From a virus (Duplodnaviria > Heunggongvirae > Uroviricota > Caudoviricetes): a stretch of DNA of 64,000 nt. The translations under genes were made by a program, and so were the position numbers. The stretch is from IMG/VR virus record IMGVR_UViG_3300032318_002198. The stretch is one strand, 5' to 3'. Positions within the stretch are counted from its first letter, which is position 1. Each line of letters begins with the position of its first letter. The notes beneath the pieces were generated by a model. The model ran no database searches. It saw nothing but the letters and a program-made list of their open reading frames with translations, and was not told the DNA's origin. Shown here piece after piece: positions 1-64,000 of this stretch.

Positions 1-285
1 TCATTATCGGTAAAGTTTGATGCATTTAAAAGAGAATTTAATCTTGATGATTATGGTTTAAGTGATCCTGAGAGTTTCAAACAATGGGTAGAAAAAACTG
101 ACGGTGCAGAATCTGTTATAGATACAGTCGGTATACAAGATATCAACGATCCAAACCCTACTGTGTTATTTAAAACAACTGTACCAAGTGAAGTACCCGA
201 TCAACCCGAATCTAATCCACAATCTCCCACAGTAGCAAAGATGGCGAGTAGAGCGGCTAAACAAGCATTAGGAAAAAAACCATAA
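1..285 (+). CDS. 3' end of hypothetical protein (partial)
   Basis: Frame 1 open from window start to TAA at 283-285 (SLSVKFDAFKREF...KQALGKKP). Confidence 0.6.
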   Translation, partial: SLSVKFDAFKREFNLDDYGLSDPESFKQWVEKTDGAESVIDTVGIQDINDPNPTVLFKTTVPSEVPDQPESNPQSPTVAKMASRAAKQALGKKP

Positions 286-328
286 TATAAGTTGACATTG
301 TATTATATGTAATAATATAATCAATATT

Positions 329-1075
329 ATGAATTACACTCCTCCTGTCTTTATTGAAAAAATTCAATATAAAAACTGTCAACAAATAACCGATCCCAAA
401 ACTGGTAAACGAGTTTATAAAACTCCTGATGGCGAAAGTCTCCCAAGTGTCACAACTATATTAAGTGGCACTAAGGACATGACCGCACTAAATGAATGGC
501 GTAAACGCATTGGTCCAGAGAAAGCAGATCAAATTACTAAAGAAGCAGCAGGTGTAGGGACCGGCCTTCATGCTAATTTAGAAAGATTTTTAATAGGCGA
601 AAAACGACAACCGGGTAATAATCCTGTTCATATTAAAGCTAATGCTATGGCCGATGTTATTATTGAAAATGGTTTAAAATACGTTGACGAAGTTTGGGCA
701 ATGGAACAGTCACTTTATTTCCCGGGACTCTATAGTGGAACAACGGATTTGGTATGTGTATATAAAGGTAACCCCTGCATTGCTGATTATAAGCAAACAA
801 ATCGTTTAAAAAAACCCGAATACGTTGAAGATTATTATCTCCAATTAACCGCTTATATAATGTCTCATAACGAAGTATATGGTACAGACATACGTGAAGG
901 GCACATTTTTATGGTGACTCGTGGAGATGATCCAATGAAACCCGGCGGAGAAATATATCAGCAATTTGATCTGTGGCCAAACGATTTTAACAAATATCAA
1001 GAAATGTGGTTAGAAAGAGTTGAAAAGTTTTACACCACAGGACTTCGGGGACTTAAACCCTTACTAATTGGATAA
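329..1075 (+). CDS. PD-(D/E)XK exonuclease (phage Cas4-like/lambda-exo-like)
   Basis: LPSVTTIL N-terminal motif, E..GTTD...IADYKQ nuclease motifs, YYLQLTAY. Confidence 0.8.
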   Translation: MNYTPPVFIEKIQYKNCQQITDPKTGKRVYKTPDGESLPSVTTILSGTKDMTALNEWRKRIGPEKADQITKEAAGVGTGLHANLERFLIGEKRQPGNNPVHIKANAMADVIIENGLKYVDEVWAMEQSLYFPGLYSGTTDLVCVYKGNPCIADYKQTNRLKKPEYVEDYYLQLTAYIMSHNEVYGTDIREGHIFMVTRGDDPMKPGGEIYQQFDLWPNDFNKYQEMWLERVEKFYTTGLRGLKPLLIG

Positions 1076-1101
1076 ATATTCCATATTGAGGAATATTAAA
1101 G

Positions 1102-2760
1102 ATGTCGATTATTGAAATAGGCCGAATTCAGATACGTAGAGGTCAAGAAGGGCAAAACGGTGTACCCCAATTAGAACCCGGTGAACTCGGTTGGGCACAA
1201 GATACCGAACATTTATATATTGGTAAAAGAATCAGTGAAGGTGCATCTGACGATAATAATACTAGAATCTTAACAGAAAATGATATCAATAATATATTTT
1301 CATTGTTGAATATTACCAGTACTGCTACAGTAACTAGTTCTTACAAATATAGATCAGAAACTTCTTATATTTCAAGTGCAACCATTGCTAGATTTTTACA
1401 AAGAAAATTAGACGAATCGGTAAGTTTAGAAGACTTTGGAGTAGTTCCTAGTTTTACTGCCACGGATATATCATCTCAATTCCAATTAGCAGTTAATACC
1501 TTATATTATAATTCTACATGGACCTCATATGCAAGACAAGATTCTAGAAGAGAATTAATCATTCCTCCTGGTAATTACTTTATAACTAGTGCAATAAGGT
1601 TACCTCCATATGCAACATTGATAGGTCAAGGACCTGAATTAACAAAGTTAACATTAGCTAGTTCGACTACTAATATTTTTAAGACAATTGATGCTGATGG
1701 TAATACGTATGAATCCGGATTGATGCAATCAGGTATTAAGCGAGCTAGAGCCGTATCTATTAAGAATCTTACATTAGAATACTCTCCTTCGCACATATCG
1801 AACAATCCACTAGTTGCCGTAGATAACGTATTAGATTTTTCTATTGAAAATTGTATATTAAGAACAGCATTTACAGCAACTTCTACATCTACCTATGGTT
1901 TAGTAAATGCAGGAATAGGTGTCGGTATCAGAGGAACCGGCGGCGGTTTAGGTTCAGGCGATACTAATCTGTGTGAAAATGTTCGTATTAATAATTGTCG
2001 CTTAGATGGTTTAAATATCGGAGTTAGAGGCACCGGAACGGTAGTTCGCCCAACTGTTACTGAAAGTGTTTTCAGTAACTTACAAAGAGGAGTTGAGTTT
2101 TATACAACTAATCTTTTACCTGGCCCAAGTAATGGTATTATCAAAGATAACAGATTTGAAAACATAGTTAGAGAATCGATATTTGTCGGAGAGAACCCTG
2201 CACAATATCGTACTAATCATATATCCGAAAATAACTTTTTTATTCAAGCAGGAAATGGAACAGGTTTAGATGATCGTATCACAACATCATCGAATTCAAC
2301 TGCAATTATTAAGTTCAATTCGCAAGGAAATAAGTCTATAAATGATTATTTCCACAGGCGTACAGTTGGTAATCAATCGTCGAGCACGTTTTATTACGCA
2401 CCTTTGGTACAAGGATATGCTTTAGTAAATAGTGTAGAATTAACAACCTCAACTATTATTGCTACCAATGAGACTATAGTTACAAAAATTCCATTAACGG
2501 GTGCCGATCAATATGTTACTATAAAATATCAATTGTTTAATTCCAATCATTCTAGAAAAGGAGAATTGGAATTGAATATAGCATCCGACGGATATCCTAT
2601 GCTAACCGATAATTATACATTTACCGAAACAGTTCCCACATCTCCAACTTACTTTGAAATAGATGATACATATGTTTCTACTAAGAATTACTTAGGGCTG
2701 AAATGTATAAATGCATCTACTCAATTATTAATGGTTTATAGTATAGACACAATGGTGTAA
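1102..2760 (+). CDS. virion structural protein, tail fibre/spike with beta-helix (pectate-lyase-like) region
   Basis: RIQIRRG...GELGWAQD N-terminus typical of phage fibres; SLEDFG..DIS..FQ.A..T motif before parallel beta-helix repeats; TAAATA upstream. Confidence 0.65.
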   Translation: MSIIEIGRIQIRRGQEGQNGVPQLEPGELGWAQDTEHLYIGKRISEGASDDNNTRILTENDINNIFSLLNITSTATVTSSYKYRSETSYISSATIARFLQRKLDESVSLEDFGVVPSFTATDISSQFQLAVNTLYYNSTWTSYARQDSRRELIIPPGNYFITSAIRLPPYATLIGQGPELTKLTLASSTTNIFKTIDADGNTYESGLMQSGIKRARAVSIKNLTLEYSPSHISNNPLVAVDNVLDFSIENCILRTAFTATSTSTYGLVNAGIGVGIRGTGGGLGSGDTNLCENVRINNCRLDGLNIGVRGTGTVVRPTVTESVFSNLQRGVEFYTTNLLPGPSNGIIKDNRFENIVRESIFVGENPAQYRTNHISENNFFIQAGNGTGLDDRITTSSNSTAIIKFNSQGNKSINDYFHRRTVGNQSSSTFYYAPLVQGYALVNSVELTTSTIIATNETIVTKIPLTGADQYVTIKYQLFNSNHSRKGELELNIASDGYPMLTDNYTFTETVPTSPTYFEIDDTYVSTKNYLGLKCINASTQLLMVYSIDTMV

Positions 2761-2762
2761 AT

Positions 2763-3200
2763 ATGTTCAATCAGGATGTAGATCAAAGATTATCTCTTTG
2801 GTATAAGCATAGGCTTTCCTTAAATAATGATTCAAAACCGTTCGAATCGGTTATAAATTTCTGGAAATCTGCTCCATTTATTGCATTTAATCACAAAATT
2901 GATAGGTATAATTCATCTATTTGGCCCACACCGTGGGAAATAATTGTTTATAACAAATATGATGATTTTACCAAAGCATTAATGATTGGATGGACATTAA
3001 AACTCGGTGAAAAATATAAAAATTCTACCATTGTACTTAAGGTATTAGTAGACATTTCTACTAAATTAACCTATAATGTAATAGTTGTTGATGATATTTG
3101 GATTCTGAATTTTTCAGAATCTTCGATTATTACAGCAGAAGATTTGCCGGAAACTATCTTTATTGAATTTCTTATGAACTTAAATGATATAGGTAAATAA
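2763..3200 (+). CDS. hypothetical protein
   Basis: ORF abutting upstream gene. Confidence 0.6.
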   Translation: MFNQDVDQRLSLWYKHRLSLNNDSKPFESVINFWKSAPFIAFNHKIDRYNSSIWPTPWEIIVYNKYDDFTKALMIGWTLKLGEKYKNSTIVLKVLVDISTKLTYNVIVVDDIWILNFSESSIITAEDLPETIFIEFLMNLNDIGK

Positions 3201-3227
3201 CTTCCTTGGCAAATAAAAAGGTAAAGA

Positions 3228-5552
3228 ATGATAACAATAGTTAAGCGTAACGGAAAACGAGTTCCTTTAGATATTTCAAAAATTCAAAGACAAGTAGCTA
3301 ATTGTTGCAAGGGCATTGAAAATGTTAGTCCTAGCATGATAGAAATTAAAGCTCAATTGGAACTCCATGATGGAATTACTACGAAAACCATTGATGAACT
3401 TTTATTAAAAGCAATGGTAAATCTAATAGATGAATCTGAAAATTCCGAAATTAATAACGTAAATTACCAATATGTGGCTGGTAGACAAAAAGTCAGTATG
3501 CTTAGAAAAGAAGTATATGGCGATTATAATCCTAAACCATTATACGAAATAGTTAAGAAAAATGTTGAACAAGGAATGTATACTGCCGAACTACTCAAAT
3601 GGTATACTAAAGAAGAATGGGATATTATTGATTTGTTTATTGATCACAATAAAGATGAAAATTATACATATGCGGCTATTGCTCAACTCGCTGAAAAATA
3701 TTTGGTACAAAATCGTGCAACAGGAAAGATATTCGAAACGCCACAAGTACGGTATGCTATCGCTGCGGCAACTGTATTCCACGCAGAACCAAAAGAAAAA
3801 AGATTAAAGTATGTCAAAGAATATTATGAATCGGCTAGTGATGGGCATTTCACATTGGCTACACCTGTGTTGGCTGGCCTTGGCACTACTACTCGTCAGT
3901 TTTCTAGTTGTGTTCTTATTACTTCGGATGATACTCTCGACAGTATATTCGCTAGTGGTGAAATGATGGCAAAATATGCTAGCAAACGTGCTGGCATAGG
4001 GCTTGAAATTGGACGCATTAGACCAGTCGGTGCACCAATTCGTAACGGAGAAATTCAACATACAGGTTTAATTCCTTTTTTGAAAAAATGGTATGGAGAT
4101 CTACGCTCCTGCTCTCAAGGTGGAATTCGTAACGCTAGTTGCACAGTATATCTGCCAATTTGGCATTATCAGTTCGAAGACTTTATTCGTCTTAAAAATA
4201 ATCAAGGTACTGACGAAACTCGAGTAAGACAATTAGATTATGGAGTTGTAGTCAATAAACTATTTTGGCGTAGATATAAAAACAGTGAACCTATAACTCT
4301 TTTTGATCCTCACGAAGTACCCGACCTCTACGAGGCATATTATAGAAATGTTGAACTATTTGAAGAATTGTATATAAAATACGAAAACGATAACACCAAG
4401 AAAAAGAAAATAGTCTCGGCAGATGATCTATTTAAAAATGGCTTTCTCAAAGAAAGAACTGATACTGGGCGTATATACATAGTAAACATTGATAATGTTA
4501 TTAAACAAGGACCGTTCGATACTGAATTAGATCCGATATACATGTCGAATCTCTGTGCAGAAATTTTACTGCCAAATAGACCATTTCAACGAATCGAAGA
4601 CGAAAACGGCAGAATCGCTTTATGCACCTTAGGAAGTCAAAATTGGGGGTCATTCCGCAATCCTCAAGACATGAGAAAGAGTTGCAGATTATTAGTTCGT
4701 TCATTAAGCAATTTATTGAGCTATCAAGATTTCTTATCAATTCAAAGTAAACTGGCAAATCAAGAATTTGAGCCACTTGGAATAGGTGTTACTAATTTAG
4801 CATATTGGCATGCTAAACGTGGATTAAAATACGGAACACCCGAAGCATTGGCCGAAGTAAAAAAATGGATGGAACATCAGTCATATTACCTATCTGAAGC
4901 CAGTGTTGAATTGGCTGAAGAACGTGGAAGTTGTGAACGTAGTAAACATACATGGTATGGACGCGGTGTGTTTCCTTGGGAACGAAGATCCGAAGGCGTG
5001 AATGAATTAACAGATTTTTCACCATGTTTAGATTGGGAACCTCTACGACAAAAAATGATTAGATATGGCATAAGAAACGCCACCTTAATGGCCATTGCCC
5101 CTGTTGAAAGTTCTAGTGTTGTGCTAAACTCTACAAACGGGATTGAAATGCCTATGGAATTAATAAGTGTGAAAGAAAGTAAGGCAGGTAGTTTTGTACA
5201 AGTTGTGCCCGAATACAAACGTCTGAAAAACCGTTATCAACTAATGTGGGATCAGCCCGACTGCATTGGATATTTAAAAACGTCGGCAGTTATGGCAGCA
5301 TATGTAGATCAAAGCATAAGTACAAATACTTTCTATTCACCTAAACATTTTAAAGATGGAAAAATACCAGGAACACTAATTGCAAAGAATTTGATGTTGG
5401 CATATAAATGGGGCATCAAAACGATTTATTATAGCCTAATCTCCAAAACTGACGCTAAACACATATTAACAACCACTCAAAATACATTAGTATCTGAACC
5501 AGTAGTGATACACGAAGATGAAGAGGAAGATTGTATTGCATGTAAGCTGTAA
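3228..5552 (+). CDS. nrdA: ribonucleotide reductase class Ia alpha subunit with N-terminal ATP cone
   Basis: ATP cone (IVKRNG), FSSCVL, SNLCAEI, APVESSS, C-terminal CIACKL. Confidence 0.97.
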   Translation: MITIVKRNGKRVPLDISKIQRQVANCCKGIENVSPSMIEIKAQLELHDGITTKTIDELLLKAMVNLIDESENSEINNVNYQYVAGRQKVSMLRKEVYGDYNPKPLYEIVKKNVEQGMYTAELLKWYTKEEWDIIDLFIDHNKDENYTYAAIAQLAEKYLVQNRATGKIFETPQVRYAIAAATVFHAEPKEKRLKYVKEYYESASDGHFTLATPVLAGLGTTTRQFSSCVLITSDDTLDSIFASGEMMAKYASKRAGIGLEIGRIRPVGAPIRNGEIQHTGLIPFLKKWYGDLRSCSQGGIRNASCTVYLPIWHYQFEDFIRLKNNQGTDETRVRQLDYGVVVNKLFWRRYKNSEPITLFDPHEVPDLYEAYYRNVELFEELYIKYENDNTKKKKIVSADDLFKNGFLKERTDTGRIYIVNIDNVIKQGPFDTELDPIYMSNLCAEILLPNRPFQRIEDENGRIALCTLGSQNWGSFRNPQDMRKSCRLLVRSLSNLLSYQDFLSIQSKLANQEFEPLGIGVTNLAYWHAKRGLKYGTPEALAEVKKWMEHQSYYLSEASVELAEERGSCERSKHTWYGRGVFPWERRSEGVNELTDFSPCLDWEPLRQKMIRYGIRNATLMAIAPVESSSVVLNSTNGIEMPMELISVKESKAGSFVQVVPEYKRLKNRYQLMWDQPDCIGYLKTSAVMAAYVDQSISTNTFYSPKHFKDGKIPGTLIAKNLMLAYKWGIKTIYYSLISKTDAKHILTTTQNTLVSEPVVIHEDEEEDCIACKL

Positions 5553-5558
5553 ATTGTG

Positions 5559-5596
5559 AGTTTCCTGTAAACTATGATAAATAGTTTACGGAGACT
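5559..5596 (+). promoter_or_regulatory. hairpin occluding RBS of HNH gene, TAAATA late promoter at loop
   Basis: AGTTTCC-T-GTAAACTAT/ATAGTTTAC-GGAGACT inverted repeat covers GGAG. Confidence 0.7.
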
Positions 5597-5599
5597 ATT

Positions 5600-6289
5600 A
5601 TGAATTATCAACAAATATACGACAATATAATAAAACGAGGACAACACAGAGTGTTAACGGAATATACAGAAAGTCATCATATCTTACCTAGATGCCTCGG
5701 GGGAACAGATGAATTACATAATCTTGTTGAATTGACACCAGAAGAACATTATACTTGTCATCAGTTATTGGTTAAAATATATCCGAATAATACTAAGTTA
5801 TTGAACGCCGCCCTGTTTATGACTGCTAATGGAATGGGAAGAAGAAGTAATAAAGTATACGGATGGTTAAAAAGAAGATACAGTGAATACATGAAGGGTC
5901 CAAATAATCCAACTAAGTTAAATGGAACATGGAATAAAGGTGTAACTGGTTATAAAAATAAAGTTAATTTTTCAAAAGAGTTTTTGGATTCAGTTTCAGA
6001 AAGAATGAAAGAAAAAAATCCCTGCGCTGGAGTTAAGCCATGGAATCATCCCAGAGCAACTACATATACTAAAGGTGTCTGGGCAAAGGCAAATGAAATA
6101 AAAGTAATTTGGGAAGAAAATAATAAACCATCATATTGTAAACTATATTCGTTGGTTAACGGCAAAGCAGTTGGCAAAGATTGGGAAGCAATAGGCCCGT
6201 ATATGAATTTAGTAAAATATTTTAGGAATGGTTGGATCCCTACACAAGACACAGAATGGAATAATATAAATGTCAAAACACCAATATAA
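5600..6289 (+). CDS. free-standing HNH homing endonuclease (T4 MobE-like position between nrdA and nrdB)
   Basis: ESHHILPRCLGGTD...NLVELTPEEHYTCHQLL motif. Confidence 0.85.
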   Translation: MNYQQIYDNIIKRGQHRVLTEYTESHHILPRCLGGTDELHNLVELTPEEHYTCHQLLVKIYPNNTKLLNAALFMTANGMGRRSNKVYGWLKRRYSEYMKGPNNPTKLNGTWNKGVTGYKNKVNFSKEFLDSVSERMKEKNPCAGVKPWNHPRATTYTKGVWAKANEIKVIWEENNKPSYCKLYSLVNGKAVGKDWEAIGPYMNLVKYFRNGWIPTQDTEWNNINVKTPI

Positions 6290-6374
6290 CTTAACTACAC
6301 AGACAGATTACTTGAATCGTAAGATGTTTTTGGACCCTGTCGGTCCTGCTACTGTTCAGCGAGGATTCATATGA
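6270..6374 (+). pseudogene. truncated duplicate of nrdB 5' end
   Basis: Translates MSKHQYNLTTQTDYLNRKMFLDPVGPATVQRGFI*, versus Nrd[35 protein letters not shown]. Confidence 0.85.
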
Positions 6375-6399
6375 AAGTTGTAAACTTTAAAGGAAATAT

Positions 6400-6969
6400 A
6401 TGAACGGTTATTGGTGTTATCATAAAAACAGATGGAATCCGGAATATTGTAAAGATATTTTAAATAGAGTTGATTTGACGGCATACTTAATTGGAACCGT
6501 GGGAAACGGGAAGGTAGATCCCTCAATCCGCCGAAGTAAAGTACAATTTATCCAGGCCACAGATACAAATTTTAAAGATGTCTTTTCCGATATTTGGGCA
6601 ATGGCTTTAGAAGCTAATTTGAAATTTTTTAATTTTCATATTTCAAAATTAGACTTTATTCAAATAACTAAATATGATGCAAATGATCTTAGTGAATACA
6701 AAAGTCATAAAGATGTTTTCTGGTTGAATGACGACCCAATTTATCATCGTAAATTAAGTTGTTCAATTCAACTATCTGATCCCAATGATTACGACGGCGG
6801 AGATTTTAAAATTTTAAACATCGATACAGCTGAACCAACACCCGAGGATGTTCGTTCACAAGGAACCGCAATATTTTTTCCTTCGTTTATTGATCATCAA
6901 GTAACACCGATTACTAGAGGCACAAGATACAGCATTGTTGGTTGGTTTGAAGGACCTAAATGGAGATAA
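6400..6969 (+). CDS. 2OG-Fe(II) oxygenase (prolyl-4-hydroxylase/PKHD-like)
   Basis: HKD, RKLSCSIQLSDP..YDGGDF, HQVTPITRGTRYSIVGW. Confidence 0.9.
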   Translation: MNGYWCYHKNRWNPEYCKDILNRVDLTAYLIGTVGNGKVDPSIRRSKVQFIQATDTNFKDVFSDIWAMALEANLKFFNFHISKLDFIQITKYDANDLSEYKSHKDVFWLNDDPIYHRKLSCSIQLSDPNDYDGGDFKILNIDTAEPTPEDVRSQGTAIFFPSFIDHQVTPITRGTRYSIVGWFEGPKWR

Positions 6970-6973
6970 TTAA

Positions 6974-8074
6974 ATGAGCAAAGCGCAATATGATTTAGCA
7001 GCTAGACCAAACTATTTAAAACGTAAGATGTTTTTAGATCCCGAAGGTCCAGTAACCGTACAGAGGTTTGAGGAGGTCAAATATCAAAAATTACAAAACT
7101 TTGAAACTTTGGCCAGAGGATTCTTTTGGGTCCCTGAAGAAATATCATTGACTAAAGATAAAATAGATCATAGAGATGTCAATGATGCTATTAAACATAT
7201 CTTTACAAGTAATCTTTTGAGACAAACAGCACTAGATAGTATTCAAGGTAGAGCACCTAGTCAAATATTTGGTCCGGTTTGTAGTATTCCGGAATTAGAA
7301 GCATTGATATTAACATGGGGATTCTTTGAAACATCGATTCATTCAAAGAGTTATAGTCACATTATAAGAAATGTGTACGGAGTACCTAAAGATGAGTTTA
7401 ATAAAATTCACGAAACAAATGAAATTATCAGCATGGCTGCTAATATAGGTCGGTATTACGAGCAACTACATATCCTCAATTGTCGTAAAGAATTAGGCGA
7501 AGATATTTCAGTATACGATCATAAACGAGCAATTTGGCTAGCATTACATGCATCGTATGCACTCGAGGCATTGAGATTCATGGTGTCCTTTGCTACTTCT
7601 CTTGCTATGGTAGAGAATAAGATTTATATTGGAAATGGTAATATCATTAGTTTAATATTGCAAGATGAAATTTTACATGCAGAATGGACCGCTTGGATTA
7701 TCAATAACGTATTGAAAGAAGATACTGATTTTGTAAAAATACAAGACGAATGTAAAGATGAAGTGTATAGTATGTATTTAGAAGTTATTAACGAAGAAAA
7801 AGCCTGGGCAGACTATTTGTTTAAGAAAGGTGTTGTAATTGGATTGAACGCCAACATATTGAAAGATTTTGTTGATTTTACAGCATTTACCAAATTGAAA
7901 GAAATAAATATCAAATATTTAGAGGATCACCCAAAAACTACGCCTATACCTTGGTTCAATAAACACACTAATATCTCTAGGAAGCAAACGGCTTTGCAAG
8001 AAAGCGAATCAACTAATTATATCATCGGAGTTATGAGTAGTGATATTGATTTAGAAAATTTACCCGATTTGTAA
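6974..8074 (+). CDS. nrdB: ribonucleotide reductase class Ia beta subunit
   Basis: [27 protein letters not shown] di-iron motifs. Confidence 0.97.
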
Positions 8075-8767
8075 TCTATTTTTACTTTCTTTAGATCGAA
8101 CAGTGACAAAAATCCAATCTGATATAGGAATGTTATTTTTTAACATTTGTAATTTATATTGATGATACTCTTCTGTAGGTATTCTTTTAGTAGTTCCATC
8201 TTTATAAATTACTCCGATTGATCCTTTATTAAGTTTTCCCGAAATTGCTCCTCCAATTTTCCCGCCAATTGTTCCGGCCTTAGCGGCATGACCTAGTTGA
8301 AATCCTAATTTATTATTTTCTTTTTGTTTTGTACTAGTATTTTTAGATCGTGCCGATCGTTCTTCCGAAGTAATCCAATATTGATTTTGAAAAGGATGTT
8401 TACCTTGTATTGATAAATTAATATTGCGTTGTTTTGCGTTGGCACCAAAAATTACAGAATATTGTTTTTGACGATCAGAGCGAAGGGCACCACTAGAACC
8501 TTCTCCTCCATATGTACGATTATGTAAGATGCCTGTTTTTAAGTCTTTGCGCCCATACCAGTTAATATATCGACGTTCAAGTGCAAATGCACCGATTTCT
8601 GTAAGATTTTTTTCTAAAAATACAATACGACATTTATCTCTTGGAGTATGTACTCCTTTTCTATTTATTCGATGTTGTACAAAGGCTCGATTACCAAAAC
8701 CTTTTCCGATATAATAAGGGGTGCCATCTTTTCTTAAATAGGCATAAACATAAAAGTGTAAATACAT
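8060..8767 (-). CDS. GIY-YIG homing endonuclease, antisense and convergent on nrdB
   Basis: [19 protein letters not shown]...R...E...[10 protein letters not shown]. Confidence 0.85.
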
Positions 8768-8940
8768 TGCTGATGCTCCTTGAAAGCGTTAGAGTAGTTG
8801 GATATTTCCAGTATCGCGAACTACACTAATATTTATATTGACTTTAATATTTTTAATATATAAAGTATATGATAAGTAATTGGTGTAACAACATCGGAAG
8901 TTGACCTTAACGAACTTCCGGCTATATAAGGAGATATAAA

Positions 8941-9108
8941 ATGGCAAAGATACAAACAGAAACATTAGTAATCAAAATAAGTCGAATAATGAAAGATTCG
9001 GAAGATACCGCTGAATCAGTTATATCAGAAGAATTGTTAAATTCTATCGAGGCAGTCGCCGAAGAACTATTACCTAATGGTGTTATTGTAGAGTTAGGAG
9101 TAGAATAA
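8941..9108 (+). CDS. small hypothetical protein (55 aa)
   Basis: AAGGAG RBS; MAKIQTETLVIKISRIMKD...GVIVELGVE*; below ORF-track cutoff. Confidence 0.7.
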   Translation: MAKIQTETLVIKISRIMKDSEDTAESVISEELLNSIEAVAEELLPNGVIVELGVE

Positions 9109-9109
9109 T

Positions 9110-9346
9110 ATGAAAAATGTAATTTTGTGGTCTCGTTATTATTGCCCATATTGTGACCAAGCCAAATCTCTTTTACAACTAAACGGAATTAAATTCGAGG
9201 AACGTAAAATTGGAGACGGATGGACCAAAGAAGACTTACTTGAAAATATTCCTACTGCTAGATCTGTACCACAAATTTTAGTCAATGGCAATTTGGTTGG
9301 TGGGTATAATGAATTGAAAAAGTACTTAGGAGAAAATCATGAGTAA
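9110..9346 (+). CDS. glutaredoxin
   Basis: CPYC active site, RSVPQI, GGY. Confidence 0.92.
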   Translation: MKNVILWSRYYCPYCDQAKSLLQLNGIKFEERKIGDGWTKEDLLENIPTARSVPQILVNGNLVGGYNELKKYLGENHE

Positions 9347-9740
9347 AAATATTCTTGACACTATTACATTAGATAATGTAATGTATGATACTATGTCACC
9401 TAACTTAGATCCCTTACTAACAAAAGTATCTCTTACCAGTAATACTTTAAACGCCACGACTTTAAACACCACAGGAATGAATAATGGTAACCTTACTAGT
9501 GGAGGGACGTCATACACTTTTCCTACTTACACTTATCCTAATGTAACTATTAACGCAGCAGATGTTTCTAATTATAAAGATTTGATTGTTGATGGTAAAA
9601 GTCTCAAAACATTTATGGAAAAAATTGAAGAAAGACTGTTGATTTTACAACCTGATCCTAAGAAATTAGAAAAACATGCTGCACTAAAAAAAGCATACGA
9701 TCATTATAAGTTAATGGAAAAGTTGTTAGGTGAAGAATAA
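9339..9740 (+). CDS. hypothetical protein
   Basis: ORF in operon. Confidence 0.6.
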   Translation: MSKNILDTITLDNVMYDTMSPNLDPLLTKVSLTSNTLNATTLNTTGMNNGNLTSGGTSYTFPTYTYPNVTINAADVSNYKDLIVDGKSLKTFMEKIEERLLILQPDPKKLEKHAALKKAYDHYKLMEKLLGEE

Positions 9741-9759
9741 ATTAAGAAAGAAATAATAA

Positions 9760-10047
9760 ATGTTAATTAATAAAGGTTTCTCCTCAGGAGATGTAGTTAG
9801 TATCAAAATAGTAAACGGCGATGAATTAATTGCTAGATTTGAATCTGAGACAACCGAAGATATTACAATAGCAAAGCCATTGGCTCTTACAATGGGTCCA
9901 CAGGGTCTTGGAATGATTCCGTGGATGTTTCTTGCAGAAAAAGATAACATCACCTTAAAAAAGAATCATATATTTGCAATGGGAATCAGTAAGAAAGATG
10001 CTGCTGATCAATATATGCAAGGAACTACTGGCATTGCTTTACGTTAA
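9760..10047 (+). CDS. hypothetical protein (possible Sm/SH3-like fold)
   Basis: GDVVSIKIVNGDELIARF beta-rich pattern; fold is inference. Confidence 0.55.
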   Translation: MLINKGFSSGDVVSIKIVNGDELIARFESETTEDITIAKPLALTMGPQGLGMIPWMFLAEKDNITLKKNHIFAMGISKKDAADQYMQGTTGIALR

Positions 10048-10062
10048 ATAAAAGGATTTTAA

Positions 10063-10944
10063 ATGCCATTCGTAAAAGGTCCAAATGTACACGGTGTAAC
10101 TCACGTTGCAGATGTATATAATAGTCCTAATGTATTTGCTAATTTTGTGCCTATTGCACTGTGGAATGATCCGCAAGGTACTGAAGCAGCAATTGCAAGT
10201 GCAATTGCTAGTCCAACTTTTACGATAGATTCATCAACAATAGTATTTGATGGTGACGAAAATCCTACCACAGTTAGTATTGAACAACAACGTCTTATAA
10301 AAGAAGGTGTGATTACACAAGCAGAACTTGATGCAGGAAAAAACGCCGTTCCGTCTACTTTTGATTCCACCGTCGTACCTGTTAATACTGGTACAATAGA
10401 AGGATCGACTACGTTGGCAACTAAAATTGATGATACATTATTATATCAGAGCCCTAGTAATGACACTGGTATAACCTACTATGTAAAAACAGTAACAAAA
10501 CAACCAGGGGTTATTTTTCCGTATGATGTTGCTAGTATTGCTCCAAGAAATAATGTATCAGTACAGGAAGTATGTGATAATTTACGATTGCTTATATTAA
10601 ATTGTTTCGATCTCATTAAAAAACAATATCCTGATGCATTTATAACAAATTCATTTAGGGCTAAAGGTACTAATTCAACTAGTCAACATCCTCGTGGTAT
10701 GGCTTGCGATATTCAATATTCAAAAGCAAGTAAAGCAGAGTATTATACCAGAGCATTGTGGATCAGAGATAATATAGCCTTTGATCAATTTATTTTAGAA
10801 TATAAAACTACCGGATCAAAACAACCTTGGCATCATATTAGTTTTAATATGGCAGGGAATAGGAGTCAAATTTTTACATTTTTAAATGATAAAAACTTCA
10901 AAGGCCCCGGTGTTCAAGGATTATATAATCTAACAAATGTTTAA
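10063..10944 (+). CDS. peptidase M15 family cell-wall hydrolase domain protein
   Basis: NSFR...SQHPRGMACD...WHHIS zinc motifs. Confidence 0.75.
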   Translation: MPFVKGPNVHGVTHVADVYNSPNVFANFVPIALWNDPQGTEAAIASAIASPTFTIDSSTIVFDGDENPTTVSIEQQRLIKEGVITQAELDAGKNAVPSTFDSTVVPVNTGTIEGSTTLATKIDDTLLYQSPSNDTGITYYVKTVTKQPGVIFPYDVASIAPRNNVSVQEVCDNLRLLILNCFDLIKKQYPDAFITNSFRAKGTNSTSQHPRGMACDIQYSKASKAEYYTRALWIRDNIAFDQFILEYKTTGSKQPWHHISFNMAGNRSQIFTFLNDKNFKGPGVQGLYNLTNV

Positions 10945-10954
10945 GAATGCTTTC

Positions 10955-11038
10955 GTAGGGGTAAACTCACGTAGTGAGTTGAAACAGTGAAAGACTGTTT
11001 GGCTCGGCAGAGGCCCTACCCGCCCTAGGAAGTCTGCC
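10955..11038 (+). ncRNA. unidentified structured RNA with possible pseudoknot
   Basis: GTAGGG/CCCTAC encloses hairpins AACTCAC/GTGAGTT and AAACAGT/ACTGTTT; GGCAGA inside can pair with TCTGCC outside. Confidence 0.5.
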
Positions 11039-11147
11039 ACTTTACAATGTATAAAAATAAATATATACTATGATTGAAGCTTGTTTAATATTTTTATTCA
11101 TAGCAGCCTTGGTTTGGTTGGATGATTATTATAATAAGCAATGATTA

Positions 11148-11222
11148 TTGCTGTGAAGACCGAAAGGAAAGAAGCAACGTAGATGCAGGCAAGACGCGAA
11201 TTCTTTTAAGACACAAGTTCAA
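11148..11222 (+). pseudogene. truncated tmRNA acceptor-piece remnant(s)
   Basis: GTAGATGCAGGCAAGACGCG and AAGACACAAGTTCAAT resemble the pre-T-arm and T-loop of tmRNA but lack an acceptor 3' strand. Confidence 0.55.
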
Positions 11223-11261
11223 TACCGCCCTATGTAAATATAATTATATGGAGGCGGTATG
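11222..11261 (+). promoter_or_regulatory. hairpin sequestering SD and start codon of GIY-YIG gene
   Basis: ATACCGCC/GGCGGTAT stem overlaps GGAGG and ATG; TAAATA in loop. Confidence 0.75.
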
Positions 11262-12071
11262 TTTTTTTATGTATATCAAATAACTAATTTAATTAATGGT
11301 AAAATTTATGTGGGAAAACATAAATCTACCAAACACCCGAATGAAAATGGATATTACGGATCGGGTAAGCAAATAAATTCTGCTATTAAGAAATATGGCA
11401 TTAATAATTTTAAAAAAGAAGTTTTATGCTATTGTTCTTCTTTGGAAGAAATGGCTGCTAAAGAAGCAGAAATAGTTACAGAAGATTTTGTCAAAAGAAA
11501 AGATACCTATAATATGCACAAGGGAGGGTTTGGTGGATTTGAACACATAAATCTAGATCCTAAAAAACGACTCGAAGTAAGCAATCAAGCATCAAAAAGA
11601 AATAAAGAATTAGGATTAGGTGGAACCCAACACTGGACAGACGAGAGTTGGAGAAAAGTTCGTGAAAAAAGTTGGACAGAATTAATTAGACAAGGTATAT
11701 TTGATCCAAATACTTGGGATAGTATGTCGAACGAAGAGAAAGAAAAGCGTCGAAAAAATATATCAAACAAAGTCTCTGGATCCAACAATGGTTCTTATGG
11801 AACTAAAATTTATATTGACGAGAATCATAACAGAGACTTACCGCCTGCAAATATTCTAAACAAACAACGATTCAAACCAGGCGAACAACCTAAAGGATGG
11901 ATTCCCGTTACTGAATGGAGAGATCGTAAAAAGAACAAAAAGGCAAATGCATATGGCAGACATTGGTATAATGATGGCCAAAAGAACTATTATTTGTATC
12001 CTACAGATGCTAAAATAATAGAACTACGTTTAGAAAAACGTAGATTAATAAATAAAAATATCATCGTATGA
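11259..12071 (+). CDS. GIY-YIG homing endonuclease
   Basis: FYVYQITNLINGKIYVGKH...YYGSG...E...YNMHKGG; NUMOD-like C-terminal repeats. Confidence 0.9.
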   Translation: MFFYVYQITNLINGKIYVGKHKSTKHPNENGYYGSGKQINSAIKKYGINNFKKEVLCYCSSLEEMAAKEAEIVTEDFVKRKDTYNMHKGGFGGFEHINLDPKKRLEVSNQASKRNKELGLGGTQHWTDESWRKVREKSWTELIRQGIFDPNTWDSMSNEEKEKRRKNISNKVSGSNNGSYGTKIYIDENHNRDLPPANILNKQRFKPGEQPKGWIPVTEWRDRKKNKKANAYGRHWYNDGQKNYYLYPTDAKIIELRLEKRRLINKNIIV

Positions 12072-12360
12072 AAGAAAGAGAAACGAGGTTCGGACGGGGC
12101 TAGCATATGCCCCCAGGTCCACCAGAGGTAGTTTTATTGGTGAATTTGCCTTAATATCGGAGTAGAAATACCGATAGATAGAATTACCTCTAATGGGCCT
12201 GAACAGATTCGACGGAACTACTAGTAACGGACTGGACGATGCGTTAGATGACGAACGTTAATCGCATAAAACTATAAACGCAAACGACAGCGTATTTGCT
12301 CTCGCAGCCTGAAAAACTAGCGAAGCCGGGGTAGGAAAGACCTTGTAATCAAACAAACCA
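12070..12360 (+). ncRNA. ssrA: circularly permuted (two-piece) tmRNA, tag ANDSVFALAA
   Basis: Acceptor piece GGAC-GGGGC/GCCCC-CAGGTCC-ACCA ends 12124; hairpin spacer; coding piece starts GGGCCTG at 12195 (pairs with CAGGTCC, G3:U70); tag GCA AAC GAC AGC GTA TTT GCT CTC GCA GCC TGA at 12280-12312. Confidence 0.92.
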
Positions 12361-12361
12361 G

Positions 12362-12386
12362 AAAGGCTACTTCGGTAGCCTTTTTT
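12362..12386 (+). terminator. rho-independent terminator
   Basis: AAAGGCTAC-TTCG-GTAGCCTTTTTT. Confidence 0.85.
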
Positions 12387-12424
12387 CTTGACTTCTATAT
12401 TTAAAGACAGTATTATTAATATAT

Positions 12425-12499
12425 GCGCTAGAAGCTGATTGGATAGCCAGAGCCTCTAAAACTCTTGATTAATGGGTTCGAATCCCATCTAGCGCACCA
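12425..12499 (+). tRNA. amber suppressor tRNA (anticodon CTA)
   Basis: GCGCTAG/CTAGCGC acceptor, AGAGC-CTCTAAA-ACTCT anticodon arm, TTCGAAT T-loop, ACCA. Confidence 0.75.
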
Positions 12500-12514
12500 G
12501 ATAAAGGTTGATAA

Positions 12515-12901
12515 ATGAGAAATATTAGGAGAAATGTCATGCGTAGTGTAAAAATCGATAAAAAGAAATTGTTAACTATTGTTAAAGAAAACAAAGATAA
12601 ACATATTGTTGAATACAATGAAAGTGTAGCAGATTATAAATCTGCCGCTATTAAACTTGCATCAGAACATGTTGAACTAGCAAAGTCCGGCAAGTTATCT
12701 GAAATTGCTAAGATTAAATCAATGCCTCAAGTCCCGGCAAGTTACGAAAAAGAATATGATCGTGCTATCCGTATGCTCGAACTTAGCGTTGATAAAGAAA
12801 TTGAACTCGAAGATGACATATTCAATCAACTGGTACTTGATGAATGGGATTGGAAAAATCAATTTGTTAGTTCTTCAATGTTATATAAAACAATGAGCTA
12901 A
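12515..12901 (+). CDS. hypothetical protein (likely start 12539)
   Basis: ORF with AGGAG before second ATG. Confidence 0.65.
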   Translation: MRNIRRNVMRSVKIDKKKLLTIVKENKDKHIVEYNESVADYKSAAIKLASEHVELAKSGKLSEIAKIKSMPQVPASYEKEYDRAIRMLELSVDKEIELEDDIFNQLVLDEWDWKNQFVSSSMLYKTMS

Positions 12902-12989
12902 ATAGTTTGTAGGGAGTTAATTCTCCCTAATTAATTTAAAAAAGGAAATAAAAATGTCGTAGATTTCGGAATTTGCTTGTAAAGATTTA

Positions 12990-13547
12990 GTGTTTTCATT
13001 TAATAAAAAACACCTAGAAGATCAAACCATACCCATGTGGAAAATAGCATTTCATGGGGAAACTTATTATGTCAATCATGTGGAATGCAATGTTCCATGG
13101 TCTACCAAAGAGACAAGTGACAACCCGCATACCAAAGGTTCTATCAAAGTCAAAGATTGTTTATTGACTATCGATGAACATAATAATGCATCAATCATCA
13201 AACTTACTATAATTGATAAAGCACGATTACGCAATCAAAGATTGGGTATAACTCGTATCATTGTTAAAGAAGGGATGGATCATCAAAAATTCCTACAACT
13301 TCTTAAACAACTTTCTATTAAACATAACCCAATTAAGAAAATTAGTGGTGCTTGCTCTAGCACATTTTATGTTTGTGATATATTAGATAAATCACAATTT
13401 ACTATGTTAAGTCTATCTATGAGCAATGCGTCTAGTTTTCGTATATTGATGCCAAATGAAAGTTATTATAAATGGTATGATGATCCAAAAAATGCCAATC
13501 GGGACGTAATTTGGGAGGAAGATCAAGATTGGGACGATGATGAATAA
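12990..13547 (+). CDS. hypothetical protein
   Basis: ORF track. Confidence 0.6.
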   Translation: MFSFNKKHLEDQTIPMWKIAFHGETYYVNHVECNVPWSTKETSDNPHTKGSIKVKDCLLTIDEHNNASIIKLTIIDKARLRNQRLGITRIIVKEGMDHQKFLQLLKQLSIKHNPIKKISGACSSTFYVCDILDKSQFTMLSLSMSNASSFRILMPNESYYKWYDDPKNANRDVIWEEDQDWDDDE

Positions 13548-13573
13548 ATAAAATTATTCAAGGAGCCACAAAT

Positions 13574-13918
13574 ATGTTCAAAGTAAAAATTGTGGCGTTC
13601 CTATTCTGCTTAATCAGCACCATAGCCAACGCCGAACCATCTCAAATTAATAGAGCGATAGTATGTGATAAAATCGAAGAAGTAGCCATGTTGATAAAGA
13701 AATATGGTGAAAAACCTGTTTGGCAAGGAAAAAATATTCAAGGTCTTCAAACTGTTTTAACATTAAATGGCCAAACTAAAACTTGGTCTTTAATAATTAC
13801 CGATGGTGAACTTGCTTGTATTTTAGATGCCGGGTTAGATTTTGTCATTGAAAAACCCACTTCTACACCAAAAGTTGATAAGAAAAATTTAACAAATGTG
13901 ACTGCTAAATATATGTAA
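13574..13918 (+). CDS. hypothetical exported protein
   Basis: Signal-peptide-like N-terminus, AAGGAG RBS. Confidence 0.6.
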   Translation: MFKVKIVAFLFCLISTIANAEPSQINRAIVCDKIEEVAMLIKKYGEKPVWQGKNIQGLQTVLTLNGQTKTWSLIITDGELACILDAGLDFVIEKPTSTPKVDKKNLTNVTAKYM

Positions 13919-13939
13919 ATACATCCTAGGAATACAACG

Positions 13940-14464
13940 ATGAAACAAAAACTTGACGAAAACGAAATAGTTGGTAATTTTTATAATTTTGCTATTTCTA
14001 GAAAAACATTAAATGAATTTGCAGGCATGTCAAAATCAATGGATGACAATGAAGTAATTGACAAACCTGATGTAGTTGATAGACCTAATACCGACGTAAA
14101 TGATCTCGGTGATGCTAGAAAAGAATTATTAAGAATTATGAAATTGGCAGGCCAAGGAGATACTGAAAAGAAACCTGCCGGGTGGAATTTGGTTTTATAT
14201 GACGATCCTGTTACTCCTGGGGAAGCTGTAATCGAAGGTTTAAGATCTGTTATGAATTTTGGAGATGGAGATATTGCTAGGGTACTGCGCGATATTGTCC
14301 AAAATCAACAATCGGTTTTGGGAGTTTACGCCATTGAAGATCGTGCATTGAAATTGAGAGATGCACTAAAACGATTTGTGGATAACAATAACAGATATAT
14401 CGGTGGAGATGGTACTCGTGGTCCTTGGGATCTCCAGGTTGAGGTTCTTAAAGCAGGTGATTGA
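13940..14464 (+). CDS. divergent ClpS-like domain protein
   Basis: WNLVLYDDPVTPGEAVIEGLRSV...SVLGVY..E resembles the ClpS core. Confidence 0.6.
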   Translation: MKQKLDENEIVGNFYNFAISRKTLNEFAGMSKSMDDNEVIDKPDVVDRPNTDVNDLGDARKELLRIMKLAGQGDTEKKPAGWNLVLYDDPVTPGEAVIEGLRSVMNFGDGDIARVLRDIVQNQQSVLGVYAIEDRALKLRDALKRFVDNNNRYIGGDGTRGPWDLQVEVLKAGD

Positions 14465-14739
14465 TAAATCATATGCCAAACTATACAAAAAAATATAGAA
14501 CAATAGCAATTAGTGATTGCTGCAATAGGAAATCCTAAGTCGGCTACTAAAATCCAAAGCCTTTCTCTCAGTTACAAAATATTTATAGATTAAACAAATT
14601 TTTTAAATTAGCATTTTATAAAACTTGTAACAAAACTGTAACAAGGCAGAAGAAAAAAGTAATTTATTTACTTCACAGTAAAAAGACTATTTTGGTAGCT
14701 TTTTTTATTTGAATAAATATATCATTAGCAGGATTTATT

Positions 14740-16044
14740 ATGAGATCTCGTGAATTTATAATCGAATATAATCGTGAGGTTACATTGCGTAATCGTAAGA
14801 TACGTGACGGTCTTTTACAACAATATGCTGTCAATATGCCAGGTGGTAAGGTAAACGATGCAGTATTTACATATATGGCCGACAGCGTTCTTAACCGTAT
14901 GATGACTGAAATTGAAAACGTTGTAATACCAGGAGTTCCAAAAAACTATTTTGCTCCGTGGCTAGCATTGTGGATGTCACGCGGATATTTTGAAGCGAAT
15001 GAATGGGATCAGTACAGCCAAAATACCTCAGCATGGCGTTTTCGTGGAATAATACCATTACTCGAAGCATATTACAAATATAAAAATAAATCTTGGTTTC
15101 CAAAAGAATATAAAGACATATATAAATTAAGTCCAATAAAATTACATGAAGTAATTACTAATTTAGAAGTACCTGAAGAACTTGTTACCGACCGTGGAAA
15201 TACCAAAGTAGTATTAGATAATAGCGAAATCCGTATTCTACACATATTGGATAAAGCTGCTGCTATTTATTATGGGCAAGGCACCAATCCACGCTGGTGT
15301 ACATCTTATACCGACAGTGAAAATAAGTTCGATTATTATAATAGCCTTGGACCATTATACGTTTTATTACCAAAAAAACCTCAACATGTTGGGGAAAAAT
15401 ATCAAATGCATTTTCATCGATTTTCTAGTGATGAATATACCGATGAACATAATGAGTTTATTGGATTTAATGCGTTAATTGATCGTTTTGGTGAAGAGTT
15501 CAAAAACTGGTTGCTTGATTTGCGACCAAAATATAAAGAATCGATGATGTTAGAAGATGAGAAGACTATTCTAAAGTTATGGCAAGGATTTGGCGATTAT
15601 GTTTATGATAGATTCAAAAAAGAAGGTGAAGAGTTGGTAAATGATGGTCTTAACTATTATAGCGGCGATGAAGATGTTATGAAGTGGGCAAAATTTAGCC
15701 AGAAAAAGATGTTGGAAATTTGGGATACAATACAAAATACCTCCATAGAACAAATACGTAGAATTGCAAGTGAAAATTATGATAAAGATGGAAGTTTATG
15801 GCATATAACTGATGTAATAGTATTATGGGATGAATTATTTGATCAATATGCTAGAGAGTCAAATTTATTTAAGTTTAAAAGTACTTATAAATATTTTGAT
15901 CTTTATGATATAATAGGTGGTAGACCATACATAGTTAAAGCAGACGAAATGGATAGCAATGAAGTTATTAAGGTTCGACATGTCTATGATCTTGAACGAA
16001 TCGGTGATTATGTGATCCTTTCCCTCGGTGGTTATAGGAATTGA
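14740..16044 (+). CDS. hypothetical late protein, MRxREF family, PcfJ-like WCT..Y...GPLY motif
   Basis: N-terminus MRSREFIIEY; RWCTS...YYNSLGPLYV; paralogous to 51771 and 57813. Confidence 0.6.
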   Translation: MRSREFIIEYNREVTLRNRKIRDGLLQQYAVNMPGGKVNDAVFTYMADSVLNRMMTEIENVVIPGVPKNYFAPWLALWMSRGYFEANEWDQYSQNTSAWRFRGIIPLLEAYYKYKNKSWFPKEYKDIYKLSPIKLHEVITNLEVPEELVTDRGNTKVVLDNSEIRILHILDKAAAIYYGQGTNPRWCTSYTDSENKFDYYNSLGPLYVLLPKKPQHVGEKYQMHFHRFSSDEYTDEHNEFIGFNALIDRFGEEFKNWLLDLRPKYKESMMLEDEKTILKLWQGFGDYVYDRFKKEGEELVNDGLNYYSGDEDVMKWAKFSQKKMLEIWDTIQNTSIEQIRRIASENYDKDGSLWHITDVIVLWDELFDQYARESNLFKFKSTYKYFDLYDIIGGRPYIVKADEMDSNEVIKVRHVYDLERIGDYVILSLGGYRN

Positions 16045-16090
16045 TATTGCCCAGTTATAAAAATAAGATAACGCTCAAATAAATATAGAT

Positions 16091-16297
16091 ATGAAATTCC
16101 TCGTTTTATTATTACTGTTTGTTAGTTTAAATACTCAAAGTGCAGTTAGATTTAATCCCAACAATAATATGTGGGAAGGAAATATCTGTATGAATAATAT
16201 AGGTTGGCAGTTTGTAGACTGGAGACCGCTCGGTAGTTTATGTTGGATACACATACCGGGTCACAGACCTATGCAAGGAATTATTATTAATTTATAA
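16091..16297 (+). CDS. small exported protein
   Basis: Signal peptide, two Cys. Confidence 0.55.
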   Translation: MKFLVLLLLFVSLNTQSAVRFNPNNNMWEGNICMNNIGWQFVDWRPLGSLCWIHIPGHRPMQGIIINL

Positions 16298-16299
16298 TT

Positions 16300-16626
16300 A
16301 TGCCAATAGATATCGACAAATCAAAAAGTATTATTGATACAGTAAGAAAGATGTCTAGTCGTGAACTAGCTGTGACACTGTTTTTGATTGTTTCGTCAGT
16401 AGTAGGAGCAATGTGGATCGAAAATCGTTATGCTAAAATTACTGAAACTAAACAACAAATCGAACGAACCGAACAAGAAATTAAAAAACATAAAGCAGAA
16501 ATAATTCAAATGCATATTAGAACATTAGAGCTAATACGTATGCAACCAAAGGAAGTTCAAGAACAAATTGAAAAGAATATACAATCATTTATGGAAAACT
16601 ATAGAAGATTGGAGTCTAATAAATGA
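16300..16626 (+). CDS. membrane-anchored coiled-coil protein
   Basis: One TM helix then heptad-rich segment. Confidence 0.55.
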   Translation: MPIDIDKSKSIIDTVRKMSSRELAVTLFLIVSSVVGAMWIENRYAKITETKQQIERTEQEIKKHKAEIIQMHIRTLELIRMQPKEVQEQIEKNIQSFMENYRRLESNK

Positions 16627-17951
16627 GATATTTCGAACTTGTAAACGAACTTCGACGTAATCCAAAAATAAATGTCAAAAAATCTCCCAATGAAATATTA
16701 AAAAATTATTGGGAGAATTCTACTGAACGAATAGGATATCCGGTAACAGTAAAAGATTTATTTGTCAGTTTCACTGAACTTAAAAAATTGGGTATAAATC
16801 CTCAATCAAAATATAATACACCTTTAGGAATTTACGCATATACTGTCTCTACTGTGATTCAAATGGCAGGTGACGAACGACCTATGGATAGATCAGTACC
16901 ATTCGCCGGAGATCATCCTTTTATAAATTTATTTAAATTTACCGGCGACGGATATGTGCTAGTAATAAACCGCATGCGGGAAGATAATACCACAATGTAT
17001 TTTTACGAACAACTACGCAAAATAATGAGTGTGTTTGAAAAAAGCGAAATGCGTGGTGGATATCTTCACACTGAAGATTTAGTAGATCAGTTCCTAAAAG
17101 AAGCCGAAAAAGAAGATCGTGCTCTTGTAAATAGTACTGGCGGCCATTTTTGGTATGTTACTTGGAAATGTTCGGAAATATTAAGTAATCGTAAAAAAAT
17201 AGCTAGACCTGTGGCATGGAATTGGTTATTTAGAAAATTAGGAATCGATGCAGTTGTAGATACAGGTGCCGGAATTATTCATGAAAATGAACCAGAGCAG
17301 GCAGTATTTTTTAATACAGTAGATATAGAGCTTATAGAACGAATAGACAACAAATATAGTCCTGCTACTATTAATACACGTATTGAACAAGGTGTATTGA
17401 CCAAACAAAAACAAGAAGAAAAAAAATTAGAAATTCAAACATTATTACAAACTGGTAATTTTGAAAAAATTATAACTTGGTTAGACGAAGGATCAAATAA
17501 AGAGTATGTTAGGTTTTTGCCTAAAAATCTAAAATTGCAGATATTACGTAGAAGACCATATTATATCTATCATTTACAATATCCCACAAGAGAAGAACAA
17601 ATTATTGCACTAACTAATGATCCTTTCATGCTAATTCATGATAGTGGTGTGCAAAAAAAATTCAAATTACCATTATCTGATATTATTCTGGCAATAGACA
17701 ATCATGCGGATATAAGTAAATATCCTGCGTTATCTTGGGAAGTAAAAAGATTGCATTATTATCTCAATAGCGATGATCCAAAATTGTTAATGTCATTACT
17801 AAGATTGAATGTTGGAATAATATCGGAAATTAAACATCATCTAAACTTAACACCGGAATTAATACAATATATCAAACAATTAGCAACCAAACAAGGTTTT
17901 TCCGATATACACCTCGGCGACCTGACTAATTCTTCTCAACAAACGAGTTGA
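16623..17951 (+). CDS. hypothetical protein, MRxxE N-terminal family
   Basis: ORF; MRYFELVNE start. Confidence 0.6.
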   Translation: MRYFELVNELRRNPKINVKKSPNEILKNYWENSTERIGYPVTVKDLFVSFTELKKLGINPQSKYNTPLGIYAYTVSTVIQMAGDERPMDRSVPFAGDHPFINLFKFTGDGYVLVINRMREDNTTMYFYEQLRKIMSVFEKSEMRGGYLHTEDLVDQFLKEAEKEDRALVNSTGGHFWYVTWKCSEILSNRKKIARPVAWNWLFRKLGIDAVVDTGAGIIHENEPEQAVFFNTVDIELIERIDNKYSPATINTRIEQGVLTKQKQEEKKLEIQTLLQTGNFEKIITWLDEGSNKEYVRFLPKNLKLQILRRRPYYIYHLQYPTREEQIIALTNDPFMLIHDSGVQKKFKLPLSDIILAIDNHADISKYPALSWEVKRLHYYLNSDDPKLLMSLLRLNVGIISEIKHHLNLTPELIQYIKQLATKQGFSDIHLGDLTNSSQQTS

Positions 17952-18019
17952 TTTTTCAAAAGTTATTACTAAGATCCGGGATGGGCAGCCGAATATCTAA
18001 AATTCAAAGTAAATTTTAA

Positions 18020-18379
18020 ATGAAAAACTTATACTTATTACATTCAAACCCAGAGCAATTGTTTGGTTATGATCAGGCAATTTATCGTATGCCTAGATTG
18101 GCATATAAATTGGCTTGGGAAAAACCTGGATTAAGAAAACAATTAGAACCATTTATAATGAAAGATCCTGACTGGGCATATTATTATGCCCTCGATGTTC
18201 TCAAAAGACCATGGCCTGAAGCTGAACCATATATAATGAAAGATCCTCAATGGGCATATTGGTATGCTCTAAATGTTCTCAAAAGACCATGGCCTGAGGC
18301 AGAACCATATATAATGAAGGACGATCATTGGTGGGGCTTTTATCAAGAATTTAAACATAGATATAAAAATAATCTTTGA
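18020..18379 (+). CDS. 23-aa tandem-repeat protein (MKDPxWAYxYALxVLKRPWPEAEP family), short allele
   Basis: Same N-terminus and repeat as 51031-51693 and 57402. Confidence 0.75.
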   Translation: MKNLYLLHSNPEQLFGYDQAIYRMPRLAYKLAWEKPGLRKQLEPFIMKDPDWAYYYALDVLKRPWPEAEPYIMKDPQWAYWYALNVLKRPWPEAEPYIMKDDHWWGFYQEFKHRYKNNL

Positions 18380-18443
18380 TTTCTCTTTAATATCTAGTAT
18401 AATATTTAGACATAGAAAATCTATTACTGATAAGGAGAAAACT

Positions 18444-18632
18444 ATGAAATCAATCGTTGCAACAATCGCTGCTCTTTTTGCAGTAACCGCTATGGCTTCC
18501 CAACCTGCTCCTACTAAGGGAGAAGAAAAGAAAGCTGCACCCACTGCACCTGCCGCAAGTGCTCCGACTAAGAAGGACGAGAAGAAGGTCGACGGCAAGC
18601 TTGCTGCTAAGAAAGAAGAAGCCAAGAAGTAA
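18444..18632 (+). CDS. small secreted low-complexity Ala/Lys/Pro protein
   Basis: AAGGAG RBS, signal peptide, host-like codon use, own terminator. Confidence 0.7.
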   Translation: MKSIVATIAALFAVTAMASQPAPTKGEEKKAAPTAPAASAPTKKDEKKVDGKLAAKKEEAKK

Positions 18633-18650
18633 TTTTTACTTTTTCGAAAT

Positions 18651-18674
18651 AGGCTACCGAAGTAGCCTTTTTTT
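18651..18674 (+). terminator. rho-independent terminator
   Basis: AGGCTAC-CGAA-GTAGCCT-TTTTT. Confidence 0.8.
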
Positions 18675-18737
18675 ACGGCGGTGAAAAAATACTACATAAA
18701 TATTGATCATATTTAAAATTATCGTTATACTTAATAA

Positions 18738-19748
18738 ATGAAAACTGCATTAATTACCGGCATAGGTGGCCAAGATGGTTCATATCTAGCCGAATTCCTT
18801 CTAAACAAAGGATACGAAGTTCATGGCTTAGTTCGAAGAAATTCAAACTACGATGTCATACCAAACATAGCTCATATTAAAGATCGAATTATATTACACT
18901 ATAGTGATCTTACTGATTCTGTTAATCTAAGAAATATTGTAATTTCTGTTAAACCTGATGAAGTTTATAATCTGGCTGCTCAAAGTCATGTTCATATAAG
19001 TTTTGAGGTCCCTGAATATACCACAGATGCTAATGCTTTAGGTGTACTACGACTACTCGAATCAGTTAGACTTTTAAATGAAATTAAAAACGTAAAATTC
19101 TATCAAGCATCAACTAGCGAAATGTTCGGGCATGTGAAAACAGTGCCTCAAAATGAAAATACTCCTTTCTATCCCAGATCACCATATGGCGTAGCAAAAT
19201 TATACGGACATTGGATATCTATAAATTATAGAGAAAGCTATAACTTATTTGCATGTAATGGTATTTTGTTTAATCACGAAAGTCCAAGAAGAGGCGAAAC
19301 ATTTGTAACTAGAAAAATTACAAAAGGATTTCAAAATATCATAAATGGTAAACAATCCACTATTGAATTGGGTAATATCGACAGCATGAGAGATTGGGGT
19401 CACGCCAAAGATTTTGTAAGAGGTATGTGGATGATGTTAAACCATGATAAACCAGATGATTATGTTTTGGCAACGGGTATTCAACATTCTGTAAGAGATT
19501 TTTGTAACATGACTGCAAAATGGCATGGTATAGATATCGAATGGATAGGAAAAGGAACTGAAGAAAAAGGTATAGATACCCGAACCGGCAAAACATATTT
19601 TGAGATTAATCCAAAATATTATCGCCCAGCTGATGTTAATACATTATTGGGAGATAGTACAAAGGCAAGAACAGTATTAGGATGGAAACCCATGTTAACA
19701 TTGGCGGATCTTGTCGATGACATGTGCAAGAATGAGTTAAAAATATGA
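18738..19748 (+). CDS. gmd: GDP-mannose 4,6-dehydratase
   Basis: ALITGIGGQDGSYL, YQASTSE, SPYGVAK, NHESPRRG. Confidence 0.95.
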   Translation: MKTALITGIGGQDGSYLAEFLLNKGYEVHGLVRRNSNYDVIPNIAHIKDRIILHYSDLTDSVNLRNIVISVKPDEVYNLAAQSHVHISFEVPEYTTDANALGVLRLLESVRLLNEIKNVKFYQASTSEMFGHVKTVPQNENTPFYPRSPYGVAKLYGHWISINYRESYNLFACNGILFNHESPRRGETFVTRKITKGFQNIINGKQSTIELGNIDSMRDWGHAKDFVRGMWMMLNHDKPDDYVLATGIQHSVRDFCNMTAKWHGIDIEWIGKGTEEKGIDTRTGKTYFEINPKYYRPADVNTLLGDSTKARTVLGWKPMLTLADLVDDMCKNELKI

Positions 19749-19809
19749 CTATGGTATTGGCGTCAAAAGGATCCTGCATAAGAAGATTAAAGAAGAAAGG
19801 GGGCGTAGT

Positions 19810-20575
19810 ATGAAAATAATTTTAGCTACAGGCGGGTTTTGACCCTGTCCACAGCGGACATTTAGAATACTTTAAAGAAAGTGCAAAATTGGGTGCCCGA
19901 TTCATCGTAGGGTTAAACAGTGATGCTTGGCTAACTCGTAAAAAAGGTCGAGCATTTATGCCTATGGTTGAACGTCGAACTATAATTGAAAATCTAAAAA
20001 TGGTCGACGAGGTTATGGAATTTGATGATACTACTAATAATAGTGTGGATTGTATTAATCAATTACTTACAAAATATCCCAACGACGAAATCATTTTTGT
20101 AAATGGTGGGGATAGAGATCATACTAACGTCCCAGAACAACAGGTATTTGTAAATAACCCAAAAGTTTCTTTTATGTTTTCAGTTGGCGGAAATGACAAA
20201 CGTAATAGCAGTCGTTGGATATTAGATGAATGGCGTGCTCCAAAAACACTACGTTCCTGGGGAAATTATAGAGTCATACACGAAACAGGAAAGACCTTTA
20301 AAGTTAAGGAATTGAATGTAAACCCTGGTAATTCACTAAGCATGCAAAAACATGATTTAAGATCTGAATTTTGGTTTGTAGTTGAAGGTTATGCTTCCTT
20401 ATATACATTAGATAATGGCGTTGAAAAACTTCAAGGTATATATGGCGTACATGACGATATTTGGATTCCAAAAAATCAATGGCATCGATTGTCCAACGAA
20501 ACTGATAAACCATTGCGTATAATAGAATTACAGTATGGTGATGAATGCACAGAGTTAGATATCATCCGTAAATGA
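19810..20575 (+). CDS. cytidylyltransferase (HxGH) plus cupin mannose-6-P isomerase-like fusion, +1 frameshift after codon 10
   Basis: ATG 19810 reads MKIILATGGF then TGA; +1 frame continues DPVHSGHLEY into ORF 19889-20575; cupin SLSMQKH..RSEFW. Confidence 0.8.
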
Positions 20576-20952
20576 TTATACATGCGCCAATAAGTCTGGG
20601 TGAACTTATAGATAAAATCACTATATTGGAAATAAAATTAGTGAAAATTGTTGATCCTGTTAAATTAAAAAACATCAATAATGAATTGGACAAATTAAGA
20701 AAGATTTATCATGACATTATATTAACACCCGATGTTGATTGTTTTCATAAAGATTTGTATAATGTAAACTTAGAATTGTGGAAATTTGAAGATCAAATTA
20801 GAGAATGTAATTTAACTAATGAACAATTTATCTCGATAGCAAAACAGATACATAAAACTAATGATCAAAGAAGTGTAATTAAGAAACACATTAATTTAAC
20901 TTTTAATTCAGATATTGTTGAAGAAAAATCATATAAAAATTTGGAGTTATAA
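20572..20952 (+). CDS. hypothetical protein of glycosylation clusters
   Basis: PISLGELIDKITILEIK motif. Confidence 0.65.
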   Translation: MIIHAPISLGELIDKITILEIKLVKIVDPVKLKNINNELDKLRKIYHDIILTPDVDCFHKDLYNVNLELWKFEDQIRECNLTNEQFISIAKQIHKTNDQRSVIKKHINLTFNSDIVEEKSYKNLEL

Positions 20953-22176
20953 ATGAAAAAAGTATTAGAATTGGGCGAATATTACGTTAGTGACTTTATT
21001 AAAAGCACTGCCGATCTCGAAGGTAGAAAAAAGTATAGTTTAGATCTTTATCTTGACGAACAATTGGGAGCAGTTAGATTGAAAGATTTAGCACCTCCAG
21101 AAACTATGTGGGGTCAATATTGGTATCGCAGCGGCATAAACTCTAGTATGACTAAAGAGTTACAAGGAATAGTAAATGAAATTACTTCCAGAGTAAAACT
21201 AAACACTGGAGATAAGTGGTTAGATATTGCTTGCAACGATGGTACATTATTAAAATTTGTTCCGGATAACTTACAAAAATATGGAATCGATCCTTGTAAC
21301 GATTCTTACTACGCCGAAAGCAGTAAAGTAGCCACAGTGGTACAAGATTACTTTAGTTACGAAGCATGGACAAAGGCCGGAAATGGTGCAAAAACTGCTA
21401 AGGTTATCACATGTATTGCAATGTTCTATGACCTCGATGATCCTAGGCCTTTTGTTAATGATTTATACGAGGTATTGGACGATAATGGTATATTGGTATT
21501 GCAAATGAGCTATACACCATTAATGGTCAAACAAATGGCATTCGATAATATCTGTCACGAACATGTATACTATTATGATCTTACAAGCATTAAATCATTG
21601 TTTGAGAATCACGGATTCAAAATAGTAGATTGCAGTTTAAATGATACAAATGGTGGTAGTTTTAGAATTTATCTACAAAAGAATATTGCTAACAAAACTT
21701 CATTCGGATCAGCACCATTGCGTGATGTATGTGATGTAAGAGTGGCCAGCATTTTAGAATATGAAAAAAATGTATGTAATATTCGAGATGTCAAAGTTTG
21801 GGAGGATTTCGACTATCGTTTACAGTCTCTTAAAACCCAAGTAGTTGATTTTGTAAAACAAGCTAAACAACAAGGTAAAAGAATTTATGGGTATGGTGCA
21901 AGTACAAAAGGTAATACATTGTTACAGCATTTTGGTTTAGATCATACTTATATCGATGCTATTGCAGAACGTAGTCCATATAAGTTTGGATTAATGACTA
22001 TAGGTACAAATATACCTATAGTCGACGAAGAAACAATGCGGAAAGATAATCCAGAATATTCATTGGTTCTACCGTGGCATTTTATTGATGAATTTGAAAA
22101 GAGAGAGCAAGAATATTTAAAATCGGGAGGAGTATTGATTCTCCCGTGTCCTCAGTTTAAAATAATAACTGCATAA
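20953..22176 (+). CDS. NDP-sugar C-methyltransferase (SAM-dependent)
   Basis: LDIACNDGT, ICHEHVYYY, YGASTKGNT C-terminal domain. Confidence 0.85.
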   Translation: MKKVLELGEYYVSDFIKSTADLEGRKKYSLDLYLDEQLGAVRLKDLAPPETMWGQYWYRSGINSSMTKELQGIVNEITSRVKLNTGDKWLDIACNDGTLLKFVPDNLQKYGIDPCNDSYYAESSKVATVVQDYFSYEAWTKAGNGAKTAKVITCIAMFYDLDDPRPFVNDLYEVLDDNGILVLQMSYTPLMVKQMAFDNICHEHVYYYDLTSIKSLFENHGFKIVDCSLNDTNGGSFRIYLQKNIANKTSFGSAPLRDVCDVRVASILEYEKNVCNIRDVKVWEDFDYRLQSLKTQVVDFVKQAKQQGKRIYGYGASTKGNTLLQHFGLDHTYIDAIAERSPYKFGLMTIGTNIPIVDEETMRKDNPEYSLVLPWHFIDEFEKREQEYLKSGGVLILPCPQFKIITA

Positions 22177-22187
22177 TAAAGGAACTT

Positions 22188-23108
22188 ATGGATATTAATA
22201 ACATTATATTTTTTAGTCACGAAAAAAACGGTGACTGTTTCGTCAATAAAGGATATGTACAGGATATCATGAATCGATTACCCGATCTCACATATTCTTA
22301 TGCACACGATCATCACCCATCTATAGTACAGGATCTTGGGTGTCGATTAGTTAGAACATTTCAAATTCCACGAGAAGTTGATAAAAATCAAAAAGCAGTA
22401 CATCACGAGGATAGTGGTACATTGTTTATTAACACATGGATCGGTGCTTGGATAGGTAAGTATCTTGTTCACGGTCAACATGGCAATTTTCCTTTATTTC
22501 ATAGAGCATGGTCTGAATTTTTGGATATGTTGAATTTGACTATCGATGGCGATTATGATTCATATCTACCCGAAATTGATTATGCTCAATACGATTTGAC
22601 TGTTGCCGATCAATACTTAGAAAGAATCAATAATAGGCCTTTGGTTGTTTTTTGCAATGGATTACAACAAAGTGGGCAGAGTGCTATGGGAGTAATGCCC
22701 AACGTTATACATACATTAGCAACTCAGTATCCTAACTATGAATTTTTGGTAACATATAAAGTAAACTCAGATCTACCCAATATTACTTATACTGATGATT
22801 TATTTGGAGCTAAAGAAGGAAATCTCAATCAAATTTCTTACATAAGCAGAAAGTCTAAATTGTTGATAGGTAAAAACAGTGGTCCATTTACATTTTGCCA
22901 CACTAAGGAAATGTTAAATGATCCAACTAAAATTTTCCTTTCATTTAACTATCGACCAACAGATTATTTGTTAGGTGAAGGAGAGTATTATGCTAATTCA
23001 TTCTTTAGTCCAACAACTGATGAAAATGTTGCTTTGGAAGTTATAAATTATCTAATGAACAAACAAGATTTTAATCAAAATAAAAAATCGTTAATTACGA
23101 TCGGATAA
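22188..23108 (+). CDS. putative glycosyltransferase-like protein
   Basis: GDCF N-terminal motif, LIGKNSGPF GT-B-like motif; cluster context. Confidence 0.5.
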   Translation: MDINNIIFFSHEKNGDCFVNKGYVQDIMNRLPDLTYSYAHDHHPSIVQDLGCRLVRTFQIPREVDKNQKAVHHEDSGTLFINTWIGAWIGKYLVHGQHGNFPLFHRAWSEFLDMLNLTIDGDYDSYLPEIDYAQYDLTVADQYLERINNRPLVVFCNGLQQSGQSAMGVMPNVIHTLATQYPNYEFLVTYKVNSDLPNITYTDDLFGAKEGNLNQISYISRKSKLLIGKNSGPFTFCHTKEMLNDPTKIFLSFNYRPTDYLLGEGEYYANSFFSPTTDENVALEVINYLMNKQDFNQNKKSLITIG

Positions 23109-23111
23109 AAC

Positions 23112-23771
23112 ATGTTCATTGTAATAAACAATTTTACTGATAATTATCGTCCTCTGGTTGATAAAACTTGGTATTTGAACAAGCTACCATATTGTGAAAA
23201 GCATGGTTATTCTCATGAATTACAATTCTTAGAGTCATCTTTACCGATGCATGAATATCAAATAGAAAAAATTAAATTCATACAGCGTGTTGTAAATGAT
23301 TCTCCCGAGGATTCGTGGATTTGGTGGACTGGCGCAGATTTAATGATTACTAATTTTCTAATAAAGTTAGAGGACATTGTTGATAACAATTATCATTTTG
23401 TTACGGCCACTGATTTTAATGGTATCAATGCTGATAGTTTTCTAATACGGAATTCTCAACAAGGCAGAGATTATCTAAACATGATCGCCGAGAAGTTACC
23501 AAATTATACTCATTGGGAAGGCGAACAAGGCATCATGAAAGATACATATGAACAGTATAAAGATATCGTAATAAAACTAGTCCCACAACGTACTATGAAT
23601 TCTTATAATTATAGTCTGTATAAGGGGCGGGGTCCTGAACCAATGTTAGATAAATTAGGAAATGTCGGAGATTGGCGAATAGGTGATTTTGCAATTCATT
23701 GGCCTGCACAATCGTTAGAATTTAGACTACAGGCGTTTGATTACTACTCACAATTTATTATAAGGCAATGA
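23112..23771 (+). CDS. glycosyltransferase (GT34/Mnn10-like)
   Basis: WIWWTGADLMITN, GINADSFLIRN, EQG, GDFAIHW. Confidence 0.65.
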   Translation: MFIVINNFTDNYRPLVDKTWYLNKLPYCEKHGYSHELQFLESSLPMHEYQIEKIKFIQRVVNDSPEDSWIWWTGADLMITNFLIKLEDIVDNNYHFVTATDFNGINADSFLIRNSQQGRDYLNMIAEKLPNYTHWEGEQGIMKDTYEQYKDIVIKLVPQRTMNSYNYSLYKGRGPEPMLDKLGNVGDWRIGDFAIHWPAQSLEFRLQAFDYYSQFIIRQ

Positions 23772-24619
23772 ATATGAAAATAGCGGCATGTTTATTTCAA
23801 CGAAATAACTCAAGACATTTATTAGAATGGTTTGCATGGTATCGTATGATCGGCGTCGATACTGTATTAGTATATGATCATATGAGTACTGACAATAGTT
23901 TTGAATTGATACAAAAACTATCAAAATTCTATGATATTAGACCGATGCAAATCACCGGACATTATGCAGCCAATAAATATTGGGAATACATTTTCCAACA
24001 TAGAACCAGTGGCGAATTTGATTGGATAATGAGTACAGATGCTGATGAGATCTATGTACCCATGCAACACGATAATATCAAAGACTTTCTTGCAAATTAT
24101 ATGGATAAACGTCTAAGTTGTTTAGGTATATATTGGACAATGTTTGGCAATAATGGTCACATTGATTGGGAACCTGGATTTGTAACCGAATGTTTTACAC
24201 GAAGAGGACCATTAAATCACAAACTTAATCATCATATTAAACCAATTATACGTTGTGGCCCGGCTGGCGGAAATGTATGGTACAGAAATGATGGGCATTG
24301 TCTTGTTACTGAATATGGAACATATGATGTCGATGGTAGATTAATCACTCAAGGTCTTAACTATCCTGCCGAAGCAATAAGTCACGATAAACTTAGAATC
24401 CATCATTATTATTCTAAGAGCTGGGAATATTTTAAAACAGTAAAACAAGTAGTGGGACAAAATGCAGATCGTCCTCCTAATAGCCCTGGATCATTTATCC
24501 CAGACGAATTTTGGCATCAACAAAACTTAAATGACGAATACGACGATGTTGCTTGGGCTCGATTCGGAGAAAGATTAAAACAAACCTATTCTATTATGAA
24601 AGAACAAATTGAATCATGA
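23768..24619 (+). CDS. glycosyltransferase GT-A fold (GT2/GT92-like)
   Basis: LEWFAWY...YDHMSTD, DADE, HHYYSKS. Confidence 0.75.
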   Translation: MNMKIAACLFQRNNSRHLLEWFAWYRMIGVDTVLVYDHMSTDNSFELIQKLSKFYDIRPMQITGHYAANKYWEYIFQHRTSGEFDWIMSTDADEIYVPMQHDNIKDFLANYMDKRLSCLGIYWTMFGNNGHIDWEPGFVTECFTRRGPLNHKLNHHIKPIIRCGPAGGNVWYRNDGHCLVTEYGTYDVDGRLITQGLNYPAEAISHDKLRIHHYYSKSWEYFKTVKQVVGQNADRPPNSPGSFIPDEFWHQQNLNDEYDDVAWARFGERLKQTYSIMKEQIES

Positions 24620-25941
24620 TTACTAAAGAACGAATTATTGAAGATGTTATTACATTTATAACACAAAAACAACAAAATAAGAAATGGGTGGCCGGGAAAG
24701 ATTTTGTTAACTATGCTGGACCTCATTTCAATCAAGATGAATTTGCAGCAGCAGTGTCGACTTTGCTTGATGGTTGGTTAGTAATGGGAGATAAATGTTT
24801 AGAATTTGAAAGAAGATTTCCAAAAGAATTCGGAAAGAATTACGGAATACTAACTAATAGTGGTAGTAGTTCTAATCTATTAATGATGGCCACACTAACA
24901 TCAAAACGTGGATATAATCTCCCCAAGGGTACAAAAGTCTTAATGCCTATTGCAGGATTTCCTACCACATTGAATCCAACATTGCAAATGGGTTTTGAAC
25001 CCGTATTCCTTGATATCGAACAAACTACACTAAACTTAGATCTTACTCGCGCCGAAGATTTAATCAAAGAACACAATATCAAGGTTATTACGTTTGCACA
25101 TGTATTAGGAAATCCTCCTAATATGGATGCTGTAATGGATCTAGTTAACAAATATAATTTGATCCTATTAGAAGATTGTTGTGATGCATTAGGCAGCACA
25201 TATGACGGGAAACCGTTGGGAAGTTTCGGAGAAATGGCCAGTTGTAGTTTCTACCCGGCACACCATATGACTATGGGCGAAGGTGGTTTTGTTGCATGTA
25301 AAACCTATGAGACCGAAGTCATTGCAAGATCGTTCAGAGAATGGGGTCGTGGTTGCTATTGTGTAGGCCCTGATGCCAATAAGTTACAATGTGGTACTTG
25401 TGGTAAACGTTTTTCGGAATGGGTACCTTGCATGAAGGGCGAAATATTCGATCACAAATATGTATACGACGAGATTGGATATAACCTAAAACCAATCGAA
25501 GTACAAGGAGCAATGGGATTACATCAATTAGACAAACTTCCGGAGATACACTCTCTTCGTAGAAGGAATTTCAACTTGCTAATGGACATTTATAAAAAGT
25601 ATGAAGAATTCTTCCATTTGCCCGTGGCTCAAGAAAAGAGTGATCCAAGTTGGTTTGCATTTCCGTTGACTATTAAGAAGGATGCTCCTTTTTCCAGGTA
25701 TGACATAGTAACTCACCTTGAAAATAATCTAATACAAACAAGACCTTATTTTGCGGGTAATATAATGTTGCAGCCAGCCTATAGTCATATTATGAATCCG
25801 GTTGATGCAAAGAATAATTTCCCCGTAGCAACACATGTTATGACCAATACTTTTTTCCATGGCACAAGTCCGGTAATCACTCCCGAACAGATTGCATATA
25901 TTGGCGAGAGAGTAGATGGATTTATGAGTTTATTTGTATGA
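24616..25941 (+). CDS. rfbH: CDP-4-keto-6-deoxy-D-glucose 3-dehydrase (RfbH/DdhC, E1)
   Basis: PLP-type fold with SFYPAHHMTMGEGG (His replacing Lys) and Cys cluster GRGCYC..C..C. Confidence 0.85.
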   Translation: MITKERIIEDVITFITQKQQNKKWVAGKDFVNYAGPHFNQDEFAAAVSTLLDGWLVMGDKCLEFERRFPKEFGKNYGILTNSGSSSNLLMMATLTSKRGYNLPKGTKVLMPIAGFPTTLNPTLQMGFEPVFLDIEQTTLNLDLTRAEDLIKEHNIKVITFAHVLGNPPNMDAVMDLVNKYNLILLEDCCDALGSTYDGKPLGSFGEMASCSFYPAHHMTMGEGGFVACKTYETEVIARSFREWGRGCYCVGPDANKLQCGTCGKRFSEWVPCMKGEIFDHKYVYDEIGYNLKPIEVQGAMGLHQLDKLPEIHSLRRRNFNLLMDIYKKYEEFFHLPVAQEKSDPSWFAFPLTIKKDAPFSRYDIVTHLENNLIQTRPYFAGNIMLQPAYSHIMNPVDAKNNFPVATHVMTNTFFHGTSPVITPEQIAYIGERVDGFMSLFV

Positions 25942-26558
25942 TGTCAAAAGAACAATTAATTAACTTTGAAGAAGAAATAGGTGCTATGTTTAATCAAGCA
26001 AAGATAAGAGCACCTATTCATTTATATCACGGCAACGAAGAACAAATATATCGAGTTTTTGAAAAAGTAAAATCAAACGACTGGATATGTTGTACTTGGA
26101 GAAATCATTACCAAGCATTGTTAAAGGGTGTTCCTGCTGACCTTCTAATAGAAAAAATAGTAGAAGGAAAAAGTATGGTCATGAACTTGCCGGAATATAA
26201 GTTTATATGTTCAAGTATTGTAGGAGGAATTCCTAGCATTGCAACTGGTTTAGCATTGGCTGCTAAATTAAAAAACTCTAACGAACATGTATGGTGTTGG
26301 ACTGGAGATATGAGTGCCGAAACCGGTGCATGGAGTGAAGCATATAGATATTCCGTGGCTCACGATTTACCTATTACCTTTGTTGTGGAGGATAATGAAC
26401 TAAGCGTGTTGACACCAACTAAGGAAGTGTGGGGCGAAGAAAAATGGTATCTCCCACATCAAAATAGGCAGTGGTACGAAAGTAAACACTTAATTTACTA
26501 TAAATATCACAACAAAAAATACCCTCACGCCGGATCAGGATTTCGCGTTCAATTTTAA
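25938..26558 (+). CDS. ThDP-dependent E1 alpha-like subunit
   Basis: PIHLYHGNEE, GDMSAETG...EDN ThDP motif. Confidence 0.8.
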   Translation: MMSKEQLINFEEEIGAMFNQAKIRAPIHLYHGNEEQIYRVFEKVKSNDWICCTWRNHYQALLKGVPADLLIEKIVEGKSMVMNLPEYKFICSSIVGGIPSIATGLALAAKLKNSNEHVWCWTGDMSAETGAWSEAYRYSVAHDLPITFVVEDNELSVLTPTKEVWGEEKWYLPHQNRQWYESKHLIYYKYHNKKYPHAGSGFRVQF

Positions 26559-26564
26559 AAATAT

Positions 26565-27101
26565 ATGACTACTAAAGAATATCAAGACGAATTAAAATTA
26601 GCAATGAATTGGTTATCTAAACAAGATAACGTAATCATATTAGGCCAAGCAGTTGAATATGCAGGCACAGGATGCTATGATAGTTTGGTGGAAGTTCCTG
26701 CTGATAAGAAAATGGAATTTCCTGTAGCAGAAAACTTTCAAATTGGCACCAGTATTGGATTAGCATTAAATGGATTTATTCCCGTAAATGTTGTTCCACG
26801 GTGGAATTTTTTATTATGTGCTACTGATCAAATTGTAAATCATCTAGATAAATTACCGTTGATTAATCCTGACTGTAAGCCTAAAGTAATTATTCGTGTT
26901 GCGGTGGGGTCAGAGAACCCTGTAGATCCTCAAGAACAACATAAAGGAAATTTTTCCGAGGCTTTTCGCTTAATGTGTAAAACTATTGATATTATCGAAT
27001 GTCGAACAGTTGAAGATATAATGCCAGCATATAATAAGGCTTATTTTCGCAATGATGGAAAAAGCACTATAATTGTTGAATTTCCGGATTATGGCAAATG
27101 A
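26565..27101 (+). CDS. ThDP-dependent E1 beta/transketolase pyrimidine-binding subunit
   Basis: EFPVAENFQIGTSIGLAL, DQIVNH. Confidence 0.8.
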   Translation: MTTKEYQDELKLAMNWLSKQDNVIILGQAVEYAGTGCYDSLVEVPADKKMEFPVAENFQIGTSIGLALNGFIPVNVVPRWNFLLCATDQIVNHLDKLPLINPDCKPKVIIRVAVGSENPVDPQEQHKGNFSEAFRLMCKTIDIIECRTVEDIMPAYNKAYFRNDGKSTIIVEFPDYGK

Positions 27102-27910
27102 AAATTTTAATAACGGGCGCAAATGGTTTTATTGGAAATAATCTATTCAAACTACTATCAAACAAATATACAGTAACTGGTATATTTGGAAGAAAAGATA
27201 TAGATCTAATAAAATTCGAACATGTTAAAAAATTGTTGAATAATAATTATGATATTGTAATACATTGTGCAACAGCGGGCAGATACGAAACTTCTAGTAT
27301 CGATACACAGATACTTAATGATAATTTAGAGATGTTTTTGAATTTTTCCTATTTAAAAGATAGATTCAAAAGATTCATTAACATCGGATCGGGTGCTGAA
27401 TTTGATTTATCAACAAATATTGACAACGTTTCCGAAACTGAAATATTTAATAGAACACCGACATTTAGTTATGGTCTAAGTAAAAATTTAATATCAAAAC
27501 AAATATATAAACTTGATAATTTTTACACCTTACGAATATTTGGATGTATTTCGACATCGTCACCATCTAATACATTAATCTATAATTTTACAGAGCAAGT
27601 TTCTCAGGGCCATACGTTTAAGTTAGTCAATGATAGATATTTTGATTTCTTTTCCATGTATGATTTAATATCAGTAATCGAACACTATATAATTGAGGAA
27701 AATCTAAAAAAAGATGTAAACTTAACATACGATAACAAAATCAAAATAAGTGATATATTAAAATCATATTTGATTGATAAAAATCTATCATCGAATTTAT
27801 TAGAAATTGTAAGTGAAAGTCAAATAAATTACACTGGGAATAACAAAAGTTTAAATACAATGAATATTACATTGTCGGGTTTAGAAAATATCCTTAGGAA
27901 GATTAAATGA
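27098..27910 (+). CDS. NAD-dependent epimerase/reductase
   Basis: ITGANGFIG, YGLSK. Confidence 0.8.
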   Translation: MKILITGANGFIGNNLFKLLSNKYTVTGIFGRKDIDLIKFEHVKKLLNNNYDIVIHCATAGRYETSSIDTQILNDNLEMFLNFSYLKDRFKRFINIGSGAEFDLSTNIDNVSETEIFNRTPTFSYGLSKNLISKQIYKLDNFYTLRIFGCISTSSPSNTLIYNFTEQVSQGHTFKLVNDRYFDFFSMYDLISVIEHYIIEENLKKDVNLTYDNKIKISDILKSYLIDKNLSSNLLEIVSESQINYTGNNKSLNTMNITLSGLENILRKIK

Positions 27911-28848
27911 AAAAAGTTGTTTATGTAACAGGTTGTTTAGGATTTATTGGTTATTATGTAACAAAAAAATGTCTAGATGAGGGTTGGTATGTTATAGGTG
28001 TTGACAAAATGACGTATGCGTCTAATCCTAGTCTCTTGAGTGATTTAGAATACAGAGAAAGATTCAAATTTATTAAATCTGATATAAATGATTTGTCTAA
28101 ATTATATGATTGCGACTACGTAATCAACACCGCAGCAGAAACCCACGTAGATAATAGTATTGTATCTTCTAATGTATTTTTGGAATCAAATATAAATGGT
28201 GTTCATAACTTATTACAATTGATACAACAAAAAAGCATATACAAAATGCCAACTCTATTGCATTTTTCTACAGACGAAGTGTACGGTGATATTGATATAG
28301 GCCAGCATTCAGAAAAAGATCTATTGAAACCCAGCAATCCTTATTCTGCATCTAAAGCAGCGGCCGATATGTTAATTTTAGCATGGGCTAGAACATTTAA
28401 CGTTCCGTATGTAATCGTTAGACCTACTAACAATTATGGAATAGGTCAGTACGTAGAAAAGTTGATTCCAAAAACATGTAAACATTTAATGTTAGGAAAA
28501 AAAATAGAATTACATGATCATGGTAAACCTAAAAGAACTTGGCTTCATGTCGATGATACAGCAAATGCAATTATAACAATTATCAAACAAGGTGTTCGTA
28601 ACGAAATTTTCAATATAAATGGTAATCACGAATGTCCTAATATCGATGTTGTTCAAAAAATATTAAAAAATATGTTGAATGAGGAAGACCCTACACCATA
28701 TATCGAACATTATACTAGATCAGGCGGTGATGTAAGATACGCATTAGATGACACAAAATTAAAATCGTTAGGTTGGTATCCCAAATCAAATTTCGACCAC
28801 GAACTAAAATTAATAACAGAATATTACTCAAAGAATTTTGTATGGTGA
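27907..28848 (+). CDS. NDP-glucose 4,6-dehydratase (RfbB-like)
   Basis: TGCLGFIG, AAETHVD, STDEVYG, PYSASK, NNYG. Confidence 0.88.
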   Translation: MKKVVYVTGCLGFIGYYVTKKCLDEGWYVIGVDKMTYASNPSLLSDLEYRERFKFIKSDINDLSKLYDCDYVINTAAETHVDNSIVSSNVFLESNINGVHNLLQLIQQKSIYKMPTLLHFSTDEVYGDIDIGQHSEKDLLKPSNPYSASKAAADMLILAWARTFNVPYVIVRPTNNYGIGQYVEKLIPKTCKHLMLGKKIELHDHGKPKRTWLHVDDTANAIITIIKQGVRNEIFNINGNHECPNIDVVQKILKNMLNEEDPTPYIEHYTRSGGDVRYALDDTKLKSLGWYPKSNFDHELKLITEYYSKNFVW

Positions 28849-30049
28849 ACTGATGTGTATAATCAAGTTAGAGGATTATAAAAACTTTTTATCAAATATT
28901 GACGTTAATCAATATGACCTTTCTGAATCTAATTTTTATTTAGATAGAATTAAAACACGCAGATTGTTATTAATCTGTAATGAGAATAGTGAAGTATCAA
29001 CAATTGTCAAAAAGCTAGCTGATGATTATCCAGAGTATGAATTTTTATTAACGTGTCGATCCGATATACGAAAATCTAATGTAACATATATAAATGACCT
29101 TTGTAAAAATGATATAGATATTCCTGCATCAATATTTTATCTAAGTAAATATGCACAGATTATAGTAGGTTCTAATAGTAGCTTCTTTTATCACTGTTTT
29201 AATAAATCTAATCTGTCCAGCAGAGATCATATATTCATTCATTACGGAGATATTGATCTAGAAACAGTTGTAAAAGAAAATCAATACTCTACAACCTTTT
29301 TTTGGTCGAAAGGATATAATTATTCTGATCTCGAATCTCGCATACTTAAACATATTCAACCCATCAGTGTAATCACGTGGTTACCTGATATGAATCGAAA
29401 AATAAAATACAAATTCAAGAATCACAATACAATAAAAAGAATATTTTCAATCGGCTGTGAAGACATATTAGCATTGTCATTAACTAGAAAAAAATCTCAA
29501 GAACACACATATTTAGAAATTTTGGGTAATCATCCATCTTATACAAACAATACATATACATTATCGAAAACTTTTAATTGGCGGGGAGTATCTCTGGAGA
29601 TTAATAAAAGCCTAAAAACGGAATGGAATTATTACCGCCCTGACGATACCGTTTTATATATTGATCCATTTTTGATAAATTATGAGGAATTATTTCAACA
29701 ATACTACAAAAATAAAAGTATAGATTATCTATGTTTCACACTTGATTCGAATTTCTATGTACACGAATTATTGAAAATGATATTCCAACAAAATATTGAG
29801 TTTGGACTTATTACTTTTTTGACAGTACACGAAACTAATAGAACAATCACCGATGAAGTTAGAAATCTGTTGATAAATGCAGGTTATACTCCTATAGTCA
29901 AAGATGTGAATTTACCATGGATAACCGGAGATCTCAGGCCTGTAGAGGATTGGTGGGTGAACTTAAAATTGGTTGATGCCGAAGTAGCGTTGGATATAAA
30001 GTCTAGAGGCAAGGATTCAAAGCATCCTATTCATTTGTTGTTTAATTAG
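28838..30049 (+). CDS. two-domain protein: GT-like N-terminus plus FkbM-like methyltransferase remnant
   Basis: N-terminus resembles 22188 ORF; C-terminal YLEI..NHP..NNTY.L...WRGVSLEI. Confidence 0.45.
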   Translation: MYGELMCIIKLEDYKNFLSNIDVNQYDLSESNFYLDRIKTRRLLLICNENSEVSTIVKKLADDYPEYEFLLTCRSDIRKSNVTYINDLCKNDIDIPASIFYLSKYAQIIVGSNSSFFYHCFNKSNLSSRDHIFIHYGDIDLETVVKENQYSTTFFWSKGYNYSDLESRILKHIQPISVITWLPDMNRKIKYKFKNHNTIKRIFSIGCEDILALSLTRKKSQEHTYLEILGNHPSYTNNTYTLSKTFNWRGVSLEINKSLKTEWNYYRPDDTVLYIDPFLINYEELFQQYYKNKSIDYLCFTLDSNFYVHELLKMIFQQNIEFGLITFLTVHETNRTITDEVRNLLINAGYTPIVKDVNLPWITGDLRPVEDWWVNLKLVDAEVALDIKSRGKDSKHPIHLLFN

Positions 30050-30147
30050 GCAAAACTTTCAAACTTGCTTGACCAAAAATCGTTGATGCCTTCGAGTGTA
30101 TATGTTACAATAGTATATACATTGTAACACACATAGGTGACGATAAT

Positions 30148-30534
30148 ATGTCAATGCATCTCCATCATCCTTCTCTTAGTTTCTCCGGCAAGAAAAAAGG
30201 CAAACAAAAGTTTCGATCAGCGGCCGATGCACAACGAGCAAGAGAGCTAGAACAATCTTGGAACGACCTCAAGAAAAAACATGGTGTAGCAGAATCAAAA
30301 TCTACTCGAAAAAATATTGTTTCTCCGGTAGTAGTCGTACCACCGCCTGTACATCGAGTCGAACAAGTAAAACCCAAGAGTCTCAATTCGTGGATAACTG
30401 GTGCTGTCAGCAGTAAGCCTACCCAACAATACACGGGGACAATGATCAAGGGTATTTCACAAATGGCCAAATCTAATGCAGTCCCGGTTTTTAACCACGA
30501 TCATATTATTGAGATAGCAAGAATGCGTAGATAA
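30148..30534 (+). CDS. basic hypothetical protein
   Basis: ORF after sigma70-like promoter. Confidence 0.65.
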   Translation: MSMHLHHPSLSFSGKKKGKQKFRSAADAQRARELEQSWNDLKKKHGVAESKSTRKNIVSPVVVVPPPVHRVEQVKPKSLNSWITGAVSSKPTQQYTGTMIKGISQMAKSNAVPVFNHDHIIEIARMRR

Positions 30535-30609
30535 TATACTGCCTACCAAGGAATTCCTGAATTACCGTAAATCGGTAGCTGAGTACGCTGAATCTAACTA
30601 AATATTTGA

Positions 30610-31773
30610 ATGAACTTATCCTTTAGCGAAAAATTTATTGCATATCTAGCACTTGTAAGTGGACTAACTATTTCTGTAGTCGCAGAATATTACAGTATTC
30701 TGGGACTTACTACCATATTTCCTGCGGCCGTTATACCCGTTGTTATAATGGGTATCGTATTAGGAATCGGTAAAATCACTGCTACTTTATGGTTAAAGCA
30801 AAATTGGGATATAGCACCGTGGTCATTGCGTATATATCTGAGCACAGCCATAATGATTCTCATGTTAATAACCAGCATGGGTATCTTTGGTCTATTATCA
30901 AAAGCTCACAGTGATCAAAGTTTAGTCAGTGGCGATGTATTAGCAAAGATTGCAATATATGATGAAAAGATTAAAACAGCAAAAGAGAATATTGAAGCTG
31001 ACCGAAAACAACTCAAACAAATGGATGAGGCAGTTGAACAGGTCATGGCACGAAGCATAACAGAAGAAGGTGCATCACGCTCCAATGCTATTCGTAAGGC
31101 TCAGGCCCGCGACAGGAATGCTTTAGCTAAGAGCATTGAAACCAATCAAAGACTTATTGCAACTCTCAACGACGAAGCCGCACCTATACGAGCAGAAATA
31201 CGTAAAGTCGAAGCCGAAGTTGGCCCATTAAAATATATCGCAACATTAGTCTATGGTGAAACTGATAACACGATTTTAGAAAAAGCAGTTACATGGGTCA
31301 TTATTATCATAGTGTTTGTATTCGATCCACTGGCTGTTATTTTGCTTTTAGCCAGTCAAATCAGTTTTCAACACTTTAGAAATAAGATCGATGTTGCACC
31401 AATAGAAGAAAAAATTGAAGAATCCGTGGAGGGCGACAACCCGTCAGAGACTGGTCCGGTCGTAGACGTTGATCAGGAACTCATTGTCGCAAAATCTGTC
31501 GAACAATTTGATATAACAAAACATCCGTATCTATTCAAGGTACCTACAAATAGACATCCACCAGGAATAGAACCTGTCGGTCCTCTAGTATATAACTCTA
31601 AGATTGAAGATGTGGATACAGGTAGCCGTACTTCTGAAACATTAGTAAAAGAAAGAATTGCTAGAGAAAGAGCATCAAAGATTTCCTTCTATGTCAACCA
31701 AGCTAAAGAAGGAAGAATGGATCTTAGCGAAATACCCGAAGAATTTTTAGCCGAAGTTAAATCAAGAGTATAA
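30610..31773 (+). CDS. membrane protein with coiled coil
   Basis: Several TM helices, heptads, FDPLAV motif. Confidence 0.65.
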   Translation: MNLSFSEKFIAYLALVSGLTISVVAEYYSILGLTTIFPAAVIPVVIMGIVLGIGKITATLWLKQNWDIAPWSLRIYLSTAIMILMLITSMGIFGLLSKAHSDQSLVSGDVLAKIAIYDEKIKTAKENIEADRKQLKQMDEAVEQVMARSITEEGASRSNAIRKAQARDRNALAKSIETNQRLIATLNDEAAPIRAEIRKVEAEVGPLKYIATLVYGETDNTILEKAVTWVIIIIVFVFDPLAVILLLASQISFQHFRNKIDVAPIEEKIEESVEGDNPSETGPVVDVDQELIVAKSVEQFDITKHPYLFKVPTNRHPPGIEPVGPLVYNSKIEDVDTGSRTSETLVKERIARERASKISFYVNQAKEGRMDLSEIPEEFLAEVKSRV

Positions 31774-31774
31774 A

Positions 31775-32173
31775 ATGAACGGAAAAATTACATTAATCAC
31801 TCCTCCTGATTTTTTTGAAAATCTTAATACAAGTATTTTATTTGTAAATCTTTCAAACGACGATCAGGATACAATCAGTAAATATCTAGTAGATTTAGAA
31901 TTTGATAAAAATCTAAACTTTTATGTATTCGATAACGAAACAGACATACCTTGGTTGTTATATGCATTTAATAAATGTGATTACAAATATGTTAATTTTG
32001 ACAATGGATCACCATTGATATCGACCCTAGGCAGTTATTTAATGGCTAAACCTAACTCATATTATTCATCCTCAGATAGTAACTTGATTGCAATGTATTC
32101 GCATATCAATCAAAATAAAATAAAAAATGTTATTTCATTTTTAGAAAGAGTTGTCGATGACCAAAGTCAATAA
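31775..32173 (+). CDS. hypothetical protein
   Basis: ORF in operon. Confidence 0.6.
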   Translation: MNGKITLITPPDFFENLNTSILFVNLSNDDQDTISKYLVDLEFDKNLNFYVFDNETDIPWLLYAFNKCDYKYVNFDNGSPLISTLGSYLMAKPNSYYSSSDSNLIAMYSHINQNKIKNVISFLERVVDDQSQ

Positions 32174-33389
32174 TGATCATTCGTGCAGTTTTTGTAATAA
32201 AAGCAAAGAAGATGTCGAAAAATTAATTGTCGGTGAAAGTTCGGCTATATGTAATAATTGCGTAGATTTATGTGTAAGCATTCTTGACGAAGAAAAAATA
32301 AAAAGCTTTCCAGTTGACCATAAATTAATCAATCCCACAGAATTAAAAGATTATCTTGATCAATATATCATAGGACAAGACGAAGCTAAAATAGCATTAA
32401 GTGTTGCAGTTAGCCAACATTTTAAAAGAATTCATCACCCTAATAAAGATATTCAGTTAGAAAAAACCAATGTATTATTGTTAGGACCAACGGGTTGTGG
32501 AAAAACTTTCTTAGCACGAAAAATTGCAGAATATTTAGATTTACCTTTTGCAATTTGTGATGCAACTGGAATTACCGAAGCCGGATATGTAGGCGATGAT
32601 GTTGAAAGTATATTAACCAGATTGATCAATGTAGCTAACGGTGATATAGAAAAAGCTAGTAAAGGTATTGTCTACATTGACGAAATTGATAAGATTGCTA
32701 GAAAAAGTGAAAGTGTATCTATTACTAGAGATGTTAGTGGCGAGGGTGTACAACAAGCATTGCTAAAAATGATTGAAGGCAGTGTTATGCGAGTACCAAA
32801 TTCGGGTAAACGTAAACATCCTGGAAACGATATATTAGAGATTGATACAACAGGTATATTGTTTATATGTGGCGGAGCATTTGTAGGCCTAGATAAACTT
32901 ATAAATAATCGTCTAGCAGAAAAGAGTATAGGATTTACGGCAAAGATCAATAATATCACAGAAGATGTAAATCAATATGAAAAAGTCACAACAAAAGATC
33001 TGATTCAATATGGATTCATTCCTGAATTTATAGGAAGATTTGGTCTTATCACTTCTGTTGAGGAACTATCTACTGACGATTTAGTTAAAGTGTTAGGAAG
33101 CACTAAAAATAGTTTAATTAAACAATATCAATATATATTTAAATTAGATGGTTTAGAATTAGAATTTCAAGAAACAGCACTTAAGAAAATCGCATTAAAA
33201 TCTAAGGAACTCAAGACCAATGCTAGAGGTTTAAAGAATATAATTGAAAAAATATTATTACCATATCAATTCGACGCTATTAACCTTGTAAAACGCGGTC
33301 TTAATAAAATTATTATAAGTACAGAAGCGGTAGACGGAAATGCCGCAATATTGATTTTTGATAAAAAAGTAAAAAATGAGAAAAAATAA
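32151..33389 (+). CDS. clpX: ATP-dependent Clp protease ATP-binding subunit
   Basis: C4 zinc finger CSFC..C..C, GPTGCGKT, DEIDK, RDVSGEGVQQALLK. Confidence 0.97.
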   Translation: MSMTKVNNDHSCSFCNKSKEDVEKLIVGESSAICNNCVDLCVSILDEEKIKSFPVDHKLINPTELKDYLDQYIIGQDEAKIALSVAVSQHFKRIHHPNKDIQLEKTNVLLLGPTGCGKTFLARKIAEYLDLPFAICDATGITEAGYVGDDVESILTRLINVANGDIEKASKGIVYIDEIDKIARKSESVSITRDVSGEGVQQALLKMIEGSVMRVPNSGKRKHPGNDILEIDTTGILFICGGAFVGLDKLINNRLAEKSIGFTAKINNITEDVNQYEKVTTKDLIQYGFIPEFIGRFGLITSVEELSTDDLVKVLGSTKNSLIKQYQYIFKLDGLELEFQETALKKIALKSKELKTNARGLKNIIEKILLPYQFDAINLVKRGLNKIIISTEAVDGNAAILIFDKKVKNEKK

Positions 33390-33615
33390 AAATAAACCTT
33401 TAAGGGGATCTACTATAATAGTCGGAGAAATGCCGGTTGAAATTGCAATACGAAAGTTTAAACAACGGGTTGATGATTTGGGTATTTTGGAAATCGTTAA
33501 GAAAAATATGCATTTTGAAAAACCTACTACTGAACGTAAAAGGAAAAAAGGTGCTGCAAAGTCTAGGTGGCAAAAGAAACTCAGAGATCAACAACTACCT
33601 AAGAAAATGTATTGA
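33376..33615 (+). CDS. rpsU: 30S ribosomal protein bS21
   Basis: AIRKFKQRV...HFEKPTTERKRKK. Confidence 0.85.
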   Translation: MRKNKNKPLRGSTIIVGEMPVEIAIRKFKQRVDDLGILEIVKKNMHFEKPTTERKRKKGAAKSRWQKKLRDQQLPKKMY

Positions 33616-33662
33616 TTATTCCTATTAATTTTGCTATAATTAAACTTACCTGAAAGTTATAT

Positions 33663-34190
33663 ATGGCAAAGTCCTTAATGGTCGATTTAGAAACATTGGC
33701 AGTTACTCCAAGAGCTGTTGTGCTAACCTTAGGAGCAGTTACATTTGATCCAACTAGTCAAGGGATCATAGATCAACTATATCTCAGGATAAACATAGAT
33801 GATCAAGATGCATTAGGAAGAGAAATAGATCCTAATACACTAGAATGGTGGGGCAAACAAGATCCTATTATTGTAGAAGAAGCTTTTGGTGCTGAGAATA
33901 GAATTCCCCTAACTGTTGCCATGGATCGTTTTCATAAATTTGCATGGGGGTGTAAAGACTTTTGGAGTCACGGTGCAACATTTGATCTTGTAATTATCGA
34001 AGATATATTGCGACAACTGAATAGACCTTTGCCCTGGAACTATTGGGCCTTAAGAGATACTAGAACTTTATTCGATTTGGGGTTCGATCCAAAAATGCCA
34101 CAGAATAGCAAACATGATGCATTGCAAGATGCTATTAGACAAGCAATCGGTGTTCAAAATGTTTATGCAGAAATAAAGAAGATCAAATAA
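33663..34190 (+). CDS. DEDDh 3'-5' exoribonuclease
   Basis: MVDLETL, HGATFD, RDTRT, HDALQDA. Confidence 0.85.
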   Translation: MAKSLMVDLETLAVTPRAVVLTLGAVTFDPTSQGIIDQLYLRINIDDQDALGREIDPNTLEWWGKQDPIIVEEAFGAENRIPLTVAMDRFHKFAWGCKDFWSHGATFDLVIIEDILRQLNRPLPWNYWALRDTRTLFDLGFDPKMPQNSKHDALQDAIRQAIGVQNVYAEIKKIK

Positions 34191-34191
34191 A

Positions 34192-34440
34192 ATGGCTTCA
34201 TTTACTGATTACTTTAAAAATAAAGAAGTCAAAAATACTTGGCATTTAGGAGATAGAGTATTTGGCAAATGGAATAAAATTCCATTTGTCGGTACTGTGA
34301 TGATAGAAAATATGATTTCAGAAGATGAGGGGCGTAGAGTAATAGTCAGTCTTGATCTTCCTTTAAACTATAAAAAAGAGTATCTAACTATTTTAACTGT
34401 TAAAGTCAAAGACTTAAAAAAATTAACAATGCTTACCTGA
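34192..34440 (+). CDS. hypothetical protein
   Basis: ORF in operon. Confidence 0.55.
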   Translation: MASFTDYFKNKEVKNTWHLGDRVFGKWNKIPFVGTVMIENMISEDEGRRVIVSLDLPLNYKKEYLTILTVKVKDLKKLTMLT

Positions 34441-34824
34441 AGGATCAAATTGATCTAACAAATTCTCACAAAGCCATTTTGCTAATCGTTGTCTCCAAGA
34501 TGGAGCAGAACAACACCATCTTTTTAATCTTGTTGTAACCAATGTTTCTTTTGGAATTTCTAAGAATATAAATGATATAACAAATACATTAACAAATGTG
34601 TCAAGAATATATCCTATAAACAAAACAGGATATCCTAATATTTTTGAAGCAAGGGTCAATTGTTGATCATCTCTAGCTCTTTTTAATGCCATCACTGCTA
34701 GGTAAAAAATCCATAAAAACCAAACAGATAAGATTAAAAATAATAACGTACCTGTAGTAATTATTCCAAAAATTTCAATCGATTGAAGATTTTCGATATA
34801 TTGTATAATGTTTTGCATGGTCAT
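34423..34824 (-). CDS. membrane protein
   Basis: Two TM segments; TAAATA upstream on minus strand. Confidence 0.6.
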   Translation of the reverse strand: MTMQNIIQYIENLQSIEIFGIITTGTLLFLILSVWFLWIFYLAVMALKRARDDQQLTLASKILGYPVLFIGYILDTFVNVFVISFIFLEIPKETLVTTRLKRWCCSAPSWRQRLAKWLCENLLDQFDPSGKHC

Positions 34825-34897
34825 TTTATATCCTCTGTACTATTTATTTGACATTGGAATAATTTTGTAGTATAATATATTTTTCGAAGAATAAATT

Positions 34898-35716
34898 ATG
34901 ACTAAAATTTCGGTTTGTTCAGATCTTCATCTCGAATTTGGCTATCAAGAATTGCCCGGTGGCGAGGTTCTTATCCTTGCGGGTGATATCTGTGAAGCAC
35001 GATCATTTAAAAAACAATTTCATTCTACTAGAGTAACCGATGCGAATCCGGGTACATATCGTTACTGTGATTTTTTCTATAAAGAATGTGCCAAATATGA
35101 TCGAGTTTTTTATGTTATGGGAAATCATGAACATTATCACGGTAGGTTTGATCGAACCAAAATTGAACTAGAAGAAATTCTTCCTAAGAATGTTCGTATT
35201 CTAGAAAACGAATTTGAGATTTACAATGGAGTTTTGTATCTTGGAGCTACACTATGGACCGACTGCGATCGCGGAAATCCTGTTTCTCTGCATCAAATTA
35301 AATACGGAATGAATGATTTTCGATATATTAAAAATTATTATGTAAATAAAAATCTTTATTATAATCTTACACCGGAACATACCGTTGATGTACACAAAAA
35401 CACACTTAGATACTTTCAGGAGGTATTGACTGAACACTCATCTATGCCTTGTGTAGTAATTACACATCATGCACCTTCGCATCTCAGCATTCATCCTAGA
35501 TATATAAATGCTCCAATGAACGGAGCATATGTTAGCGATTTGAGTAATTTTATTTTGGATAACGAAAATATTCGAGTTTGGGTACATGGACACAATCATG
35601 ACCAGTTCAGTTATCCAATTGGCAAAACACAAGTCATGTCTAACCCTAGGGGATACGTGGGTCATGAGGATACAAGTGAATTTGATCCTGGCTTTTTCTT
35701 TAAGGTCGATGGATGA
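34898..35716 (+). CDS. calcineurin-like metallophosphoesterase
   Basis: SDLHLE, AGDI, GNHE, THHAP, HGHNH. Confidence 0.9.
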   Translation: MTKISVCSDLHLEFGYQELPGGEVLILAGDICEARSFKKQFHSTRVTDANPGTYRYCDFFYKECAKYDRVFYVMGNHEHYHGRFDRTKIELEEILPKNVRILENEFEIYNGVLYLGATLWTDCDRGNPVSLHQIKYGMNDFRYIKNYYVNKNLYYNLTPEHTVDVHKNTLRYFQEVLTEHSSMPCVVITHHAPSHLSIHPRYINAPMNGAYVSDLSNFILDNENIRVWVHGHNHDQFSYPIGKTQVMSNPRGYVGHEDTSEFDPGFFFKVDG

Positions 35717-35901
35717 GAAAAGATCCAAACGAAGGCCTCGAAGATTGGGCAGAGCGTGTTCGAAAATACGAATTAGGATACGCTCTGCAACAAATTGCTA
35801 AAGGATTCGATGTTAATTTGGTACTCGAGGCCATGGCGATGAGAATACAAAATAAAATCTTACATCCTATTTTCATAGAGATCAAAAAAAATTCATCATA
35901 A
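35713..35901 (+). CDS. hypothetical protein
   Basis: Overlaps upstream stop. Confidence 0.55.
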   Translation: MRKDPNEGLEDWAERVRKYELGYALQQIAKGFDVNLVLEAMAMRIQNKILHPIFIEIKKNSS

Positions 35902-36043
35902 TATGTTAAATAGGCACTTAATTGTGATAAATAATTATTGTAATATAGTTGACAAAAAAATGCATACGCATTAAACTATATTACGATAGCAGAAGACCTA
36001 ATCAGGCTTCACGTCATATCTTACTTTATAAGGAGAAATAATT

Positions 36044-36484
36044 ATGACTAATCATCAACTTACACGTCTTGACACAAATGCTCTAAATAGGGCACTTCTT
36101 GGATTTGATCAACTCTTTGACAATTTTGAACAAAGATTTGGTAACCAAATCAGCAACAACTATCCTCCGTATAACGTCATTAAACATGACGAGAATACAT
36201 ACGAGATTGAAGTTGCGGTTACCGGATTTCAACAAAATGAAATCACAGTGGAAATTGATCAAAATCAATTAATTGTAAAAGGACACAAGGATCGGAAAGA
36301 CCTTGAGGAATTGTCTTATCTACACAGAGGTCTGGCTACACGTGATTTTACACGTTCGTGGACATTGGCTGAACATATGGAAGTAGGACAAGGTTCTGTT
36401 AAAAACGGTGTTTTGACTATTGAACTCAAGAGAGTTATTCCTGACTCTCTTAAGCCAAGAGTTTTGAATATCAAGTTTGAGTAA
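36044..36484 (+). CDS. small heat-shock protein (Hsp20, IbpA-like)
   Basis: NYPPYNV, YLHRGLATRDF, NGVL. Confidence 0.92.
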   Translation: MTNHQLTRLDTNALNRALLGFDQLFDNFEQRFGNQISNNYPPYNVIKHDENTYEIEVAVTGFQQNEITVEIDQNQLIVKGHKDRKDLEELSYLHRGLATRDFTRSWTLAEHMEVGQGSVKNGVLTIELKRVIPDSLKPRVLNIKFE

Positions 36485-36491
36485 ATAAACC

Positions 36492-36516
36492 TCGGGGGAC
36501 AAAAATCCCCCGTTTC
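36492..36516 (+). terminator. putative terminator hairpin
   Basis: CGGGGA-CAAAAA-TCCCCG-TTT. Confidence 0.6.
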
Positions 36517-36536
36517 ATTAATCAAGAAATTCTATT

Positions 36537-36842
36537 ATGTCAACAGATCTGGTTATAGAAAAAAAGAAAACAACTAGTAGAAAAATTGAACAACCTAAAA
36601 AATACAAAGTTGTAATATGCAATGATGATGTTACACCTATGGATTTCGTAGTTATGCTGTTGGTTTCTATGTTTCGCCATAGTGAACAAAGTGCCGTTGA
36701 TATTACTATGACTGTTCATAAAACTGGCAGTGGTATTGCTGGAATTTATAGCCACGAAATTGCAGAACAAAAAACAATCGACGCTGTTCAATTATCGAGA
36801 TCAAATGGATGGCCGCTGATAATCAAAGTAGAGGAAGCATGA
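36537..36842 (+). CDS. clpS: Clp adaptor protein
   Basis: YKVVICNDDVTPMDFV...VHKTGSGIAGIY..EIAEQK. Confidence 0.92.
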   Translation: MSTDLVIEKKKTTSRKIEQPKKYKVVICNDDVTPMDFVVMLLVSMFRHSEQSAVDITMTVHKTGSGIAGIYSHEIAEQKTIDAVQLSRSNGWPLIIKVEEA

Positions 36843-37378
36843 CTTTAAAAGAACAAACAGCCGAAAAACATTCAGCTGCCGAATCAACACCATTTATGAA
36901 ATTGGTGTTCAAACAAAAATTACCAACAGATATTTGGGCAGACTTTACATATCAAAAAAGTCTCATCTATAATGGTATAGAAGGAATAGCTAGTTCCCAT
37001 GGTCTTTTAAAGGATCTTCCGGATATTCAACGTGCATTTTATCTTTACCAAGATTATAAGAGTTTAACAGATAATCAAATCAAACATACGTATCGTCAAG
37101 TAGCAATTGACTATTACAGATATATCCTTTCGCTTTCTGACAAACCGAATAAAATAATGGCACACTTATATGTGTGGCATATGGGTGATTTATATGGTGG
37201 TCAAATGATTAAGAAAATCATGCCCGGAGATAATCAAGCACTAACATTTAAAGATTCGGAAACTCTAAAAACAGTTATGCGATCAAAATTAACAGATGAC
37301 ATGGGCGAAGAAGCCAACATAGCCTTTGATTGGGCAATTAAACTATTGAATGACTATGACCTCACTGGTGTGGAATAA
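36839..37378 (+). CDS. heme oxygenase (Ho1-like)
   Basis: LKEQTAEKHSAAE, HLYVWHMGDLYGGQ, EEANIAF. Confidence 0.9.
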   Translation: MTLKEQTAEKHSAAESTPFMKLVFKQKLPTDIWADFTYQKSLIYNGIEGIASSHGLLKDLPDIQRAFYLYQDYKSLTDNQIKHTYRQVAIDYYRYILSLSDKPNKIMAHLYVWHMGDLYGGQMIKKIMPGDNQALTFKDSETLKTVMRSKLTDDMGEEANIAFDWAIKLLNDYDLTGVE

Positions 37379-38027
37379 GATAACAGAACTAGCAGCTCAA
37401 ATAGAATCAAAATTTGACAACACTGGATCTAGAGTTATTGGACACGAAAAAGAATACGATTGGTATAACGCAATCTATACTTCGAACCAATATAGAAGAG
37501 CACATATCGAAATAGTTGATCATAGAGCTAATTATAAGATTTACATCTTACACTCCACGGTATTTCCACATTTCAATGATCCGAGTCCTATATGGGGCTT
37601 TGACGTTATCTGCGGCCCGAACAAAATAACAGGGGCATTCCACGATTTTAGTTGGGCTGGCGATAACTCACATACCATGCATAAATGGTTCAACAAAACT
37701 GTGGGCAACTTGACTTGGAATAAACCTAGACAACTACCTCAATGGGCACAGGCGATTTTTAGTCCCTCAATGATTGCCGCTGGAAATTTACAGGATGAAT
37801 CCGAAATAGATCAACTATGTAATATTGCACTAACTACATTGGATTATTATTTGGTAAATGTAGGTTTAACACAAGAAAGCGGTTCGGACTATCATATGGC
37901 CCAAAATCGCTATTGTCATTATCAAAAACAAAATCCACAGGTAATTCAAAGTATGATGGCAATGGGTATAGAAAAATCTGTCATTGAACGTTTTGTAAAC
38001 GAAGTTCTATTTCCTGAAATAGATTAA
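37350..38027 (+). CDS. ferredoxin-dependent bilin reductase (PcyA/PcyX/PebS family)
   Basis: RAHIE, HSTVFP...PIWGFD, GAFHDFS, YC..QKQNP. Confidence 0.82.
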   Translation: MTMTSLVWNKITELAAQIESKFDNTGSRVIGHEKEYDWYNAIYTSNQYRRAHIEIVDHRANYKIYILHSTVFPHFNDPSPIWGFDVICGPNKITGAFHDFSWAGDNSHTMHKWFNKTVGNLTWNKPRQLPQWAQAIFSPSMIAAGNLQDESEIDQLCNIALTTLDYYLVNVGLTQESGSDYHMAQNRYCHYQKQNPQVIQSMMAMGIEKSVIERFVNEVLFPEID

Positions 38028-38091
38028 TGTAAGGATAGACATTATCACTTATCTATAGTATATTAAACAATTATTAAAGAAATACATTTAT

Positions 38092-38790
38092 ATGAAAACA
38101 CTGTTATTTTGCACTGCATATGCCGATACACTAGAACGTTGGGAAGATCTTCATAGCAGATGGATCAACTCCGTTGAATCGGGTCATTTGAATATAGACA
38201 AGATTTTAATTCCTGATGATGGTAGTCCATATATCCCAGAATGGGAAAATCTTGCCTATATTAACGAAGGTGAATTAACTGATCAAGAACCAGATGAACG
38301 AGCAGTAATCTATAAATTTAAGGATAGGCTAGGCCGCCCATCGATATACAATCAAGTTGGTTGGTATAGATCTTTTGCTTTTGCAGGTATGTATGCAAAG
38401 AAATTTGGATATCAAAGAGTAATACATCTAGAAGCAGATGCATTTTTGATTTCAAAACGTATACAAGATTATATGAATAATTTTACTGATGGATGGGAAT
38501 CTTTTTGGTGCCCAAGACATCAAATACCAGAAACAGCTATTCAAGTAATAGCTGGAGAAAATTATATAAATGAATTTGCAAAATTTTGGGATATTCCATA
38601 TTCAAAGTTTGAAGGACAACCTCCTGATCCGGGTGTCGAACAAGGAGAATCATACTTACCATATAAAACAAATAGAAGTTTTATAGGCGATCGGTATGGA
38701 GAGGACGAAATTAACACTCATGTTCCTTTGGCTGCTGATTATGCATGTCAAATACAACCAACAACCTTTGCTTGGTGGTTAAACAACTAA
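38092..38790 (+). CDS. hypothetical protein, possible glycosyltransferase
   Basis: IPDDGSP and HLEADAF motifs; cluster context. Confidence 0.45.
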   Translation: MKTLLFCTAYADTLERWEDLHSRWINSVESGHLNIDKILIPDDGSPYIPEWENLAYINEGELTDQEPDERAVIYKFKDRLGRPSIYNQVGWYRSFAFAGMYAKKFGYQRVIHLEADAFLISKRIQDYMNNFTDGWESFWCPRHQIPETAIQVIAGENYINEFAKFWDIPYSKFEGQPPDPGVEQGESYLPYKTNRSFIGDRYGEDEINTHVPLAADYACQIQPTTFAWWLNN

Positions 38791-38799
38791 TTTATCATT

Positions 38800-40176
38800 A
38801 TGACAAATAAATTAATAATTTTTGATTTAGATGGCGTTCTAATTGAAAGCAGAGATCTCCATTATCATAGTTTAAATTCTGCATTAGAATCTATAGATAA
38901 AAAATATTCTATAAGCAAAGAAGAACATCTTAGTGTATATGATGGTTTAAATACAACAAAAAAATTACGACTTTTAACCGAGACAAAAGGCTTACCGGTT
39001 GAATATCATAATTTAATTTGGCAAAGAAAACAAGATTCTACCCTGGACTTAATAAGACAATTTAAAGAAGATACAAAATTAATTCATATTTTTAAAGAAT
39101 TAAAAAAATTAAAATATACAGTTGCTGTTGCAAGTAATAGTATCAGAGAAACAGTTAAGATAAGTTTACTTAAAATTGGTGTATTAGAATTTGTTGATTA
39201 CTATGTTAGTAACCAAGATGTTGCTTCACCAAAACCATTTCCTGAAATGTATTGGAAATGCATGTCTGCATGTAATGCATTACCTAAACATACTTTAATT
39301 ATTGAAGATAGTCATATTGGTCGGCAAGGTGCATTAGATAGTGGAGCACATTTATTGGCAATAGAAAATAGTTATGATTTAAGCTGGAACAAAATTATTA
39401 ATAAATTAACTATTATGGAAAAAAATACTTTAGAGAAAAATATACCCTGGAGAGATAGTAAACTTAATGTTCTTATTCCAATGGCTGGTGCAGGCTCACG
39501 GTTTACAGCAGCAGGTTATACTTTTCCGAAACCTTTAATAGAAATTAAAGAAAAACCAATGATACAATTCGTAGTTGAAAATTTAAATATTGAAGCAAAT
39601 TATATTTTCATAGTTCAAAAAGAACATTACGAAAAATATAACTTAAAATATCTTCTCAATTTGATTGCACCTAATTGTAAAATTATTCAAGTCGACGGAA
39701 TTACTCAAGGAGCAGCATGCACAACATTATTAGCAAAAGAATATATAGATAATGATAATTCTTTAGTAATTGCAAATTCCGATCAATATGTTGAATGGAA
39801 CTCAAATGAATGCATGTATGCGTTTAACGCCGATTCAATCGACGGGGGTATATTAACTTTTAATGCAATACATCCAAAATGGTCTTATGCAAAATTAGAT
39901 TCTGACGGATTTGTTACAGAAGTTGCAGAAAAACAACCTATTAGTAATTTAGCAACTGTAGGTATCTATTACTGGAGACATGGTTCTGATTATGTGAAAT
40001 GTGCAGAAGAGATGATTGAAAAAAATATACGTACAAATAATGAATTTTATGTTGCTCCGGTATTCAATGAAGCAATTGCTGCTGGGAAAAAAATTCGTTG
40101 CAAAAATATTGAAAAAATGTGGGGTATAGGAACACCCGAAGATCTAAATTATTTTTTAGAAAATTATAAAAAATGA
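38800..40176 (+). CDS. HAD phosphatase plus sugar-phosphate nucleotidyltransferase fusion
   Basis: FDLDGVL, KPFPE, IEDS; PMAGAGSRF...PKPLI. Confidence 0.85.
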   Translation: MTNKLIIFDLDGVLIESRDLHYHSLNSALESIDKKYSISKEEHLSVYDGLNTTKKLRLLTETKGLPVEYHNLIWQRKQDSTLDLIRQFKEDTKLIHIFKELKKLKYTVAVASNSIRETVKISLLKIGVLEFVDYYVSNQDVASPKPFPEMYWKCMSACNALPKHTLIIEDSHIGRQGALDSGAHLLAIENSYDLSWNKIINKLTIMEKNTLEKNIPWRDSKLNVLIPMAGAGSRFTAAGYTFPKPLIEIKEKPMIQFVVENLNIEANYIFIVQKEHYEKYNLKYLLNLIAPNCKIIQVDGITQGAACTTLLAKEYIDNDNSLVIANSDQYVEWNSNECMYAFNADSIDGGILTFNAIHPKWSYAKLDSDGFVTEVAEKQPISNLATVGIYYWRHGSDYVKCAEEMIEKNIRTNNEFYVAPVFNEAIAAGKKIRCKNIEKMWGIGTPEDLNYFLENYKK

Positions 40177-40637
40177 AATTTATTGCTCATCGGGGATTAA
40201 CCAATGGTCCTGATAAAAGTTTAGAAAATAATCCTAATATAATAAATTTAGCATTAGACCAAGGGTTTGATTGTGAAATTGATGTATGGGTCCACGACAA
40301 TACATGGTATCTCGGACACGACAATCCTCAGTATCAAATTGATATCCATTTTTTAAACAAACCAGGACTTTGGATTCATGCCAAAAATTTAGATGCTTTA
40401 CAAAGCTTAACCTCTACAAATCTAAATTATTTTTGGCATCAAGAAGATGATTATACAATAACAAGTCACGGATTTATATGGAGCTATCCAGGAAAACCAC
40501 TTAGTAAAAAAAGTATATGTTTAATGCCAGAATGGAATAATCCTGAATTTAAAAATTTAAATTTTGAGTGTTATGGGATTTGTAGTGATTTTGTAAATAT
40601 AATTAAAAAAAGAAAAAACAATTATGATATTAGTTGA
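40173..40637 (+). CDS. glycerophosphodiester phosphodiesterase-like protein
   Basis: IAHRG, EIDVW, GHD, CSD. Confidence 0.7.
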   Translation: MKFIAHRGLTNGPDKSLENNPNIINLALDQGFDCEIDVWVHDNTWYLGHDNPQYQIDIHFLNKPGLWIHAKNLDALQSLTSTNLNYFWHQEDDYTITSHGFIWSYPGKPLSKKSICLMPEWNNPEFKNLNFECYGICSDFVNIIKKRKNNYDIS

Positions 40638-41727
40638 AAATGTTAAAATTACAAATAGAAGATTAAGTATTAATCTTCCTCGAGGAAATTTAAAAACCTT
40701 TACCGATAGACTAGATGTTTGTAAATATACATTATCAAGCTATACAGCATTGCTGCCCTTACTCAGTAAAGTAATTTTGTACATAGATTTAAAAAATACA
40801 GAGTATTCCGGACAAGAAGAAAATTTAGAAAAATTTATCAGAAATTTATTTCCCGAAGATAAACTCTTATTAAGATGGTTCAGAAATGACACCTTTGAAG
40901 ATTGGAAAAATTCTTGTGAAAAAGATATTTTTCCTATAGATGACAATTTAATTATGAATGTTACCAACGACGATCATGTCTTCATTGATAGCAATCTTGA
41001 TTCATTACAAGAATGTTTAAATAGTCTTTCCGAATGTCAAGATCCGTATGTTAATATGATGTATAGCCATTGGCCGGAATCCATTAGAATATCTGCATCT
41101 AAAAGTTGTCCAAAATATTTTAATGAAAATACTACAATTGGACACCATCGGTCTGTTGAAAGTTTTGATATTTTAAAAAAAGAAAGGTGGAAACACTATT
41201 GGTTTGATCATACTGGTCCAATAACCGTGAGACCTTTTTTTAGACCTGAATCTTTAATCGACAACGGAATTCATGTCTTACCGAATGGTACAACAATGTT
41301 ATTTCCTACCAAAGAAATATTTAGGCATTTTGATGGTTACAATCATGCTTATAATATGTTTCATTTGTGCCCTCCTTTAGAAATACCGGAAGGTTTTTTT
41401 GAAAATAAAATAAAAATAAGATACGGATATAACCAAGCTTGTCCGGGATGGGTTAATATTAATCCATCATACCCAAATTATAAAGCTATTGATGCCAACG
41501 GTGTAGATTTTAAAATTACATTAAACGATATACCTTTGTTCTGGAGAGATAAAATAGAAACCATTGATATTAATCCAGATTGTAATCAAGAACAATTAAA
41601 AGAACTTCGAGATGAAAATTTATATAATCTAGCATCTAATTTTATTGGCATAACACACAATAAATATCCTAAATCATTTTTTAAAAAACACTATCTAAGT
41701 AATAAATGGAAAACCTTAGAGGTATAA
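40624..41727 (+). CDS. hypothetical protein of glycosylation cluster
   Basis: NDDHVF motif; context. Confidence 0.5.
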   Translation: MILVENVKITNRRLSINLPRGNLKTFTDRLDVCKYTLSSYTALLPLLSKVILYIDLKNTEYSGQEENLEKFIRNLFPEDKLLLRWFRNDTFEDWKNSCEKDIFPIDDNLIMNVTNDDHVFIDSNLDSLQECLNSLSECQDPYVNMMYSHWPESIRISASKSCPKYFNENTTIGHHRSVESFDILKKERWKHYWFDHTGPITVRPFFRPESLIDNGIHVLPNGTTMLFPTKEIFRHFDGYNHAYNMFHLCPPLEIPEGFFENKIKIRYGYNQACPGWVNINPSYPNYKAIDANGVDFKITLNDIPLFWRDKIETIDINPDCNQEQLKELRDENLYNLASNFIGITHNKYPKSFFKKHYLSNKWKTLEV

Positions 41728-42846
41728 ATGAAAAAAATAAACAGAAATAAATGTATTATTAATAAGTTGGAATCAGTTAAAGGCATATATACCTTTAAAA
41801 AATTTCCAATTTTAATGTGTCCGACAGAATCAAACGATCAATCAAAGGATGTATTTGAAGATATGGAATGGGGAGCTTCGACTTCTGGATACATACAACT
41901 TATGAAATTAATAGATCCAAGAATGATATATAATACCTATCATACTTCTGGTATAGTTGGAAATATTTGGAAAGAACATCATACAAACTTTTTTAATTTT
42001 ATAAATTCTAACACCTACGAACAGGTGTTAGAAATTGGCGGCTCTACAGGAAACTTAGCATCTAATTTTTGTAAAACTGATAGAAATTTTTCATATTGTA
42101 TAATTGAACCTAACTTACTTGAAAAAAAAGTAAACGACAATCGTATTAATATTATAAAAGGATTTTTTGAAGAATTTAAATTTGATCAAAAATTTGATAC
42201 AATCATACATTCTCACTGTTTTGAACATGTCTACGACCCTATTAAATTTTTAAAAAAAATTAATAAACAATTAAAGGATAATGGATCACATTATATATCA
42301 ATACCAAATATGCACTATTGGCTGAAAAATAATTATACCAATGTATTACATTTTGAACATACCTTTTATGTAGATGACCTGGTACTTGAATATCTATTGA
42401 ATTTAACAGGTTTTAAAATTATAGATAAAATCATCAATCCTCATTCGATACTAATACATTCAAAAAAATCAAAAAATATGGACAATACAAAAAATATAAA
42501 TTTTGGATATATAAAGGAGCTATTTGAAAACTATATACAAAATATCCAACAAGATGTAAAATACATAAATTATGAACTAGCTGGAAGAAAATTTTATATG
42601 TTTGGCGGACATGTCTTTTCACAATTCTATATTAATCAAGGGATAGATCAAACTCAAATAGAGTTTTTATTAGACAATGATACAAATAAACAAGATAAAA
42701 GATTGTATGGAACGAATTGTTATATAAAATCTCCTTCGATTGTAAAAAACAAAATTAACCCATTGATTGTTGTTCGAGCCGGATCATACACTGAAGAAAT
42801 AAAAGAAAGTATTTTAAAAATTAACGATTCAACAATTTTTATTTAA
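41728..42846 (+). CDS. SAM-dependent (sugar C-)methyltransferase
   Basis: LEIGGSTG, HCFEH, FEHTFY, LLDND..KQDKRLYG. Confidence 0.75.
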   Translation: MKKINRNKCIINKLESVKGIYTFKKFPILMCPTESNDQSKDVFEDMEWGASTSGYIQLMKLIDPRMIYNTYHTSGIVGNIWKEHHTNFFNFINSNTYEQVLEIGGSTGNLASNFCKTDRNFSYCIIEPNLLEKKVNDNRINIIKGFFEEFKFDQKFDTIIHSHCFEHVYDPIKFLKKINKQLKDNGSHYISIPNMHYWLKNNYTNVLHFEHTFYVDDLVLEYLLNLTGFKIIDKIINPHSILIHSKKSKNMDNTKNINFGYIKELFENYIQNIQQDVKYINYELAGRKFYMFGGHVFSQFYINQGIDQTQIEFLLDNDTNKQDKRLYGTNCYIKSPSIVKNKINPLIVVRAGSYTEEIKESILKINDSTIFI

Positions 42847-43030
42847 AAAATATTGACACAAATCATAAATAAATATACAATCAGCGTTAAGTTAGATAGA
42901 TAGTTGAAAGATAACTTTTTTATCCAAAAAGACAAAAAAGTGTTGACAGCGAGACTAAATAACTATAGAATAGATGCATGCGTTAGAGATAACGCAGTAA
43001 TTTTTGAAAGTAAACAAGAGAGAGAAAAAC

Positions 43031-43162
43031 ATGAACTTTAGTGCGAATCATTCATATCAACTACAAGCCAAACAGGCAGGCTTTATGCCCACCTATTGGT
43101 CTGCGATTGAAAGTAATGATCGTACACCAGAGATCGTGGGGTCCCAGGAGACCAAAGTGTAA
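43031..43162 (+). CDS. 43-aa leader-like peptide followed by terminator
   Basis: MNFSANHSYQLQAKQAGFMPTYWSAIESNDRTPEIVGSQETKV*; hairpin CCTCAGG/CCTGGGG-TTTTT at 43188-43215. Confidence 0.5.
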   Translation: MNFSANHSYQLQAKQAGFMPTYWSAIESNDRTPEIVGSQETKV

Positions 43163-43433
43163 ACAAACACTAACAAACTCCAAAGGACCTCAGGATTAAC
43201 AACCCTGGGGTTTTTGTTTATGTGAAGGAAAAATGACAGAGAGTATTATTGAACAATTTTTGAAACAGAGTAGAGCTTACTTTGGACAGCCATCGTAAGT
43301 TGCTCAAAAGTGTGATGAGTCTAAACAACTCAGCAGGAACGTAGCCTGTGCGGCGCACTTAAAACATGTCGTGAAAGAGGGCGTGCCGAGGGATGAGAAG
43401 GCTGTGGCGATAACACAGTTGGTAAAAACTCGG

Positions 43434-43500
43434 ATAGTAAAGCACATTGGGCTGGTCGTAAACTCGTCGTTGGACTTTAAGACTTGGTGTGCTTTACTAT
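43434..43500 (+). ncRNA. CACATT/GTGTG stem RNA family, copy 1
   Basis: ATAGTAAAGCACATT...GGTGTGCTTTACTAT. Confidence 0.6.
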
Positions 43501-43553
43501 ACACATTCTCATTTCCGCCCCTGACGCGGTCAAAACGCATAGCGGAGAGTGTG
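43501..43553 (+). ncRNA. CACATT/AGTGTG stem RNA family, copy 2
   Basis: ACACATTCTC...GAGAGTGTGT with inner CCGC/GCGG. Confidence 0.55.
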
Positions 43554-43564
43554 TTAACAAATTT

Positions 43565-43651
43565 GGGAGTTGCCCCGGTCGGCGGTCTGTAAAACCGTTC
43601 CTGAAAGATCGGAAGTCAAGGTGTGTGGAGCGTTACCATCAACTCCCACCA
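43565..43651 (+). tRNA. tRNA-Tyr(GTA)
   Basis: GGGAGTT/AACTCCC, GCGGT-CTGTAAA-ACCGT, long variable arm, CCA. Confidence 0.8.
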
Positions 43652-43657
43652 AATTAT

Positions 43658-43736
43658 CCGAGTATAGGCTAGTCAGGTTTAAGTCGTCTGCTTTGGGAGC
43701 AGAAAATCGGGAGTTCGAATCTCTCTACTCGGACCA
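43658..43736 (+). tRNA. tRNA-Pro(TGG)
   Basis: TCTGC-TTTGGGA-GCAGA, CCA. Confidence 0.92.
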
Positions 43737-43742
43737 TTTTTA

Positions 43743-43818
43743 GGAGCAGTAACATAGCGGCTAATGTATCTCCCTGTCTAGGAGAATATCGTGGGTTCGA
43801 GTCCCATCTGCTTCGCCA
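43743..43818 (+). tRNA. tRNA-Asp(GTC)
   Basis: TCTCC-CTGTCTA-GGAGA, CCA. Confidence 0.9.
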
Positions 43819-43824
43819 ATTTTT

Positions 43825-43889
43825 AGGATGCTTACAGCAAACTTTTATACATCAAACTTGTAATTTGAAACGTAAAAAAGCATCCTGTT
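43825..43889 (+). ncRNA. CAGCAA anticodon-stem-loop RNA, copy 1 (loop CT-TGT-AA)
   Basis: AGGATGCT/AGCATCCT closing stem, TACAGCAA, TCAAA/TTTGA hairpin. Confidence 0.7.
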
Positions 43890-43896
43890 GTATTAT

Positions 43897-43970
43897 AGAT
43901 CGCAAGCATTAAGGTGATGCAGTAGGCTCTTAACCTACAGAACACGGTCCAATACCGTGGCGTTCTACCA
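43897..43970 (+). tRNA. tRNA-Lys(CTT)
   Basis: GTAGG-CTCTTAA-CCTAC, CCA. Confidence 0.85.
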
Positions 43971-43978
43971 AATAATAA

Positions 43979-44054
43979 CTCGGATTGGGATAATAGGAAG
44001 TCCACTACGTTTGGGGCGTAGAAGGTGCAGGTTCGAAGCCTGTGTCCGAGACCC
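43979..44054 (+). tRNA. tRNA-Pro(TGG), second copy, ends ACCC
   Basis: CTCGGAT/GTCCGAG, CTACG-TTTGGGG-CGTAG. Confidence 0.8.
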
Positions 44055-44107
44055 TTGAGTCGATGTCAAGACTCGAACTTGTATAAATAAGAACACAGGA
44101 GGCATCT

Positions 44108-44758
44108 ATGTTCTATACAATATACAAGATAACAAATCAGATCAATGGCAAGTTCTATATAGGAAGTCATAAGACCAAAAATTTGAATGACGGATACATG
44201 GGCTCAGGTAAGTACTTAAAATACGCAAAAGAAAAATATGGTATAACAAATTTTACAAAAGAAATTTTGTTCATATTTGATACTCCTGAGCAAATGTATG
44301 CTAAAGAATCCGAAATAGTAAATGAAGAATTCCTCGCAACAGAAAATACCTATAATCTAAAAGTAGGAGGATTTGGCGGTTTTGATTACATTAACGCTAA
44401 TCCTGAAAAATATCTTACCGAAAAAAGATTATCTGCATTAATGCCACAGTCTGAAAGACTTAGGAGGTATAAAGAAAAATTAGATAATGATCCTAAATTT
44501 AGGGAGGAACAGGCGGGACGTATGAAAATCGCTCGAGAAAAATGGTCTCGTAAATACCCGCAAGGTGTTTGGTTAGGTAGAAAACATAGTAAAGAAACAT
44601 TGGCTAAATTAAAAAATTCTGCGAAAGGTAAAGGTCTCGGAGAAAAAAACTCACAATTTGGTACAATGTGGATTACAGACGGAATAAAAAATAAAAAAAT
44701 TAAAAAAGACAAGTTAGTTCCTGAAGGATGGAAATTAGGGCGTGTTTTAAAATCGTAA
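44108..44758 (+). CDS. GIY-YIG homing endonuclease with NUMOD3-like repeats
   Basis: FYTIYKITNQINGKFYIGSH..YMGSG; HSKETLAKL; TATAAATA and RBS-occluding hairpin at 44062-44106. Confidence 0.9.
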   Translation: MFYTIYKITNQINGKFYIGSHKTKNLNDGYMGSGKYLKYAKEKYGITNFTKEILFIFDTPEQMYAKESEIVNEEFLATENTYNLKVGGFGGFDYINANPEKYLTEKRLSALMPQSERLRRYKEKLDNDPKFREEQAGRMKIAREKWSRKYPQGVWLGRKHSKETLAKLKNSAKGKGLGEKNSQFGTMWITDGIKNKKIKKDKLVPEGWKLGRVLKS

Positions 44759-44761
44759 AAT

Positions 44762-44852
44762 TCACCGTAGGTATGGTGCCCCGGAACAGCGCGCAGCCGG
44801 TGAGGTTCGAGTCCTCTAGGTAAGTCAGGCTCGACTCCTGAACGGTGAGCCC
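44762..44852 (+). ncRNA. tRNA-like RNA with two T-arms
   Basis: TCACCGT/ACGGTGA acceptor-like stem; GAGG-TTCGAGT-CCTC and CAGG-CTCGACT-CCTG. Confidence 0.5.
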
Positions 44853-44938
44853 ATATTGAAGCACATTCTACCCATCTGTGGCACGGAACGGAGTCGTCAC
44901 AGAATGGAGAACAGACCTGTTTGAGTGTGTTTCAATAT
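44853..44938 (+). ncRNA. CACATT/AGTGTG stem RNA family, copy 3
   Basis: ATATTGAAGCACATT...AGTGTGTTTCAATAT. Confidence 0.6.
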
Positions 44939-44947
44939 GGCTAGACG

Positions 44948-45091
44948 ATAGTTTTGAGTCCCACCCAACCTAGCATGAGGGCTCACTTATGCGACTACAA
45001 CAGAGTGGTTGAACAGTGGTATCTGACTTGACTATCGAGACAATCCATCGAGGCCTACAATAGGGTAGGATAAGTGGGCTGCCAGAACTAT
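44948..45091 (+). ncRNA. unidentified structured RNA
   Basis: ATAGTTTT/AGAACTAT and GCTCACTTAT/ATAAGTGGGC nested stems. Confidence 0.4.
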
Positions 45092-45094
45092 ATT

Positions 45095-45129
45095 GGGGGA
45101 TAGGGACGCTGGGCGTTAACTGGTCTTGA
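45095..45129 (+). pseudogene. 5' half of tRNA-Ser(TGA), broken after the anticodon
   Basis: GGGGGATAGGGACGCTGGGCGTTAACTGGTCTTGA parallels 45741-45775. Confidence 0.85.
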
Positions 45130-45157
45130 CTTGTATAAATACAAGTAGGAGAAATAA

Positions 45158-45739
45158 ATGTATACTTGTAAATATTGTGGTAGAATTACAGAATCAGTAA
45201 ATTCAAATAGTAATCATCAGATTAGGTGTTCTTCAAATTCTGAAAGGTCTGTACAGAGGTCTGCAACCGGAAGACCTCTTGGTACTAAGGTCCTATCGTT
45301 AGTTGGAAAAAAATGGGGTGCAGCAATCAATGGTCATACTATCGAAACTAAACAGCGTTTATCAGTGATTGCAAAAGAACGGAATCTTGGAGGTTATGTA
45401 CAAGGGTCCGGAAGAGGCAAAAAGGGTTGGTACAAAGGATTCTTTTGTGATAGTAGTTGGGAACTTGCTTACGTTGTTTACTGTTTAGAACACAATATAG
45501 ACATTAAACGAAATACAGAGAAGCGACAATATATCTGGCAAGGAGTAGTTAAAAACTACCTACCAGATTTTATAGTTGAAGGAACTTTAACAGAAGTTAA
45601 AGGATATAAGACAGAACAATGGTTGGCAAAGTTAAAAGCAAATCCGGATGTTCGAGTTTTATACGAAAAAGACTTAGAACCTGTACTTGAATATGTTAAA
45701 GGCAAGTACGGAAAAGACTTCATAAATCTTTACGAATAA
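45158..45739 (+). CDS. PD-(D/E)XK (TnsA-like) homing endonuclease
   Basis: Zn-finger CKYC; DSSWEL...YLPDF...EVKGY. Confidence 0.75.
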   Translation: MYTCKYCGRITESVNSNSNHQIRCSSNSERSVQRSATGRPLGTKVLSLVGKKWGAAINGHTIETKQRLSVIAKERNLGGYVQGSGRGKKGWYKGFFCDSSWELAYVVYCLEHNIDIKRNTEKRQYIWQGVVKNYLPDFIVEGTLTEVKGYKTEQWLAKLKANPDVRVLYEKDLEPVLEYVKGKYGKDFINLYE

Positions 45740-45740
45740 C

Positions 45741-45827
45741 GGGGGATAGGGGGCTTGGAGCCTAACTGGTCTTGAAAACCAGCCCACTTAGGGATAGGTG
45801 ATTGTTCGATTCAATTATCCTCCGCCA
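45741..45827 (+). tRNA. tRNA-Ser(TGA)
   Basis: CTGGT-CTTGAAA-ACCAG, long variable arm, GCCA. Confidence 0.88.
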
Positions 45828-45886
45828 AATACTTTGACTTTACTGTTTAAGATAAGCATAATTATATTATACATATAGGAAAAATT

Positions 45887-46438
45887 ATGCTTGAAAATAA
45901 ACACAGTAAATTAATGAAAGAAGTAGTATGTAAATTCCATCCAGAATTTGTTAAAAGTGCCGATCTAAGAGATTATGGTACAAGGTACCCGGAAATTTTT
46001 AATATCGAACGTCTTGTAGAAGAAAGCCTAGCAGCAACTGGAGGCTATAATTTTGTTGACGAAGCTGGTAGAGATTTTGACGATACTGACAATAGCGATA
46101 GCAAAACAACCACTGTCGTGAACAATGACAAAGAGGGTTCAAGCAAAGTCTTCATTGTTAGCAATGTACAAACAAAGATAGGAAGCCTGAGAATTACATG
46201 CTTTAATCCTTTTAGTGATAAGGTAGATTACTTTTATGTACCGTCAGATCAGCGTGTTGTGCTGCAAGAAAATGATGGCAGTAAATACAGAGAACAGACA
46301 GGACATTGCAAGAGAATTAGAACGGTTTGGAGTGAGAAAACTGATTACTACAATAAGTTAGAAAACTTCAGAGTCGGAGATTTTGTTACTCTAGCAACAA
46401 GTAAAGATAAACAGAATATTGACACTCACCACGAATAA
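45887..46438 (+). CDS. hypothetical protein with own sigma70-like promoter
   Basis: ORF; TTGACT...CATAAT upstream. Confidence 0.65.
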   Translation: MLENKHSKLMKEVVCKFHPEFVKSADLRDYGTRYPEIFNIERLVEESLAATGGYNFVDEAGRDFDDTDNSDSKTTTVVNNDKEGSSKVFIVSNVQTKIGSLRITCFNPFSDKVDYFYVPSDQRVVLQENDGSKYREQTGHCKRIRTVWSEKTDYYNKLENFRVGDFVTLATSKDKQNIDTHHE

Positions 46439-46453
46439 ATATATAATATATAT

Positions 46454-46566
46454 TCGACCGTGAGTGGAATTGGCAGACCTCCGAAATTCCTATTATAGGG
46501 ATAAGGGACGGGATACACGACTTAGTCAAAGTATCTTTGTAGGTTCGAAACCTACCGGTCGGACCC
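46454..46566 (+). tRNA. tRNA-Leu-like RNA with aberrant enlarged anticodon arm (no readable anticodon)
   Basis: TCGACCG/CGGTCGG, GGAATTGGCAGAC D-loop, GTAGG-TTCGAAA-CCTAC T-arm, long variable arm. Confidence 0.5.
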
Positions 46567-46593
46567 ATTTAGATCGATAAGTAAATATATATT

Positions 46594-46683
46594 GGAACGG
46601 TCCCATAATGGTATTGGAGAGGATTGCTAATCCTTCGAGTTACGAAAGTAGCTTTCTGAGTTCGAGTCTCAGTCGTTCCGCCA
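46594..46683 (+). tRNA. tRNA-Ser(GCT)
   Basis: GAGGA-TTGCTAA-TCCTT, long variable arm, GCCA. Confidence 0.9.
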
Positions 46684-46691
46684 AACAATTT

Positions 46692-46722
46692 GCGGGTATG
46701 ATGTAAAGGTAACCTGAAACCT
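46692..46722 (+). pseudogene. 5' half of split tRNA-Gly
   Basis: GCGGGTA acceptor strand pairs with TACCCGC at 47262-47268. Confidence 0.85.
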
Positions 46723-46759
46723 ACGGTAAAGTATAAATACTAGTAGGAGATAGGTTACC

Positions 46760-47152
46760 ATGAAAACATATAACTGCGGACATTGCGGAATAGAATGTAA
46801 TTGGGCATATCAAGGCAACAATAAGTTTTGTAGTGTTCGATGTGCTCAAACATTTAGATCTTTAGAGCATAAGAAAAAATTCTTTTCTGGATTGTTAGAA
46901 AAACGAATAGATAGACCAACTGCTAGAAAATATCTAGCAGAGGCAAGAGGTTATAAGTGTGAGGTATGTAGCGTAAGTGATTGGCAAGGCAAGCCTATTA
47001 CTTTACACGTTGATCGTATAAACGGAGATCCGTCAAACGATCGCCCAGATAATTTAAGATTGATCTGCCCTAACTGTCACAGTCAAACCGAATTTCTTGG
47101 TGGTGCTAATAAAGGTAGAGGACGCGGTTCATTAGGAATCGCAAAGTATTAA
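46760..47152 (+). CDS. HNH endonuclease
   Basis: CEVC...LHVDRINGDPSND...NLRLICPNCHSQT; Arg at the usual first His position. Confidence 0.85.
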   Translation: MKTYNCGHCGIECNWAYQGNNKFCSVRCAQTFRSLEHKKKFFSGLLEKRIDRPTARKYLAEARGYKCEVCSVSDWQGKPITLHVDRINGDPSNDRPDNLRLICPNCHSQTEFLGGANKGRGRGSLGIAKY

Positions 47153-47154
47153 AT

Positions 47155-47230
47155 GCGGCTGTAGCTCAGTTGGTAGAGTACTTGCTTGCCAAGCAAGACG
47201 TCACGAGTTCGAACCTCGTTAGCCGCTCCA
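47155..47230 (+). tRNA. tRNA-Gly(GCC)
   Basis: CTTGC-TTGCCAA-GCAAG, TCCA. Confidence 0.95.
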
Positions 47231-47232
47231 AA

Positions 47233-47272
47233 CAAGGTGGGAGGAGGATTCACATTCTCCTTACCCGCTCCA
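47233..47272 (+). pseudogene. 3' half of split tRNA-Gly
   Basis: CAAGGT...T-arm-like GGAGGA/TTCTCC, TACCCGC-TCCA. Confidence 0.8.
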
Positions 47273-47278
47273 AATAAT

Positions 47279-47352
47279 GTCTCTCAAGCATTAAAGTGAT
47301 GTATCAGTCTCCAAAACTGAAGAACGCGGGGCGGTACCGTGGAGAGATGCCA
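47279..47352 (+). tRNA. tRNA-Trp(CCA)
   Basis: TCAGT-CTCCAAA-ACTGA, GCCA. Confidence 0.88.
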
Positions 47353-47368
47353 AAATTATAAATAGAAG

Positions 47369-47845
47369 ATGCGTATCAACGAAATATATTCACCTACTGT
47401 AGTATCCAAGTCAAAAATCCCAAATGCTGGGAATGGTCTGTTTGCAACGGAAAATATTCCAGCAGGAACATTGTTTGTTATAAACCCAATTATCACTATT
47501 AGTGAAAGTGATTGGAATAAGATTAAAGATACAGTTTTTGTAAAAAGAATGAGACTCAGTTGGACAAACAATGAAAAAGTTTTACCTGTTGGAAACATCG
47601 AGTATAAACTTTCTCCTGAAGATATTCCAGTATTTAGGTCAACTGATAGATTCAAAAATGGCGTATTTGTTAGTCCATTTTTACTTGTAAATCATAGTGA
47701 TGATCCAAATAGTGAACAAGTTATCGATGTTGCTCATAGAATGGTAGGATTAAGAGCCGTTAAGTTTATTGAGCAGGGTGAGGAAATAACAAAACGCTAC
47801 GACGGATTTGTTTCCAAGAAATCAGCATCGTTAGATTTTGATTAA
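47369..47845 (+). CDS. SET-domain lysine methyltransferase
   Basis: SKIPNAGNGLFA, VNHSDDPN, GEEITKRY. Confidence 0.85.
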   Translation: MRINEIYSPTVVSKSKIPNAGNGLFATENIPAGTLFVINPIITISESDWNKIKDTVFVKRMRLSWTNNEKVLPVGNIEYKLSPEDIPVFRSTDRFKNGVFVSPFLLVNHSDDPNSEQVIDVAHRMVGLRAVKFIEQGEEITKRYDGFVSKKSASLDFD

Positions 47846-47894
47846 AATAGATGGGCCAAAGGCTCGAGTCCTCGAAAGGACGCAAAAGTTTTTT

Positions 47895-47958
47895 AGGATG
47901 CTTACAGCAAACTTTATACATCAAACTGATAATTTGAAACGTAAAAAAGCATCCTGTT
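47895..47958 (+). ncRNA. CAGCAA anticodon-stem-loop RNA, copy 2 (loop CT-GAT-AA)
   Basis: Matches copy 1 except the anticodon triplet and one linker T. Confidence 0.7.
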
Positions 47959-47968
47959 GTATTTCTGT

Positions 47969-48043
47969 TGGGGGTAAATCGATTGGAGCAGATACTACTC
48001 TTTGAAAGTAGGTGACCAGGATCGTAACCTGGACCCCTAGCCC
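47969..48043 (+). tRNA. tRNA-Gln(TTG), ends GCCC
   Basis: CTACT-CTTTGAA-AGTAG. Confidence 0.82.
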
Positions 48044-48047
48044 GATA

Positions 48048-48914
48048 TTATTTAGAAATTAAATTTTCTACTTGAGATTTTATAAAATCTACTTCGCCAT
48101 AAAAAAGTGTGTTATTTTTAGAAATAGCATTTAATTTTTCTTGTGAAATTTTTATCTGATAAGAATTTTTTGGATCAAGATATACATTGTATTTTGTTAA
48201 ATAAAAATCCGGAAAATAGCGACGAAGTTTTCCGTTAGAATCAAACCATATAATATGTTTGGGTCTAACCCATTGTATTTGATGTGTGTCTAACCATTTT
48301 GCTATTTCTAATTCCCAGGAAGATTCTAATTTTAAAATCTCATTATTATGCAAATATTCGATAACAATCTTTCTATATGTTGAATTTTTTCTTTGACATT
48401 CAGGAGAACAAGTTTTTCTTAAAGTGTTTGCCCAAAACCAATTAGAACAACAAGCACAATAATTTCCGTATATTTTTGTGTAAGGACCATCTGCTCTAAA
48501 ATAGTTTCTTTGAGTTGATTTAACTTTCTTGATTTTAATAGGTTTAGGATCAATCCCTAATGTTTTAAAAAGAGTTAACCTTTGTTTTTCATAAACAGCA
48601 TAATTTCTATTTTTGTTATTAAAAGATGCATTGCAACTTCTACTACAAAACTTATTTTGCTTTTTATCATACGGCAACTGGACATTACAATTTTTACAAA
48701 GAGAACTATTTTTTAAATAATTTTCAATATTTTTTTCTAATACTTTTTTATTTTTAATTTTGTTATTATTTCTTGCATAATTATTTAAAGCAATAGTGCC
48801 TTTTTTCATATTTTTGATTTGTTCTTCATTGCCGTGAGAATGTAAGAAATGAGAAAAAATTCCTTTACTAGTTGTAAGTTTTTGACAGCAGATGCAGGAT
48901 GTAGGGTAAGTCAT
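48048..48914 (-). CDS. PD-(D/E)XK (TnsA-like) homing endonuclease, antisense
   Basis: Several Zn-finger CxxC motifs; LESSWEL...YFPDFYL...YLDPK. Confidence 0.75.
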   Translation of the reverse strand: MTYPTSCICCQKLTTSKGIFSHFLHSHGNEEQIKNMKKGTIALNNYARNNNKIKNKKVLEKNIENYLKNSSLCKNCNVQLPYDKKQNKFCSRSCNASFNNKNRNYAVYEKQRLTLFKTLGIDPKPIKIKKVKSTQRNYFRADGPYTKIYGNYCACCSNWFWANTLRKTCSPECQRKNSTYRKIVIEYLHNNEILKLESSWELEIAKWLDTHQIQWVRPKHIIWFDSNGKLRRYFPDFYLTKYNVYLDPKNSYQIKISQEKLNAISKNNTLFYGEVDFIKSQVENLISK

Positions 48915-48951
48915 AATATAATTAATGTTTATTAATATTTATCGTTTTAAT

Positions 48952-48975
48952 GTTCGATCCCTTCACCCTCTGCCA
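48952..48975 (+). pseudogene. orphan tRNA 3' fragment (T-loop plus acceptor strand)
   Basis: GTTCGATCCCTTC-ACCCTCT-GCCA. Confidence 0.7.
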
Positions 48976-48981
48976 AACAAT

Positions 48982-49058
48982 GTCCCGTTCGTCTAGATGG
49001 CTTAGGACCCCCGCCTTTCACGCGGACAACACCGGTTCGAATCCGGTACGGGATGCCA
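48982..49058 (+). tRNA. tRNA-Glu(TTC)
   Basis: CCGC-CTTTCAC-GCGG, GCCA. Confidence 0.92.
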
Positions 49059-49064
49059 ATTTTT

Positions 49065-49127
49065 AGGATGCTTCCAGCAAATTATGCAATTGCCTTCTAA
49101 GCAAACCAAGCAAAAAAGCATCCTGTT
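49065..49127 (+). ncRNA. CAGCAA anticodon-stem-loop RNA, copy 3 (loop CT-TCT-AA)
   Basis: AGGATGCT/AGCATCCT, TCCAGCAA, TTGC/GCAA hairpin. Confidence 0.65.
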
Positions 49128-49136
49128 TTATAATAT

Positions 49137-49212
49137 ACCCGCGTAACTCAGCGATTAGAGTAATCGGTTGATAACCGATAAGTCGTTGGTTTGAATCCAA
49201 CCGTGGGTACCA
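49137..49212 (+). tRNA. tRNA-Ile(GAT)
   Basis: ATCGG-TTGATAA-CCGAT, ACCA. Confidence 0.9.
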
Positions 49213-49234
49213 AGTTTTATCCCACTATAGCTCC

Positions 49235-49486
49235 AATTCAAAACAAAGAAGATTTTGCCCTGAACATAGACCAAAAAGTATTGCCCCAAAGACAACAATG
49301 TCAAAAGGTAGTCCGTCTGCGCTAAAGTTAGCTGCATATTGTAAAGCAAGAACAACAGAAGAACATCCGCAGTACGGAAAGCGGTGGATAAATGACGGAA
49401 CGACAAACAAAATGATACTAAAAGACCAAGTTGATGTATTCCTTGGCAATGGATGGAATAAAGGAAAAATACCCCGACTAAGCTAA
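49235..49486 (+). pseudogene. C-terminal remnant of a homing endonuclease running into tRNA-Phe
   Basis: HPQYGKRWINDGTTNKMI...GWNKGK matches the C-termini of the 44108 and 11259 endonucleases. Confidence 0.65.
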
Positions 49487-49548
49487 CCTGGTGGAAGCAT
49501 GTGCCTGAAGAGCACGGGGGCTTGGATCGTAACCAAGAGTCGGGACCA
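49473..49548 (+). tRNA. tRNA-Phe(GAA)
   Basis: TGTGC-CTGAAGA-GCACG, ACCA. Confidence 0.85.
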
Positions 49549-49554
49549 TATATT

Positions 49555-49629
49555 AGGACTATGGCGTAGAGGTAGCGCAGCGGACTTTTAATCCGTTAGG
49601 CCCGGGTTCGATCCCCGGTGGTCCTACCA
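49555..49629 (+). tRNA. tRNA-Lys(TTT)
   Basis: GCGGA-CTTTTAA-TCCGT, ACCA. Confidence 0.92.
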
Positions 49630-49647
49630 TATATAATAAATAAAGTT

Positions 49648-50106
49648 ATGAGAGTACGTGAATTTATTGTTGAATTAGCAGACAAGCCTGCTCAATTTGA
49701 ATGGGCATGTCGAACACCTGATGTATGTGTAGCAGAATCGCCGGAGTTGAATTTAACTTTATATATCAACAGGGGTATAAGTCGTGAGCAAAAAGACAAT
49801 GCGATATTTATAGATTTTACTGTAAACGATGAACACAAACTAACCGGCAAAGGTAATGCTATACAAATACTATCAACAGTGTTAGCTATGATGAGTGCAA
49901 TATTACCTAAATTTATAAAAAGAACCGATGATTTTGTCACGTTTGCTGCTGAAAAATCTGAGCACAGTAGAGTAAGTTTATATAGTAGAGCAGTTCCAAA
50001 AATTACAAGTATATTAAAAACAATAGATTATGCTTGGAAATATTATCCAACATATGAACCCAACAGTGGACTACAAAAATACACTTGGGAACGAGAGATG
50101 GGTTAA
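49648..50106 (+). CDS. hypothetical late protein, MRxREF family
   Basis: MRVREFIVE start after TAAATA. Confidence 0.65.
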   Translation: MRVREFIVELADKPAQFEWACRTPDVCVAESPELNLTLYINRGISREQKDNAIFIDFTVNDEHKLTGKGNAIQILSTVLAMMSAILPKFIKRTDDFVTFAAEKSEHSRVSLYSRAVPKITSILKTIDYAWKYYPTYEPNSGLQKYTWEREMG

Positions 50107-50114
50107 GACCTACC

Positions 50115-50193
50115 ATATAAAAACACATTCTAACTAATAAGGGTTGTAAACCTGGGTTAGCTAACAGCTAGCACCCTGAGTGTGTTTCTATAT
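50115..50193 (+). ncRNA. CACATT/AGTGTG stem RNA family, copy 4
   Basis: ATATAAAAACACATT...AGTGTGTTTCTATAT. Confidence 0.6.
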
Positions 50194-50270
50194 GGTCAAG
50201 TATCTTAAGAGGAAGTAGAGCCTCCCTCATAAGGAGGAATGTGGAGCTTCGAGTGCTCTCTTGACCACCA
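50194..50270 (+). tRNA. tRNA-Met(CAT), elongator type
   Basis: CCTCC-CTCATAA-GGAGG, ACCA. Confidence 0.8.
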
Positions 50271-50279
50271 ATCAAATAT

Positions 50280-50356
50280 GCCCCAGTAACCGAATTGGTA
50301 TAGGTACCAGCTTGAGGTGTTGGGTTTTGTGGGTTCGAGTCCCACCTGGGGCACCA
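50280..50356 (+). tRNA. tRNA-Leu(GAG), short variable arm
   Basis: CCAGC-TTGAGGT-GTTGG, ACCA. Confidence 0.85.
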
Positions 50357-50399
50357 AGACTGTTTAGGTGTGGCCTTAGTGTACTGTTGTGATAATAGG

Positions 50400-50474
50400 G
50401 GTGTCTATAGTGTAAAATTGGCACACAACTCTGTGAAAGTTGTAGTCTGAGTGAGACTTCTCAGTAGACACCCC
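50400..50474 (+). tRNA. tRNA-His(GTG)
   Basis: G-1, CAACT-CTGTGAA-AGTTG, C73. Confidence 0.8.
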
Positions 50475-50543
50475 TATTCTCATATTCGTCCACGAGCTTA
50501 ACTAATTCTAAATAAGTTATTGATGATTTAGTCAGTTTTTATT

Positions 50544-50665
50544 GCCGCTGTAGTGTAATGGTTAGCACCTTAAGAAGGCTATCCTGTTTTAGGATACATA
50601 CAGCAAAATTTTTCAATTCCTCTGTTAAAGGAAGAGACTGGGTTCGAATCCCAGCAGCGGCGCCA
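50544..50665 (+). tRNA. tRNA-Asn(GTT) with 47-nt insertion between D-arm and anticodon arm
   Basis: GCCGCTG/CAGCGGC, TTCCT-CTGTTAA-AGGAA; insert 50569-50615 contains ATCCTGTT-TT-AGGATACATACAGCAA. Confidence 0.75.
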
Positions 50666-50672
50666 AACATTT

Positions 50673-50776
50673 AGGATGATTTCAGCAAACAACTTATCGT
50701 CGCCAAAATCTGACGAGCCGACCCGTTTGGGGGTGTGTCGTGGGTTCGAGTCCCGGCTTAGACACAGCATCCTGTT
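50673..50776 (+). ncRNA. CAGCAA RNA family, long copy containing a T-arm
   Basis: AGGATG/CATCCT-GTT, TTCAGCAA, internal GGG-TTCGAGT-CCC. Confidence 0.6.
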
Positions 50777-50779
50777 AAT

Positions 50780-50855
50780 GTCTCCTTGGTGAAATTGGAT
50801 ATCATCAGAGTCTACGAAACTCTAGTTCTAGGTTCGATCCCTAGGGGAGACGCCA
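50780..50855 (+). tRNA. tRNA-Arg(ACG)
   Basis: AGAGT-CTACGAA-ACTCT. Confidence 0.92.
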
Positions 50856-50862
50856 ATATATT

Positions 50863-50939
50863 CGATCCTTAGCTCAATGGATTAGAGTGTCTGAATTCGA
50901 ATCAGAGGGTTGGGAGTTCGAGTCTCTCAGGATCGACCA
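50863..50939 (+). tRNA. tRNA-Arg(TCG)
   Basis: TCTGA-ATTCGAA-TCAGA. Confidence 0.85.
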
Positions 50940-50945
50940 ATCATA

Positions 50946-51021
50946 CTCTCTATAGTTCAACAGGATAGAACACATTCCTCCTAAGAATAAGGTCCCTGTT
51001 CGAGTCGGGGTAGAGAGACCA
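50946..51021 (+). tRNA. tRNA-Arg(CCT)
   Basis: ATTC-CTCCTAA-GAAT. Confidence 0.88.
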
Positions 51022-51030
51022 AGTAAGCGG

Positions 51031-51693
51031 CTAGGTTGAATTTGCTTTGAATTTTAGATATTCAGCTGCCGATCTAGGATCTTTCATTATATATGGTTCA
51101 GCTTCAGGCCATGGTCTTTTGAGAACAAGGAGAGCATACCTATATGCCATGTAAGAATCTTTCATTATAACCGGTTCAGCTTCAGGCCATGGTCTTTTGA
51201 GAACATCGAGGGCATAATAATATGCCCATTTAGGATCTTTCATTATATATGGTTCTGCTTCGGGCCAACCCTTGGGTTTGAACCTAAGGGCATACCTAAA
51301 TGCCCATGCCGGATCTTTCATTATAACTGGTTCAGCTTCAGGCCATGGTCTTCGGAGAATATAGTAGGCATAATAATATGCCCATTTAGGATCTTTCATT
51401 ATAACTGGTTCAGCTTCAGGCCATGGTCTTTTGAGAACATATAGAGCATAATAATATGCCCAGTCAGGATCTTTCATTATAACCGGTTCAGCTTCAGGCC
51501 ATGGTCTTTTGAGAACATATAGAGCATATTGATATGCCCAGTCAGGATCTTTCATTATAACCGGTTCTAATTGTTTTCTTAATTTAGGTTTTTTCCTAGC
51601 CAATCCGTATGCCAGTTCAGGTATACGATAATTGGCAGTATCATAACCAAACAATTGCTCTGGATTTGAATGTAACGTGTATAGGTTTTTCAT
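51031..51693 (-). CDS. 23-aa tandem-repeat protein, long allele (about 7 repeats, 69-bp DNA repeat)
   Basis: PVIMKDPDWAYxYALYVLKRPWPEAE repeated. Confidence 0.85.
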   Translation of the reverse strand: MKNLYTLHSNPEQLFGYDTANYRIPELAYGLARKKPKLRKQLEPVIMKDPDWAYQYALYVLKRPWPEAEPVIMKDPDWAYYYALYVLKRPWPEAEPVIMKDPKWAYYYAYYILRRPWPEAEPVIMKDPAWAFRYALRFKPKGWPEAEPYIMKDPKWAYYYALDVLKRPWPEAEPVIMKDSYMAYRYALLVLKRPWPEAEPYIMKDPRSAAEYLKFKANST

Positions 51694-51770
51694 TTAAAAT
51701 TTGCTTTGAATTTATAATATTTATTGTTTATTTTTAATAAATAATTTATATCAGTTTATATAGGAAAAAT

Positions 51771-52562
51771 ATGAGATTTCGTGAAATTGTTACTTCGTTG
51801 ATGGAAAATAAACAACAGTGGGTTATAACTAATCTGGGCCAAAAGTTGCAGAAAACTGCCGAGGAAGAAAAACGTCAAGGTTTATATCAAGGTGAAACTG
51901 ACCCTACAACCATTGTGAATACTCTCAGCACATTTGACCCGGAACGAGGAAAAAATTTACCCTGGATCGCTAGACTATATAATGCAAAACAATTCAGGTT
52001 GCACGATCAAGAACAGATCCTGGATCTTATAAGAGATTTCATTCGATATAAACCTAGACTACAAATAAAAGATTTGAATTCTTATTCAACCTTGGATCAA
52101 TTATATACAGCTATCGAACCGTTAAAAGATGATGACCCTGACTTGTTATTAACCAAAGGTGATAAAGAAAGAATGATCGGTTCGGAGGAATTAAATATTG
52201 ATAGAAGGCCATTTGAAGCAACAAGACAATTTTATTCTCCGGGCAAGTTTGCTATAGTAATTCCAAAAACTTTAGAATCCTCTCAATTCTATGCTAAGGA
52301 CACCAAATGGTGTACTAGGTTTCCGGACAATTTTAAAAGTTACTCATCAAAAGGTCCATTGTATATTATAATGGCAAATATCGGCGGAAAATTAGCGAGA
52401 TATCAATTCCATCCAGAAACCAATGAATGGAAGACATTGAATAATTCCGATATCACTAATCGTGATATAACCGCTCTTTCTACATTTCCAGAATATACAC
52501 AGTTTTTAAATATGTTAATTAAGAAATATTACGGAAAATATTTCGACGAAGCAAACACATAG
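51771..52562 (+). CDS. hypothetical late protein, MRxRE family, PcfJ-like motif
   Basis: MRFREIVTSLME; KWCTR...YSSKGPLY. Confidence 0.65.
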   Translation: MRFREIVTSLMENKQQWVITNLGQKLQKTAEEEKRQGLYQGETDPTTIVNTLSTFDPERGKNLPWIARLYNAKQFRLHDQEQILDLIRDFIRYKPRLQIKDLNSYSTLDQLYTAIEPLKDDDPDLLLTKGDKERMIGSEELNIDRRPFEATRQFYSPGKFAIVIPKTLESSQFYAKDTKWCTRFPDNFKSYSSKGPLYIIMANIGGKLARYQFHPETNEWKTLNNSDITNRDITALSTFPEYTQFLNMLIKKYYGKYFDEANT

Positions 52563-52570
52563 GATATTAT

Positions 52571-52978
52571 ATGAACATCAACGATGCTGTAAAATACGTC
52601 AGAGAAAGATTTGAGTTTCGTTCAGACCCAAGGTTTTTAGACTATTGGTCTGTAATGAAAGAAGTCGACGGAAAAATGCGCGGCGACTGTGACGATTTTG
52701 CATTAACTTCGATATGGAAAATATGTGATGAAAGTATATTAAAATTCATATGGAATGTAATAATTTTACATAGATATAGAATTTATTTTGCATATACACC
52801 ATTGGGTGAAAAACATGCAGTCGGATATGCCGATGGATTATATTTCGACAATTGGTCTAGATTTCCATGGCCCAAAGAAGATTTTTTAAGAATAACTAAA
52901 CATCGTTTGTATTTCTTTTTTCCAGGCCCAATTATAATTTTTCCAATTCTATTGGGATTATTAATTCGAAATCGTTAG
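52571..52978 (+). CDS. transglutaminase-like cysteine protease fold protein
   Basis: GDCDDFA...HAV...FDN triad pattern. Confidence 0.6.
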   Translation: MNINDAVKYVRERFEFRSDPRFLDYWSVMKEVDGKMRGDCDDFALTSIWKICDESILKFIWNVIILHRYRIYFAYTPLGEKHAVGYADGLYFDNWSRFPWPKEDFLRITKHRLYFFFPGPIIIFPILLGLLIRNR

Positions 52979-52981
52979 TAC

Positions 52982-53059
52982 GGATCAGTGAAGGGAATTG
53001 GTATACCTACGATACTCAAAATATCGTGTTTCCCGGTTCGAGTCCGGGCTGATCTACCA
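52982..53059 (+). tRNA. tRNA-Leu(CAA), short variable arm
   Basis: CGATA-CTCAAAA-TATCG. Confidence 0.88.
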
Positions 53060-53061
53060 AA

Positions 53062-53134
53062 TCTCCTATAAGTAAGTGGTATACTAACACTCTGGTACAG
53101 TGTAATCACAAGTTCGATTCTTGTTAGGAGAACC
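53062..53134 (+). tRNA. tRNA-Thr(GGT)
   Basis: ACACT-CTGGTAC-AGTGT. Confidence 0.82.
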
Positions 53135-53197
53135 GAAAAACACTTGACATTAATTTATTATTGCTATATAATAATAACATATTAATTTAATAAGGAT

Positions 53198-53480
53198 TGC
53201 GTGGGAAGCTTAAGTGGTTATAAGCACTGGTCTCATTCTTAAGAGTGCATCAGATGTAGAAATACGCTGTATGAATGGTGTCAAATTCGGTGAAACCTAA
53301 AGTAGAAATACTATGGCAATGCCGAGCCAAGCCTCAGTAGAAATACTGTTGAAGGTGTAGAGACTAGACGGCACCCCCCTAAGGTAGAAATACTACGGAG
53401 AAGGCATAGTCCAAGGAGTAAGGAAACTTACACAAACTTGAAACCAGAGACAGCGGGTTCAAATCCCGCACCACGCACCA
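53198..53480 (+). tRNA. tRNA-CAT (probably Ile2) split by a group I intron; exons 53198-53236 and 53441-53480
   Basis: Joined exons give TGCGTGG/CCACGCA and CTGGT-CTCATAA-ACCAG. Confidence 0.88.
53237..53440 (+). ncRNA. group I self-splicing intron (IC3-like, 204 nt, no ORF)
   Basis: P1 CAT/GTG with U-G at the splice site; P AAATTCGGTGAA, Q AATGCCGAGCCAAG, R GTAGAGACTAGACGG, S GGCATAGTCC; terminal G; GAAA tetraloops. Confidence 0.9.
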
Positions 53481-53487
53481 ACTAATT

Positions 53488-54114
53488 ATGTCTAAATGGA
53501 ACTACACTGAATCTGTTCCTGACACACTCTACGTTGCCTGTTCTGGTGGTGTAGATAGTGTTGCCGCAGCAGCAATTCTCGGTGAATGGCGTGATGTAAC
53601 TCTGTTGCATTTTAGTCACACTGATCACGCTCATGTTCAAGAACTCGAAACAGTGAGTGAATTGGCATTTCAATTGAAAGTGCCTTTAATCACCAGTTAT
53701 CAAACTCAGGCTCAAACTACAGGGAATAAAGAAGCACAATGGCGCGATGCTAGATATGCGTGGTTTCATAGTTTAGATCTACCGGTAGCAACTGGCCATA
53801 CTCTCGAAGATTGCGTTGAGTGGTATCTAATGACTTGTTTGCGAGGACGTGGGGAGTATATGCCACATCGTAATCGTAATGTGTTTCGTCCATTCTTACT
53901 TACTGAAAAGTATCATTTGTACAAATATTGTAAACATAGAAATTTGACTTGGTGGGAAGATCCTGGAAATTATAGTTCAGAATTTAGCCTACGCAGTCGT
54001 GTTAGACAAAATTTGGTTCCGGCAGCACTTGAGTGTGAGCCAGGATTGAAAAATATGGTCAAGCGTAAATTAGTTGAGAAAATTAGTAGAGATAAAATGC
54101 TAGTTGACAATTAA
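53488..54114 (+). CDS. tilS: tRNA(Ile)-lysidine synthetase (N-terminal catalytic domain only)
   Basis: SGGVDS PP-loop, RDARY, TGHTLED, RPFL, WWEDPGN, RSRVRQ. Confidence 0.88.
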   Translation: MSKWNYTESVPDTLYVACSGGVDSVAAAAILGEWRDVTLLHFSHTDHAHVQELETVSELAFQLKVPLITSYQTQAQTTGNKEAQWRDARYAWFHSLDLPVATGHTLEDCVEWYLMTCLRGRGEYMPHRNRNVFRPFLLTEKYHLYKYCKHRNLTWWEDPGNYSSEFSLRSRVRQNLVPAALECEPGLKNMVKRKLVEKISRDKMLVDN

Positions 54115-54183
54115 CGCAAACAGCCATATAATAGCATACATTAAGCAATTAACATAGTTCTTTAAAATAGTTAGACAATATTT

Positions 54184-54275
54184 GCCCCGATGGTGAAATT
54201 TGGTAGACACAAGGGACTTAAAATCCCTCGCTTTCCGAAAGGAGCGTGCCGGTTCGAGTCCGGCTCGGGGCACCA
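54184..54275 (+). tRNA. tRNA-Leu(TAA)
   Basis: AGGGA-CTTAAAA-TCCCT, long variable arm. Confidence 0.95.
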
Positions 54276-54363
54276 TATTTTAGCAGTTCGCCTCGACCTG
54301 CCTGGCCAGCATAAGGAAGAATAAGCACGGATAAGGAATCGGCCCGTGCCTGCTAAAATATGG
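54273..54363 (+). ncRNA. unidentified stem-closed RNA
   Basis: CCATATTTTAGCAG/CTGCTAAAATATGG 14-bp closing stem. Confidence 0.5.
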
Positions 54364-54374
54364 TAAAGACATAA

Positions 54375-54528
54375 ACATCAGTAGTATATTTGTTAGTTCA
54401 ATATTTGGAACACTTAGTAGGAAAGCCTGGACATTTGAAACTAGGATAACGACCTAGAAGTAGTCGCAGTGTAGCAAGTACGAACAGAGGATTAAAGGTG
54501 TAAATCCCTTACAGATATACTACTAATG
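54375..54528 (+). ncRNA. unidentified stem-closed RNA
   Basis: CATCAGTAGTATATTTG/CAGATATACTACTAATG closing stem with inner hairpins. Confidence 0.5.
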
Positions 54529-54545
54529 GATATGGTAAAGAATTT

Positions 54546-54640
54546 GGGTGTATTGGCAGAAATAGGTTATGCATCTCGGAGTACACAGTGATCAACAGTC
54601 GAACGAGAAGATCCGGGTGTGAATCCTGGGGCATCCACCA
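54546..54640 (+). tRNA. tRNA-like RNA with 25-nt anticodon loop
   Basis: D-arm, TCTCG/CGAGA stem enclosing 25 nt, T-arm, ATCCACCA end. Confidence 0.55.
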
Positions 54641-54809
54641 AGTTTGCATTGTATTTTAAGAACTAAGATAGCGACGAGTATGGTACGTAACAGAAACATC
54701 GCCGTAAGTCAGGGACTGGTAGGTTATGCAACCCTGTAAATCAGCCTACTTGAAATACTACGATAATTTTGTTGCGGGAACTTAGAGAACATTAAAATAA
54801 GGACAATTT

Positions 54810-54941
54810 ATGGACGACTTTGGTAACGATATCATGATTCCGTATACTCCAAAAAAAGGACTGTGTAATCCACCTATCTTCAATTGGACGGCGTATGTTT
54901 ACTACTTTCGCCCGGACCTAGTAAGAATTCAATGGGATTAA
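54810..54941 (+). CDS. small hypothetical protein (43 aa)
   Basis: AAGGA RBS; MDDFGNDIMIPYTPKKGLCNPP... Confidence 0.5.
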   Translation: MDDFGNDIMIPYTPKKGLCNPPIFNWTAYVYYFRPDLVRIQWD

Positions 54942-55019
54942 AGGTACAATATGCGGTAAGCGTATGAAGCGAGAAACTTGGTAAGAGTGTAAGCGACTTG
55001 AAATAACAAGGTGCCTACC

Positions 55020-55115
55020 ATATTTCAGCACATTAACTGGCCACTAGGTAATAGTCAACATGAAGCCGAGCAAGGATGCAGAGTCTCGGATTAAAGACTA
55101 AGTGTTCTGAAATAT
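55020..55115 (+). ncRNA. CACATT/AGTG stem RNA family, copy 5
   Basis: ATATTTCAGCACATT...AAGTGTTCTGAAATAT. Confidence 0.55.
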
Positions 55116-55121
55116 AGTTTT

Positions 55122-55357
55122 CATTAGTTATATAATTCAGGAAAATGGCTGTGTCCACCAGCCTAGTACCTAATGGCATTCAGGGGAGAGCCGGCAAATG
55201 CTACTGTTATAAATAGTAGACTAACCTGAAGCATTATGATAAGATACAACGAATCGTGGGAGTCGCGTCCTGGGCAATAAGTGTATCCGAGAAGAAATTT
55301 ATTCTGGTAAACGGTAGTAGGTCTATTACTATCCATAACTGAATTGTATAACTAATG
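55122..55357 (+). ncRNA. unidentified ~235-nt structured RNA
   Basis: 19-bp closing stem CATTAGTTATATAATTCAG/CTGAATTGTATAACTAATG with G-U pairs. Confidence 0.55.
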
Positions 55358-55389
55358 AGGATTTAAAGAGAGATATTTTTAGATTTATT

Positions 55390-55474
55390 GCCCTCTTGGC
55401 GGAATTGGTAGACGCACCAGGTTTAGGTCCTGGCGCCGAAAGGTGTGAGAGTTCGAGTCTCTTGGAGGGCACCA
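55390..55474 (+). tRNA. tRNA-Leu(TAG)
   Basis: CCAGG-TTTAGGT-CCTGG, long variable arm. Confidence 0.95.
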
Positions 55475-55564
55475 TATTAAAACACATTGAGTCGCGCTTA
55501 GGCGGGTGGAAGACTGGTGAACTTCCTCTAAACGGAATCCCAACCTACCAGTGTGTTTCAATAT
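55474..55564 (+). ncRNA. CACATT/AGTGTG stem RNA family, copy 6
   Basis: ATATTAAAACACATT...AGTGTGTTTCAATAT. Confidence 0.6.
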
Positions 55565-55640
55565 GGGGATGGGAATGCAAGAGTGTTCACCTGTTTTGCA
55601 AGCAGGAATCAGATCGGGGCGGTACCGATATTCTCCACCA
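55565..55640 (+). tRNA. tRNA-Ala(TGC)
   Basis: CCTGT-TTTGCAA-GCAGG, G3:U70. Confidence 0.82.
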
Positions 55641-55696
55641 TGTGATACTGTTAATCAATAAAAGATAAATACTTTTATACGTATGATTAACAGCAA

Positions 55697-56332
55697 ATGA
55701 ATTATCAAAAAATTTATAACAATCTAATAGAACGTGCTAAAAATAGAGTCATTTTAGGATATTATGAGAAACATCATATTATTCCACGATGTATAGGGGG
55801 TAGCGATGATTCTAGTAATTTAATTAAATTAACTCCAGAAGAGCATTATATTGCTCATCAACTTTTAGTAAAGATTTATCCAAACAATCATGCCTTGGCA
55901 AAAGCAGCAGCAATGATGATTCCTGATAGACCAACAAATAAAATGTACGGGTGGATAAGGAAACGATTTTCTATTGCTAAATCTATTGAACAATCCGGAT
56001 CTGGAAATTCTCAGTTTGGATCAAAATGGGCGCATAATCCTTTAACTAAAGAAAATAAAAAAATTAAAGGAAACTTAGCTGAAGGGTGGATATACGGAAA
56101 GTATAAAGACCCGCTATTAAAAATAGATAAAATGTCTGTTCTAAAAGAAAAAAGAAAAGAAAATAGAAAAAAACAAATTGACATTTATAGAGAATACTAT
56201 AAAATATATAAAGAAGTAGAATTTGATAAATTTATAGAAATAACAGGGTATAAAAATTCTAAACAGAATTTGGTTCAACGTTTTGCTGTTCTGTTAGAAG
56301 AGTTTATACCTCAAAACGGTAAAAAAAGATAA
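55697..56332 (+). CDS. HNH homing endonuclease (paralogue of 5600)
   Basis: EKHHIIPRCIGGSDD..NLIKLTPEEHYIAHQLL; upstream hairpin CTGTTAATCA/TGATTAACAG. Confidence 0.88.
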   Translation: MNYQKIYNNLIERAKNRVILGYYEKHHIIPRCIGGSDDSSNLIKLTPEEHYIAHQLLVKIYPNNHALAKAAAMMIPDRPTNKMYGWIRKRFSIAKSIEQSGSGNSQFGSKWAHNPLTKENKKIKGNLAEGWIYGKYKDPLLKIDKMSVLKEKRKENRKKQIDIYREYYKIYKEVEFDKFIEITGYKNSKQNLVQRFAVLLEEFIPQNGKKR

Positions 56333-56337
56333 TCAAT

Positions 56338-56422
56338 TCCGCGGTACTCAAGTGGTACGAGGCCTGGCTGTTAACCAGAGACGCCGAAAGGCACGTAGGT
56401 TCGATCCCTACCCGCGGAGCCA
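56338..56422 (+). tRNA. tRNA-Asn(GTT) with long variable arm
   Basis: CTGG-CTGTTAA-CCAG; variable hairpin GCC-GAAA-GGC. Confidence 0.85.
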
Positions 56423-56448
56423 AAATATAACTTCTAACCGTCATTAAT

Positions 56449-56520
56449 ACCCCCGCCAATGGATTGGCAGCAGGCCTTCTAAGCCAGTTTGTGTGGGTTC
56501 GAATCCTACCGGGGGTGCCA
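56449..56520 (+). tRNA. tRNA-Arg(TCT)
   Basis: GGC-CTTCTAA-GCC, GCCA. Confidence 0.85.
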
Positions 56521-56571
56521 AATCTCAGGCCTTTGTTGACGGCCTCAATGTGATAAATTGTCAACAACCTT

Positions 56572-56648
56572 AGGTCTTTAGATTAGAGGCTAAATCATCT
56601 CTGTGACATAGAGAAGACCGTTTGGTTCGATTCCAACAAGACCTACCA
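56572..56648 (+). tRNA. tRNA-Val(GAC)
   Basis: TCTCT-GTGACAT-AGAGA, ACCA. Confidence 0.8.
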
Positions 56649-56727
56649 AATATTATATCTTCTTGGTTAAATCGAATATCACAAGTTTGATTCTTTTTAA
56701 GATCGTCAAAATACTAAATATTGTATT

Positions 56728-57405
56728 ATGTTGATCAAAGATTTATTAGAAGCATTGATATCACCGGAGATTAAAAAACTTCCCAGATTACCTCAGGAAT
56801 ATGATTTGCCGTCATTAAAAAAATTAAGAGATACAGGATCAAATCGAGAAACAGGTCGATACAGTAAAGGTGATGAGGGCAATGATCCTCATGAATATAA
56901 ATTAGCCAATTGGTTACCGACACGATTAAAACATGATGCCAAATATCATTGGATTAAATCTATCCGTCCATATATGGGAGATAATCCGTATATTCCTATA
57001 TATTATAATATACACTATGAAAAAGATAAAGACGGTAAGACTAGAATGAAATATAACATGGAAAAGTTAGTTAGTCTTTTTAGGTTAAGTCAAGATGAGA
57101 GACAAGCACTTGCTGCAAAGACTTTTAATAATGACGAATTTTATAATATGCCCGATATAGGACCTAAACAATTTGCTAACATTTTATCAGATGTAGTATA
57201 CGATATACATTTAGGCAGGTCACCTCGATACGAAATTGATTCGGATCTCAAACAAGCATTGGTATTAATAAACAATCTTTTAGAGAGAGGTTTTACAGAT
57301 GATTTACATGGTGCAAATATTATGGTACGGAATACCAGCATGGGTTATCATTTAGTTATAACAGATCCTGTGCAAGATGATGGAGATAGTATAATAGAAA
57401 AATGA
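56728..57405 (+). CDS. atypical protein-kinase-like protein
   Basis: MEKL hinge, DDLHGANIMVR catalytic loop, LVITDP. Confidence 0.65.
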   Translation: MLIKDLLEALISPEIKKLPRLPQEYDLPSLKKLRDTGSNRETGRYSKGDEGNDPHEYKLANWLPTRLKHDAKYHWIKSIRPYMGDNPYIPIYYNIHYEKDKDGKTRMKYNMEKLVSLFRLSQDERQALAAKTFNNDEFYNMPDIGPKQFANILSDVVYDIHLGRSPRYEIDSDLKQALVLINNLLERGFTDDLHGANIMVRNTSMGYHLVITDPVQDDGDSIIEK

Positions 57406-57816
57406 AAAACTTATACTCATTACATTCAAATCCAGAGCAATTGTTTGGATATGATCAAGCAAATTATCGTGTACCTGAAATGGCATATCAATTGGCTAAA
57501 GAAAAACCTGAATTAAGAAAACAGTTAGAACCGGTTATAATGAAAGATCCTGAATGGGCATATCGTTATGCTAGAAATATTCTCAAAAGGCCCTGGTGCT
57601 GGGCCTGATCGCCCTGTCGCTCACCTTCCTGGGCGGCTACGGCGGCATGGTCTCGCTGGCGCAGATGTCGGTGGCCGGCATGGCCGGCTACGGCGTGGCC
57701 ATCTTCGGCGCCAGCAGCACGCCTATCAGCCTGGGCTGGCCTTGGTGGCTGGCGGTCCTCTTCGGTGGAACCTGTATCAAGAATTTGAACATAGTTATCG
57801 GGGCCGGATCACATGA
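57402..57816 (+). pseudogene. 23-aa repeat protein interrupted by foreign DNA
   Basis: Family N-terminus and C-terminus (WNLYQEFEH, compare WWGFYQEFKH) now in different frames. Confidence 0.75.
57590..57768 (+). other. ~180-bp GC-rich bacterial fragment (branched-chain amino-acid ABC permease, LivM-like)
   Basis: Abrupt GC rise; translates ALVLGLIALSLTFLGGYGGMVSLAQMSVAGMAGYGVA, like LivM ...L.GY.G.VSLG...F.G.GAY. Confidence 0.8.
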
Positions 57817-59207
57817 GAGCTAGAGAATTTTTACTTGAATATAGGAGAGATATAACCGCCAATAATTTCGGTGATGCTCTATTCAAAACCCTAGATAAAA
57901 CTCCGAACCATGCAGTACCGGATGAATTATATTCATTTGGCGTAATTTCCGACATGGCCCTTCGATTTACGAATTACGAACATGATATTAAAAAGGCAGT
58001 CGTCTATTTTTCGTTTGGCAAATGGTATACTATAACCACCGCTGAATCAGCAATGGCGGCATTACAAGAACTAAAACCAAAAGCAATTGATGCTATACTT
58101 TCAATAATCGAAGAAGCAGATCCTACACCGAATAAAATGTACACACAATGGCTTATAAGAATGTGGATAAATGGCAACGGTGATACTTTATTAGAAGACT
58201 TAAATCGCAACCAGATTCTTACTGCATATCATAGAGCCAAATCAAAAAATTTAATTAAGCCAGAAGATAAAGATATTAATAAATTCAAAAATTATCGTGA
58301 CTTTGAAAAAACCATCAGAAGTAAGTATGATATAAACGTCTTATTGGGATTGGAAGCATCAGCATTTGAAAAAGGTAATTATAAGGTTTTATTGGATAAT
58401 GATGATGTAATTGTTGTTCAATTATTGGATTTAAAAGCCAGTGAATATTGGGGTGAAAAATATAATCCCAATAAAGAACGTAGAGCCGAATGGTGTACAT
58501 TACAACCTGATAACTTTAACTACTATACAAACCGAGGTCCACTATATGTAATTAAACCAAAAAAAGAATTGTTCCCTGGCGAAAAATATCAATTCCATCT
58601 TCCATCTGGTCAGTTTATGGACATCTATGACCACCCGGCTAACTTTTACTATATAGTAAATCACAAATATCCAGAACTAAAGGATCTATTTATTAAGCTC
58701 GAACCGGGTTTAACAAATACCATAATGTTTGCAGACGATAATTTAGTGATAGGTATTTGGAAAGGTATAATGGAAATAGCATATGATCAAGCAATTGAGG
58801 ATATCGAACGATTTGAGACTATGGAAAATGAGCGTTGGTACCCACATAAGAATTATAATGAATCAAAAAAAACATTTTTACAAGACATAAAAGAAATAAG
58901 TAATGCAAGTGCTGAATATATAAAAAAACTAACTCTAGAGTATGTTGATCGGTTAAACGAAGAAATGAATGACATAGGGAATTTTTTCGAACAAACAAAC
59001 TTAACTCATTTAGTCAACATTTTGGCAATGACTGTTAAATACGATACGACGCTACTCACCATAGAAGAATTTACTCCATTTGAAGAACTACCTGACTATA
59101 TACAATCTAGCATATTAATAACCAAAGGTCTCCCGCCATCACGAAATAAAAGAATAATTAAAGTCGGTTCGTGGAGAGTAGTAGATGTCGGTAGCCAGAA
59201 CTCATAA
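57813..59207 (+). CDS. hypothetical late protein, MRxREF family, PcfJ-like motif
   Basis: MRAREFLLEY; EWCTL...YYTNRGPLY; paralogue of 14740. Confidence 0.65.
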   Translation: MRAREFLLEYRRDITANNFGDALFKTLDKTPNHAVPDELYSFGVISDMALRFTNYEHDIKKAVVYFSFGKWYTITTAESAMAALQELKPKAIDAILSIIEEADPTPNKMYTQWLIRMWINGNGDTLLEDLNRNQILTAYHRAKSKNLIKPEDKDINKFKNYRDFEKTIRSKYDINVLLGLEASAFEKGNYKVLLDNDDVIVVQLLDLKASEYWGEKYNPNKERRAEWCTLQPDNFNYYTNRGPLYVIKPKKELFPGEKYQFHLPSGQFMDIYDHPANFYYIVNHKYPELKDLFIKLEPGLTNTIMFADDNLVIGIWKGIMEIAYDQAIEDIERFETMENERWYPHKNYNESKKTFLQDIKEISNASAEYIKKLTLEYVDRLNEEMNDIGNFFEQTNLTHLVNILAMTVKYDTTLLTIEEFTPFEELPDYIQSSILITKGLPPSRNKRIIKVGSWRVVDVGSQNS

Positions 59208-59209
59208 AA

Positions 59210-59824
59210 TTAAGGTATTATTTCCCAATTAACACTAGGGTCTAAAGTTTCGCCTTTTTGAGGATATACTTCTAATAGATACATATGTAGTTTTTCAAAA
59301 AAATCTTTATATGGTGGTATAAAATGATTTCTTTGAATTTCTATACTTACATATCCCGGTTGACCGTTGTGCTCTGTAGCAGAGACCAATTGATCTACTA
59401 ACGACTGAAATTCGGTCTCGTTAAAAATTAACGATAATTGTTTCGTTTGTTTAAATATTGTTTTAGCATGTTCTGGAGTAATTTGATCACTCTTCCCCCA
59501 ATATGCTAGTATAGAATTTTTTTGAGGTAAAAACCTTAGATAAAAACCGCCTTCCCAATCAGTATCGATAGTATCATCAACTCGATAACGATCGAGTTCG
59601 GGAGAGGAAAATACATTCGAAGATGGTTTTGAATTATTCGGTTTAGGTGAAGTAATGGCATGAGGTAATGCTTTGCTCAATTTACGATTTGCTATATCTT
59701 TGATACGTTTATCATCTGCTGCTTTTGCAGCCTGTTGTTGAGCTAATTTTTCTCTACGTTCAGCTTCACGACGACGATCACGCTCGCCTTTGCTGATTTC
59801 ATTGATAATTTCTTTTATGTACAT
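59210..59824 (-). CDS. hypothetical late protein, MxIxEI family
   Basis: MYIKEIINE; TAAATA upstream on minus strand. Confidence 0.65.
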   Translation of the reverse strand: MYIKEIINEISKGERDRRREAERREKLAQQQAAKAADDKRIKDIANRKLSKALPHAITSPKPNNSKPSSNVFSSPELDRYRVDDTIDTDWEGGFYLRFLPQKNSILAYWGKSDQITPEHAKTIFKQTKQLSLIFNETEFQSLVDQLVSATEHNGQPGYVSIEIQRNHFIPPYKDFFEKLHMYLLEVYPQKGETLDPSVNWEIIP

Positions 59825-60123
59825 AATAATATATTTATGCCTGACATAATAACAAATACATGTTACACTACTTACATAAATTAAGTTGTTCTTTAAGTAT
59901 TAAGTTTGTAGATAAGAAATGACTTGGTCCACAAACTTAATAAATAAAAACTGTTGACAGCAGAAAATAATTTTGCTACAATATGTACATGTTAAGAAAT
60001 TAACAAAACAGAAAAGTTGTTCGCTGTAAAGAAAACACTTCTGCTAGTTCTGAAAATACACGGTGATGATTATAATCCGTGAGCATGGACCAGTCAATCA
60101 ACGTTCTTTAAAATTGATATAAC

Positions 60124-60216
60124 AATGTTCTTAACATTGTTGAATACATTAAAACAAACCTGATCAGTTTGTCGTAAATATTTTGACATTTATAGTGTAT
60201 TCAACAATGTTAAGAA
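60124..60216 (+). ncRNA. stem-closed RNA related to CACATT family
   Basis: TTCTTAACATTGTTGAATACA/TGTATTCAACAATGTTAAGAA 21-bp stem. Confidence 0.5.
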
Positions 60217-60304
60217 TTCAAGGGGTGCTTAAACTCCTGTAACGTATGGTTCGCCCAGCGTTACAAAGAATAACTGTGGTGACACAGCCAAAGCAGTAGT
60301 CCTC

Positions 60305-60410
60305 CACTATACTAAAGCACAAAAACAGTTCTTCTCTATATAAGTCCTTGTTGCATTAGAGTATTGAGTAATACTACAGAAATTCTGTTGTAGTGTGGTT
60401 TAGTATAGTG
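60305..60410 (+). ncRNA. CACATT/AGTGTG stem RNA family, copy 7
   Basis: CACTATACTAAAGCACA...AGTGTGGTTTAGTATAGTG. Confidence 0.55.
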
Positions 60411-60545
60411 AAAATCGAGTGAGGCGATCACATAGAGCAACGATGCATAAGAGATTAAGGTTACGTGATCATACCGTTCTTTCTGGTACGTGCATCTGCC
60501 GTCTGGGACAAACTCGACCCAGTGTTAGTTACGATAACATCAACG

Positions 60546-60618
60546 CTATACTAAAGCACATTGACAGCGCGGTCGTATTCAGTTACGGTGCCAAGCGGGA
60601 TAGTGTGTTTTATTATAG
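60546..60618 (+). ncRNA. CACATT/AGTGTG stem RNA family, copy 8
   Basis: CTATACTAAAGCACATT...AGTGTGTTTTATTATAG. Confidence 0.6.
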
Positions 60619-60722
60619 TGAAAACTATTGACGTTGGAAAGACAACTATGGCTCATGATTTATTCTGTCAACGATACAAGGGCTGGGCTGTTCCTTGTAT
60701 GTCGGACGATACGTAACCGACA

Positions 60723-60795
60723 CCATATCGAAGCGCATTTGGATTGAAGAGATTTTGCGGTTTCCTTGGTTGCTAACAAGTGTGTTTCAATATGG
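60723..60795 (+). ncRNA. CACATT/AGTGTG stem RNA family, copy 9
   Basis: CCATATCGAAGCGCATT...AGTGTGTTTCAATATGG. Confidence 0.6.
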
Positions 60796-60812
60796 TAAAG
60801 AATTTGAAAAGT

Positions 60813-60886
60813 GATGCCATAGCCGAGTGGTTAGGCGGAAGTCTGCAAAACTTTATAGGATGGTTCGATTCCATCTGGCATCTCCA
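60813..60886 (+). tRNA. tRNA-Cys(GCA)
   Basis: GAAGT-CTGCAAA-ACTTT, TCCA. Confidence 0.92.
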
Positions 60887-60889
60887 AGT

Positions 60890-61086
60890 TTTGTTAAGTG
60901 TGTCTCAGATAGGAGGACGCTGTAGGCATACAGTGTAAGATGATAACGGTTCGAGTCCGACAGTACGGCAACTATCATCCAATTGTCATTGTGACGTACC
61001 CTAAGAGTAGCAATACTCATAACCGCACCCGGGATAATTTGCGGAGAATGTAGCCTATGTATGTGGTGGCTTAACACTTAACAAAT
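60890..61086 (+). ncRNA. unidentified ~195-nt structured RNA containing a T-loop motif
   Basis: TTTGTTAAGTGT/ACACTTAACAAA closing stem; GGTTCGAGTCC; GAGTA-GCAA-TACTC. Confidence 0.5.
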
Positions 61087-61106
61087 TTATATTAAGGTGA
61101 AATGAA

Positions 61107-61451
61107 ATGAATTTTAACATTGATCCAAAGTTTTTAACATCGATAACTATCTACAAAGAATATAATAAATTGGAGGATCCAAAAAATCCTACCAAAAATG
61201 ATCTTATTCTTATGATGAAGAATCAACATTATTGGTCAACGTTCTATTCTGAAGATACTCCAGAATTTTCAAAATTAAGATCTGAACTAAAAGAGTTGGG
61301 GTTTATTAAAGTTGAAAATCGTTGGTGGAATGGAGATCAAGTGTTGAAAACATTTTATCTCAATGGTGCTAGGTTTGATAAGGAAGAACAATTTCCATGC
61401 GCGTCAGCAATGAAATATACAATCGAAAGTAAATTCAAGTTCTATAAATAA
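61107..61451 (+). CDS. hypothetical protein
   Basis: ORF with AAGG RBS. Confidence 0.6.
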   Translation: MNFNIDPKFLTSITIYKEYNKLEDPKNPTKNDLILMMKNQHYWSTFYSEDTPEFSKLRSELKELGFIKVENRWWNGDQVLKTFYLNGARFDKEEQFPCASAMKYTIESKFKFYK

Positions 61452-61510
61452 TGAAGCAGGCAGCCGGCTGGTAGTCGGACGAGGAAAATAATTCATAACT
61501 AATATTATGC

Positions 61511-61598
61511 AGCGGAATAGTTTAATCGGCAAAACACGGGGCTCATAACCCCGGGACATCTAATGCAAGTCCTGGTTCGACTCCAGGTTCCGCAACCA
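61511..61598 (+). tRNA. initiator tRNA-fMet(CAT) with enlarged variable region
   Basis: 1:72 mismatch, CGGGG-CTCATAA-CCCCG (3 G:C pairs). Confidence 0.85.
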
Positions 61599-61615
61599 AA
61601 TAAAGAAAGCTATAT

Positions 61616-61828
61616 ATGAAAATTCTCGAAAACACTAAAAAGTTAATTTCAGATAATGGTTCTTATAAAGTATATGCTGAATTATGTGAAATGGATAATG
61701 AGTCCAATACAAATTGTCTCAAATTCAAAACAGTATATAGTGATGCAACAGATCCTACATACGAACAAACTAAGTTTGAAATGTTTTTGAACAAAGATCA
61801 GTTGCAAAGACTAAAAGAATTGTTGTAA
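61616..61828 (+). CDS. hypothetical protein
   Basis: ORF track. Confidence 0.55.
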   Translation: MKILENTKKLISDNGSYKVYAELCEMDNESNTNCLKFKTVYSDATDPTYEQTKFEMFLNKDQLQRLKELL

Positions 61829-61855
61829 AATAGTTATACTAACTAAAGAGGATAT

Positions 61856-61987
61856 ATGGCAAAACTAGCAAATGATCGAAAAAAGGTTGTAAAACGTACA
61901 TGTCAAGGTGGTACACAACCAAAAACATCAAGTATGAATAAAACGCAAAAGCGTAGTTTCAAAGCATATCGCGGTCAAGGAAGATAA
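61856..61987 (+). CDS. small basic protein ending YRGQGR
   Basis: GAGGA RBS; MAKLANDRKKVVKRTCQGG...FKAYRGQGR*. Confidence 0.65.
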   Translation: MAKLANDRKKVVKRTCQGGTQPKTSSMNKTQKRSFKAYRGQGR

Positions 61988-61991
61988 TATT

Positions 61992-62210
61992 GTGGCTGTT
62001 AAATCATTAACTAATAATATCGACTATGAAAAATGCGCTGAGAACATTGGCAATAGATTTGAAATGGTTCTAGTTGCTACTCATCGTGCTCGTGAATTGA
62101 AAAAAGGATATGCTAAAAATGTTGGTACACCTAATGGAAATATTGTAACTGCATTACAAGAAATTCAAGAAGGGCATATTGGTAGAGAATACCTGAAGAA
62201 AATCAAATAA
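61992..62210 (+). CDS. rpoZ: RNA polymerase omega subunit
   Basis: IGNRFEMVLVATHRAREL...VTALQEIQEG. Confidence 0.88.
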   Translation: MAVKSLTNNIDYEKCAENIGNRFEMVLVATHRARELKKGYAKNVGTPNGNIVTALQEIQEGHIGREYLKKIK

Positions 62211-62268
62211 ATAAAAACAACAACGTTGTTGACATAGAACAAAAATATCAATATAATAAAAGGAATAT

Positions 62269-62442
62269 ATGATTAAACCAACGAGTAGTTACAAGATGAG
62301 TAAACAGGTTAAGACGATTCTTAATCGATATAGTGATCCGCATCTTCGTGGCGAAATGAAGCGCGGGTGGATTCAAGCAGAGATTGAGGCGGCTATTCGA
62401 CCCAAGGCGGATAAAAAGAATCGTGAACAAGGAGATAATTAA
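62269..62442 (+). CDS. small hypothetical protein (57 aa)
   Basis: TTGACA/TATAAT promoter and AAGGA RBS; MIKPTSSYKMSKQVK... Confidence 0.6.
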   Translation: MIKPTSSYKMSKQVKTILNRYSDPHLRGEMKRGWIQAEIEAAIRPKADKKNREQGDN

Positions 62443-62449
62443 AGAATAA

Positions 62450-62483
62450 GCCCCGTTAGTTCTAGTGGTAAAACATCGGTTTT
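62450..62483 (+). pseudogene. 5' half of tRNA (Thr-like), broken in the anticodon loop
   Basis: GCCCCGT-TA-GTTCTAGTGGTAAAAC-A-TCGGT-TTT. Confidence 0.75.
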
Positions 62484-62590
62484 TAAATTTTTGTATAAAT
62501 AAAATAAAAGATTTAAAAATGGCATGCCGAAAAAAAATTGAATGCGTCTCTTGCAGGAAGCAAATTACAAAAAATAATATCAATAAAGAA
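62484..62590 (+). pseudogene. decayed homing-endonuclease 5' end
   Basis: TATAAATA at 62494; ATG 62524 MPKKIECVSCRKQITKNNINK Zn-finger start. Confidence 0.55.
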
Positions 62591-62596
62591 TATATT

Positions 62597-62670
62597 GCCA
62601 CACTCGTATAATGGTATTACGACTGATTTGTAATCAGTTTACGCGGGTCCGATTCCTGCGTGTGGCACCA
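62597..62670 (+). tRNA. tRNA-Thr(TGT)
   Basis: ACTGA-TTTGTAA-TCAGT, ACCA. Confidence 0.92.
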
Positions 62671-62675
62671 AATTT

Positions 62676-62734
62676 AGGATCCATGCAGCAAATTAAAAAA
62701 TCAAATTGCAACTTTGAAAAAATCGGATCCTGTT
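62676..62734 (+). ncRNA. CAGCAA anticodon-stem-loop RNA (loop TT-GCA-AC)
   Basis: AGGATCC/GGATCCT compensated stem, GCAGCAA, TCAAA/TTTGA hairpin. Confidence 0.65.
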
Positions 62735-62934
62735 ATATACCCCGTGTTATATTTTTCACGTTAGAAAAAGTAGGTTGTGTACAAACCATATTGTACAGAG
62801 TGCGTAGGATCTACTTCAGCAGCCCACTAAACATGGGCATAGCGGAAATATCCTAGGGCAGAACTTAACTGTCCAGATGGAAAAAAGTAGGACGGAACCT
62901 TAAACCCAGTTTAGGGCTTGTGGTAGAGTAGCGA

Positions 62935-62958
62935 GCGGCGTTAGTTCAGTTGGTAGAA
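62935..62958 (+). pseudogene. 5' fragment of split tRNA (Gly-like)
   Basis: GCGGCGT-TAGTTCAGTTGGTAGAA pairs with ACGCTGC at 63078-63084. Confidence 0.75.
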
Positions 62959-62960
62959 GT

Positions 62961-63034
62961 GCATCTGTAGTTTAATGGTAAAATAGCGGATTTCCAATCC
63001 TCGGTCGAGAGTTCGATTCTCTCCAGATGCTCCA
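62961..63034 (+). tRNA. tRNA-Gly(TCC)
   Basis: GGA-TTTCCAA-TCC, TCCA. Confidence 0.92.
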
Positions 63035-63060
63035 ATCAATTCCATTCTTTAATTTTGTCT

Positions 63061-63086
63061 ATCGGTTCGAGCCCGATACGCTGCTC
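63061..63086 (+). pseudogene. 3' fragment of split tRNA (U73, Gly-like)
   Basis: ATCGG-TTCGAGC-CCGAT-ACGCTGC-TC. Confidence 0.75.
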
Positions 63087-63120
63087 GGTGTACTTTTTGT
63101 TCCAAACTTTAATATTTTTA

Positions 63121-63200
63121 GGGCGGTTGGTGCGAGTGGACGATGCCGCTACCCTTACAAGGTAGTATTACCGTAGGTTCGAATCCTACACCGCCCACCA
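63121..63200 (+). tRNA. tRNA-Val(TAC)
   Basis: CTACC-CTTACAA-GGTAG, ACCA. Confidence 0.92.
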
Positions 63201-63275
63201 TTTATAATAAGTGTTTAACAATATTCCAGGATAATTGATTTTTATCAAGAATTAAAATTTTGTATAAATATTTGC

Positions 63276-63680
63276 ATGAGAATAAAAGAAATATTTGATT
63301 TACTTGAAGCAAATAATAATCGCCGTAACAAAATGTTGTATTTTAGGCAAACAATTGATTCTATTTTGCAAAAGATTGCAGGTAAAACAATTGTGGTATT
63401 TGATACAGAAACTACAGGTCTTAGTGTTAAATTACCGTGGGTACAAGTAACTGAGATTGCTGCTATAGCAATTGATGCAGACACCGGAAAACAAATAAGC
63501 AAATTTCATCGTAAGATACATTTAACAGACGTAACCAAACAAGAAATACTACGTCAACGAAAGAATATAAAAGATCCCTCGGCTCCTGACGTCAAGGACG
63601 GAGATCGAGGAAGTCTCGAAGGCCCGCGTGGTGCAAACATTGACGATTTATCATTGAGCGTAAAACCATACGATCTTTAG
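63276..63680 (+). pseudogene. DEDDh (DnaQ-like) exonuclease truncated by IS insertion
   Basis: VVFDTETTG ExoI only; later Exo motifs absent; frame ends inside IS hairpin. Confidence 0.7.
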
Positions 63681-64000
63681 TCGTATGGATGTAAGCGGAC
63701 TGACTATCCCTGTTCTGCTATGTATTGGGCAATCACATCAGTTGAAGCATCGCCAGTTGAGCAAACAAAATACCCAGCAGACCAAAACACCTTCTCTTTC
63801 CAAAACTGCTGTCGTAACTCATTCTCATAACAAAACCATAGTTTGATTGTAGTCATTTGCTTCAACAGACGAACTATCTGTGCTATCGATACATCTGGAG
63901 TGTAATCAACAAGTAGATGAATATGATCTTTGTCTACCTCCATAACCTGTATGTGAAAATCATCTGTTTCACACCCAATGATAGTTTCTTTAGTTGTGTC
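63652..64000 (-). mobile_element. tnpA: IS200/IS605-family element (partial), Y1 HUH transposase
   Basis: Frame open from 64000 to 63704: EVDKDHIHLL, FWSAGYF, YIAEQ; subterminal hairpin CCATACGA-TCTTTAG-TCGTATGG at 63666-63688. Confidence 0.9.

Follow-up and report, generated by a model that had tools for sequence, protein, structure and literature searches.

Among the free-standing endonuclease genes of phages, the T4 enzyme SegB is the best point of reference for the locus described here. SegB recognises a 27-bp site, the core of which (GGTTCRANTCC) is the T-arm of tRNAs, and it cuts near the 3' end of the tRNA gene; its own gene has a hairpin at the RBS and a stop codon that abuts a tRNA (PMC2330249). 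A hairpin over the RBS combined with a late promoter is an arrangement described for T4 endonuclease genes (PMC2330249), and intronless homing with co-conversion is known in T-even phages for SegF, SegG and MobE (PMC2988022). The T-loop of tmRNA genes is likewise a known place of invasion, as group I introns, some of them with LAGLIDADG genes, occur at four tmRNA T-loop subsites (PMC11915505). Fungal mitochondria contain free-standing endonuclease genes together with partial duplications of atp6 or cob (PMC6279837), and phage-encoded two-piece tmRNAs are already known (PMC9004378). In the literature, we found no paper on free-standing endonuclease genes that overwrite phage tmRNA genes, or on T-loop alleles linked to such genes.

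Here we analyse a 64,000-nucleotide stretch of DNA from an IMG/VR virus record (Caudoviricetes; hereafter the window), in which a gene for a Seg-type nuclease (seg) lies between the truncated front end of one tmRNA gene and a second, complete tmRNA gene with an altered T-loop, and compare it with related loci.

Materials and Methods

Relatives of the window were collected via the baseplate hub gene. A search with the nuclease protein gave 9 viral and 80 metagenome loci; those with a full-length alignment, at least 41% identity and enough downstream DNA were treated as close homologues (the window, L030-L038 and L039-L074). In the metagenome loci, tmRNAs were searched by nhmmer with alignment A2. 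For the comparison of T-arms, we tabulated 35 unique seg-linked alleles and 71 unique alleles sampled irrespective of seg, of which 9 came from hub-gene loci and 62 were retrieved with a pattern anchored in the coding piece.

Results

The locus and the site before invasion

The window phage is T4-like, with about 30 tRNA genes in the window and a baseplate hub/lysozyme gene at 10063-10944, the C-terminal part of which (about 120 aa) is ~47% identical to its counterpart in the Methylophilales phage Melnitz. Among the relatives found via this gene, the tmRNA lies 214 to about 4,560 bases downstream of the hub gene. The window has the following features in this region:

11070-11144, + strand: 24-codon small ORF, marker of the resident left flank; it abuts the tmRNA leader in L006 and is 94% identical to L003
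11145-11198, + strand: R1, truncated resident acceptor piece (leader TTATTGCTGT and 5' part), recognised by its identity to L003
11208-11230, + strand: R2, a degenerate T-arm relic of older date, with the order AAGAC, mutated 5' stem, TTCAATA, CCGCC, C
11222-11260, + strand: RBS-occluding hairpin, in which the 3' T-stem of R2 (ACCGCC) pairs with GGCGGT at the seg start
11259-12071, + strand: gene of a Seg-type free-standing GIY-YIG homing endonuclease, 270 aa (Pfam, PHROG, identity to T4 Seg proteins)
12062-12389, + strand: complete two-piece tmRNA gene, directly 3' of the nuclease ORF
12062-12124, + strand: acceptor piece of the complete tmRNA, which ends with CAGGTCC, A and CCA at 12124 (Rfam)
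12125-12194, + strand: intervening loop, excised between the acceptor and coding pieces (Rfam alignment; alignment A2)
12195-12389, + strand: coding piece of the complete tmRNA (acceptor pairing, tag, terminator)

An empty site is preserved in L006, where a conserved structured RNA is followed by the 24-codon small ORF, which leads directly into the tmRNA leader TTATTGCTGT and a canonical acceptor piece with no nuclease gene. In the window, the small ORF is followed by the same tmRNA leader as in L006, and the differences of this ORF among the window, L003, L006 and L002 are, by eye, largely synonymous.

What survives of the resident acceptor piece in the window is a 54-nt front end, with about 55 nt of the old gene stranded upstream. 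R1 is 96% identical over 52 nt (11147-11198) to the intact acceptor piece of L003 (9161-9212), and 100% identical over 42 nt (BLAST, E 6e-20). The break follows GACGCG, so that only three bases of the 5' T-stem strand are left; at this point L003 reads on as GACGCG-GGTTCGACTCCCGC-CTGGTCCACCA, a canonical T-arm and then CCA. R2 follows after eight or nine bases and forms the left end of a module common to the window, L030, L039 and L041; its copies are better kept in L030, L031 and L041 and match the T-arm of L004 at 20/23 bases. Judged from these relics, the putative original insertion point lies directly 3' of the T-stem, and the left junction at R1/R2 is not a plain homologous crossover. A preliminary description of the window had read both pieces as truncated, tmRNA-like remnants. 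For the first piece this reading was correct, with the start lying slightly earlier than claimed, at the leader (11145); the second is indeed a T-arm relic, but it does not stop at a T-loop, since the 3' T-stem CCGCC is also present and it is the 5' stem that is degenerate.

The nuclease gene and its expression

The nuclease matches the Pfam family SegE_GIY-YIG (PF19835; 1.1e-8) and the homing endonucleases of PHROG 314 (4e-38). Its N-domain (the first ~100 residues) shares 51-54% identity with four Seg proteins of T4, one of them SegB, and the GIY-YIG motif residues are invariant across the 10 homologues of alignment A1. The C-terminal region, inspected for NUMOD-type DNA-binding motifs, shows GxxNxxYG-like motifs in the same alignment, has no Pfam match and, by BLAST, no similarity to the C-terminus of SegB. 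Among isolate phages, no close homologue of the window Seg was found (best 34-37% identity), and a DNA search returned similarity in the N-domain only.

Seg is the only ORF within the 1.2-kb insert. It has its own start codon and RBS, and its last three codons and stop overlap the 5' leader helix of the tmRNA. The hairpin at the start of the gene covers both the Shine-Dalgarno sequence GGAGG and the start codon (AUG), with a predicted dG of -20.8 kcal/mol (z -5.35; 0/200 shuffles as good). In L030, L031, L039 and L041, the T4 late promoter motif is present in the hairpin loop as an exact TATAAATA; the window has an imperfect copy of it, TGTAAATA. A promoter-like site (TTTACA-17-TATACT) is located at 11041-11069. 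The downstream tmRNA lacks a strong promoter immediately in front of it and is therefore probably made by read-through, with transcripts that start at the old upstream promoter and cross the scar and seg.

The complete tmRNA and its T-loop

The permuted tmRNA after the nuclease gene matches Rfam tmRNA_permuted (RF04321) at 12062-12312 with 104 bits over the full model (1-213), and beta_tmRNA (RF01850) at 12017-12386 with 90 bits (model 1-331). GGGCCUG of the coding piece pairs with CAGGUCC of the acceptor piece, which creates G3:U70, and the discriminator A and the encoded CCA are intact. The tag (ANDSVFALAA, 12280-12309) is followed by the stop codon TGA (12310-12312) and by a terminator hairpin at 12362-12383. 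CGAUG of the coding piece pairs with CAUCG in the leader of the downstream copy; GCUGU of R1 has no partner.

The T-arm (12096-12113) reads GGGGC-TAGCATAT-GCCCC, and its 8-nt loop matches neither the canonical 7-nt TTCRANN nor the alpha-type GGCRGNN. An exact search of IMG/VR for this T-arm gave no match. ARAGORN does not report the window tmRNA and likewise misses the similar alleles of L030, L035 and L036, whereas it does find the tmRNAs of L003, L004, L006, L022 and L038; such phage tmRNA genes are, therefore, probably under-represented in annotations. Searches against Rfam returned no match to Intron_gpI or to the group II intron family at E<=10, either in 9000-15000 or in 10930-12140. Two claims made from the letters of the window, that a complete tmRNA piece with a non-canonical T-loop stands directly after the ORF and that no group I core flanks it, thus agree with the full-model match and with the Rfam searches, respectively.

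Linkage, mobility and decay in the nuclease family

A permuted tmRNA follows seg in all 43 close homologues (window included), and in each of these loci the seg ORF stops 9 nt inside the start of the Rfam tmRNA. Among 43 loci with more distant full GIY-YIG genes (L075-L118) no such linkage was observed; the only tmRNA match in this set, L090, follows an internally deleted seg. The N-domain is highly conserved throughout the family, and the C-terminal regions are of at least two types. A truncated acceptor piece is located just upstream of seg in 33 of 44 loci (BLAST), often 95-100% identical to intact alleles of seg-less phages. Some of these scars already end about 48 nt before CCACC, well short of the T-arm, and others reach slightly beyond CCACC; about half have their ends within the T-arm. 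Gene content on the upstream side varies from locus to locus, and the element therefore follows the tmRNA gene and not a genomic neighbourhood.

Against L030, homology of the window extends from 11205, where R2 begins, to 12393, where the terminator ends, with 75% identity. This 1.19-kb module comprises the relic, the RBS-occluding hairpin, seg, the whole tmRNA and the terminator, and is common to phages with other neighbouring genes. Its boundary could be set against L030 only, as the right-hand junction showed no sharp boundary in comparison with L003 or L002, where the coding pieces are only about 76% identical. L031 and L042 have seg alone in common with the window; recombination can therefore separate seg from the tmRNA.

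The loci represent a polymorphism at a fixed site, which is empty in L006, filled in the window and 42 further loci, and decayed in L288, L318 and L090. In L288 the last ~20 codons of seg are kept in front of the tmRNA, and in L318 about 25 nt of its 3' end. In L003, an HNH gene (matching PHROG 655) on the opposite strand is flanked by a type-B scar, which is cut in the T-loop, and by a type-A tmRNA that is complete; here the same layout occurs with a nuclease of a second family.

The comparison of tmRNA loci with and without the ORF had been proposed together with the view that the gene encodes an intron-less mobile endonuclease. The empty site of L006, the linkage in 43/43 loci, the unrelated upstream contexts and the lack of an intron core in the Rfam searches make this view well supported. 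The accompanying claim, that the endonuclease brings a replacement acceptor piece, was too narrow: the acceptor piece does come along, but since the unit common with L030 spans 11205-12393, the whole tmRNA gene with its terminator would be replaced.

T-loop types in seg-linked and other alleles

The T-loops of the tabulated alleles were assigned to five types:

TAKCRT(T)AK, 8-9 nt (the type of the window): 11/35 seg-linked, 2/71 seg-independent
GGCRGNN-like (alpha-type): 11/35 seg-linked, 33/71 seg-independent
6-nt TTCGAW: 7/35 seg-linked, 4/71 seg-independent
Canonical-like: 5/35 seg-linked, 31/71 seg-independent
Other: 1/35 seg-linked, 1/71 seg-independent

TAKCRT(T)AK loops are enriched in seg-linked alleles (OR 15.8, p 7e-5) and canonical loops are depleted (OR 0.22, p 0.0025); these Fisher p-values are rough and overstate the significance, because the loci are related and not independent samples. 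Both seg-independent alleles of the TAKCRT(T)AK type (L288 and L318) retain a relic of the 3' end of seg, so that among the tabulated alleles such loops occur only beside the nuclease gene or its relic. The GGCAGTG loop, by contrast, is native to alphaproteobacterial tmRNAs (>120 bacterial genomes) and is therefore a difference that was borrowed and not evolved to confer immunity; the view that every non-canonical T-loop is an immunity allele was rejected for this reason.

T-loops retained in scars are canonical at 10 loci and alpha-type at two (L049 and L072), and except in L052 and L062 the loop type of the scar differs from that of the linked allele. In L049 and L072, the alpha-type scar loop stands next to a linked allele with TAGCAT(T)AT, which looks like the outcome of successive rounds of replacement. 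Near the insertion point, the presumed target (of the L003 type) and the window allele share the 3' strand of the acceptor and differ in the T-arm. The T-stems of the odd alleles covary (GGGGC/GCCCC, CCGGC/GCCGG, TCGGC/GCCGA) and their tags are intact; alleles with odd loops are therefore maintained under selection. In the second seg subtype, an element TCGAAC...CGTC was considered as an inverted copy of the T-arm; this was set aside because the T-arm is nearly palindromic and a direct 3' half with a loop insertion of ~20 nt fits equally.

Discussion

A model for the invasion of tmRNA genes

We consider it probable, from the comparison of these loci, that Seg together with its linked tmRNA allele invaded a resident tmRNA gene by cutting at the canonical T-arm, and that the TAGCATAT loop makes the linked allele immune. 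By analogy with T4 SegB, the enzyme would cut tmRNA genes at or next to the junction of the canonical T-arm and the acceptor, and the cut genome would acquire seg and its tmRNA when the double-strand break is repaired from a seg+ genome. A changed T-loop would let the linked allele escape cutting, and the scars would be protected by the state of their T-arm, which in the window is deleted or degenerate and in other members of the family interrupted. The hairpin may keep the translation of Seg low until the late promoter in its loop fires. The permuted layout plausibly makes such an insertion harmless, as had been suggested, with only about 55 nt of the old gene stranded. That the nuclease targets the T-loop and that the linked allele is resistant is what we infer from the scar breaks at or in the T-arm, the canonical loops retained in scars, the linkage of TAKCRT(T)AK with seg, and the recognition motif of SegB.

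Other origins of this layout were weighed against the model. A group I intron with an endonuclease ORF that interrupts the T-loop, the known intron form of the tmRNA gene, has a precedent in the introns at the T-loop subsites (PMC11915505), but no intron family matched at E<=10 and R1 has no matching 3' exon; moreover, what stands downstream is a whole gene, leader included, so that no splicing is needed. The intron reading was accordingly rejected as very improbable. Still more improbable is a chance similarity of purine-rich sequence, or an ordinary tandem duplication into which an unrelated gene was inserted: the GAAAGG-rich stretch is of low complexity, as this explanation would have it, but the 96-100% identity to the intact gene of a relative over 42-52 nt and the recurrence of the layout in more than 40 loci speak against it. 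An integrase island in the tmRNA gene was likewise rejected, the insert having seg as its only ORF and the duplicated part being the 5' end of the gene.

On a further explanation, the cassette and the gene replacement stand as in the model, but the nuclease might recognise the leader helix, the intervening loop or flanking DNA, with the odd T-loops hitch-hiking on the founding cassette. The five canonical-like and 11 native alpha-type loops among the 35 seg-linked alleles, which together with the separability of seg from the tmRNA count against our model, point in this direction, as do the putative C-terminal DNA-binding region, which is unlike that of SegB, and the ability of free-standing Seg enzymes to cut far from their insertion site (PMC2988022). 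Nevertheless, about half of the scars break at or in the T-arm, the relics suggest an original insertion directly 3' of the T-stem, and the T-arm, not the 3' strand of the acceptor, is what distinguishes target and linked allele near the insertion point; several odd loop types with one nuclease clade are also not explained by a single founder effect. Recognition of another site therefore seems to us a minority prospect, to be taken seriously but rather unlikely. Alternatively, the nuclease could be kept mainly for the benefit of the phage, either through marker exclusion, in which it would destroy the tmRNA locus of co-infecting relatives and which is established for Seg and Mob enzymes in T-even phages (PMC2988022; PMC2330249), or because the tmRNA allele evades a putative host or rival factor that acts on the T-loop. 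The persistence of the odd-loop allele after the loss of seg in L288 and L318 would fit a benefit to the phage. Most sampled phage tmRNAs have no seg, however, and seg is decayed or deleted in L090, L288 and L318, as expected of a selfish gene, which makes a primary benefit to the phage quite unlikely.

If cutting at the T-arm is combined with the replacement patterns in the scars, one may speculate that the T-arm of phage tmRNA genes is the scene of a running arms race, in which nuclease lineages overwrite one another's alleles; we put this forward as a tentative possibility. Its players would be two GIY-YIG subtypes with different C-terminal domains and an HNH family, with canonical loops giving way to alpha-type or odd ones, and alpha-type loops to TAGCAT(T)AT in L049 and L072. 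The 8-9-nt T-loops would then be immunity alleles, selected by nucleases, of a working trans-translation RNA, and a loop that ranks among the most conserved in RNA would prove unexpectedly tolerant of change. In this context, the stop codon of seg falls inside the mature acceptor piece, and excision of the tmRNA would therefore leave the seg mRNA without a stop codon; if so, the nuclease might be tagged for degradation by the very RNA that travels with it.

The layout recurs in more than 40 uncultured phages and points to a whole clade of homing endonucleases specialised on a phage non-coding RNA gene, whose sites form a natural series, from empty through filled and re-invaded to decayed. The layout is a testable case of a selfish nuclease that may force change in a near-universal RNA motif, the T-loop, and the natural tmRNA variants with 6-, 8- and 9-nt T-loops are material for asking what this loop is needed for. 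In annotation, the upstream scars are open to misreading as broken genes.

Comparison with known systems

T4 SegB is the closest known enzyme. Both nucleases are free-standing, lie among tRNA-like genes and have GIY-YIG N-domains that are 51-52% identical; in both, the stop codon abuts the next RNA gene and a hairpin occludes the RBS, and SegB cuts near the 3' end of the tRNA gene, the region in which the scars of the window family break. However, the C-terminal regions are unrelated by BLAST, and the target of the window family is the two-piece tmRNA instead of tRNAs. Where the window element has gone in, furthermore, the target persists as a truncated copy, and the element itself carries a complete replacement allele whose T-loop is altered, whereas for SegB neither a truncated target copy nor a replacement allele has been reported, and the T4 tRNA genes remain cleavable.

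With the homing of Seg and Mob genes in T-even phages, the family has in common the presence/absence polymorphism between relatives, the co-conversion of flanking DNA, a donor allele presumed resistant, and the use of the same kind of site by HNH and GIY-YIG genes. The T-even genes sit between or inside protein genes and their target is not duplicated (PMC2988022), whereas in the window family there is a partial duplicate of the target, and its old copy has been disabled. The group I introns of tmRNA T-loops (PMC11915505) are similar in using the tmRNA T-arm as a hot spot and, in some cases, in carrying homing endonuclease genes. The window element differs in having no ribozyme, a second gene copy restoring function in place of splicing, and in its GIY-YIG rather than LAGLIDADG enzyme and its host, a phage with a permuted gene.

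An endonuclease ORF that separates a gene from its own partial duplicate is also the arrangement at fungal atp6 and cob, where the duplicates are C-terminal protein-coding segments in organelles; in the window it is the 5' part of a phage RNA gene that is duplicated, and a conserved loop is structurally changed in the replacement. Integrase islands of the Islander class in tmRNA genes (PMC4383910) resemble the window element in that the target is split and restored and a displaced fragment is left behind. Compared with these islands, the window element has no integrase and no exact att repeat, and its displaced fragment is the 5' part of the gene, not the 3' end; the element presumably arose by the repair of a break and not by site-specific recombination.

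Detection of tmRNA genes

ARAGORN made no call for the tmRNAs with T-loops of 6, 8 or 9 nt, namely that of the window (12062-12389) and those of the related loci L030, L035 and L036; canonical and alpha-type relatives of these odd-loop tmRNAs were called. Phage tmRNA genes with such T-loops are therefore likely to be absent from routine annotation.

Surroundings of the tmRNA

Three features flank the scar (the truncated old acceptor piece), the nuclease gene and the tmRNA:

10955-11038, GC-rich structured RNA with the hub/lysozyme gene on one side and the small ORF on the other
11070-11144, small hydrophobic ORF of 24 codons (MIEACLIF...DDYYNKQ)
12425-12499, tRNA with the amber anticodon CTA, shortly downstream of the tmRNA

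The structured RNA, which had zero matches in Rfam at E<=10, is kept in L002, L004, L006 (the empty site), L039 and L040, with only its 3' part in L003; its possible role is regulation, either of the small ORF or of the tmRNA transcript. The ORF recurs in L002, L003 and L006 with mostly synonymous changes, as judged by eye; its start may be leaderless, because a sigma-70-like site (11041-11069) ends directly at its ATG. On the other side, a tRNA occupies the position equivalent to 12425-12499 in L027, L028 and L041, and a tRNA with a CTA anticodon lies downstream of the tmRNA in L035 and L036; the pairing of tmRNA and suppressor tRNA is therefore recurrent.

Hairpins at the left junctions

In the second subtype of seg, the Seg-type GIY-YIG endonuclease gene (L032, L035, L038, L052, L054, L061 and L062), an insertion of ~15-20 nt, located about 20-60 nt upstream of seg, splits the T-arm of the scar. 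It folds into a ~13-bp hairpin (z -4.1 in L032) directly ahead of CATAAATA and the ATG, an arrangement that points to a late promoter and to a seg mRNA with almost no leader. In L030 (2909-2950), a loop separates the scar end GTGTTCTGGACG from its near inverse complement downstream, and the two form a strong hairpin; a similar fold-back is present at other left junctions.

Decay of seg, and further nuclease genes

Two tmRNA loci sampled without regard to seg (L288 and L318) retain only a seg residue just upstream of the tmRNA and fused to its start, ~20 terminal codons in L288 and ~25 nt in L318, and a metagenome locus from the seg protein search (L090, 189-600) carries a seg with an internal deletion. 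These remnants represent the loss phase in the life cycle of the endonuclease. Further nuclease genes are:

44108-44416, second Seg-type GIY-YIG N-domain, within the tRNA gene cluster
L003 8612-9091, minus strand, HNH endonuclease gene (layout spanning 8566-9212)

The former shares 54% identity over 105 aa with the tmRNA-linked Seg. The HNH gene is flanked on one side by a type-B acceptor scar whose break lies in the T-loop, on the other by a promoter and a complete type-A tmRNA; it represents a second nuclease family at the same site, in the same layout as seg.

What the first reader, a model, noticed from the sequence alone, without database searches (positions are those of the whole stretch)
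43434..60795. Dispersed RNA family closed by a conserved CACATT/AGTGTG helix
Seen: at least nine elements (43434, 43501, 44853, 50115, 55020, 55474, 60305, 60546, 60723) share A(A/G)(A/G)CACATT...AGTGTG(T/C)TT inside a 10-17 bp AT-rich stem with compensatory changes. The enclosed 30-70 nt are unrelated between copies. Several begin at a CCA and end at the GG of the next tRNA, so tRNA processing would release them. Inference: a conserved protein-binding or processing handle carrying variable cargo (guide, antisense or decoy sequences).
Basis: partly seen in the sequence, partly recalled or inferred. Interest (0 to 1): 0.75.

Follow-up and report, generated by a model that had tools for sequence, protein, structure and literature searches.

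The report
Swappable small RNAs between phage tRNAs
The window's tRNA region holds eleven small RNA genes of an apparently undescribed, phage-only family: one conserved 18-base-pair helix starts on the CCA end of the RNA upstream and encloses a different insert in each copy, and near-identical phages have exchanged these inserts; what the RNAs do is unknown.

Summary
All nine flagged hairpins exist on the + (tRNA) strand, and I found two more (60133-60211 and 54272-54364).

It is an 18-bp helix, ACCAUAUUGAARCACAUU paired with AGUGUGYUUCAAUAUGGU.

The exact 3' arm occurs in at least 120 uncultured viral contigs. These are mostly T4-like phages with large tRNA arrays, and they hold 263 elements with 167 insert classes.

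- **RNA-level selection.** Read on the tRNA strand the helix has 430 G-U pairs and 92 mismatches. Read on the other strand it has 54 and 468. Nine of 18 pairs show double compensatory changes.
- **Position.** About 40% of elements start exactly on the CCA of a called tRNA. Many others follow a short helix plus one base plus CCA.
- **Insert exchange.** Phages with about 100% identical flanks and helix carry unrelated inserts, for example 100 nt against 45 nt.

Rfam 15, cultured phages (including T4) and the literature searches gave no match. Of five complete carrier genomes, none encodes TROVE-type Ro60, RNase III, RtcB or a CCA-adding enzyme, and one has the Ro60-like DUF2828. The guide or antisense idea finds no support.

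Function and partner are unknown. This scan noted the same family today in four other genomes.

The parts
43434..43500 (+). Diverged member: 15-bp closing helix (AUAGUAAAGCACAUU paired with GGUGUGCUUUACUAU), 37-nt insert
   Evidence: Fold, z -4.1. Model R1, 23.7 bits on + against 13.9 on -.
43501..43554 (+). Weak member: only the inner core is kept (ACACAUUCUC paired with GAGAGUGUGU, 10 bp). It abuts the previous element.
   Evidence: Fold, z -3.6. R1 gives only 10.8 bits, E about 2.
44850..44941 (+). Canonical member with a fully paired 18-bp helix and a 56-nt insert with two hairpins. Its CCA follows a tRNA-like piece with a T-arm (about 44766-44853).
   Evidence: Fold, z -6.4. R1, 46.9 bits. 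Sequence read.
50112..50196 (+). Member with the UAAAAA/UUUCUA mid-stem variant (A.C mismatch) and a 49-nt insert. Its last GG is the first two bases of tRNA-Met (50194). In relatives this variant sits directly after tRNA-Lys-UUU; here ORF 49618-50106 lies in between.
   Evidence: (54.6 bits).
54272..54364 (+). New relative that keeps only the outer stem (CCAUAUUUUAGCAG paired with CUGCUAAAAUAUGG). It starts on the CCA of tRNA-Leu-UAA.
   Evidence: R1, 22.7 bits. Sequence read. tRNA position.
55017..55118 (+). Diverged member (15 of 17 pairs), 66-nt insert
   Evidence: 30.3 bits.
55471..55567 (+). Canonical member that starts on the CCA of tRNA-Leu-UAG, with a 61-nt insert. The orthologous site in L116 has the same helix but a 40-nt, largely different insert.
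   Evidence: 50.4 bits.
60133..60211 (+). New member with 17 of 17 pairs (core AUACAUU paired with AGUGUAU) and a 43-nt insert. It is the first RNA downstream of a sigma-70-like promoter (TTGACA, 17 bases, TACAAT) at about 59955-59985.
   Evidence: 30.7 bits.
60307..60408 (+). Weak member (CACAAA core, 14 of 17 pairs), 68-nt insert
   Evidence: R1 gives only a partial match, 12.4 bits.
60545..60619 (+). Canonical member with a 39-nt insert. The insert is homologous to that of L116:422-496.
   Evidence: 55.2 bits.
60722..60796 (+). Canonical member that follows a minihelix plus ACCA, with a 39-nt insert. tRNA-Cys lies 17 nt downstream.
   Evidence: 55.2 bits.

Best explanation
These are genes for a phage-specific family of small RNAs that are transcribed as part of the tRNA operons.

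Each RNA is closed by one conserved 18-bp helix, ACCAUAUUGAARCACAUU paired with AGUGUGYUUCAAUAUGGU. The helix begins with the discriminator base and CCA of the tRNA, or tRNA-like minihelix, just upstream. In some copies it ends with the first two G's of the next tRNA.

The enzymes that trim tRNA ends would therefore cut the hairpin out. RNase P would act on the downstream side. A cut or trimming at the CCA would act on the upstream side, possibly after a cut inside the helix. The paired ends would keep the released RNA stable.

The helix is the constant scaffold. Its two arms are also the joints at which the enclosed insert is exchanged between phages. The inserts are a fast-turning-over set of small RNA domains, a subset of which mimic tRNA T-arms. 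They most likely act by binding host or phage proteins, as decoys or aptamers in phage-host conflict.

**Shown here:** the family, its RNA-level selection, its position relative to tRNA ends, and insert exchange.

**Inferred:** the processing route, accumulation of the RNAs, and any binding function.
For: **Spread and specificity**
- The exact 3' arm occurs in at least 120 viral contigs.
- 157 of 161 occurrences have the partner arm 23-135 nt upstream.
- In 596 Gb of prokaryotic genomes there are only 23 hits. Only 3 of these are hairpins, all on small MAG contigs.

**RNA-level selection**
- Read on the tRNA strand: 430 G-U pairs and 92 mismatches. Read on the opposite strand: 54 and 468.
- 96.3% of cells are paired and 9 of 18 pairs show double changes. 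No shuffle out of 500 reaches these values. Slid controls give 29-52% paired.
- Model R1 scores higher on the + strand for every window copy.

**Position**
- 234 of 263 elements share the strand of the neighbouring tRNAs.
- 93-110 start on the CCA of a called tRNA and 28-31 end on the GG of the next tRNA.
- Position -1 is A in 69% and position +1 is U in 84%, which extends the helix to 18 bp.
- Among elements without a called upstream tRNA, 60 of 130 follow a helix plus one base plus CCA. Shuffled sequences give 20.
- In five complete genomes the copies lie only in the tRNA array.

**Inserts**
- There are 167 classes. Several recur in different phages and contexts with unchanged sequence while the helix varies (A4).
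- Compensatory changes occur inside one class (A1).
- T-arm-like hairpins occur in 9 classes against 0.19 expected.

**Exchange**
- L105/L079 against L072: flanks and helix are about 100% identical, but the inserts are 100 nt and 45 nt and unrelated.
- At least four further such pairs exist.
- The mid-stem variant UAAAAA/UUUCUA marks the site after tRNA-Lys-UUU, yet that site holds 17 insert classes in 22 copies.
- The same holds for the window against L116 at the tRNA-Leu-UAG site.
Against: - Discrete RNAs and their ends are therefore not shown.
- No partner protein was identified.
- Taken alone, inserts fold only slightly better than shuffled sequence (mean z -0.35, no strand asymmetry). Many inserts may be weakly constrained.
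- Most tRNAs in these arrays are separated by 5-10 nt spacers without any such hairpin. The helix is therefore not needed for tRNA processing as such.
- Two 17-bp arms are short for homologous recombination, so the exchange mechanism is inferred from its products only.
Confidence: 0.5

Rival explanations
1. The helix alone is the functional part. It acts as a clamp or processing stalk that sequesters the ACCA end of the upstream tRNA and is cut by a double-strand-specific nuclease (host RNase III type), as in rRNA operon stems. The insert is mostly a tolerated, fast-drifting loop.
For: - The helix is far more conserved than the insert.
- Inserts are hypervariable at orthologous sites.
- Insert-only folding is barely better than chance.
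- The helix pairs ACCA with UGGU.
Against: - Most tRNAs in the same arrays need no such stalk.
- Several insert classes are more conserved than the helix around them and recur in unrelated contexts.
- Compensatory changes occur inside inserts.
- T-arm mimics are enriched about 50-fold.
- The tRNA 3' end and the next tRNA's 5' end lie one nucleotide apart on the helix, not the 2-nt stagger that RNase III leaves (geometry read).
- None of five complete carrier genomes encodes RNase III. The sequence conservation would then have to fit many host enzymes.
Confidence: 0.25
2. These are Y-RNA-like partners of a Ro60-type ring protein. The conserved helix would be the Ro60 docking site and the insert would tether other factors.
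For: - The architecture matches: a conserved terminal helix with a variable interior.
- Some inserts carry T-arm mimics, as YrlA does.
- An earlier scan note reports a Ro60 gene about 6 kb beyond this window.
Against: - No Rfam YrlA or Y_RNA match on any element.
- The GNCGAAN(0-1)G / GGUCCGA motif described in PMC4201824 is absent from the helix.
- None of five complete carrier genomes has TROVE, and only one has DUF2828.
- The Ro60-adjacent RNAs of this genome belong to a different family, the ACAGCAA box.
Confidence: 0.07
3. These are guide or antisense RNAs. The insert pairs with phage or host transcripts and the helix provides stability.
For: Some inserts keep conserved single-stranded stretches, for example CUAAGAG in the 29-nt class.
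Against: - No complementarity above chance between the window's inserts and the 64-kb window.
- Host targets could not be searched because the host is unknown.
Confidence: 0.08
4. This is a DNA-level repeat with no RNA role: a miniature inverted-repeat mobile element, an invertible segment or a recombination site.
For: - 17-bp inverted repeats flank variable DNA.
- Cassette exchange has its breakpoints in the repeats.
- Homing endonuclease genes are frequent nearby.
Against: - There is a strong strand asymmetry of G-U pairs against A-C mismatches.
- No insert is found in both orientations (0 pairs).
- The elements are confined to the tRNA strand of tRNA arrays.
- Inserts are unrelated to each other, unlike copies of a mobile element.
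Confidence: 0.04

Closest known systems
Y RNAs, including bacterial and phage YrlA (Rfam RF02553; Chen et al. 2014, PMC4201824)
   Same: - The 5' and 3' ends pair into a conserved helix.
- The interiors are variable.
- There are several paralogues per genome.
- Some interiors mimic tRNA parts.
- Phage copies lie near tRNA genes.
   Different: - The Ro60-binding motif is absent.
- There is no model match.
- There is no linkage to a Ro60 gene.
- T-arm mimics, where present, stack on the helix as on an acceptor stem. This is not the YrlA layout.
- Inserts are exchanged as cassettes.
RNase III processing stalks (stems flanking 16S/23S rRNA; phage T7 early-RNA sites)
   Same: A long helix forms from sequences flanking an RNA inside a polycistronic precursor of stable RNAs.
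   Different: - The helix sequence is conserved across many phages.
- It encloses small variable RNAs rather than one conserved product.
- The tRNA-end geometry does not fit a single 2-nt staggered cut.
- Cleavage was not tested.
Phage T4 species 1 and 2 RNAs (rnaC, rnaD)
   Same: - They are small stable RNAs of unknown function.
- They are encoded inside a T4-type tRNA cluster, co-transcribed and matured with tRNAs.
- rnaC carries a T-arm.
   Different: - There is no sequence or model similarity.
- T4 has no shared closing helix and no family of variable inserts.
tRNA-linked small RNAs released by tRNA processing (murine gammaherpesvirus 68 tRNA-like/pre-miRNA units; MALAT1 mascRNA), named from my own knowledge
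   Same: A hairpin RNA directly follows a tRNA-type 3' end, so tRNA-end nucleases define its end.
   Different: These are eukaryotic systems with a different downstream pathway. They have no conserved helix that includes the CCA.
Cassette systems with conserved joints: PeSL cassettes of T4-type phages (cited in a scan note); integron attC sites (from my own knowledge)
   Same: Short conserved sequences bracket variable modules that are reshuffled between related genomes.
   Different: - Here the module is a 23-135 nt non-coding RNA.
- The joints are also the two strands of an RNA helix under RNA-level selection.
- No dedicated recombinase is known.
ACAGCAA-box RNAs (similar to Dictyostelium Class I RNA) in the same arrays
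   Same: They are stem-closed small RNAs with variable interiors in the same phage tRNA arrays.
   Different: In that family the helix covaries freely and a single-stranded box is conserved. Here the helix sequence itself is conserved and the box is absent.

Membership tests
YrlA / Y RNA (RF02553, RF00019) | Match to the Rfam covariance model | tested here: not met
   No hit on any element at E up to 1, in the window or in six loci holding 20 elements.
YrlA / Y RNA (RF02553, RF00019) | Ro60-binding motif GNCGAAN(0-1)G or GGUCCGA near the 5' end | tested here: not met
   The motif is defined in PMC4201824. The 5' arm ACCAUAUUGAARCACAUU lacks it.
YrlA / Y RNA (RF02553, RF00019) | Encoded within a few kb of a Ro60 (TROVE) gene on the same strand | tested here: not met
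   None of five complete carrier genomes has TROVE, and one has DUF2828. The window's own genome is reported to have a Ro60 gene beyond the window (not checked here).
YrlA / Y RNA (RF02553, RF00019) | tRNA-like T and D arms in the interior | tested here: inconclusive
   T-arm-like hairpins occur in 9-22 of 167 insert classes. No D-arm was sought. Most classes have neither.
RNase III processing stalk | A continuous double helix of about two turns that RNase III can bind | tested here: inconclusive
   The helix is 17-18 bp, extended by 1-3 bp in many copies. This is at the lower limit.
RNase III processing stalk | Cleavage with a 2-nt 3' overhang that defines the product ends | not testable with these tools
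   The annotated tRNA ends lie one nucleotide apart on the helix. They cannot both be direct RNase III ends. Cleavage elsewhere in the helix remains possible.
T4 species 1/2 RNAs (rnaC/rnaD) | Sequence or structure homology to T4 rnaC/rnaD | tested here: not met
   Model R1 gives no match in the T4 locus L121. The arm pattern is absent from the T4 genome at up to 3 mismatches.
T4 species 1/2 RNAs (rnaC/rnaD) | A non-tRNA gene inside a T4-type tRNA cluster on the tRNA strand | tested here: met
Miniature inverted-repeat mobile element | Copies are homologous throughout, insert in either orientation, and show no strand-specific pairing signal | tested here: not met
   The interiors are unrelated (167 classes). 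The elements follow the tRNA strand and show G-U against A-C asymmetry.
Any Rfam 15 family | A model match at or near the gathering score | tested here: not met

The most novel reading that the evidence does not exclude
The helix is a dual-use joint of an RNA cassette system. At the DNA level its two arms serve as homology arms through which co-infecting phages trade small RNA genes. At the RNA level the same arms form the helix that gets the RNA excised from the tRNA precursor and stabilised. Phages would thus keep a rapidly renewable library of protein-binding or decoy RNAs for conflicts with host defences, something like an integron for non-coding RNAs.
Probability: 0.25. Interest if true: 0.85.

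Novelty: new variant of a known kind. Interest (0 to 1): 0.68.

Why it matters
Phage tRNA arrays are usually read as codon-usage or anti-defence tRNA supplies. This family shows that they also carry a large, structured and fast-exchanging set of non-tRNA RNAs built on one scaffold.

If the RNAs accumulate, they are a new class of phage small RNAs with hundreds of insert types. They would be a natural model for how RNA modules are expressed from tRNA precursors, and a ready-made scaffold for RNA expression.

The sharp insert replacement between near-identical phages is the kind of pattern seen for genes in arms races. It makes a counter-defence role testable.

The family may also bear on the old question of what the non-tRNA stable RNAs of T4-type tRNA clusters are for.

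Tried and rejected
- **Whole genome:** none is held for this window.
- **Cultured phages:** no copy of a full element or of the arms in INPHARED by BLAST. The arm pattern is absent from T4, Pelagibacter phage Mosig, Methylophilales phage Melnitz and marine virus AG-345-F15.
- **Rfam:** nothing on the elements.
- **Literature:** three full-text searches found no description.
- **Partner proteins in five complete carrier genomes:** TROVE 0/5, DUF2828 1/5, RNase III 0/5, RtcB 0/5, CCA-adding enzyme 0/5, PF04308 RNase-H-like 3/5. None fits as an obligatory partner.
- **Neighbouring ORFs in the window:** mostly homing endonucleases. The 464-aa ORF 57813-59207 looks like a repeat protein with no RNA link.
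- **Antisense targets of the inserts inside the window:** none above chance.
- **Anticodon-stem-loop mimicry:** not enriched, 15 observed against 7.5 expected with a maximum of 16.
- **Inner 7 bp as a borrowed tRNA acceptor stem:** no phage tRNA shares it.
- **DNA inversion of the insert between the arms:** no insert is found in both orientations.
- **Concerted evolution of arms within a genome:** rejected, because arm variants are shared across phages and tied to positions.
- **Promoter or terminator reading of the arms:** no consistent -35/-10 spacing and no U-tract (inspection).

Full report
**Setting.** The window is AT-rich (about 34% G+C). From about 43.4 kb onward it holds a large tRNA array: 29 tRNAs on the + strand, interspersed with homing-endonuclease genes, a TilS-like gene and long ORF-free stretches. 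No close relative exists among cultured phages. No whole genome is held for the window.

**The observation.** All nine flagged hairpins are present on the + strand. All fold with the 5' and 3' ends paired. Six of the nine have z-scores of -3.6 to -6.4.

In the best copies the whole helix reads CCAUAUUGAAGCACAUU paired with AGUGUGUUUCAAUAUGG.

A strict scan (core motif plus at least 15 of 17 pairs) finds 8 elements on the + strand. One hundred simulated windows give a mean of 0.09 and a maximum of 2.

A covariance model built from relatives (R1) recovers the window copies:
- five at 47-55 bits;
- 55017 and a new one at 60133-60211 at about 30 bits;
- 43434 at 24 bits;
- a new relative at 54272-54364 at 23 bits, which keeps only the outer stem and starts on the CCA of tRNA-Leu-UAA;
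- 60306 and 43501 only weakly.

Every copy scores higher on the + strand than on the - strand.

**The family elsewhere.** In 157 of 161 occurrences the partner arm lies 23-135 nt upstream.

In 596 Gb of prokaryotic genomes the same 17-mer occurs 23 times. Twenty of these have no partner arm. The three with one lie on small freshwater MAG contigs that look like phage DNA. The element is therefore phage-specific and far above chance.

The neighbouring genes of the carrier contigs are T4-type: RegA, T4 RNase H, clamp-loader gp62 and dCMP deaminase. The nearest cultured relatives by RegA are Kyanoviridae such as pelagiphage Mosig, methylophage Melnitz and cyanomyophages. These cultured relatives, and T4 itself, lack the arm.

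In five complete carrier genomes the copies number one to four and lie only in the tRNA array. The window, with eleven, is an expansion.

**It is selected as RNA, on the tRNA strand.**
- Across 121 sequences (120 loci plus the window) I found 263 distinct elements. In 234 of them the strand with fewer mismatches is the strand of the neighbouring tRNAs.
- Read on the tRNA strand the 17 pairs give 3898 Watson-Crick pairs, 430 G-U pairs and 92 mismatches. Read on the other strand they give 54 G-U pairs and 468 mismatches.
- On an alignment of 41 elements, 96.3% of cells pair and 9 of 18 pairs show changes on both sides. No shuffle out of 500 reaches these values, and slid registers pair at only 29-52%.
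- The middle of the helix covaries freely, for example UUGAA/UUCAA to UUAUA/UAUAA, AGACA/UUUCU and UUUCA/UGAAA.
- The inner seven pairs (RCACAUU with AGUGUGY) and the outer AUAU are nearly fixed. A U-G wobble at pair 16 is kept in 72% of distinct helices, although C-G also occurs.
- No insert is found in both orientations, so the arms do not act as an inversion switch.

**Relation to tRNA ends.**
- Between 93 and 110 elements start exactly on the CCA of a called tRNA. Between 28 and 31 end with the GG that begins the next tRNA.
- The base before the CCA is A in 69% and the base after the final GG is U in 84%. The helix is thus 18 bp and pairs ACCA with UGGU.
- Among the 130 elements without a called upstream tRNA, 60 follow a hairpin plus one base plus CCA, a minihelix-like end. 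Shuffled sequence gives 20.
- All tRNAs of these arrays encode CCA (97%).
- Most tRNAs are separated by only 5-10 nt. The hairpin is therefore an inserted unit, not the general way of separating tRNAs.

**The inserts.**
- The 263 inserts fall into 167 classes at my threshold.
- Several classes recur in different phages and after different tRNAs with almost unchanged sequence, while the helix around them varies. An example is the 29-nt class (A4).
- One 90-nt class shows clear compensatory changes in an internal hairpin (A1).
- T-arm-like hairpins (5 bp plus a UUCNA loop) occur in 9 classes against 0.19 expected, often stacked directly on the 3' arm.
- Anticodon-loop mimics are not enriched.
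- Taken alone, the inserts fold only slightly better than shuffled sequence (mean z -0.35). Many may be weakly constrained.
- I found no complementarity above chance between the window's inserts and the window.

**Insert exchange.** The mid-stem variant UAAAAA/UUUCUA marks the site after tRNA-Lys-UUU in many phages, yet 22 such sites hold 17 insert classes. After tRNA-Glu-UUC, 29 sites hold 23 classes.

In pairs of contigs whose 90-nt flanks are 93-100% identical, and whose helices are identical or nearly so, the inserts can be unrelated and of different length. In the clearest case, L105/L079 against L072, identity is complete up to the last base of the 5' arm and resumes at the first base of the 3' arm. 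In between, the inserts are 100 nt and 45 nt (A7).

The window shows the same against L116 at the tRNA-Leu-UAG site. The arms therefore behave as the joints of a cassette.

**What it is not.**
- Rfam 15 has no match on the elements at E up to 1.
- Three literature searches found no description.
- The helix lacks the Ro60-binding motif of Y RNAs.
- None of five complete carrier genomes encodes TROVE-type Ro60, RNase III, RtcB or a CCA-adding enzyme. One has the Ro60-like DUF2828, and three have a PF04308 RNase-H-like protein.
- The second RNA family in these arrays, the ACAGCAA-box family, is distinct. It gives sub-threshold hits to the Dictyostelium Class I model, and earlier scan notes link it to Ro60-like genes.

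**Reading.** The best-supported account is a scaffold-and-cassette family of small RNAs expressed from the tRNA precursor.
- Shown: the family, RNA-level selection on the helix, its anchoring on tRNA-type CCA ends, and cassette-like insert exchange.
- Inferred: that tRNA-end nucleases release a stable hairpin, and that the inserts act by binding proteins.
- Main rival: the helix alone matters, as a clamp or processing stalk, and the insert is a tolerated loop.
- Less likely readings: Ro60 partnership, antisense action, and a purely DNA-level repeat.

**Earlier notes of this scan.** Four notes written today on other genomes describe the same family and reach similar verdicts: real, phage-only, absent from Rfam, function unknown. 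I reached the same points independently. I add the strand-asymmetry numbers, the position-linked arm variants, the breakpoint-resolved insert exchange, the T-arm enrichment and the negative partner searches.

Noticed in passing
window 53198-53484: A tRNA with anticodon CAU is split just after the anticodon by a group I intron of about 205 nt (Rfam RF00028, 62 bits). The uninterrupted homologue is tRNA-Met in L150:4766-4843. ARAGORN does not call the split gene. A TilS-like PP-loop gene (53488-54114) follows directly, so this may be a tRNA-Ile2 that needs lysidine.
   Followed up: partly
window 55140-55345; L116:820-1070: An ORF-free stretch of about 210 nt is 92% identical between the window and L116 and has no Rfam match. 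It is probably another structured RNA.
   Followed up: no
window 43822-43890, about 49061-49130, about 62672-62740: These are copies of a second stem-closed RNA family with an ACAGCAA(A/U) box. The same family gives sub-threshold hits to the Dictyostelium Class I RNA model in related loci. It is the subject of other notes of this scan.
   Followed up: no
L121 (phage T4) 2054-2172, minus strand: T4 species 2 RNA (rnaD) contains CACAGCAGAAAC near its 3' end, which resembles the ACAGCAA box of the second family. T4 rnaC carries a canonical T-arm.
   Followed up: no
window 55565-55650: This is a pseudo-tRNA. It is homologous to tRNA-Ala of L116:1590-1666, but its T-arm is degenerate and ARAGORN does not call it.
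   Followed up: partly
window 54378-54540 and 54546-54642: There is a further long-stem element (AGUAGUAUAU paired with AUAUACUACU around about 130 nt), followed by a tRNA-like unit that ends in CCA. The flank AUAUGGUAAAGAAUUUGG recurs after several different elements here and in L042, L048, L102, L107 and L117.
   Followed up: no
window about 59955-59985: A strong sigma-70-like promoter (TTGACA, 17 bases, TACAAT) lies upstream of the four-element cluster at 60133-60796. A similar promoter and leader occur in L116 at about 762-800.
   Followed up: no
window 12425-12499: ARAGORN calls a tRNA with anticodon CUA (labelled Pyl) far from the main array. It may be an amber suppressor.
   Followed up: no
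L007:13913-14302: A T4-like carrier contig encodes a tmRNA (beta-proteobacterial type, 137 bits).
   Followed up: no
L116:551-640: A unit with a T-arm, a stem-loop and a D-arm gives a weak YrlA hit (24.6 bits). It lies just upstream of a member of the present family.
   Followed up: no

What the first reader, a model, noticed from the sequence alone, without database searches (positions are those of the whole stretch)
43825..62734. Small-RNA family that displays swappable anticodon stem-loops (candidate tRNA decoys)
Seen: copies at 43825, 47895, 49065, 62676 and 50673 share AGGAT..CAGCAA..ATCCTGTT with a covarying closing stem. Four carry a 4-5 bp hairpin with a 7-nt anticodon-type loop: CT-TGT-AA (Thr), CT-GAT-AA (Ile), CT-TCT-AA (Arg), TT-GCA-AC (Cys). 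Copies 1 and 2 are identical except for the anticodon and one T. These four lack D-arm, T-arm and CCA. Each anticodon also occurs in a full tRNA here. Inference: minimal anticodon mimics that titrate anticodon nucleases, modification enzymes or synthetases, with CAGCAA as a protein-binding tag (an RNA-repair or Ro60-type partner is one testable guess). I recognise no named family. This is the strongest candidate for an undescribed system.
Basis: partly seen in the sequence, partly recalled or inferred. Interest (0 to 1): 0.9.

Follow-up and report, generated by a model that had tools for sequence, protein, structure and literature searches.

The report
Phage Y-like RNAs displaying anticodon loops
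The repeats are genes for a widespread, uncatalogued family of small phage RNAs, each a fixed stem-and-bulge handle topped by a variable tRNA-like part, often a bare anticodon hairpin; in other phages they lie next to the gene of a Ro60-like ring protein, so they are most likely that protein's Y-RNA-type partners.

Summary
Four short copies (43825, 47895, 49065, 62676), one long copy (50673) and a sixth handle inserted in a tRNA-Asn-like gene (50570-50616) share a 7-bp closing helix, a bulged CAGCAA and a 3' CUGUU. Rfam has no family for them.

The handle recurs in hundreds of viral contigs, almost always in tRNA arrays. I found no convincing copy in 120 rows of a bacterial and archaeal genome scan. 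Its cargo varies: anticodon-type hairpins in 70 of 153 unique short forms (1 expected by chance), YrlA-like permuted tRNA domains, and other RNAs.

The handle co-occurs with a ~475-aa DUF2828/DUF7788 protein whose model matches Ro60 over its whole length. All six element-bearing genomes at least 90% complete encode it. Of 80 loci fetched by the protein alone, 67 carry the RNA on the same strand, often 30-36 nt upstream of the gene. Felix O1 and Synechococcus phage BUCT-ZZ01 have the pair too.

This window has no such gene, so the pairing here is inferred. The decoy function is untested.

The scan found this family before on other DNA (e1-1864722) and reached the same reading, which I tested independently. 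Short forms also resemble Dictyostelium Class I RNAs.

Verdict: new variant of a known kind.

The parts
43825..43889 (+). Short copy 1: closing helix AGGATGC/GCATCCT, bulge with CAGCAA, apical 5-bp hairpin with loop CTTGTAA (UGU, Thr-type), 3' GTT. It lies 6 nt after the CCA of tRNA-Asp and 7 nt before tRNA-Lys.
   Evidence: model R1 72.4 bits (a seed member); Rfam RF01414 23.0 bits, below threshold
47895..47958 (+). Short copy 2: same scaffold as copy 1, loop CTGATAA (GAU, Ile-type); followed by tRNA-Gln.
   Evidence: 73.4 bits; RF01414 23.8 bits
49065..49127 (+). Short copy 3: 4-bp hairpin TTGC/GCAA with loop CTTCTAA (UCU, Arg-type); lies between tRNA-Glu and tRNA-Ile.
   Evidence: 63.3 bits
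62676..62734 (+). Short copy 4: helix AGGATCC/GGATCCT, hairpin TCAAA/TTTGA with loop TTGCAAC (GCA, Cys-type); lies 5 nt after tRNA-Thr(TGT).
   Evidence: 59.8 bits; RF01414 24.5 bits
50673..50776 (+). Long copy: same handle (AGGATG...CATCCTGTT, CAGCAA). Its cargo is a hairpin with an 8-10-nt loop, a variable-arm-like hairpin and a T-arm-like hairpin (GGGTTCGAGTCCC). Close relatives occur in L004, L013, L063, L100 and L102.
   Evidence: 22.4 bits
50544..50665 (+). tRNA-Asn(GUU)-like gene carrying the handle as a hairpin between the D arm and the anticodon arm. ARAGORN misses it; the Rfam tRNA model finds it.
   Evidence: (RF00005 42.9 bits with a 61-nt insert state). The same chimera occurs with other anticodons in L001 (GTC) and L013 (GCA).
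50570..50616 (+). The 47-nt insert at tRNA position 26/27. The 3' half of the handle (..TATCCTG) comes first, then loop TTTT, then the 5' half (AGGATA, N, CAGCAA), which ends about 10 nt before the anticodon stem.

Best explanation
These are genes for small non-coding RNAs of the Y-RNA type.

Anatomy. Each RNA has a constant handle and a variable display module. The handle is a 7-bp helix joining the 5' and 3' ends (AGGAUNN/NNAUCCU), a bulged CAGCAA(A) immediately 3' of the 5' strand, and a 3' tail GUU. The module in the four short copies here is a bare anticodon stem-loop. Elsewhere it is a whole, circularly permuted tRNA-like domain as in bacterial YrlA, or some other RNA.

Shown by comparison:
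- The handle is conserved and covaries.
- It is confined to phage DNA in what I searched.
- It sits in tRNA arrays, typically 5 nt after a CCA end.
- It is linked, in position and in occurrence, to the gene of a DUF2828/DUF7788 protein whose predicted fold is that of Ro60 (a helical-repeat ring plus a vWA domain).

Inferred:
- The RNAs are cut out of the tRNA transcript.
- The handle docks on the Ro-like ring, as the bulged stem of a Y RNA docks on Ro60.
- The displayed tRNA mimic brings a tRNA-recognising protein to the ring or holds it there. Candidates are an exoribonuclease such as PNPase (as in the Ro60/Y RNA/PNPase complex), an anticodon nuclease or a modification enzyme.

Odds: the RNP pairing about 0.7; the decoy or tether role of the anticodon loops about 0.3.

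The genome this window comes from should encode the Ro-like protein outside these 64 kb.
For: - Family size and context. More than 120 viral stretches hold the pattern and about 77 are real closed copies, many with several per locus. I collected 277 unique elements. In 154 a CCA lies 4-8 nt upstream (mode 5), the AGGAT-to-CAGCA spacing is always 5 nt, and the 3' flank is GTT in 237 of 277.
- RNA-level selection. Two helix pairs covary with all four Watson-Crick types. BUCT-ZZ01 shows compensatory changes inside the otherwise invariant pairs (AGGUUGC/GCAACCU, AGAAUGA/UCAUUCU). Felix O1 uses a different helix (AGACCNN/NNGGUCU) with the same UACAGCAA bulge.
- Partner, forward test. The commonest neighbouring ORF is a ~475-aa DUF2828+DUF7788 protein, present in 22 of 77 loci. 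DUF7788 is found in 20 of 25 element-bearing records, in all 6 that are at least 90% complete, and in 0 of 3 records without the element.
- Partner, reverse test. Of 80 loci fetched by the protein alone, 67 hold a closed handle. In 79 of them all 164 exact handle starts are on the gene's strand and none on the other. Often a short copy ends 30-36 nt before the start codon.
- Fold. The model has pLDDT 80 and pTM 0.78. The top 13 PDB hits are all Ro60/TROVE structures, including Thermus phage phiLo Ro60, with TM 0.43-0.62 (by query) for 12 of the 13 (0.37 for human apo Ro60, 9nen). The top Swiss-Prot hits are Ro60 of Deinococcus, mouse, frog and human.
- Continuity with known Y RNAs. A long form (L033) aligns end to end with Rfam YrlA at 25.9 bits. 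The homologous protein of a mycobacteriophage, annotated 'Ro-like RNA binding protein', is followed by a YrlA-like RNA at 39.8 bits. Chen et al. 2014 (PMC4201824) and the phiLo study (PMC12135203) establish that phage Ro60 binds adjacent stem-bulge Y-like RNAs.
- Anticodon mimicry. 70 of 153 short forms have a 5-bp stem and a YU-NNN-RN loop, against 1.0 in shuffles. The triplets are UUU 19, UGU 14, UCU 9, GUA 6, UGA 5 and so on; 69 of 70 end in U36 or A36.
Against: - The window has no Ro-like gene. Pfam on 63 ORFs, tblastn and a six-frame profile search all fail, best E 0.33. No whole genome is held, so the pairing is not shown for this phage.
- Pfam TROVE does not recognise the protein (0 of 28 records). 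The Ro60 likeness rests on a predicted fold at 11-15% identity.
- The bulge motif (CAGCAA) differs from the Ro-binding motif of known Y RNAs (GNCGAA, GGUCCGA). No copy reaches the gathering score of any Rfam family.
- Most records with both RNA and protein have Ro-like proteins 65-79% identical, so part of the co-occurrence may be shared descent. Felix O1 (40%) and BUCT-ZZ01 (47%) are the only deeper samples examined.
- No expression or binding data exist.
- Other conserved neighbours could be the true binder: a metallophosphoesterase, an RNaseH-like protein and a dual-specificity phosphatase.
Confidence: 0.65

Rival explanations
1. Free-standing anticodon decoys. The short RNAs act alone as minimal anticodon-arm mimics that soak up host anticodon nucleases or tRNA-modifying enzymes. 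The handle only gives stability or defines the processing ends, with no Ro-like partner.
For: Anticodon-type loops are enriched about 70-fold over shuffles. They are biased to Lys-UUU, Thr-UGU, Arg-UCU, Tyr-GUA and Asn-GUU types with A37. From my own knowledge, these overlap the tRNAs attacked by known anticodon nucleases. The window has the RNAs but no Ro-like gene.
Against: More than half of the family carries no anticodon-type loop. The handle, not the loop, is the conserved part, and it tracks the Ro-like gene in both directions of the test. A stability element would not need an invariant bulge conserved from cyanophages to Felix O1.
Confidence: 0.15
2. Processing or splicing signal for split and permuted tRNA genes. 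The helix plus bulge marks cut-and-join sites, as the bulge-helix-bulge motif does for permuted tRNAs of the red alga Cyanidioschyzon. Long forms would then mature into working tRNAs, the 47-nt insert in tRNA-Asn would be an intron, and short forms would be empty remnants.
For: Some cargoes are complete tRNAs in permuted order with 7-bp acceptor hairpins (L006, L014). The handle occurs as a closed hairpin exactly at position 26/27 of otherwise intact tRNAs in three unrelated contigs. The two topologies are circular permutations of each other.
Against: Many acceptor hairpins are only 4 bp closed by a tetraloop, and some anticodon loops are abnormal, as in YrlA. The most abundant forms have no tRNA body at all. 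RtcB is in 1 of 28 records, and an Rnl2-type ligase in 7 of 28, including a control. No known self-cleaving ribozyme model matches.
Confidence: 0.08
3. Transcript punctuation: structured spacers that guide RNase P or RNase E cleavage or termination within the tRNA operon, with no function after release.
For: Copies sit 5 nt after a CCA and a few nt before the next tRNA. The 7-bp helix followed by G resembles an acceptor stem with its discriminator base. U-rich flanks surround it.
Against: Most tRNA junctions in the same arrays have no such element. The invariant bulge, the variable structured cargo and the linkage to one protein family are not needed for punctuation.
Confidence: 0.07
4. Non-functional DNA: a miniature inverted-repeat mobile element, or decayed tRNA genes left by the homing endonucleases that crowd this array.
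For: The element has terminal inverted repeats. Many homing endonuclease genes and split tRNAs lie in the same region.
Against: Compensatory base changes keep the helix. Orientation is strictly one strand, 164 to 0. Single-stranded motifs are conserved across distant phages. No convincing copy turned up in the cellular genomes sampled.
Confidence: 0.03

Closest known systems
Bacterial and phage Y RNAs (YrlA/YrlB of Salmonella, Yrn1 of Deinococcus, mycobacteriophage YrlA-like RNAs, Yrl1/Yrl2 of Thermus phage phiLo): PMC4201824, PMC12135203, Rfam RF02553
   Same: [quoted passage not shown] The second module is variable and often mimics tRNA (variable arm, T arm, closed acceptor hairpin, D arm in permuted order). 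Genes lie next to, and on the strand of, a Ro60-type ring protein gene, often two or more RNAs per gene. Long forms align full-length to the YrlA model.
   Different: The bulge motif is CAGCAA, not GNCGAA. The helix sequence is fixed within a lineage. The protein is the DUF2828/DUF7788 branch, which Pfam TROVE misses. Copies are scattered through tRNA arrays, up to tens of kb from the gene. Many members are cut down to a bare anticodon hairpin, which known Y RNAs lack. The handle can also sit as a hairpin inside an intact tRNA. Scores are far below the Rfam threshold (25.9 against 69 bits).
Class I RNAs of dictyostelid social amoebae (Rfam RF01414; PMC7919456)
   Same: Length of 42-65 nt. A 6-7-bp stem joins the ends. 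A conserved motif ending ..ACAGCAA lies directly after the 5' strand; copies 1 and 2 here match CUUACAGCAA exactly. The 3' end is a conserved CUGU. The rest is variable. It is the only non-tRNA Rfam model that hits the short copies, at 23-30 bits and full-length.
   Different: The scores are below the gathering score of 41.5. Class I RNAs have their own upstream promoter element and were reported only from Dictyostelia. Their known direct binder is an RRM protein. Whether amoebae pair them with a DUF2828 protein was not testable here. The likeness may be convergent.
Circularly permuted tRNA genes (Cyanidioschyzon merolae, Thermofilum); from my own knowledge and reviews found
   Same: The 3' part of a tRNA is encoded upstream of the 5' part, and the ends are held by a leader-trailer helix.
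   Different: Here the joining helix carries a conserved protein-type handle, not a bulge-helix-bulge. No splicing endonuclease or obligatory ligase accompanies it. Many tRNA bodies could not mature. YrlA offers a closer precedent.
Small stable RNAs in the tRNA clusters of T-even and T5 phages; from my own knowledge, not tested
   Same: Non-tRNA small RNAs are co-transcribed and processed with phage tRNAs.
   Different: No sequence or structural comparison was made here, and no shared motif is known to me.

Membership tests
Y RNA / YrlA (RF02553) | Encoded close to, and on the same strand as, a Ro60-type protein gene | tested here: inconclusive
   Met for the family: 67 of 80 protein-anchored loci carry the RNA, strand ratio 164:0, and gaps to the gene are as short as 30-36 nt. 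Not met in this window: no Ro-like gene in 64 kb, and no whole genome is held.
Y RNA / YrlA (RF02553) | Terminal 5'-3' stem flanking a bulge that holds the conserved Ro-binding motif (GNCGAAN0-1G or GGUCCGA) | tested here: not met
   The stem and the bulge are present and covary, but the motif is CAGCAA(A), not GNCGAA.
Y RNA / YrlA (RF02553) | tRNA-like domain: T arm, closed acceptor-like hairpin and D arm | tested here: inconclusive
   Present in 51 of 64 mid-length relatives, judged by the T-loop motif, and in L033. Absent from the window's four short copies. The copy at 50673 has only a T-arm-like hairpin.
Y RNA / YrlA (RF02553) | Reaches the Rfam gathering score (69 bits) | tested here: not met
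   L033 long form 25.9 bits. No YrlA hit anywhere in the window.
Y RNA / YrlA (RF02553) | Physically bound by the Ro60-type protein | not testable with these tools
   Needs EMSA, RIP or a structure. The complex predictor takes proteins only.
Ro60 / TROVE proteins (the presumed partner, DUF2828+DUF7788) | Ring of helical repeats plus a C-terminal vWA domain | tested here: met
   Predicted model pLDDT 80. The top 13 PDB and top 5 Swiss-Prot structural hits are Ro60, aligned over more than 500 columns. Pfam finds a weak VWA match.
Ro60 / TROVE proteins (the presumed partner, DUF2828+DUF7788) | Matches Pfam TROVE (PF05731) | tested here: not met
   0 of 28 records, while 20 of the same 28 hold DUF7788. 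A profile search of PDB sequences gives no significant hit.
Dictyostelid Class I RNA (RF01414) | 42-65 nt, short stem joining the ends, 11-nt motif CCUUACAGCAA after the 5' strand, 3' CUGU | tested here: met
   Short copies are 59-65 nt with a 7-bp stem. Copies 1 and 2 carry CUUACAGCAA. CAGCAA is invariant in all 82 aligned forms, and all end ..CUGUU.
Dictyostelid Class I RNA (RF01414) | Reaches the Rfam gathering score (41.5 bits); upstream DUSE promoter; dictyostelid host | tested here: not met
   Scores are 23.0, 23.8 and 24.5 bits in the window and 30.3 bits in L106. These are phage genes inside a tRNA operon; the DUSE promoter was not looked for.
tRNA (RF00005) | Cloverleaf with acceptor stem, D, anticodon and T arms | tested here: not met
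   No tRNA hit on the four short copies or on 50673. Only the gene at 50544-50662 passes, at 42.9 bits, with the handle as an insert.

The most novel reading that the evidence does not exclude
The CAGCAA handle may be the recognition mark of a second, DUF2828-type branch of Ro proteins found from phages to eukaryotes. On that reading the Class I RNAs of Dictyostelium, abundant RNAs whose mode of action is unknown, are the same kind of RNA: Y-like partners of a DUF2828 protein. They would be related by ancestry or by capture from phages of the amoeba's bacterial prey.

Within phages, the anticodon modules would form a swappable panel. Each would tether the Ro-like ring to, or decoy, one class of anticodon-directed host nuclease. 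The tRNA chimeras would be tRNAs tagged for the same ring.
Probability: 0.2. Interest if true: 0.85.

Novelty: new variant of a known kind. Interest (0 to 1): 0.72.

Why it matters
Ro60 and Y RNAs are known from animals, bacteria and a few phages, but what the RNA's second module does is still largely open.

This branch is very large. More than 7,300 related proteins were scored in metagenomes (capped), 702 isolate phage records encode the protein, and there are several RNA genes per genome. It also reaches classical laboratory phages such as Felix O1, so it can be tested at once.

Its RNAs make the modular logic unusually plain. One fixed handle carries anything from a full tRNA mimic down to a 17-nt anticodon arm, and two copies in this window differ only in the anticodon. 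That suggests selection on which tRNA is mimicked, and it links Ro-type RNPs to the current work on tRNA-targeting defence and phage tRNA arrays.

The handle inserted into otherwise intact tRNAs is, as far as I could find, unreported. The likeness to Dictyostelium Class I RNAs gives that unsolved RNA class a concrete candidate partner to test.

Tried and rejected
- Known RNA families. Rfam at gathering scores gives only tRNAs, a tmRNA and a group I intron. Permissive scans of the copies give no ribozyme or riboswitch, only weak Class I hits.
- Close relatives of the window. Megablast of 7.5 kb against isolate phages finds only tRNA fragments. A search with the 464-aa ORF found no close viral contig.
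- Whole genome and reads. Neither is held or offered.
- Canonical Ro60. Pfam TROVE is absent from all 28 records. This nearly led me to drop the Ro idea, until unbiased clustering of neighbouring ORFs surfaced DUF2828/DUF7788.
- The 464-aa repeat protein inside the array (57813-59207). It has no Pfam or PHROG match and only weak solenoid likeness, and it is absent from five complete element-bearing genomes. Rejected as the partner.
- RNA repair enzymes as obligatory partners. RtcB is in 1 of 28 records and an Rnl2-type ligase in 7 of 28, including a control.
- Cellular genomes. The scan returned chance-level hits: 21 of about 130 pass a loose stem test against about 15% expected, and none is in tRNA context.
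- Splicing or permuted-tRNA maturation, small ORFs, a MotA-box or Shine-Dalgarno reading of AGGAT, and a kink-turn. I considered these from the sequence and dropped them because they hold for only some copies.
- The Dictyostelium link. Literature and structure-library searches gave no organism names and no description of DDB_G0281243. Left open.
- One Rfam call on ten loci was filled by tRNA rows and told me nothing.

Full report
**What is in the window**

The right third of the window (43.6-63.2 kb) is a phage tRNA array: 29 of the 30 tRNAs that ARAGORN finds, a group I intron and many homing-endonuclease genes. The rest of the window holds cyanophage-type genes: heme oxygenase, a bilin reductase, Hsp20 and ribonucleotide reductase.

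AGGAT-N4-12-CAGCAA occurs six times on the + strand of the array, against 0.26 matches expected. Each copy is closed by ..ATCCTGTT.

The four short copies (43825, 47895, 49065, 62676) are 59-65 nt. Each has a 4-5-bp hairpin with a 7-nt loop: CTTGTAA, CTGATAA, CTTCTAA or TTGCAAC. Copies 1 and 2 differ only in the anticodon and one T.

Three of the four short copies start 5-6 nt after the CCA of a tRNA (copy 2 does not) and three end 7-9 nt before the next tRNA (copy 4 has none within 220 nt).

One claim fails. No full tRNA-Arg(TCT) is detected in the window.

**Two further members here**

The copy at 50673-50776 has the same handle around a larger cargo that includes a T-arm-like hairpin.

At 50544-50665 a tRNA-Asn(GUU)-like gene, missed by ARAGORN but scored at 42.9 bits by the Rfam tRNA model, carries the handle as a 47-nt hairpin (50570-50616). 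It sits between position 26 and the anticodon stem, with the 3' half of the handle before the 5' half.

The same chimera exists with Asp and Cys anticodons in two unrelated viral contigs.

**The family**

Together with the loci fetched later, I collected 277 unique elements.

- The AGGAT-to-CAGCA spacing is always 5 nt.
- The 3' flank is GTT in 237 of 277.
- A CCA lies 4-8 nt upstream in 154.

Five base pairs of the helix are invariant in this lineage. The next two are paired in every copy and use all four Watson-Crick types. Position 8 is mostly open.

That alignment was selected for pairing. I therefore recounted in 79 loci chosen by a protein alone. There, 157 of 164 handle starts are closed, against 6% for random placement, and all 164 lie on one strand.

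Synechococcus phage BUCT-ZZ01 shows compensatory changes even inside the 'invariant' pairs. Felix O1 uses another helix (AGACCNN/NNGGUCU) with the same UACAGCAA bulge.

The scan of bacterial and archaeal genomes returned only chance-level hits. Rfam has no family for the element. This is a phage RNA gene under selection for structure, not a DNA repeat.

**The cargo**

- Short forms (153 unique): 106 hold a perfect 5-bp stem with a 7-nt loop (14 expected), and 70 have an anticodon-type loop (1.0 +/- 1.1 expected). The triplets are UUU 19, UGU 14, UCU 9, GUA 6, UGA 5, GUU 3, GGA 3 and others. Sixty-nine of 70 end in U or A, followed by A37 or, in two copies, G37.
- The other short forms carry different conserved hairpins.
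- Mid-length forms (64): 51 contain a T-loop motif. They are tRNA-like domains in permuted order, namely variable hairpin or anticodon arm, T arm, a closed acceptor hairpin and D arm. This is the layout described for YrlA (PMC4201824). One of them aligns end to end with the Rfam YrlA model at 25.9 bits.
- Sixty longer forms, mostly 150-250 nt, hold unknown RNAs.

**The partner**

A note from an earlier agent on another genome (e1-1864722) read the same repeat as a partner of a phage Ro-like protein. My first test went against it: Pfam TROVE is absent from 28 records, including five complete genomes with the element.

I then clustered all ORFs around 77 element loci without any prior. The commonest neighbour was a ~475-aa DUF2828+DUF7788 protein.

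- Forward test: DUF7788 is in 20 of 25 element-bearing records, in all six that are at least 90% complete, and in none of three controls.
- Reverse test: 67 of 80 loci fetched by the protein alone hold the RNA, mostly just upstream of the gene. In many, a short copy ends 30-36 nt before the start codon and a longer one precedes it.
- Fold: the AlphaFold model (pLDDT 80) matches Ro60 structures over its full length. These are the top 13 PDB hits and include the Thermus phage phiLo Ro60. The top Swiss-Prot hits are also Ro60.
- Spread: the protein is in 702 isolate phage records, among them Felix O1 ORF86 (directly upstream of its tRNA array), Listeria, Staphylococcus and Campylobacter phages, and mycobacteriophages that annotate it as 'Ro-like RNA binding protein'.
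- Link to known Y RNAs: in one such mycobacteriophage a YrlA-like RNA (39.8 bits) follows the gene, as Chen et al. reported.

RtcB and RNA ligases do not track the element.

**Limits**

This window itself has no Ro-like gene, and its genome is not held. In complete genomes the gene can lie 30-55 kb from some copies, so absence from 64 kb is not a contradiction. For this phage, however, the pairing remains a prediction.

Binding, expression, RNA ends and any decoy effect are untested. Many of the co-occurring records are related to one another.

**An unexpected likeness**

The only non-tRNA Rfam model that touches the short copies is the Dictyostelium Class I RNA model, at 23-30 bits and always full-length.

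According to PMC7919456, Class I RNAs are 42-65 nt. They have a 6-bp stem joining the ends, an 11-nt motif CCUUACAGCAA after the 5' strand, and a conserved 3' CUGU. This is the same plan as the phage short forms.

DUF2828/DUF7788 proteins also exist in eukaryotes. I could not check dictyostelids.

**Verdict**

This is a large, uncatalogued variant of the Y RNA/Ro60 system, with minimal anticodon-displaying members and tRNA chimeras.

Noticed in passing
window 12017-12499: A two-piece (permuted) tmRNA gene (RF04321 104 bits, RF01850 90 bits) is followed at 12425-12499 by a tRNA with anticodon CUA, which ARAGORN calls Pyl (Rfam tRNA 50 bits). This may be a phage amber-suppressor tRNA.
   Followed up: no
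window 53224-53433 and 53488-54114: A group I intron (62 bits) sits in the tRNA array just upstream of a 208-aa ORF.
   Followed up: no
window 62805-62862: A degenerate handle-like stretch (AGGATCTACTT CAGCAG ... ATATCCTAG) lies 70 nt after copy 4. Model R1 does not detect it, and it lacks both the G after the helix and the CAGCAA.
   Followed up: partly
L333 (Salmonella phage Felix O1) 9703-10560: Four unannotated relatives lie between tRNA genes just downstream of ORF86, the Ro-like protein gene. They use the helix AGACCNN/NNGGUCU-GG with the bulge UACAGCAA. One carries a permuted tRNA-like domain. This is a ready laboratory system.
   Followed up: partly
L278, L279, L283, L286 and about 20 other loci, 30-36 nt upstream of the Ro-like gene: A short copy sits at a fixed distance before the start codon, often with a ..CAUAA.. 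loop, and a 150-240-nt copy precedes it. The spacing suggests the RNA may also act in cis on translation of the protein.
   Followed up: no
L002, L015, L022 and other element loci: Three other genes recur near the elements: a calcineurin-like metallophosphoesterase (20 loci), an RNaseH-like PF04308 protein (17) and a dual-specificity phosphatase (11). They may be RNA-end-healing enzymes or merely syntenic.
   Followed up: partly
window 56338-56422 and 56449-56517: The second tRNA-Asn(GTT) is 85 nt, long for its class. A weak tRNA-like match (26.6 bits) follows it.
   Followed up: no
window 57813-59207: A 464-aa ORF inside the tRNA array has no Pfam or PHROG match. Its nearest Atlas clusters are viral solenoid-repeat proteins (DUF4116, LRR and ankyrin-like). 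It is absent from five complete element-bearing genomes.
   Followed up: partly
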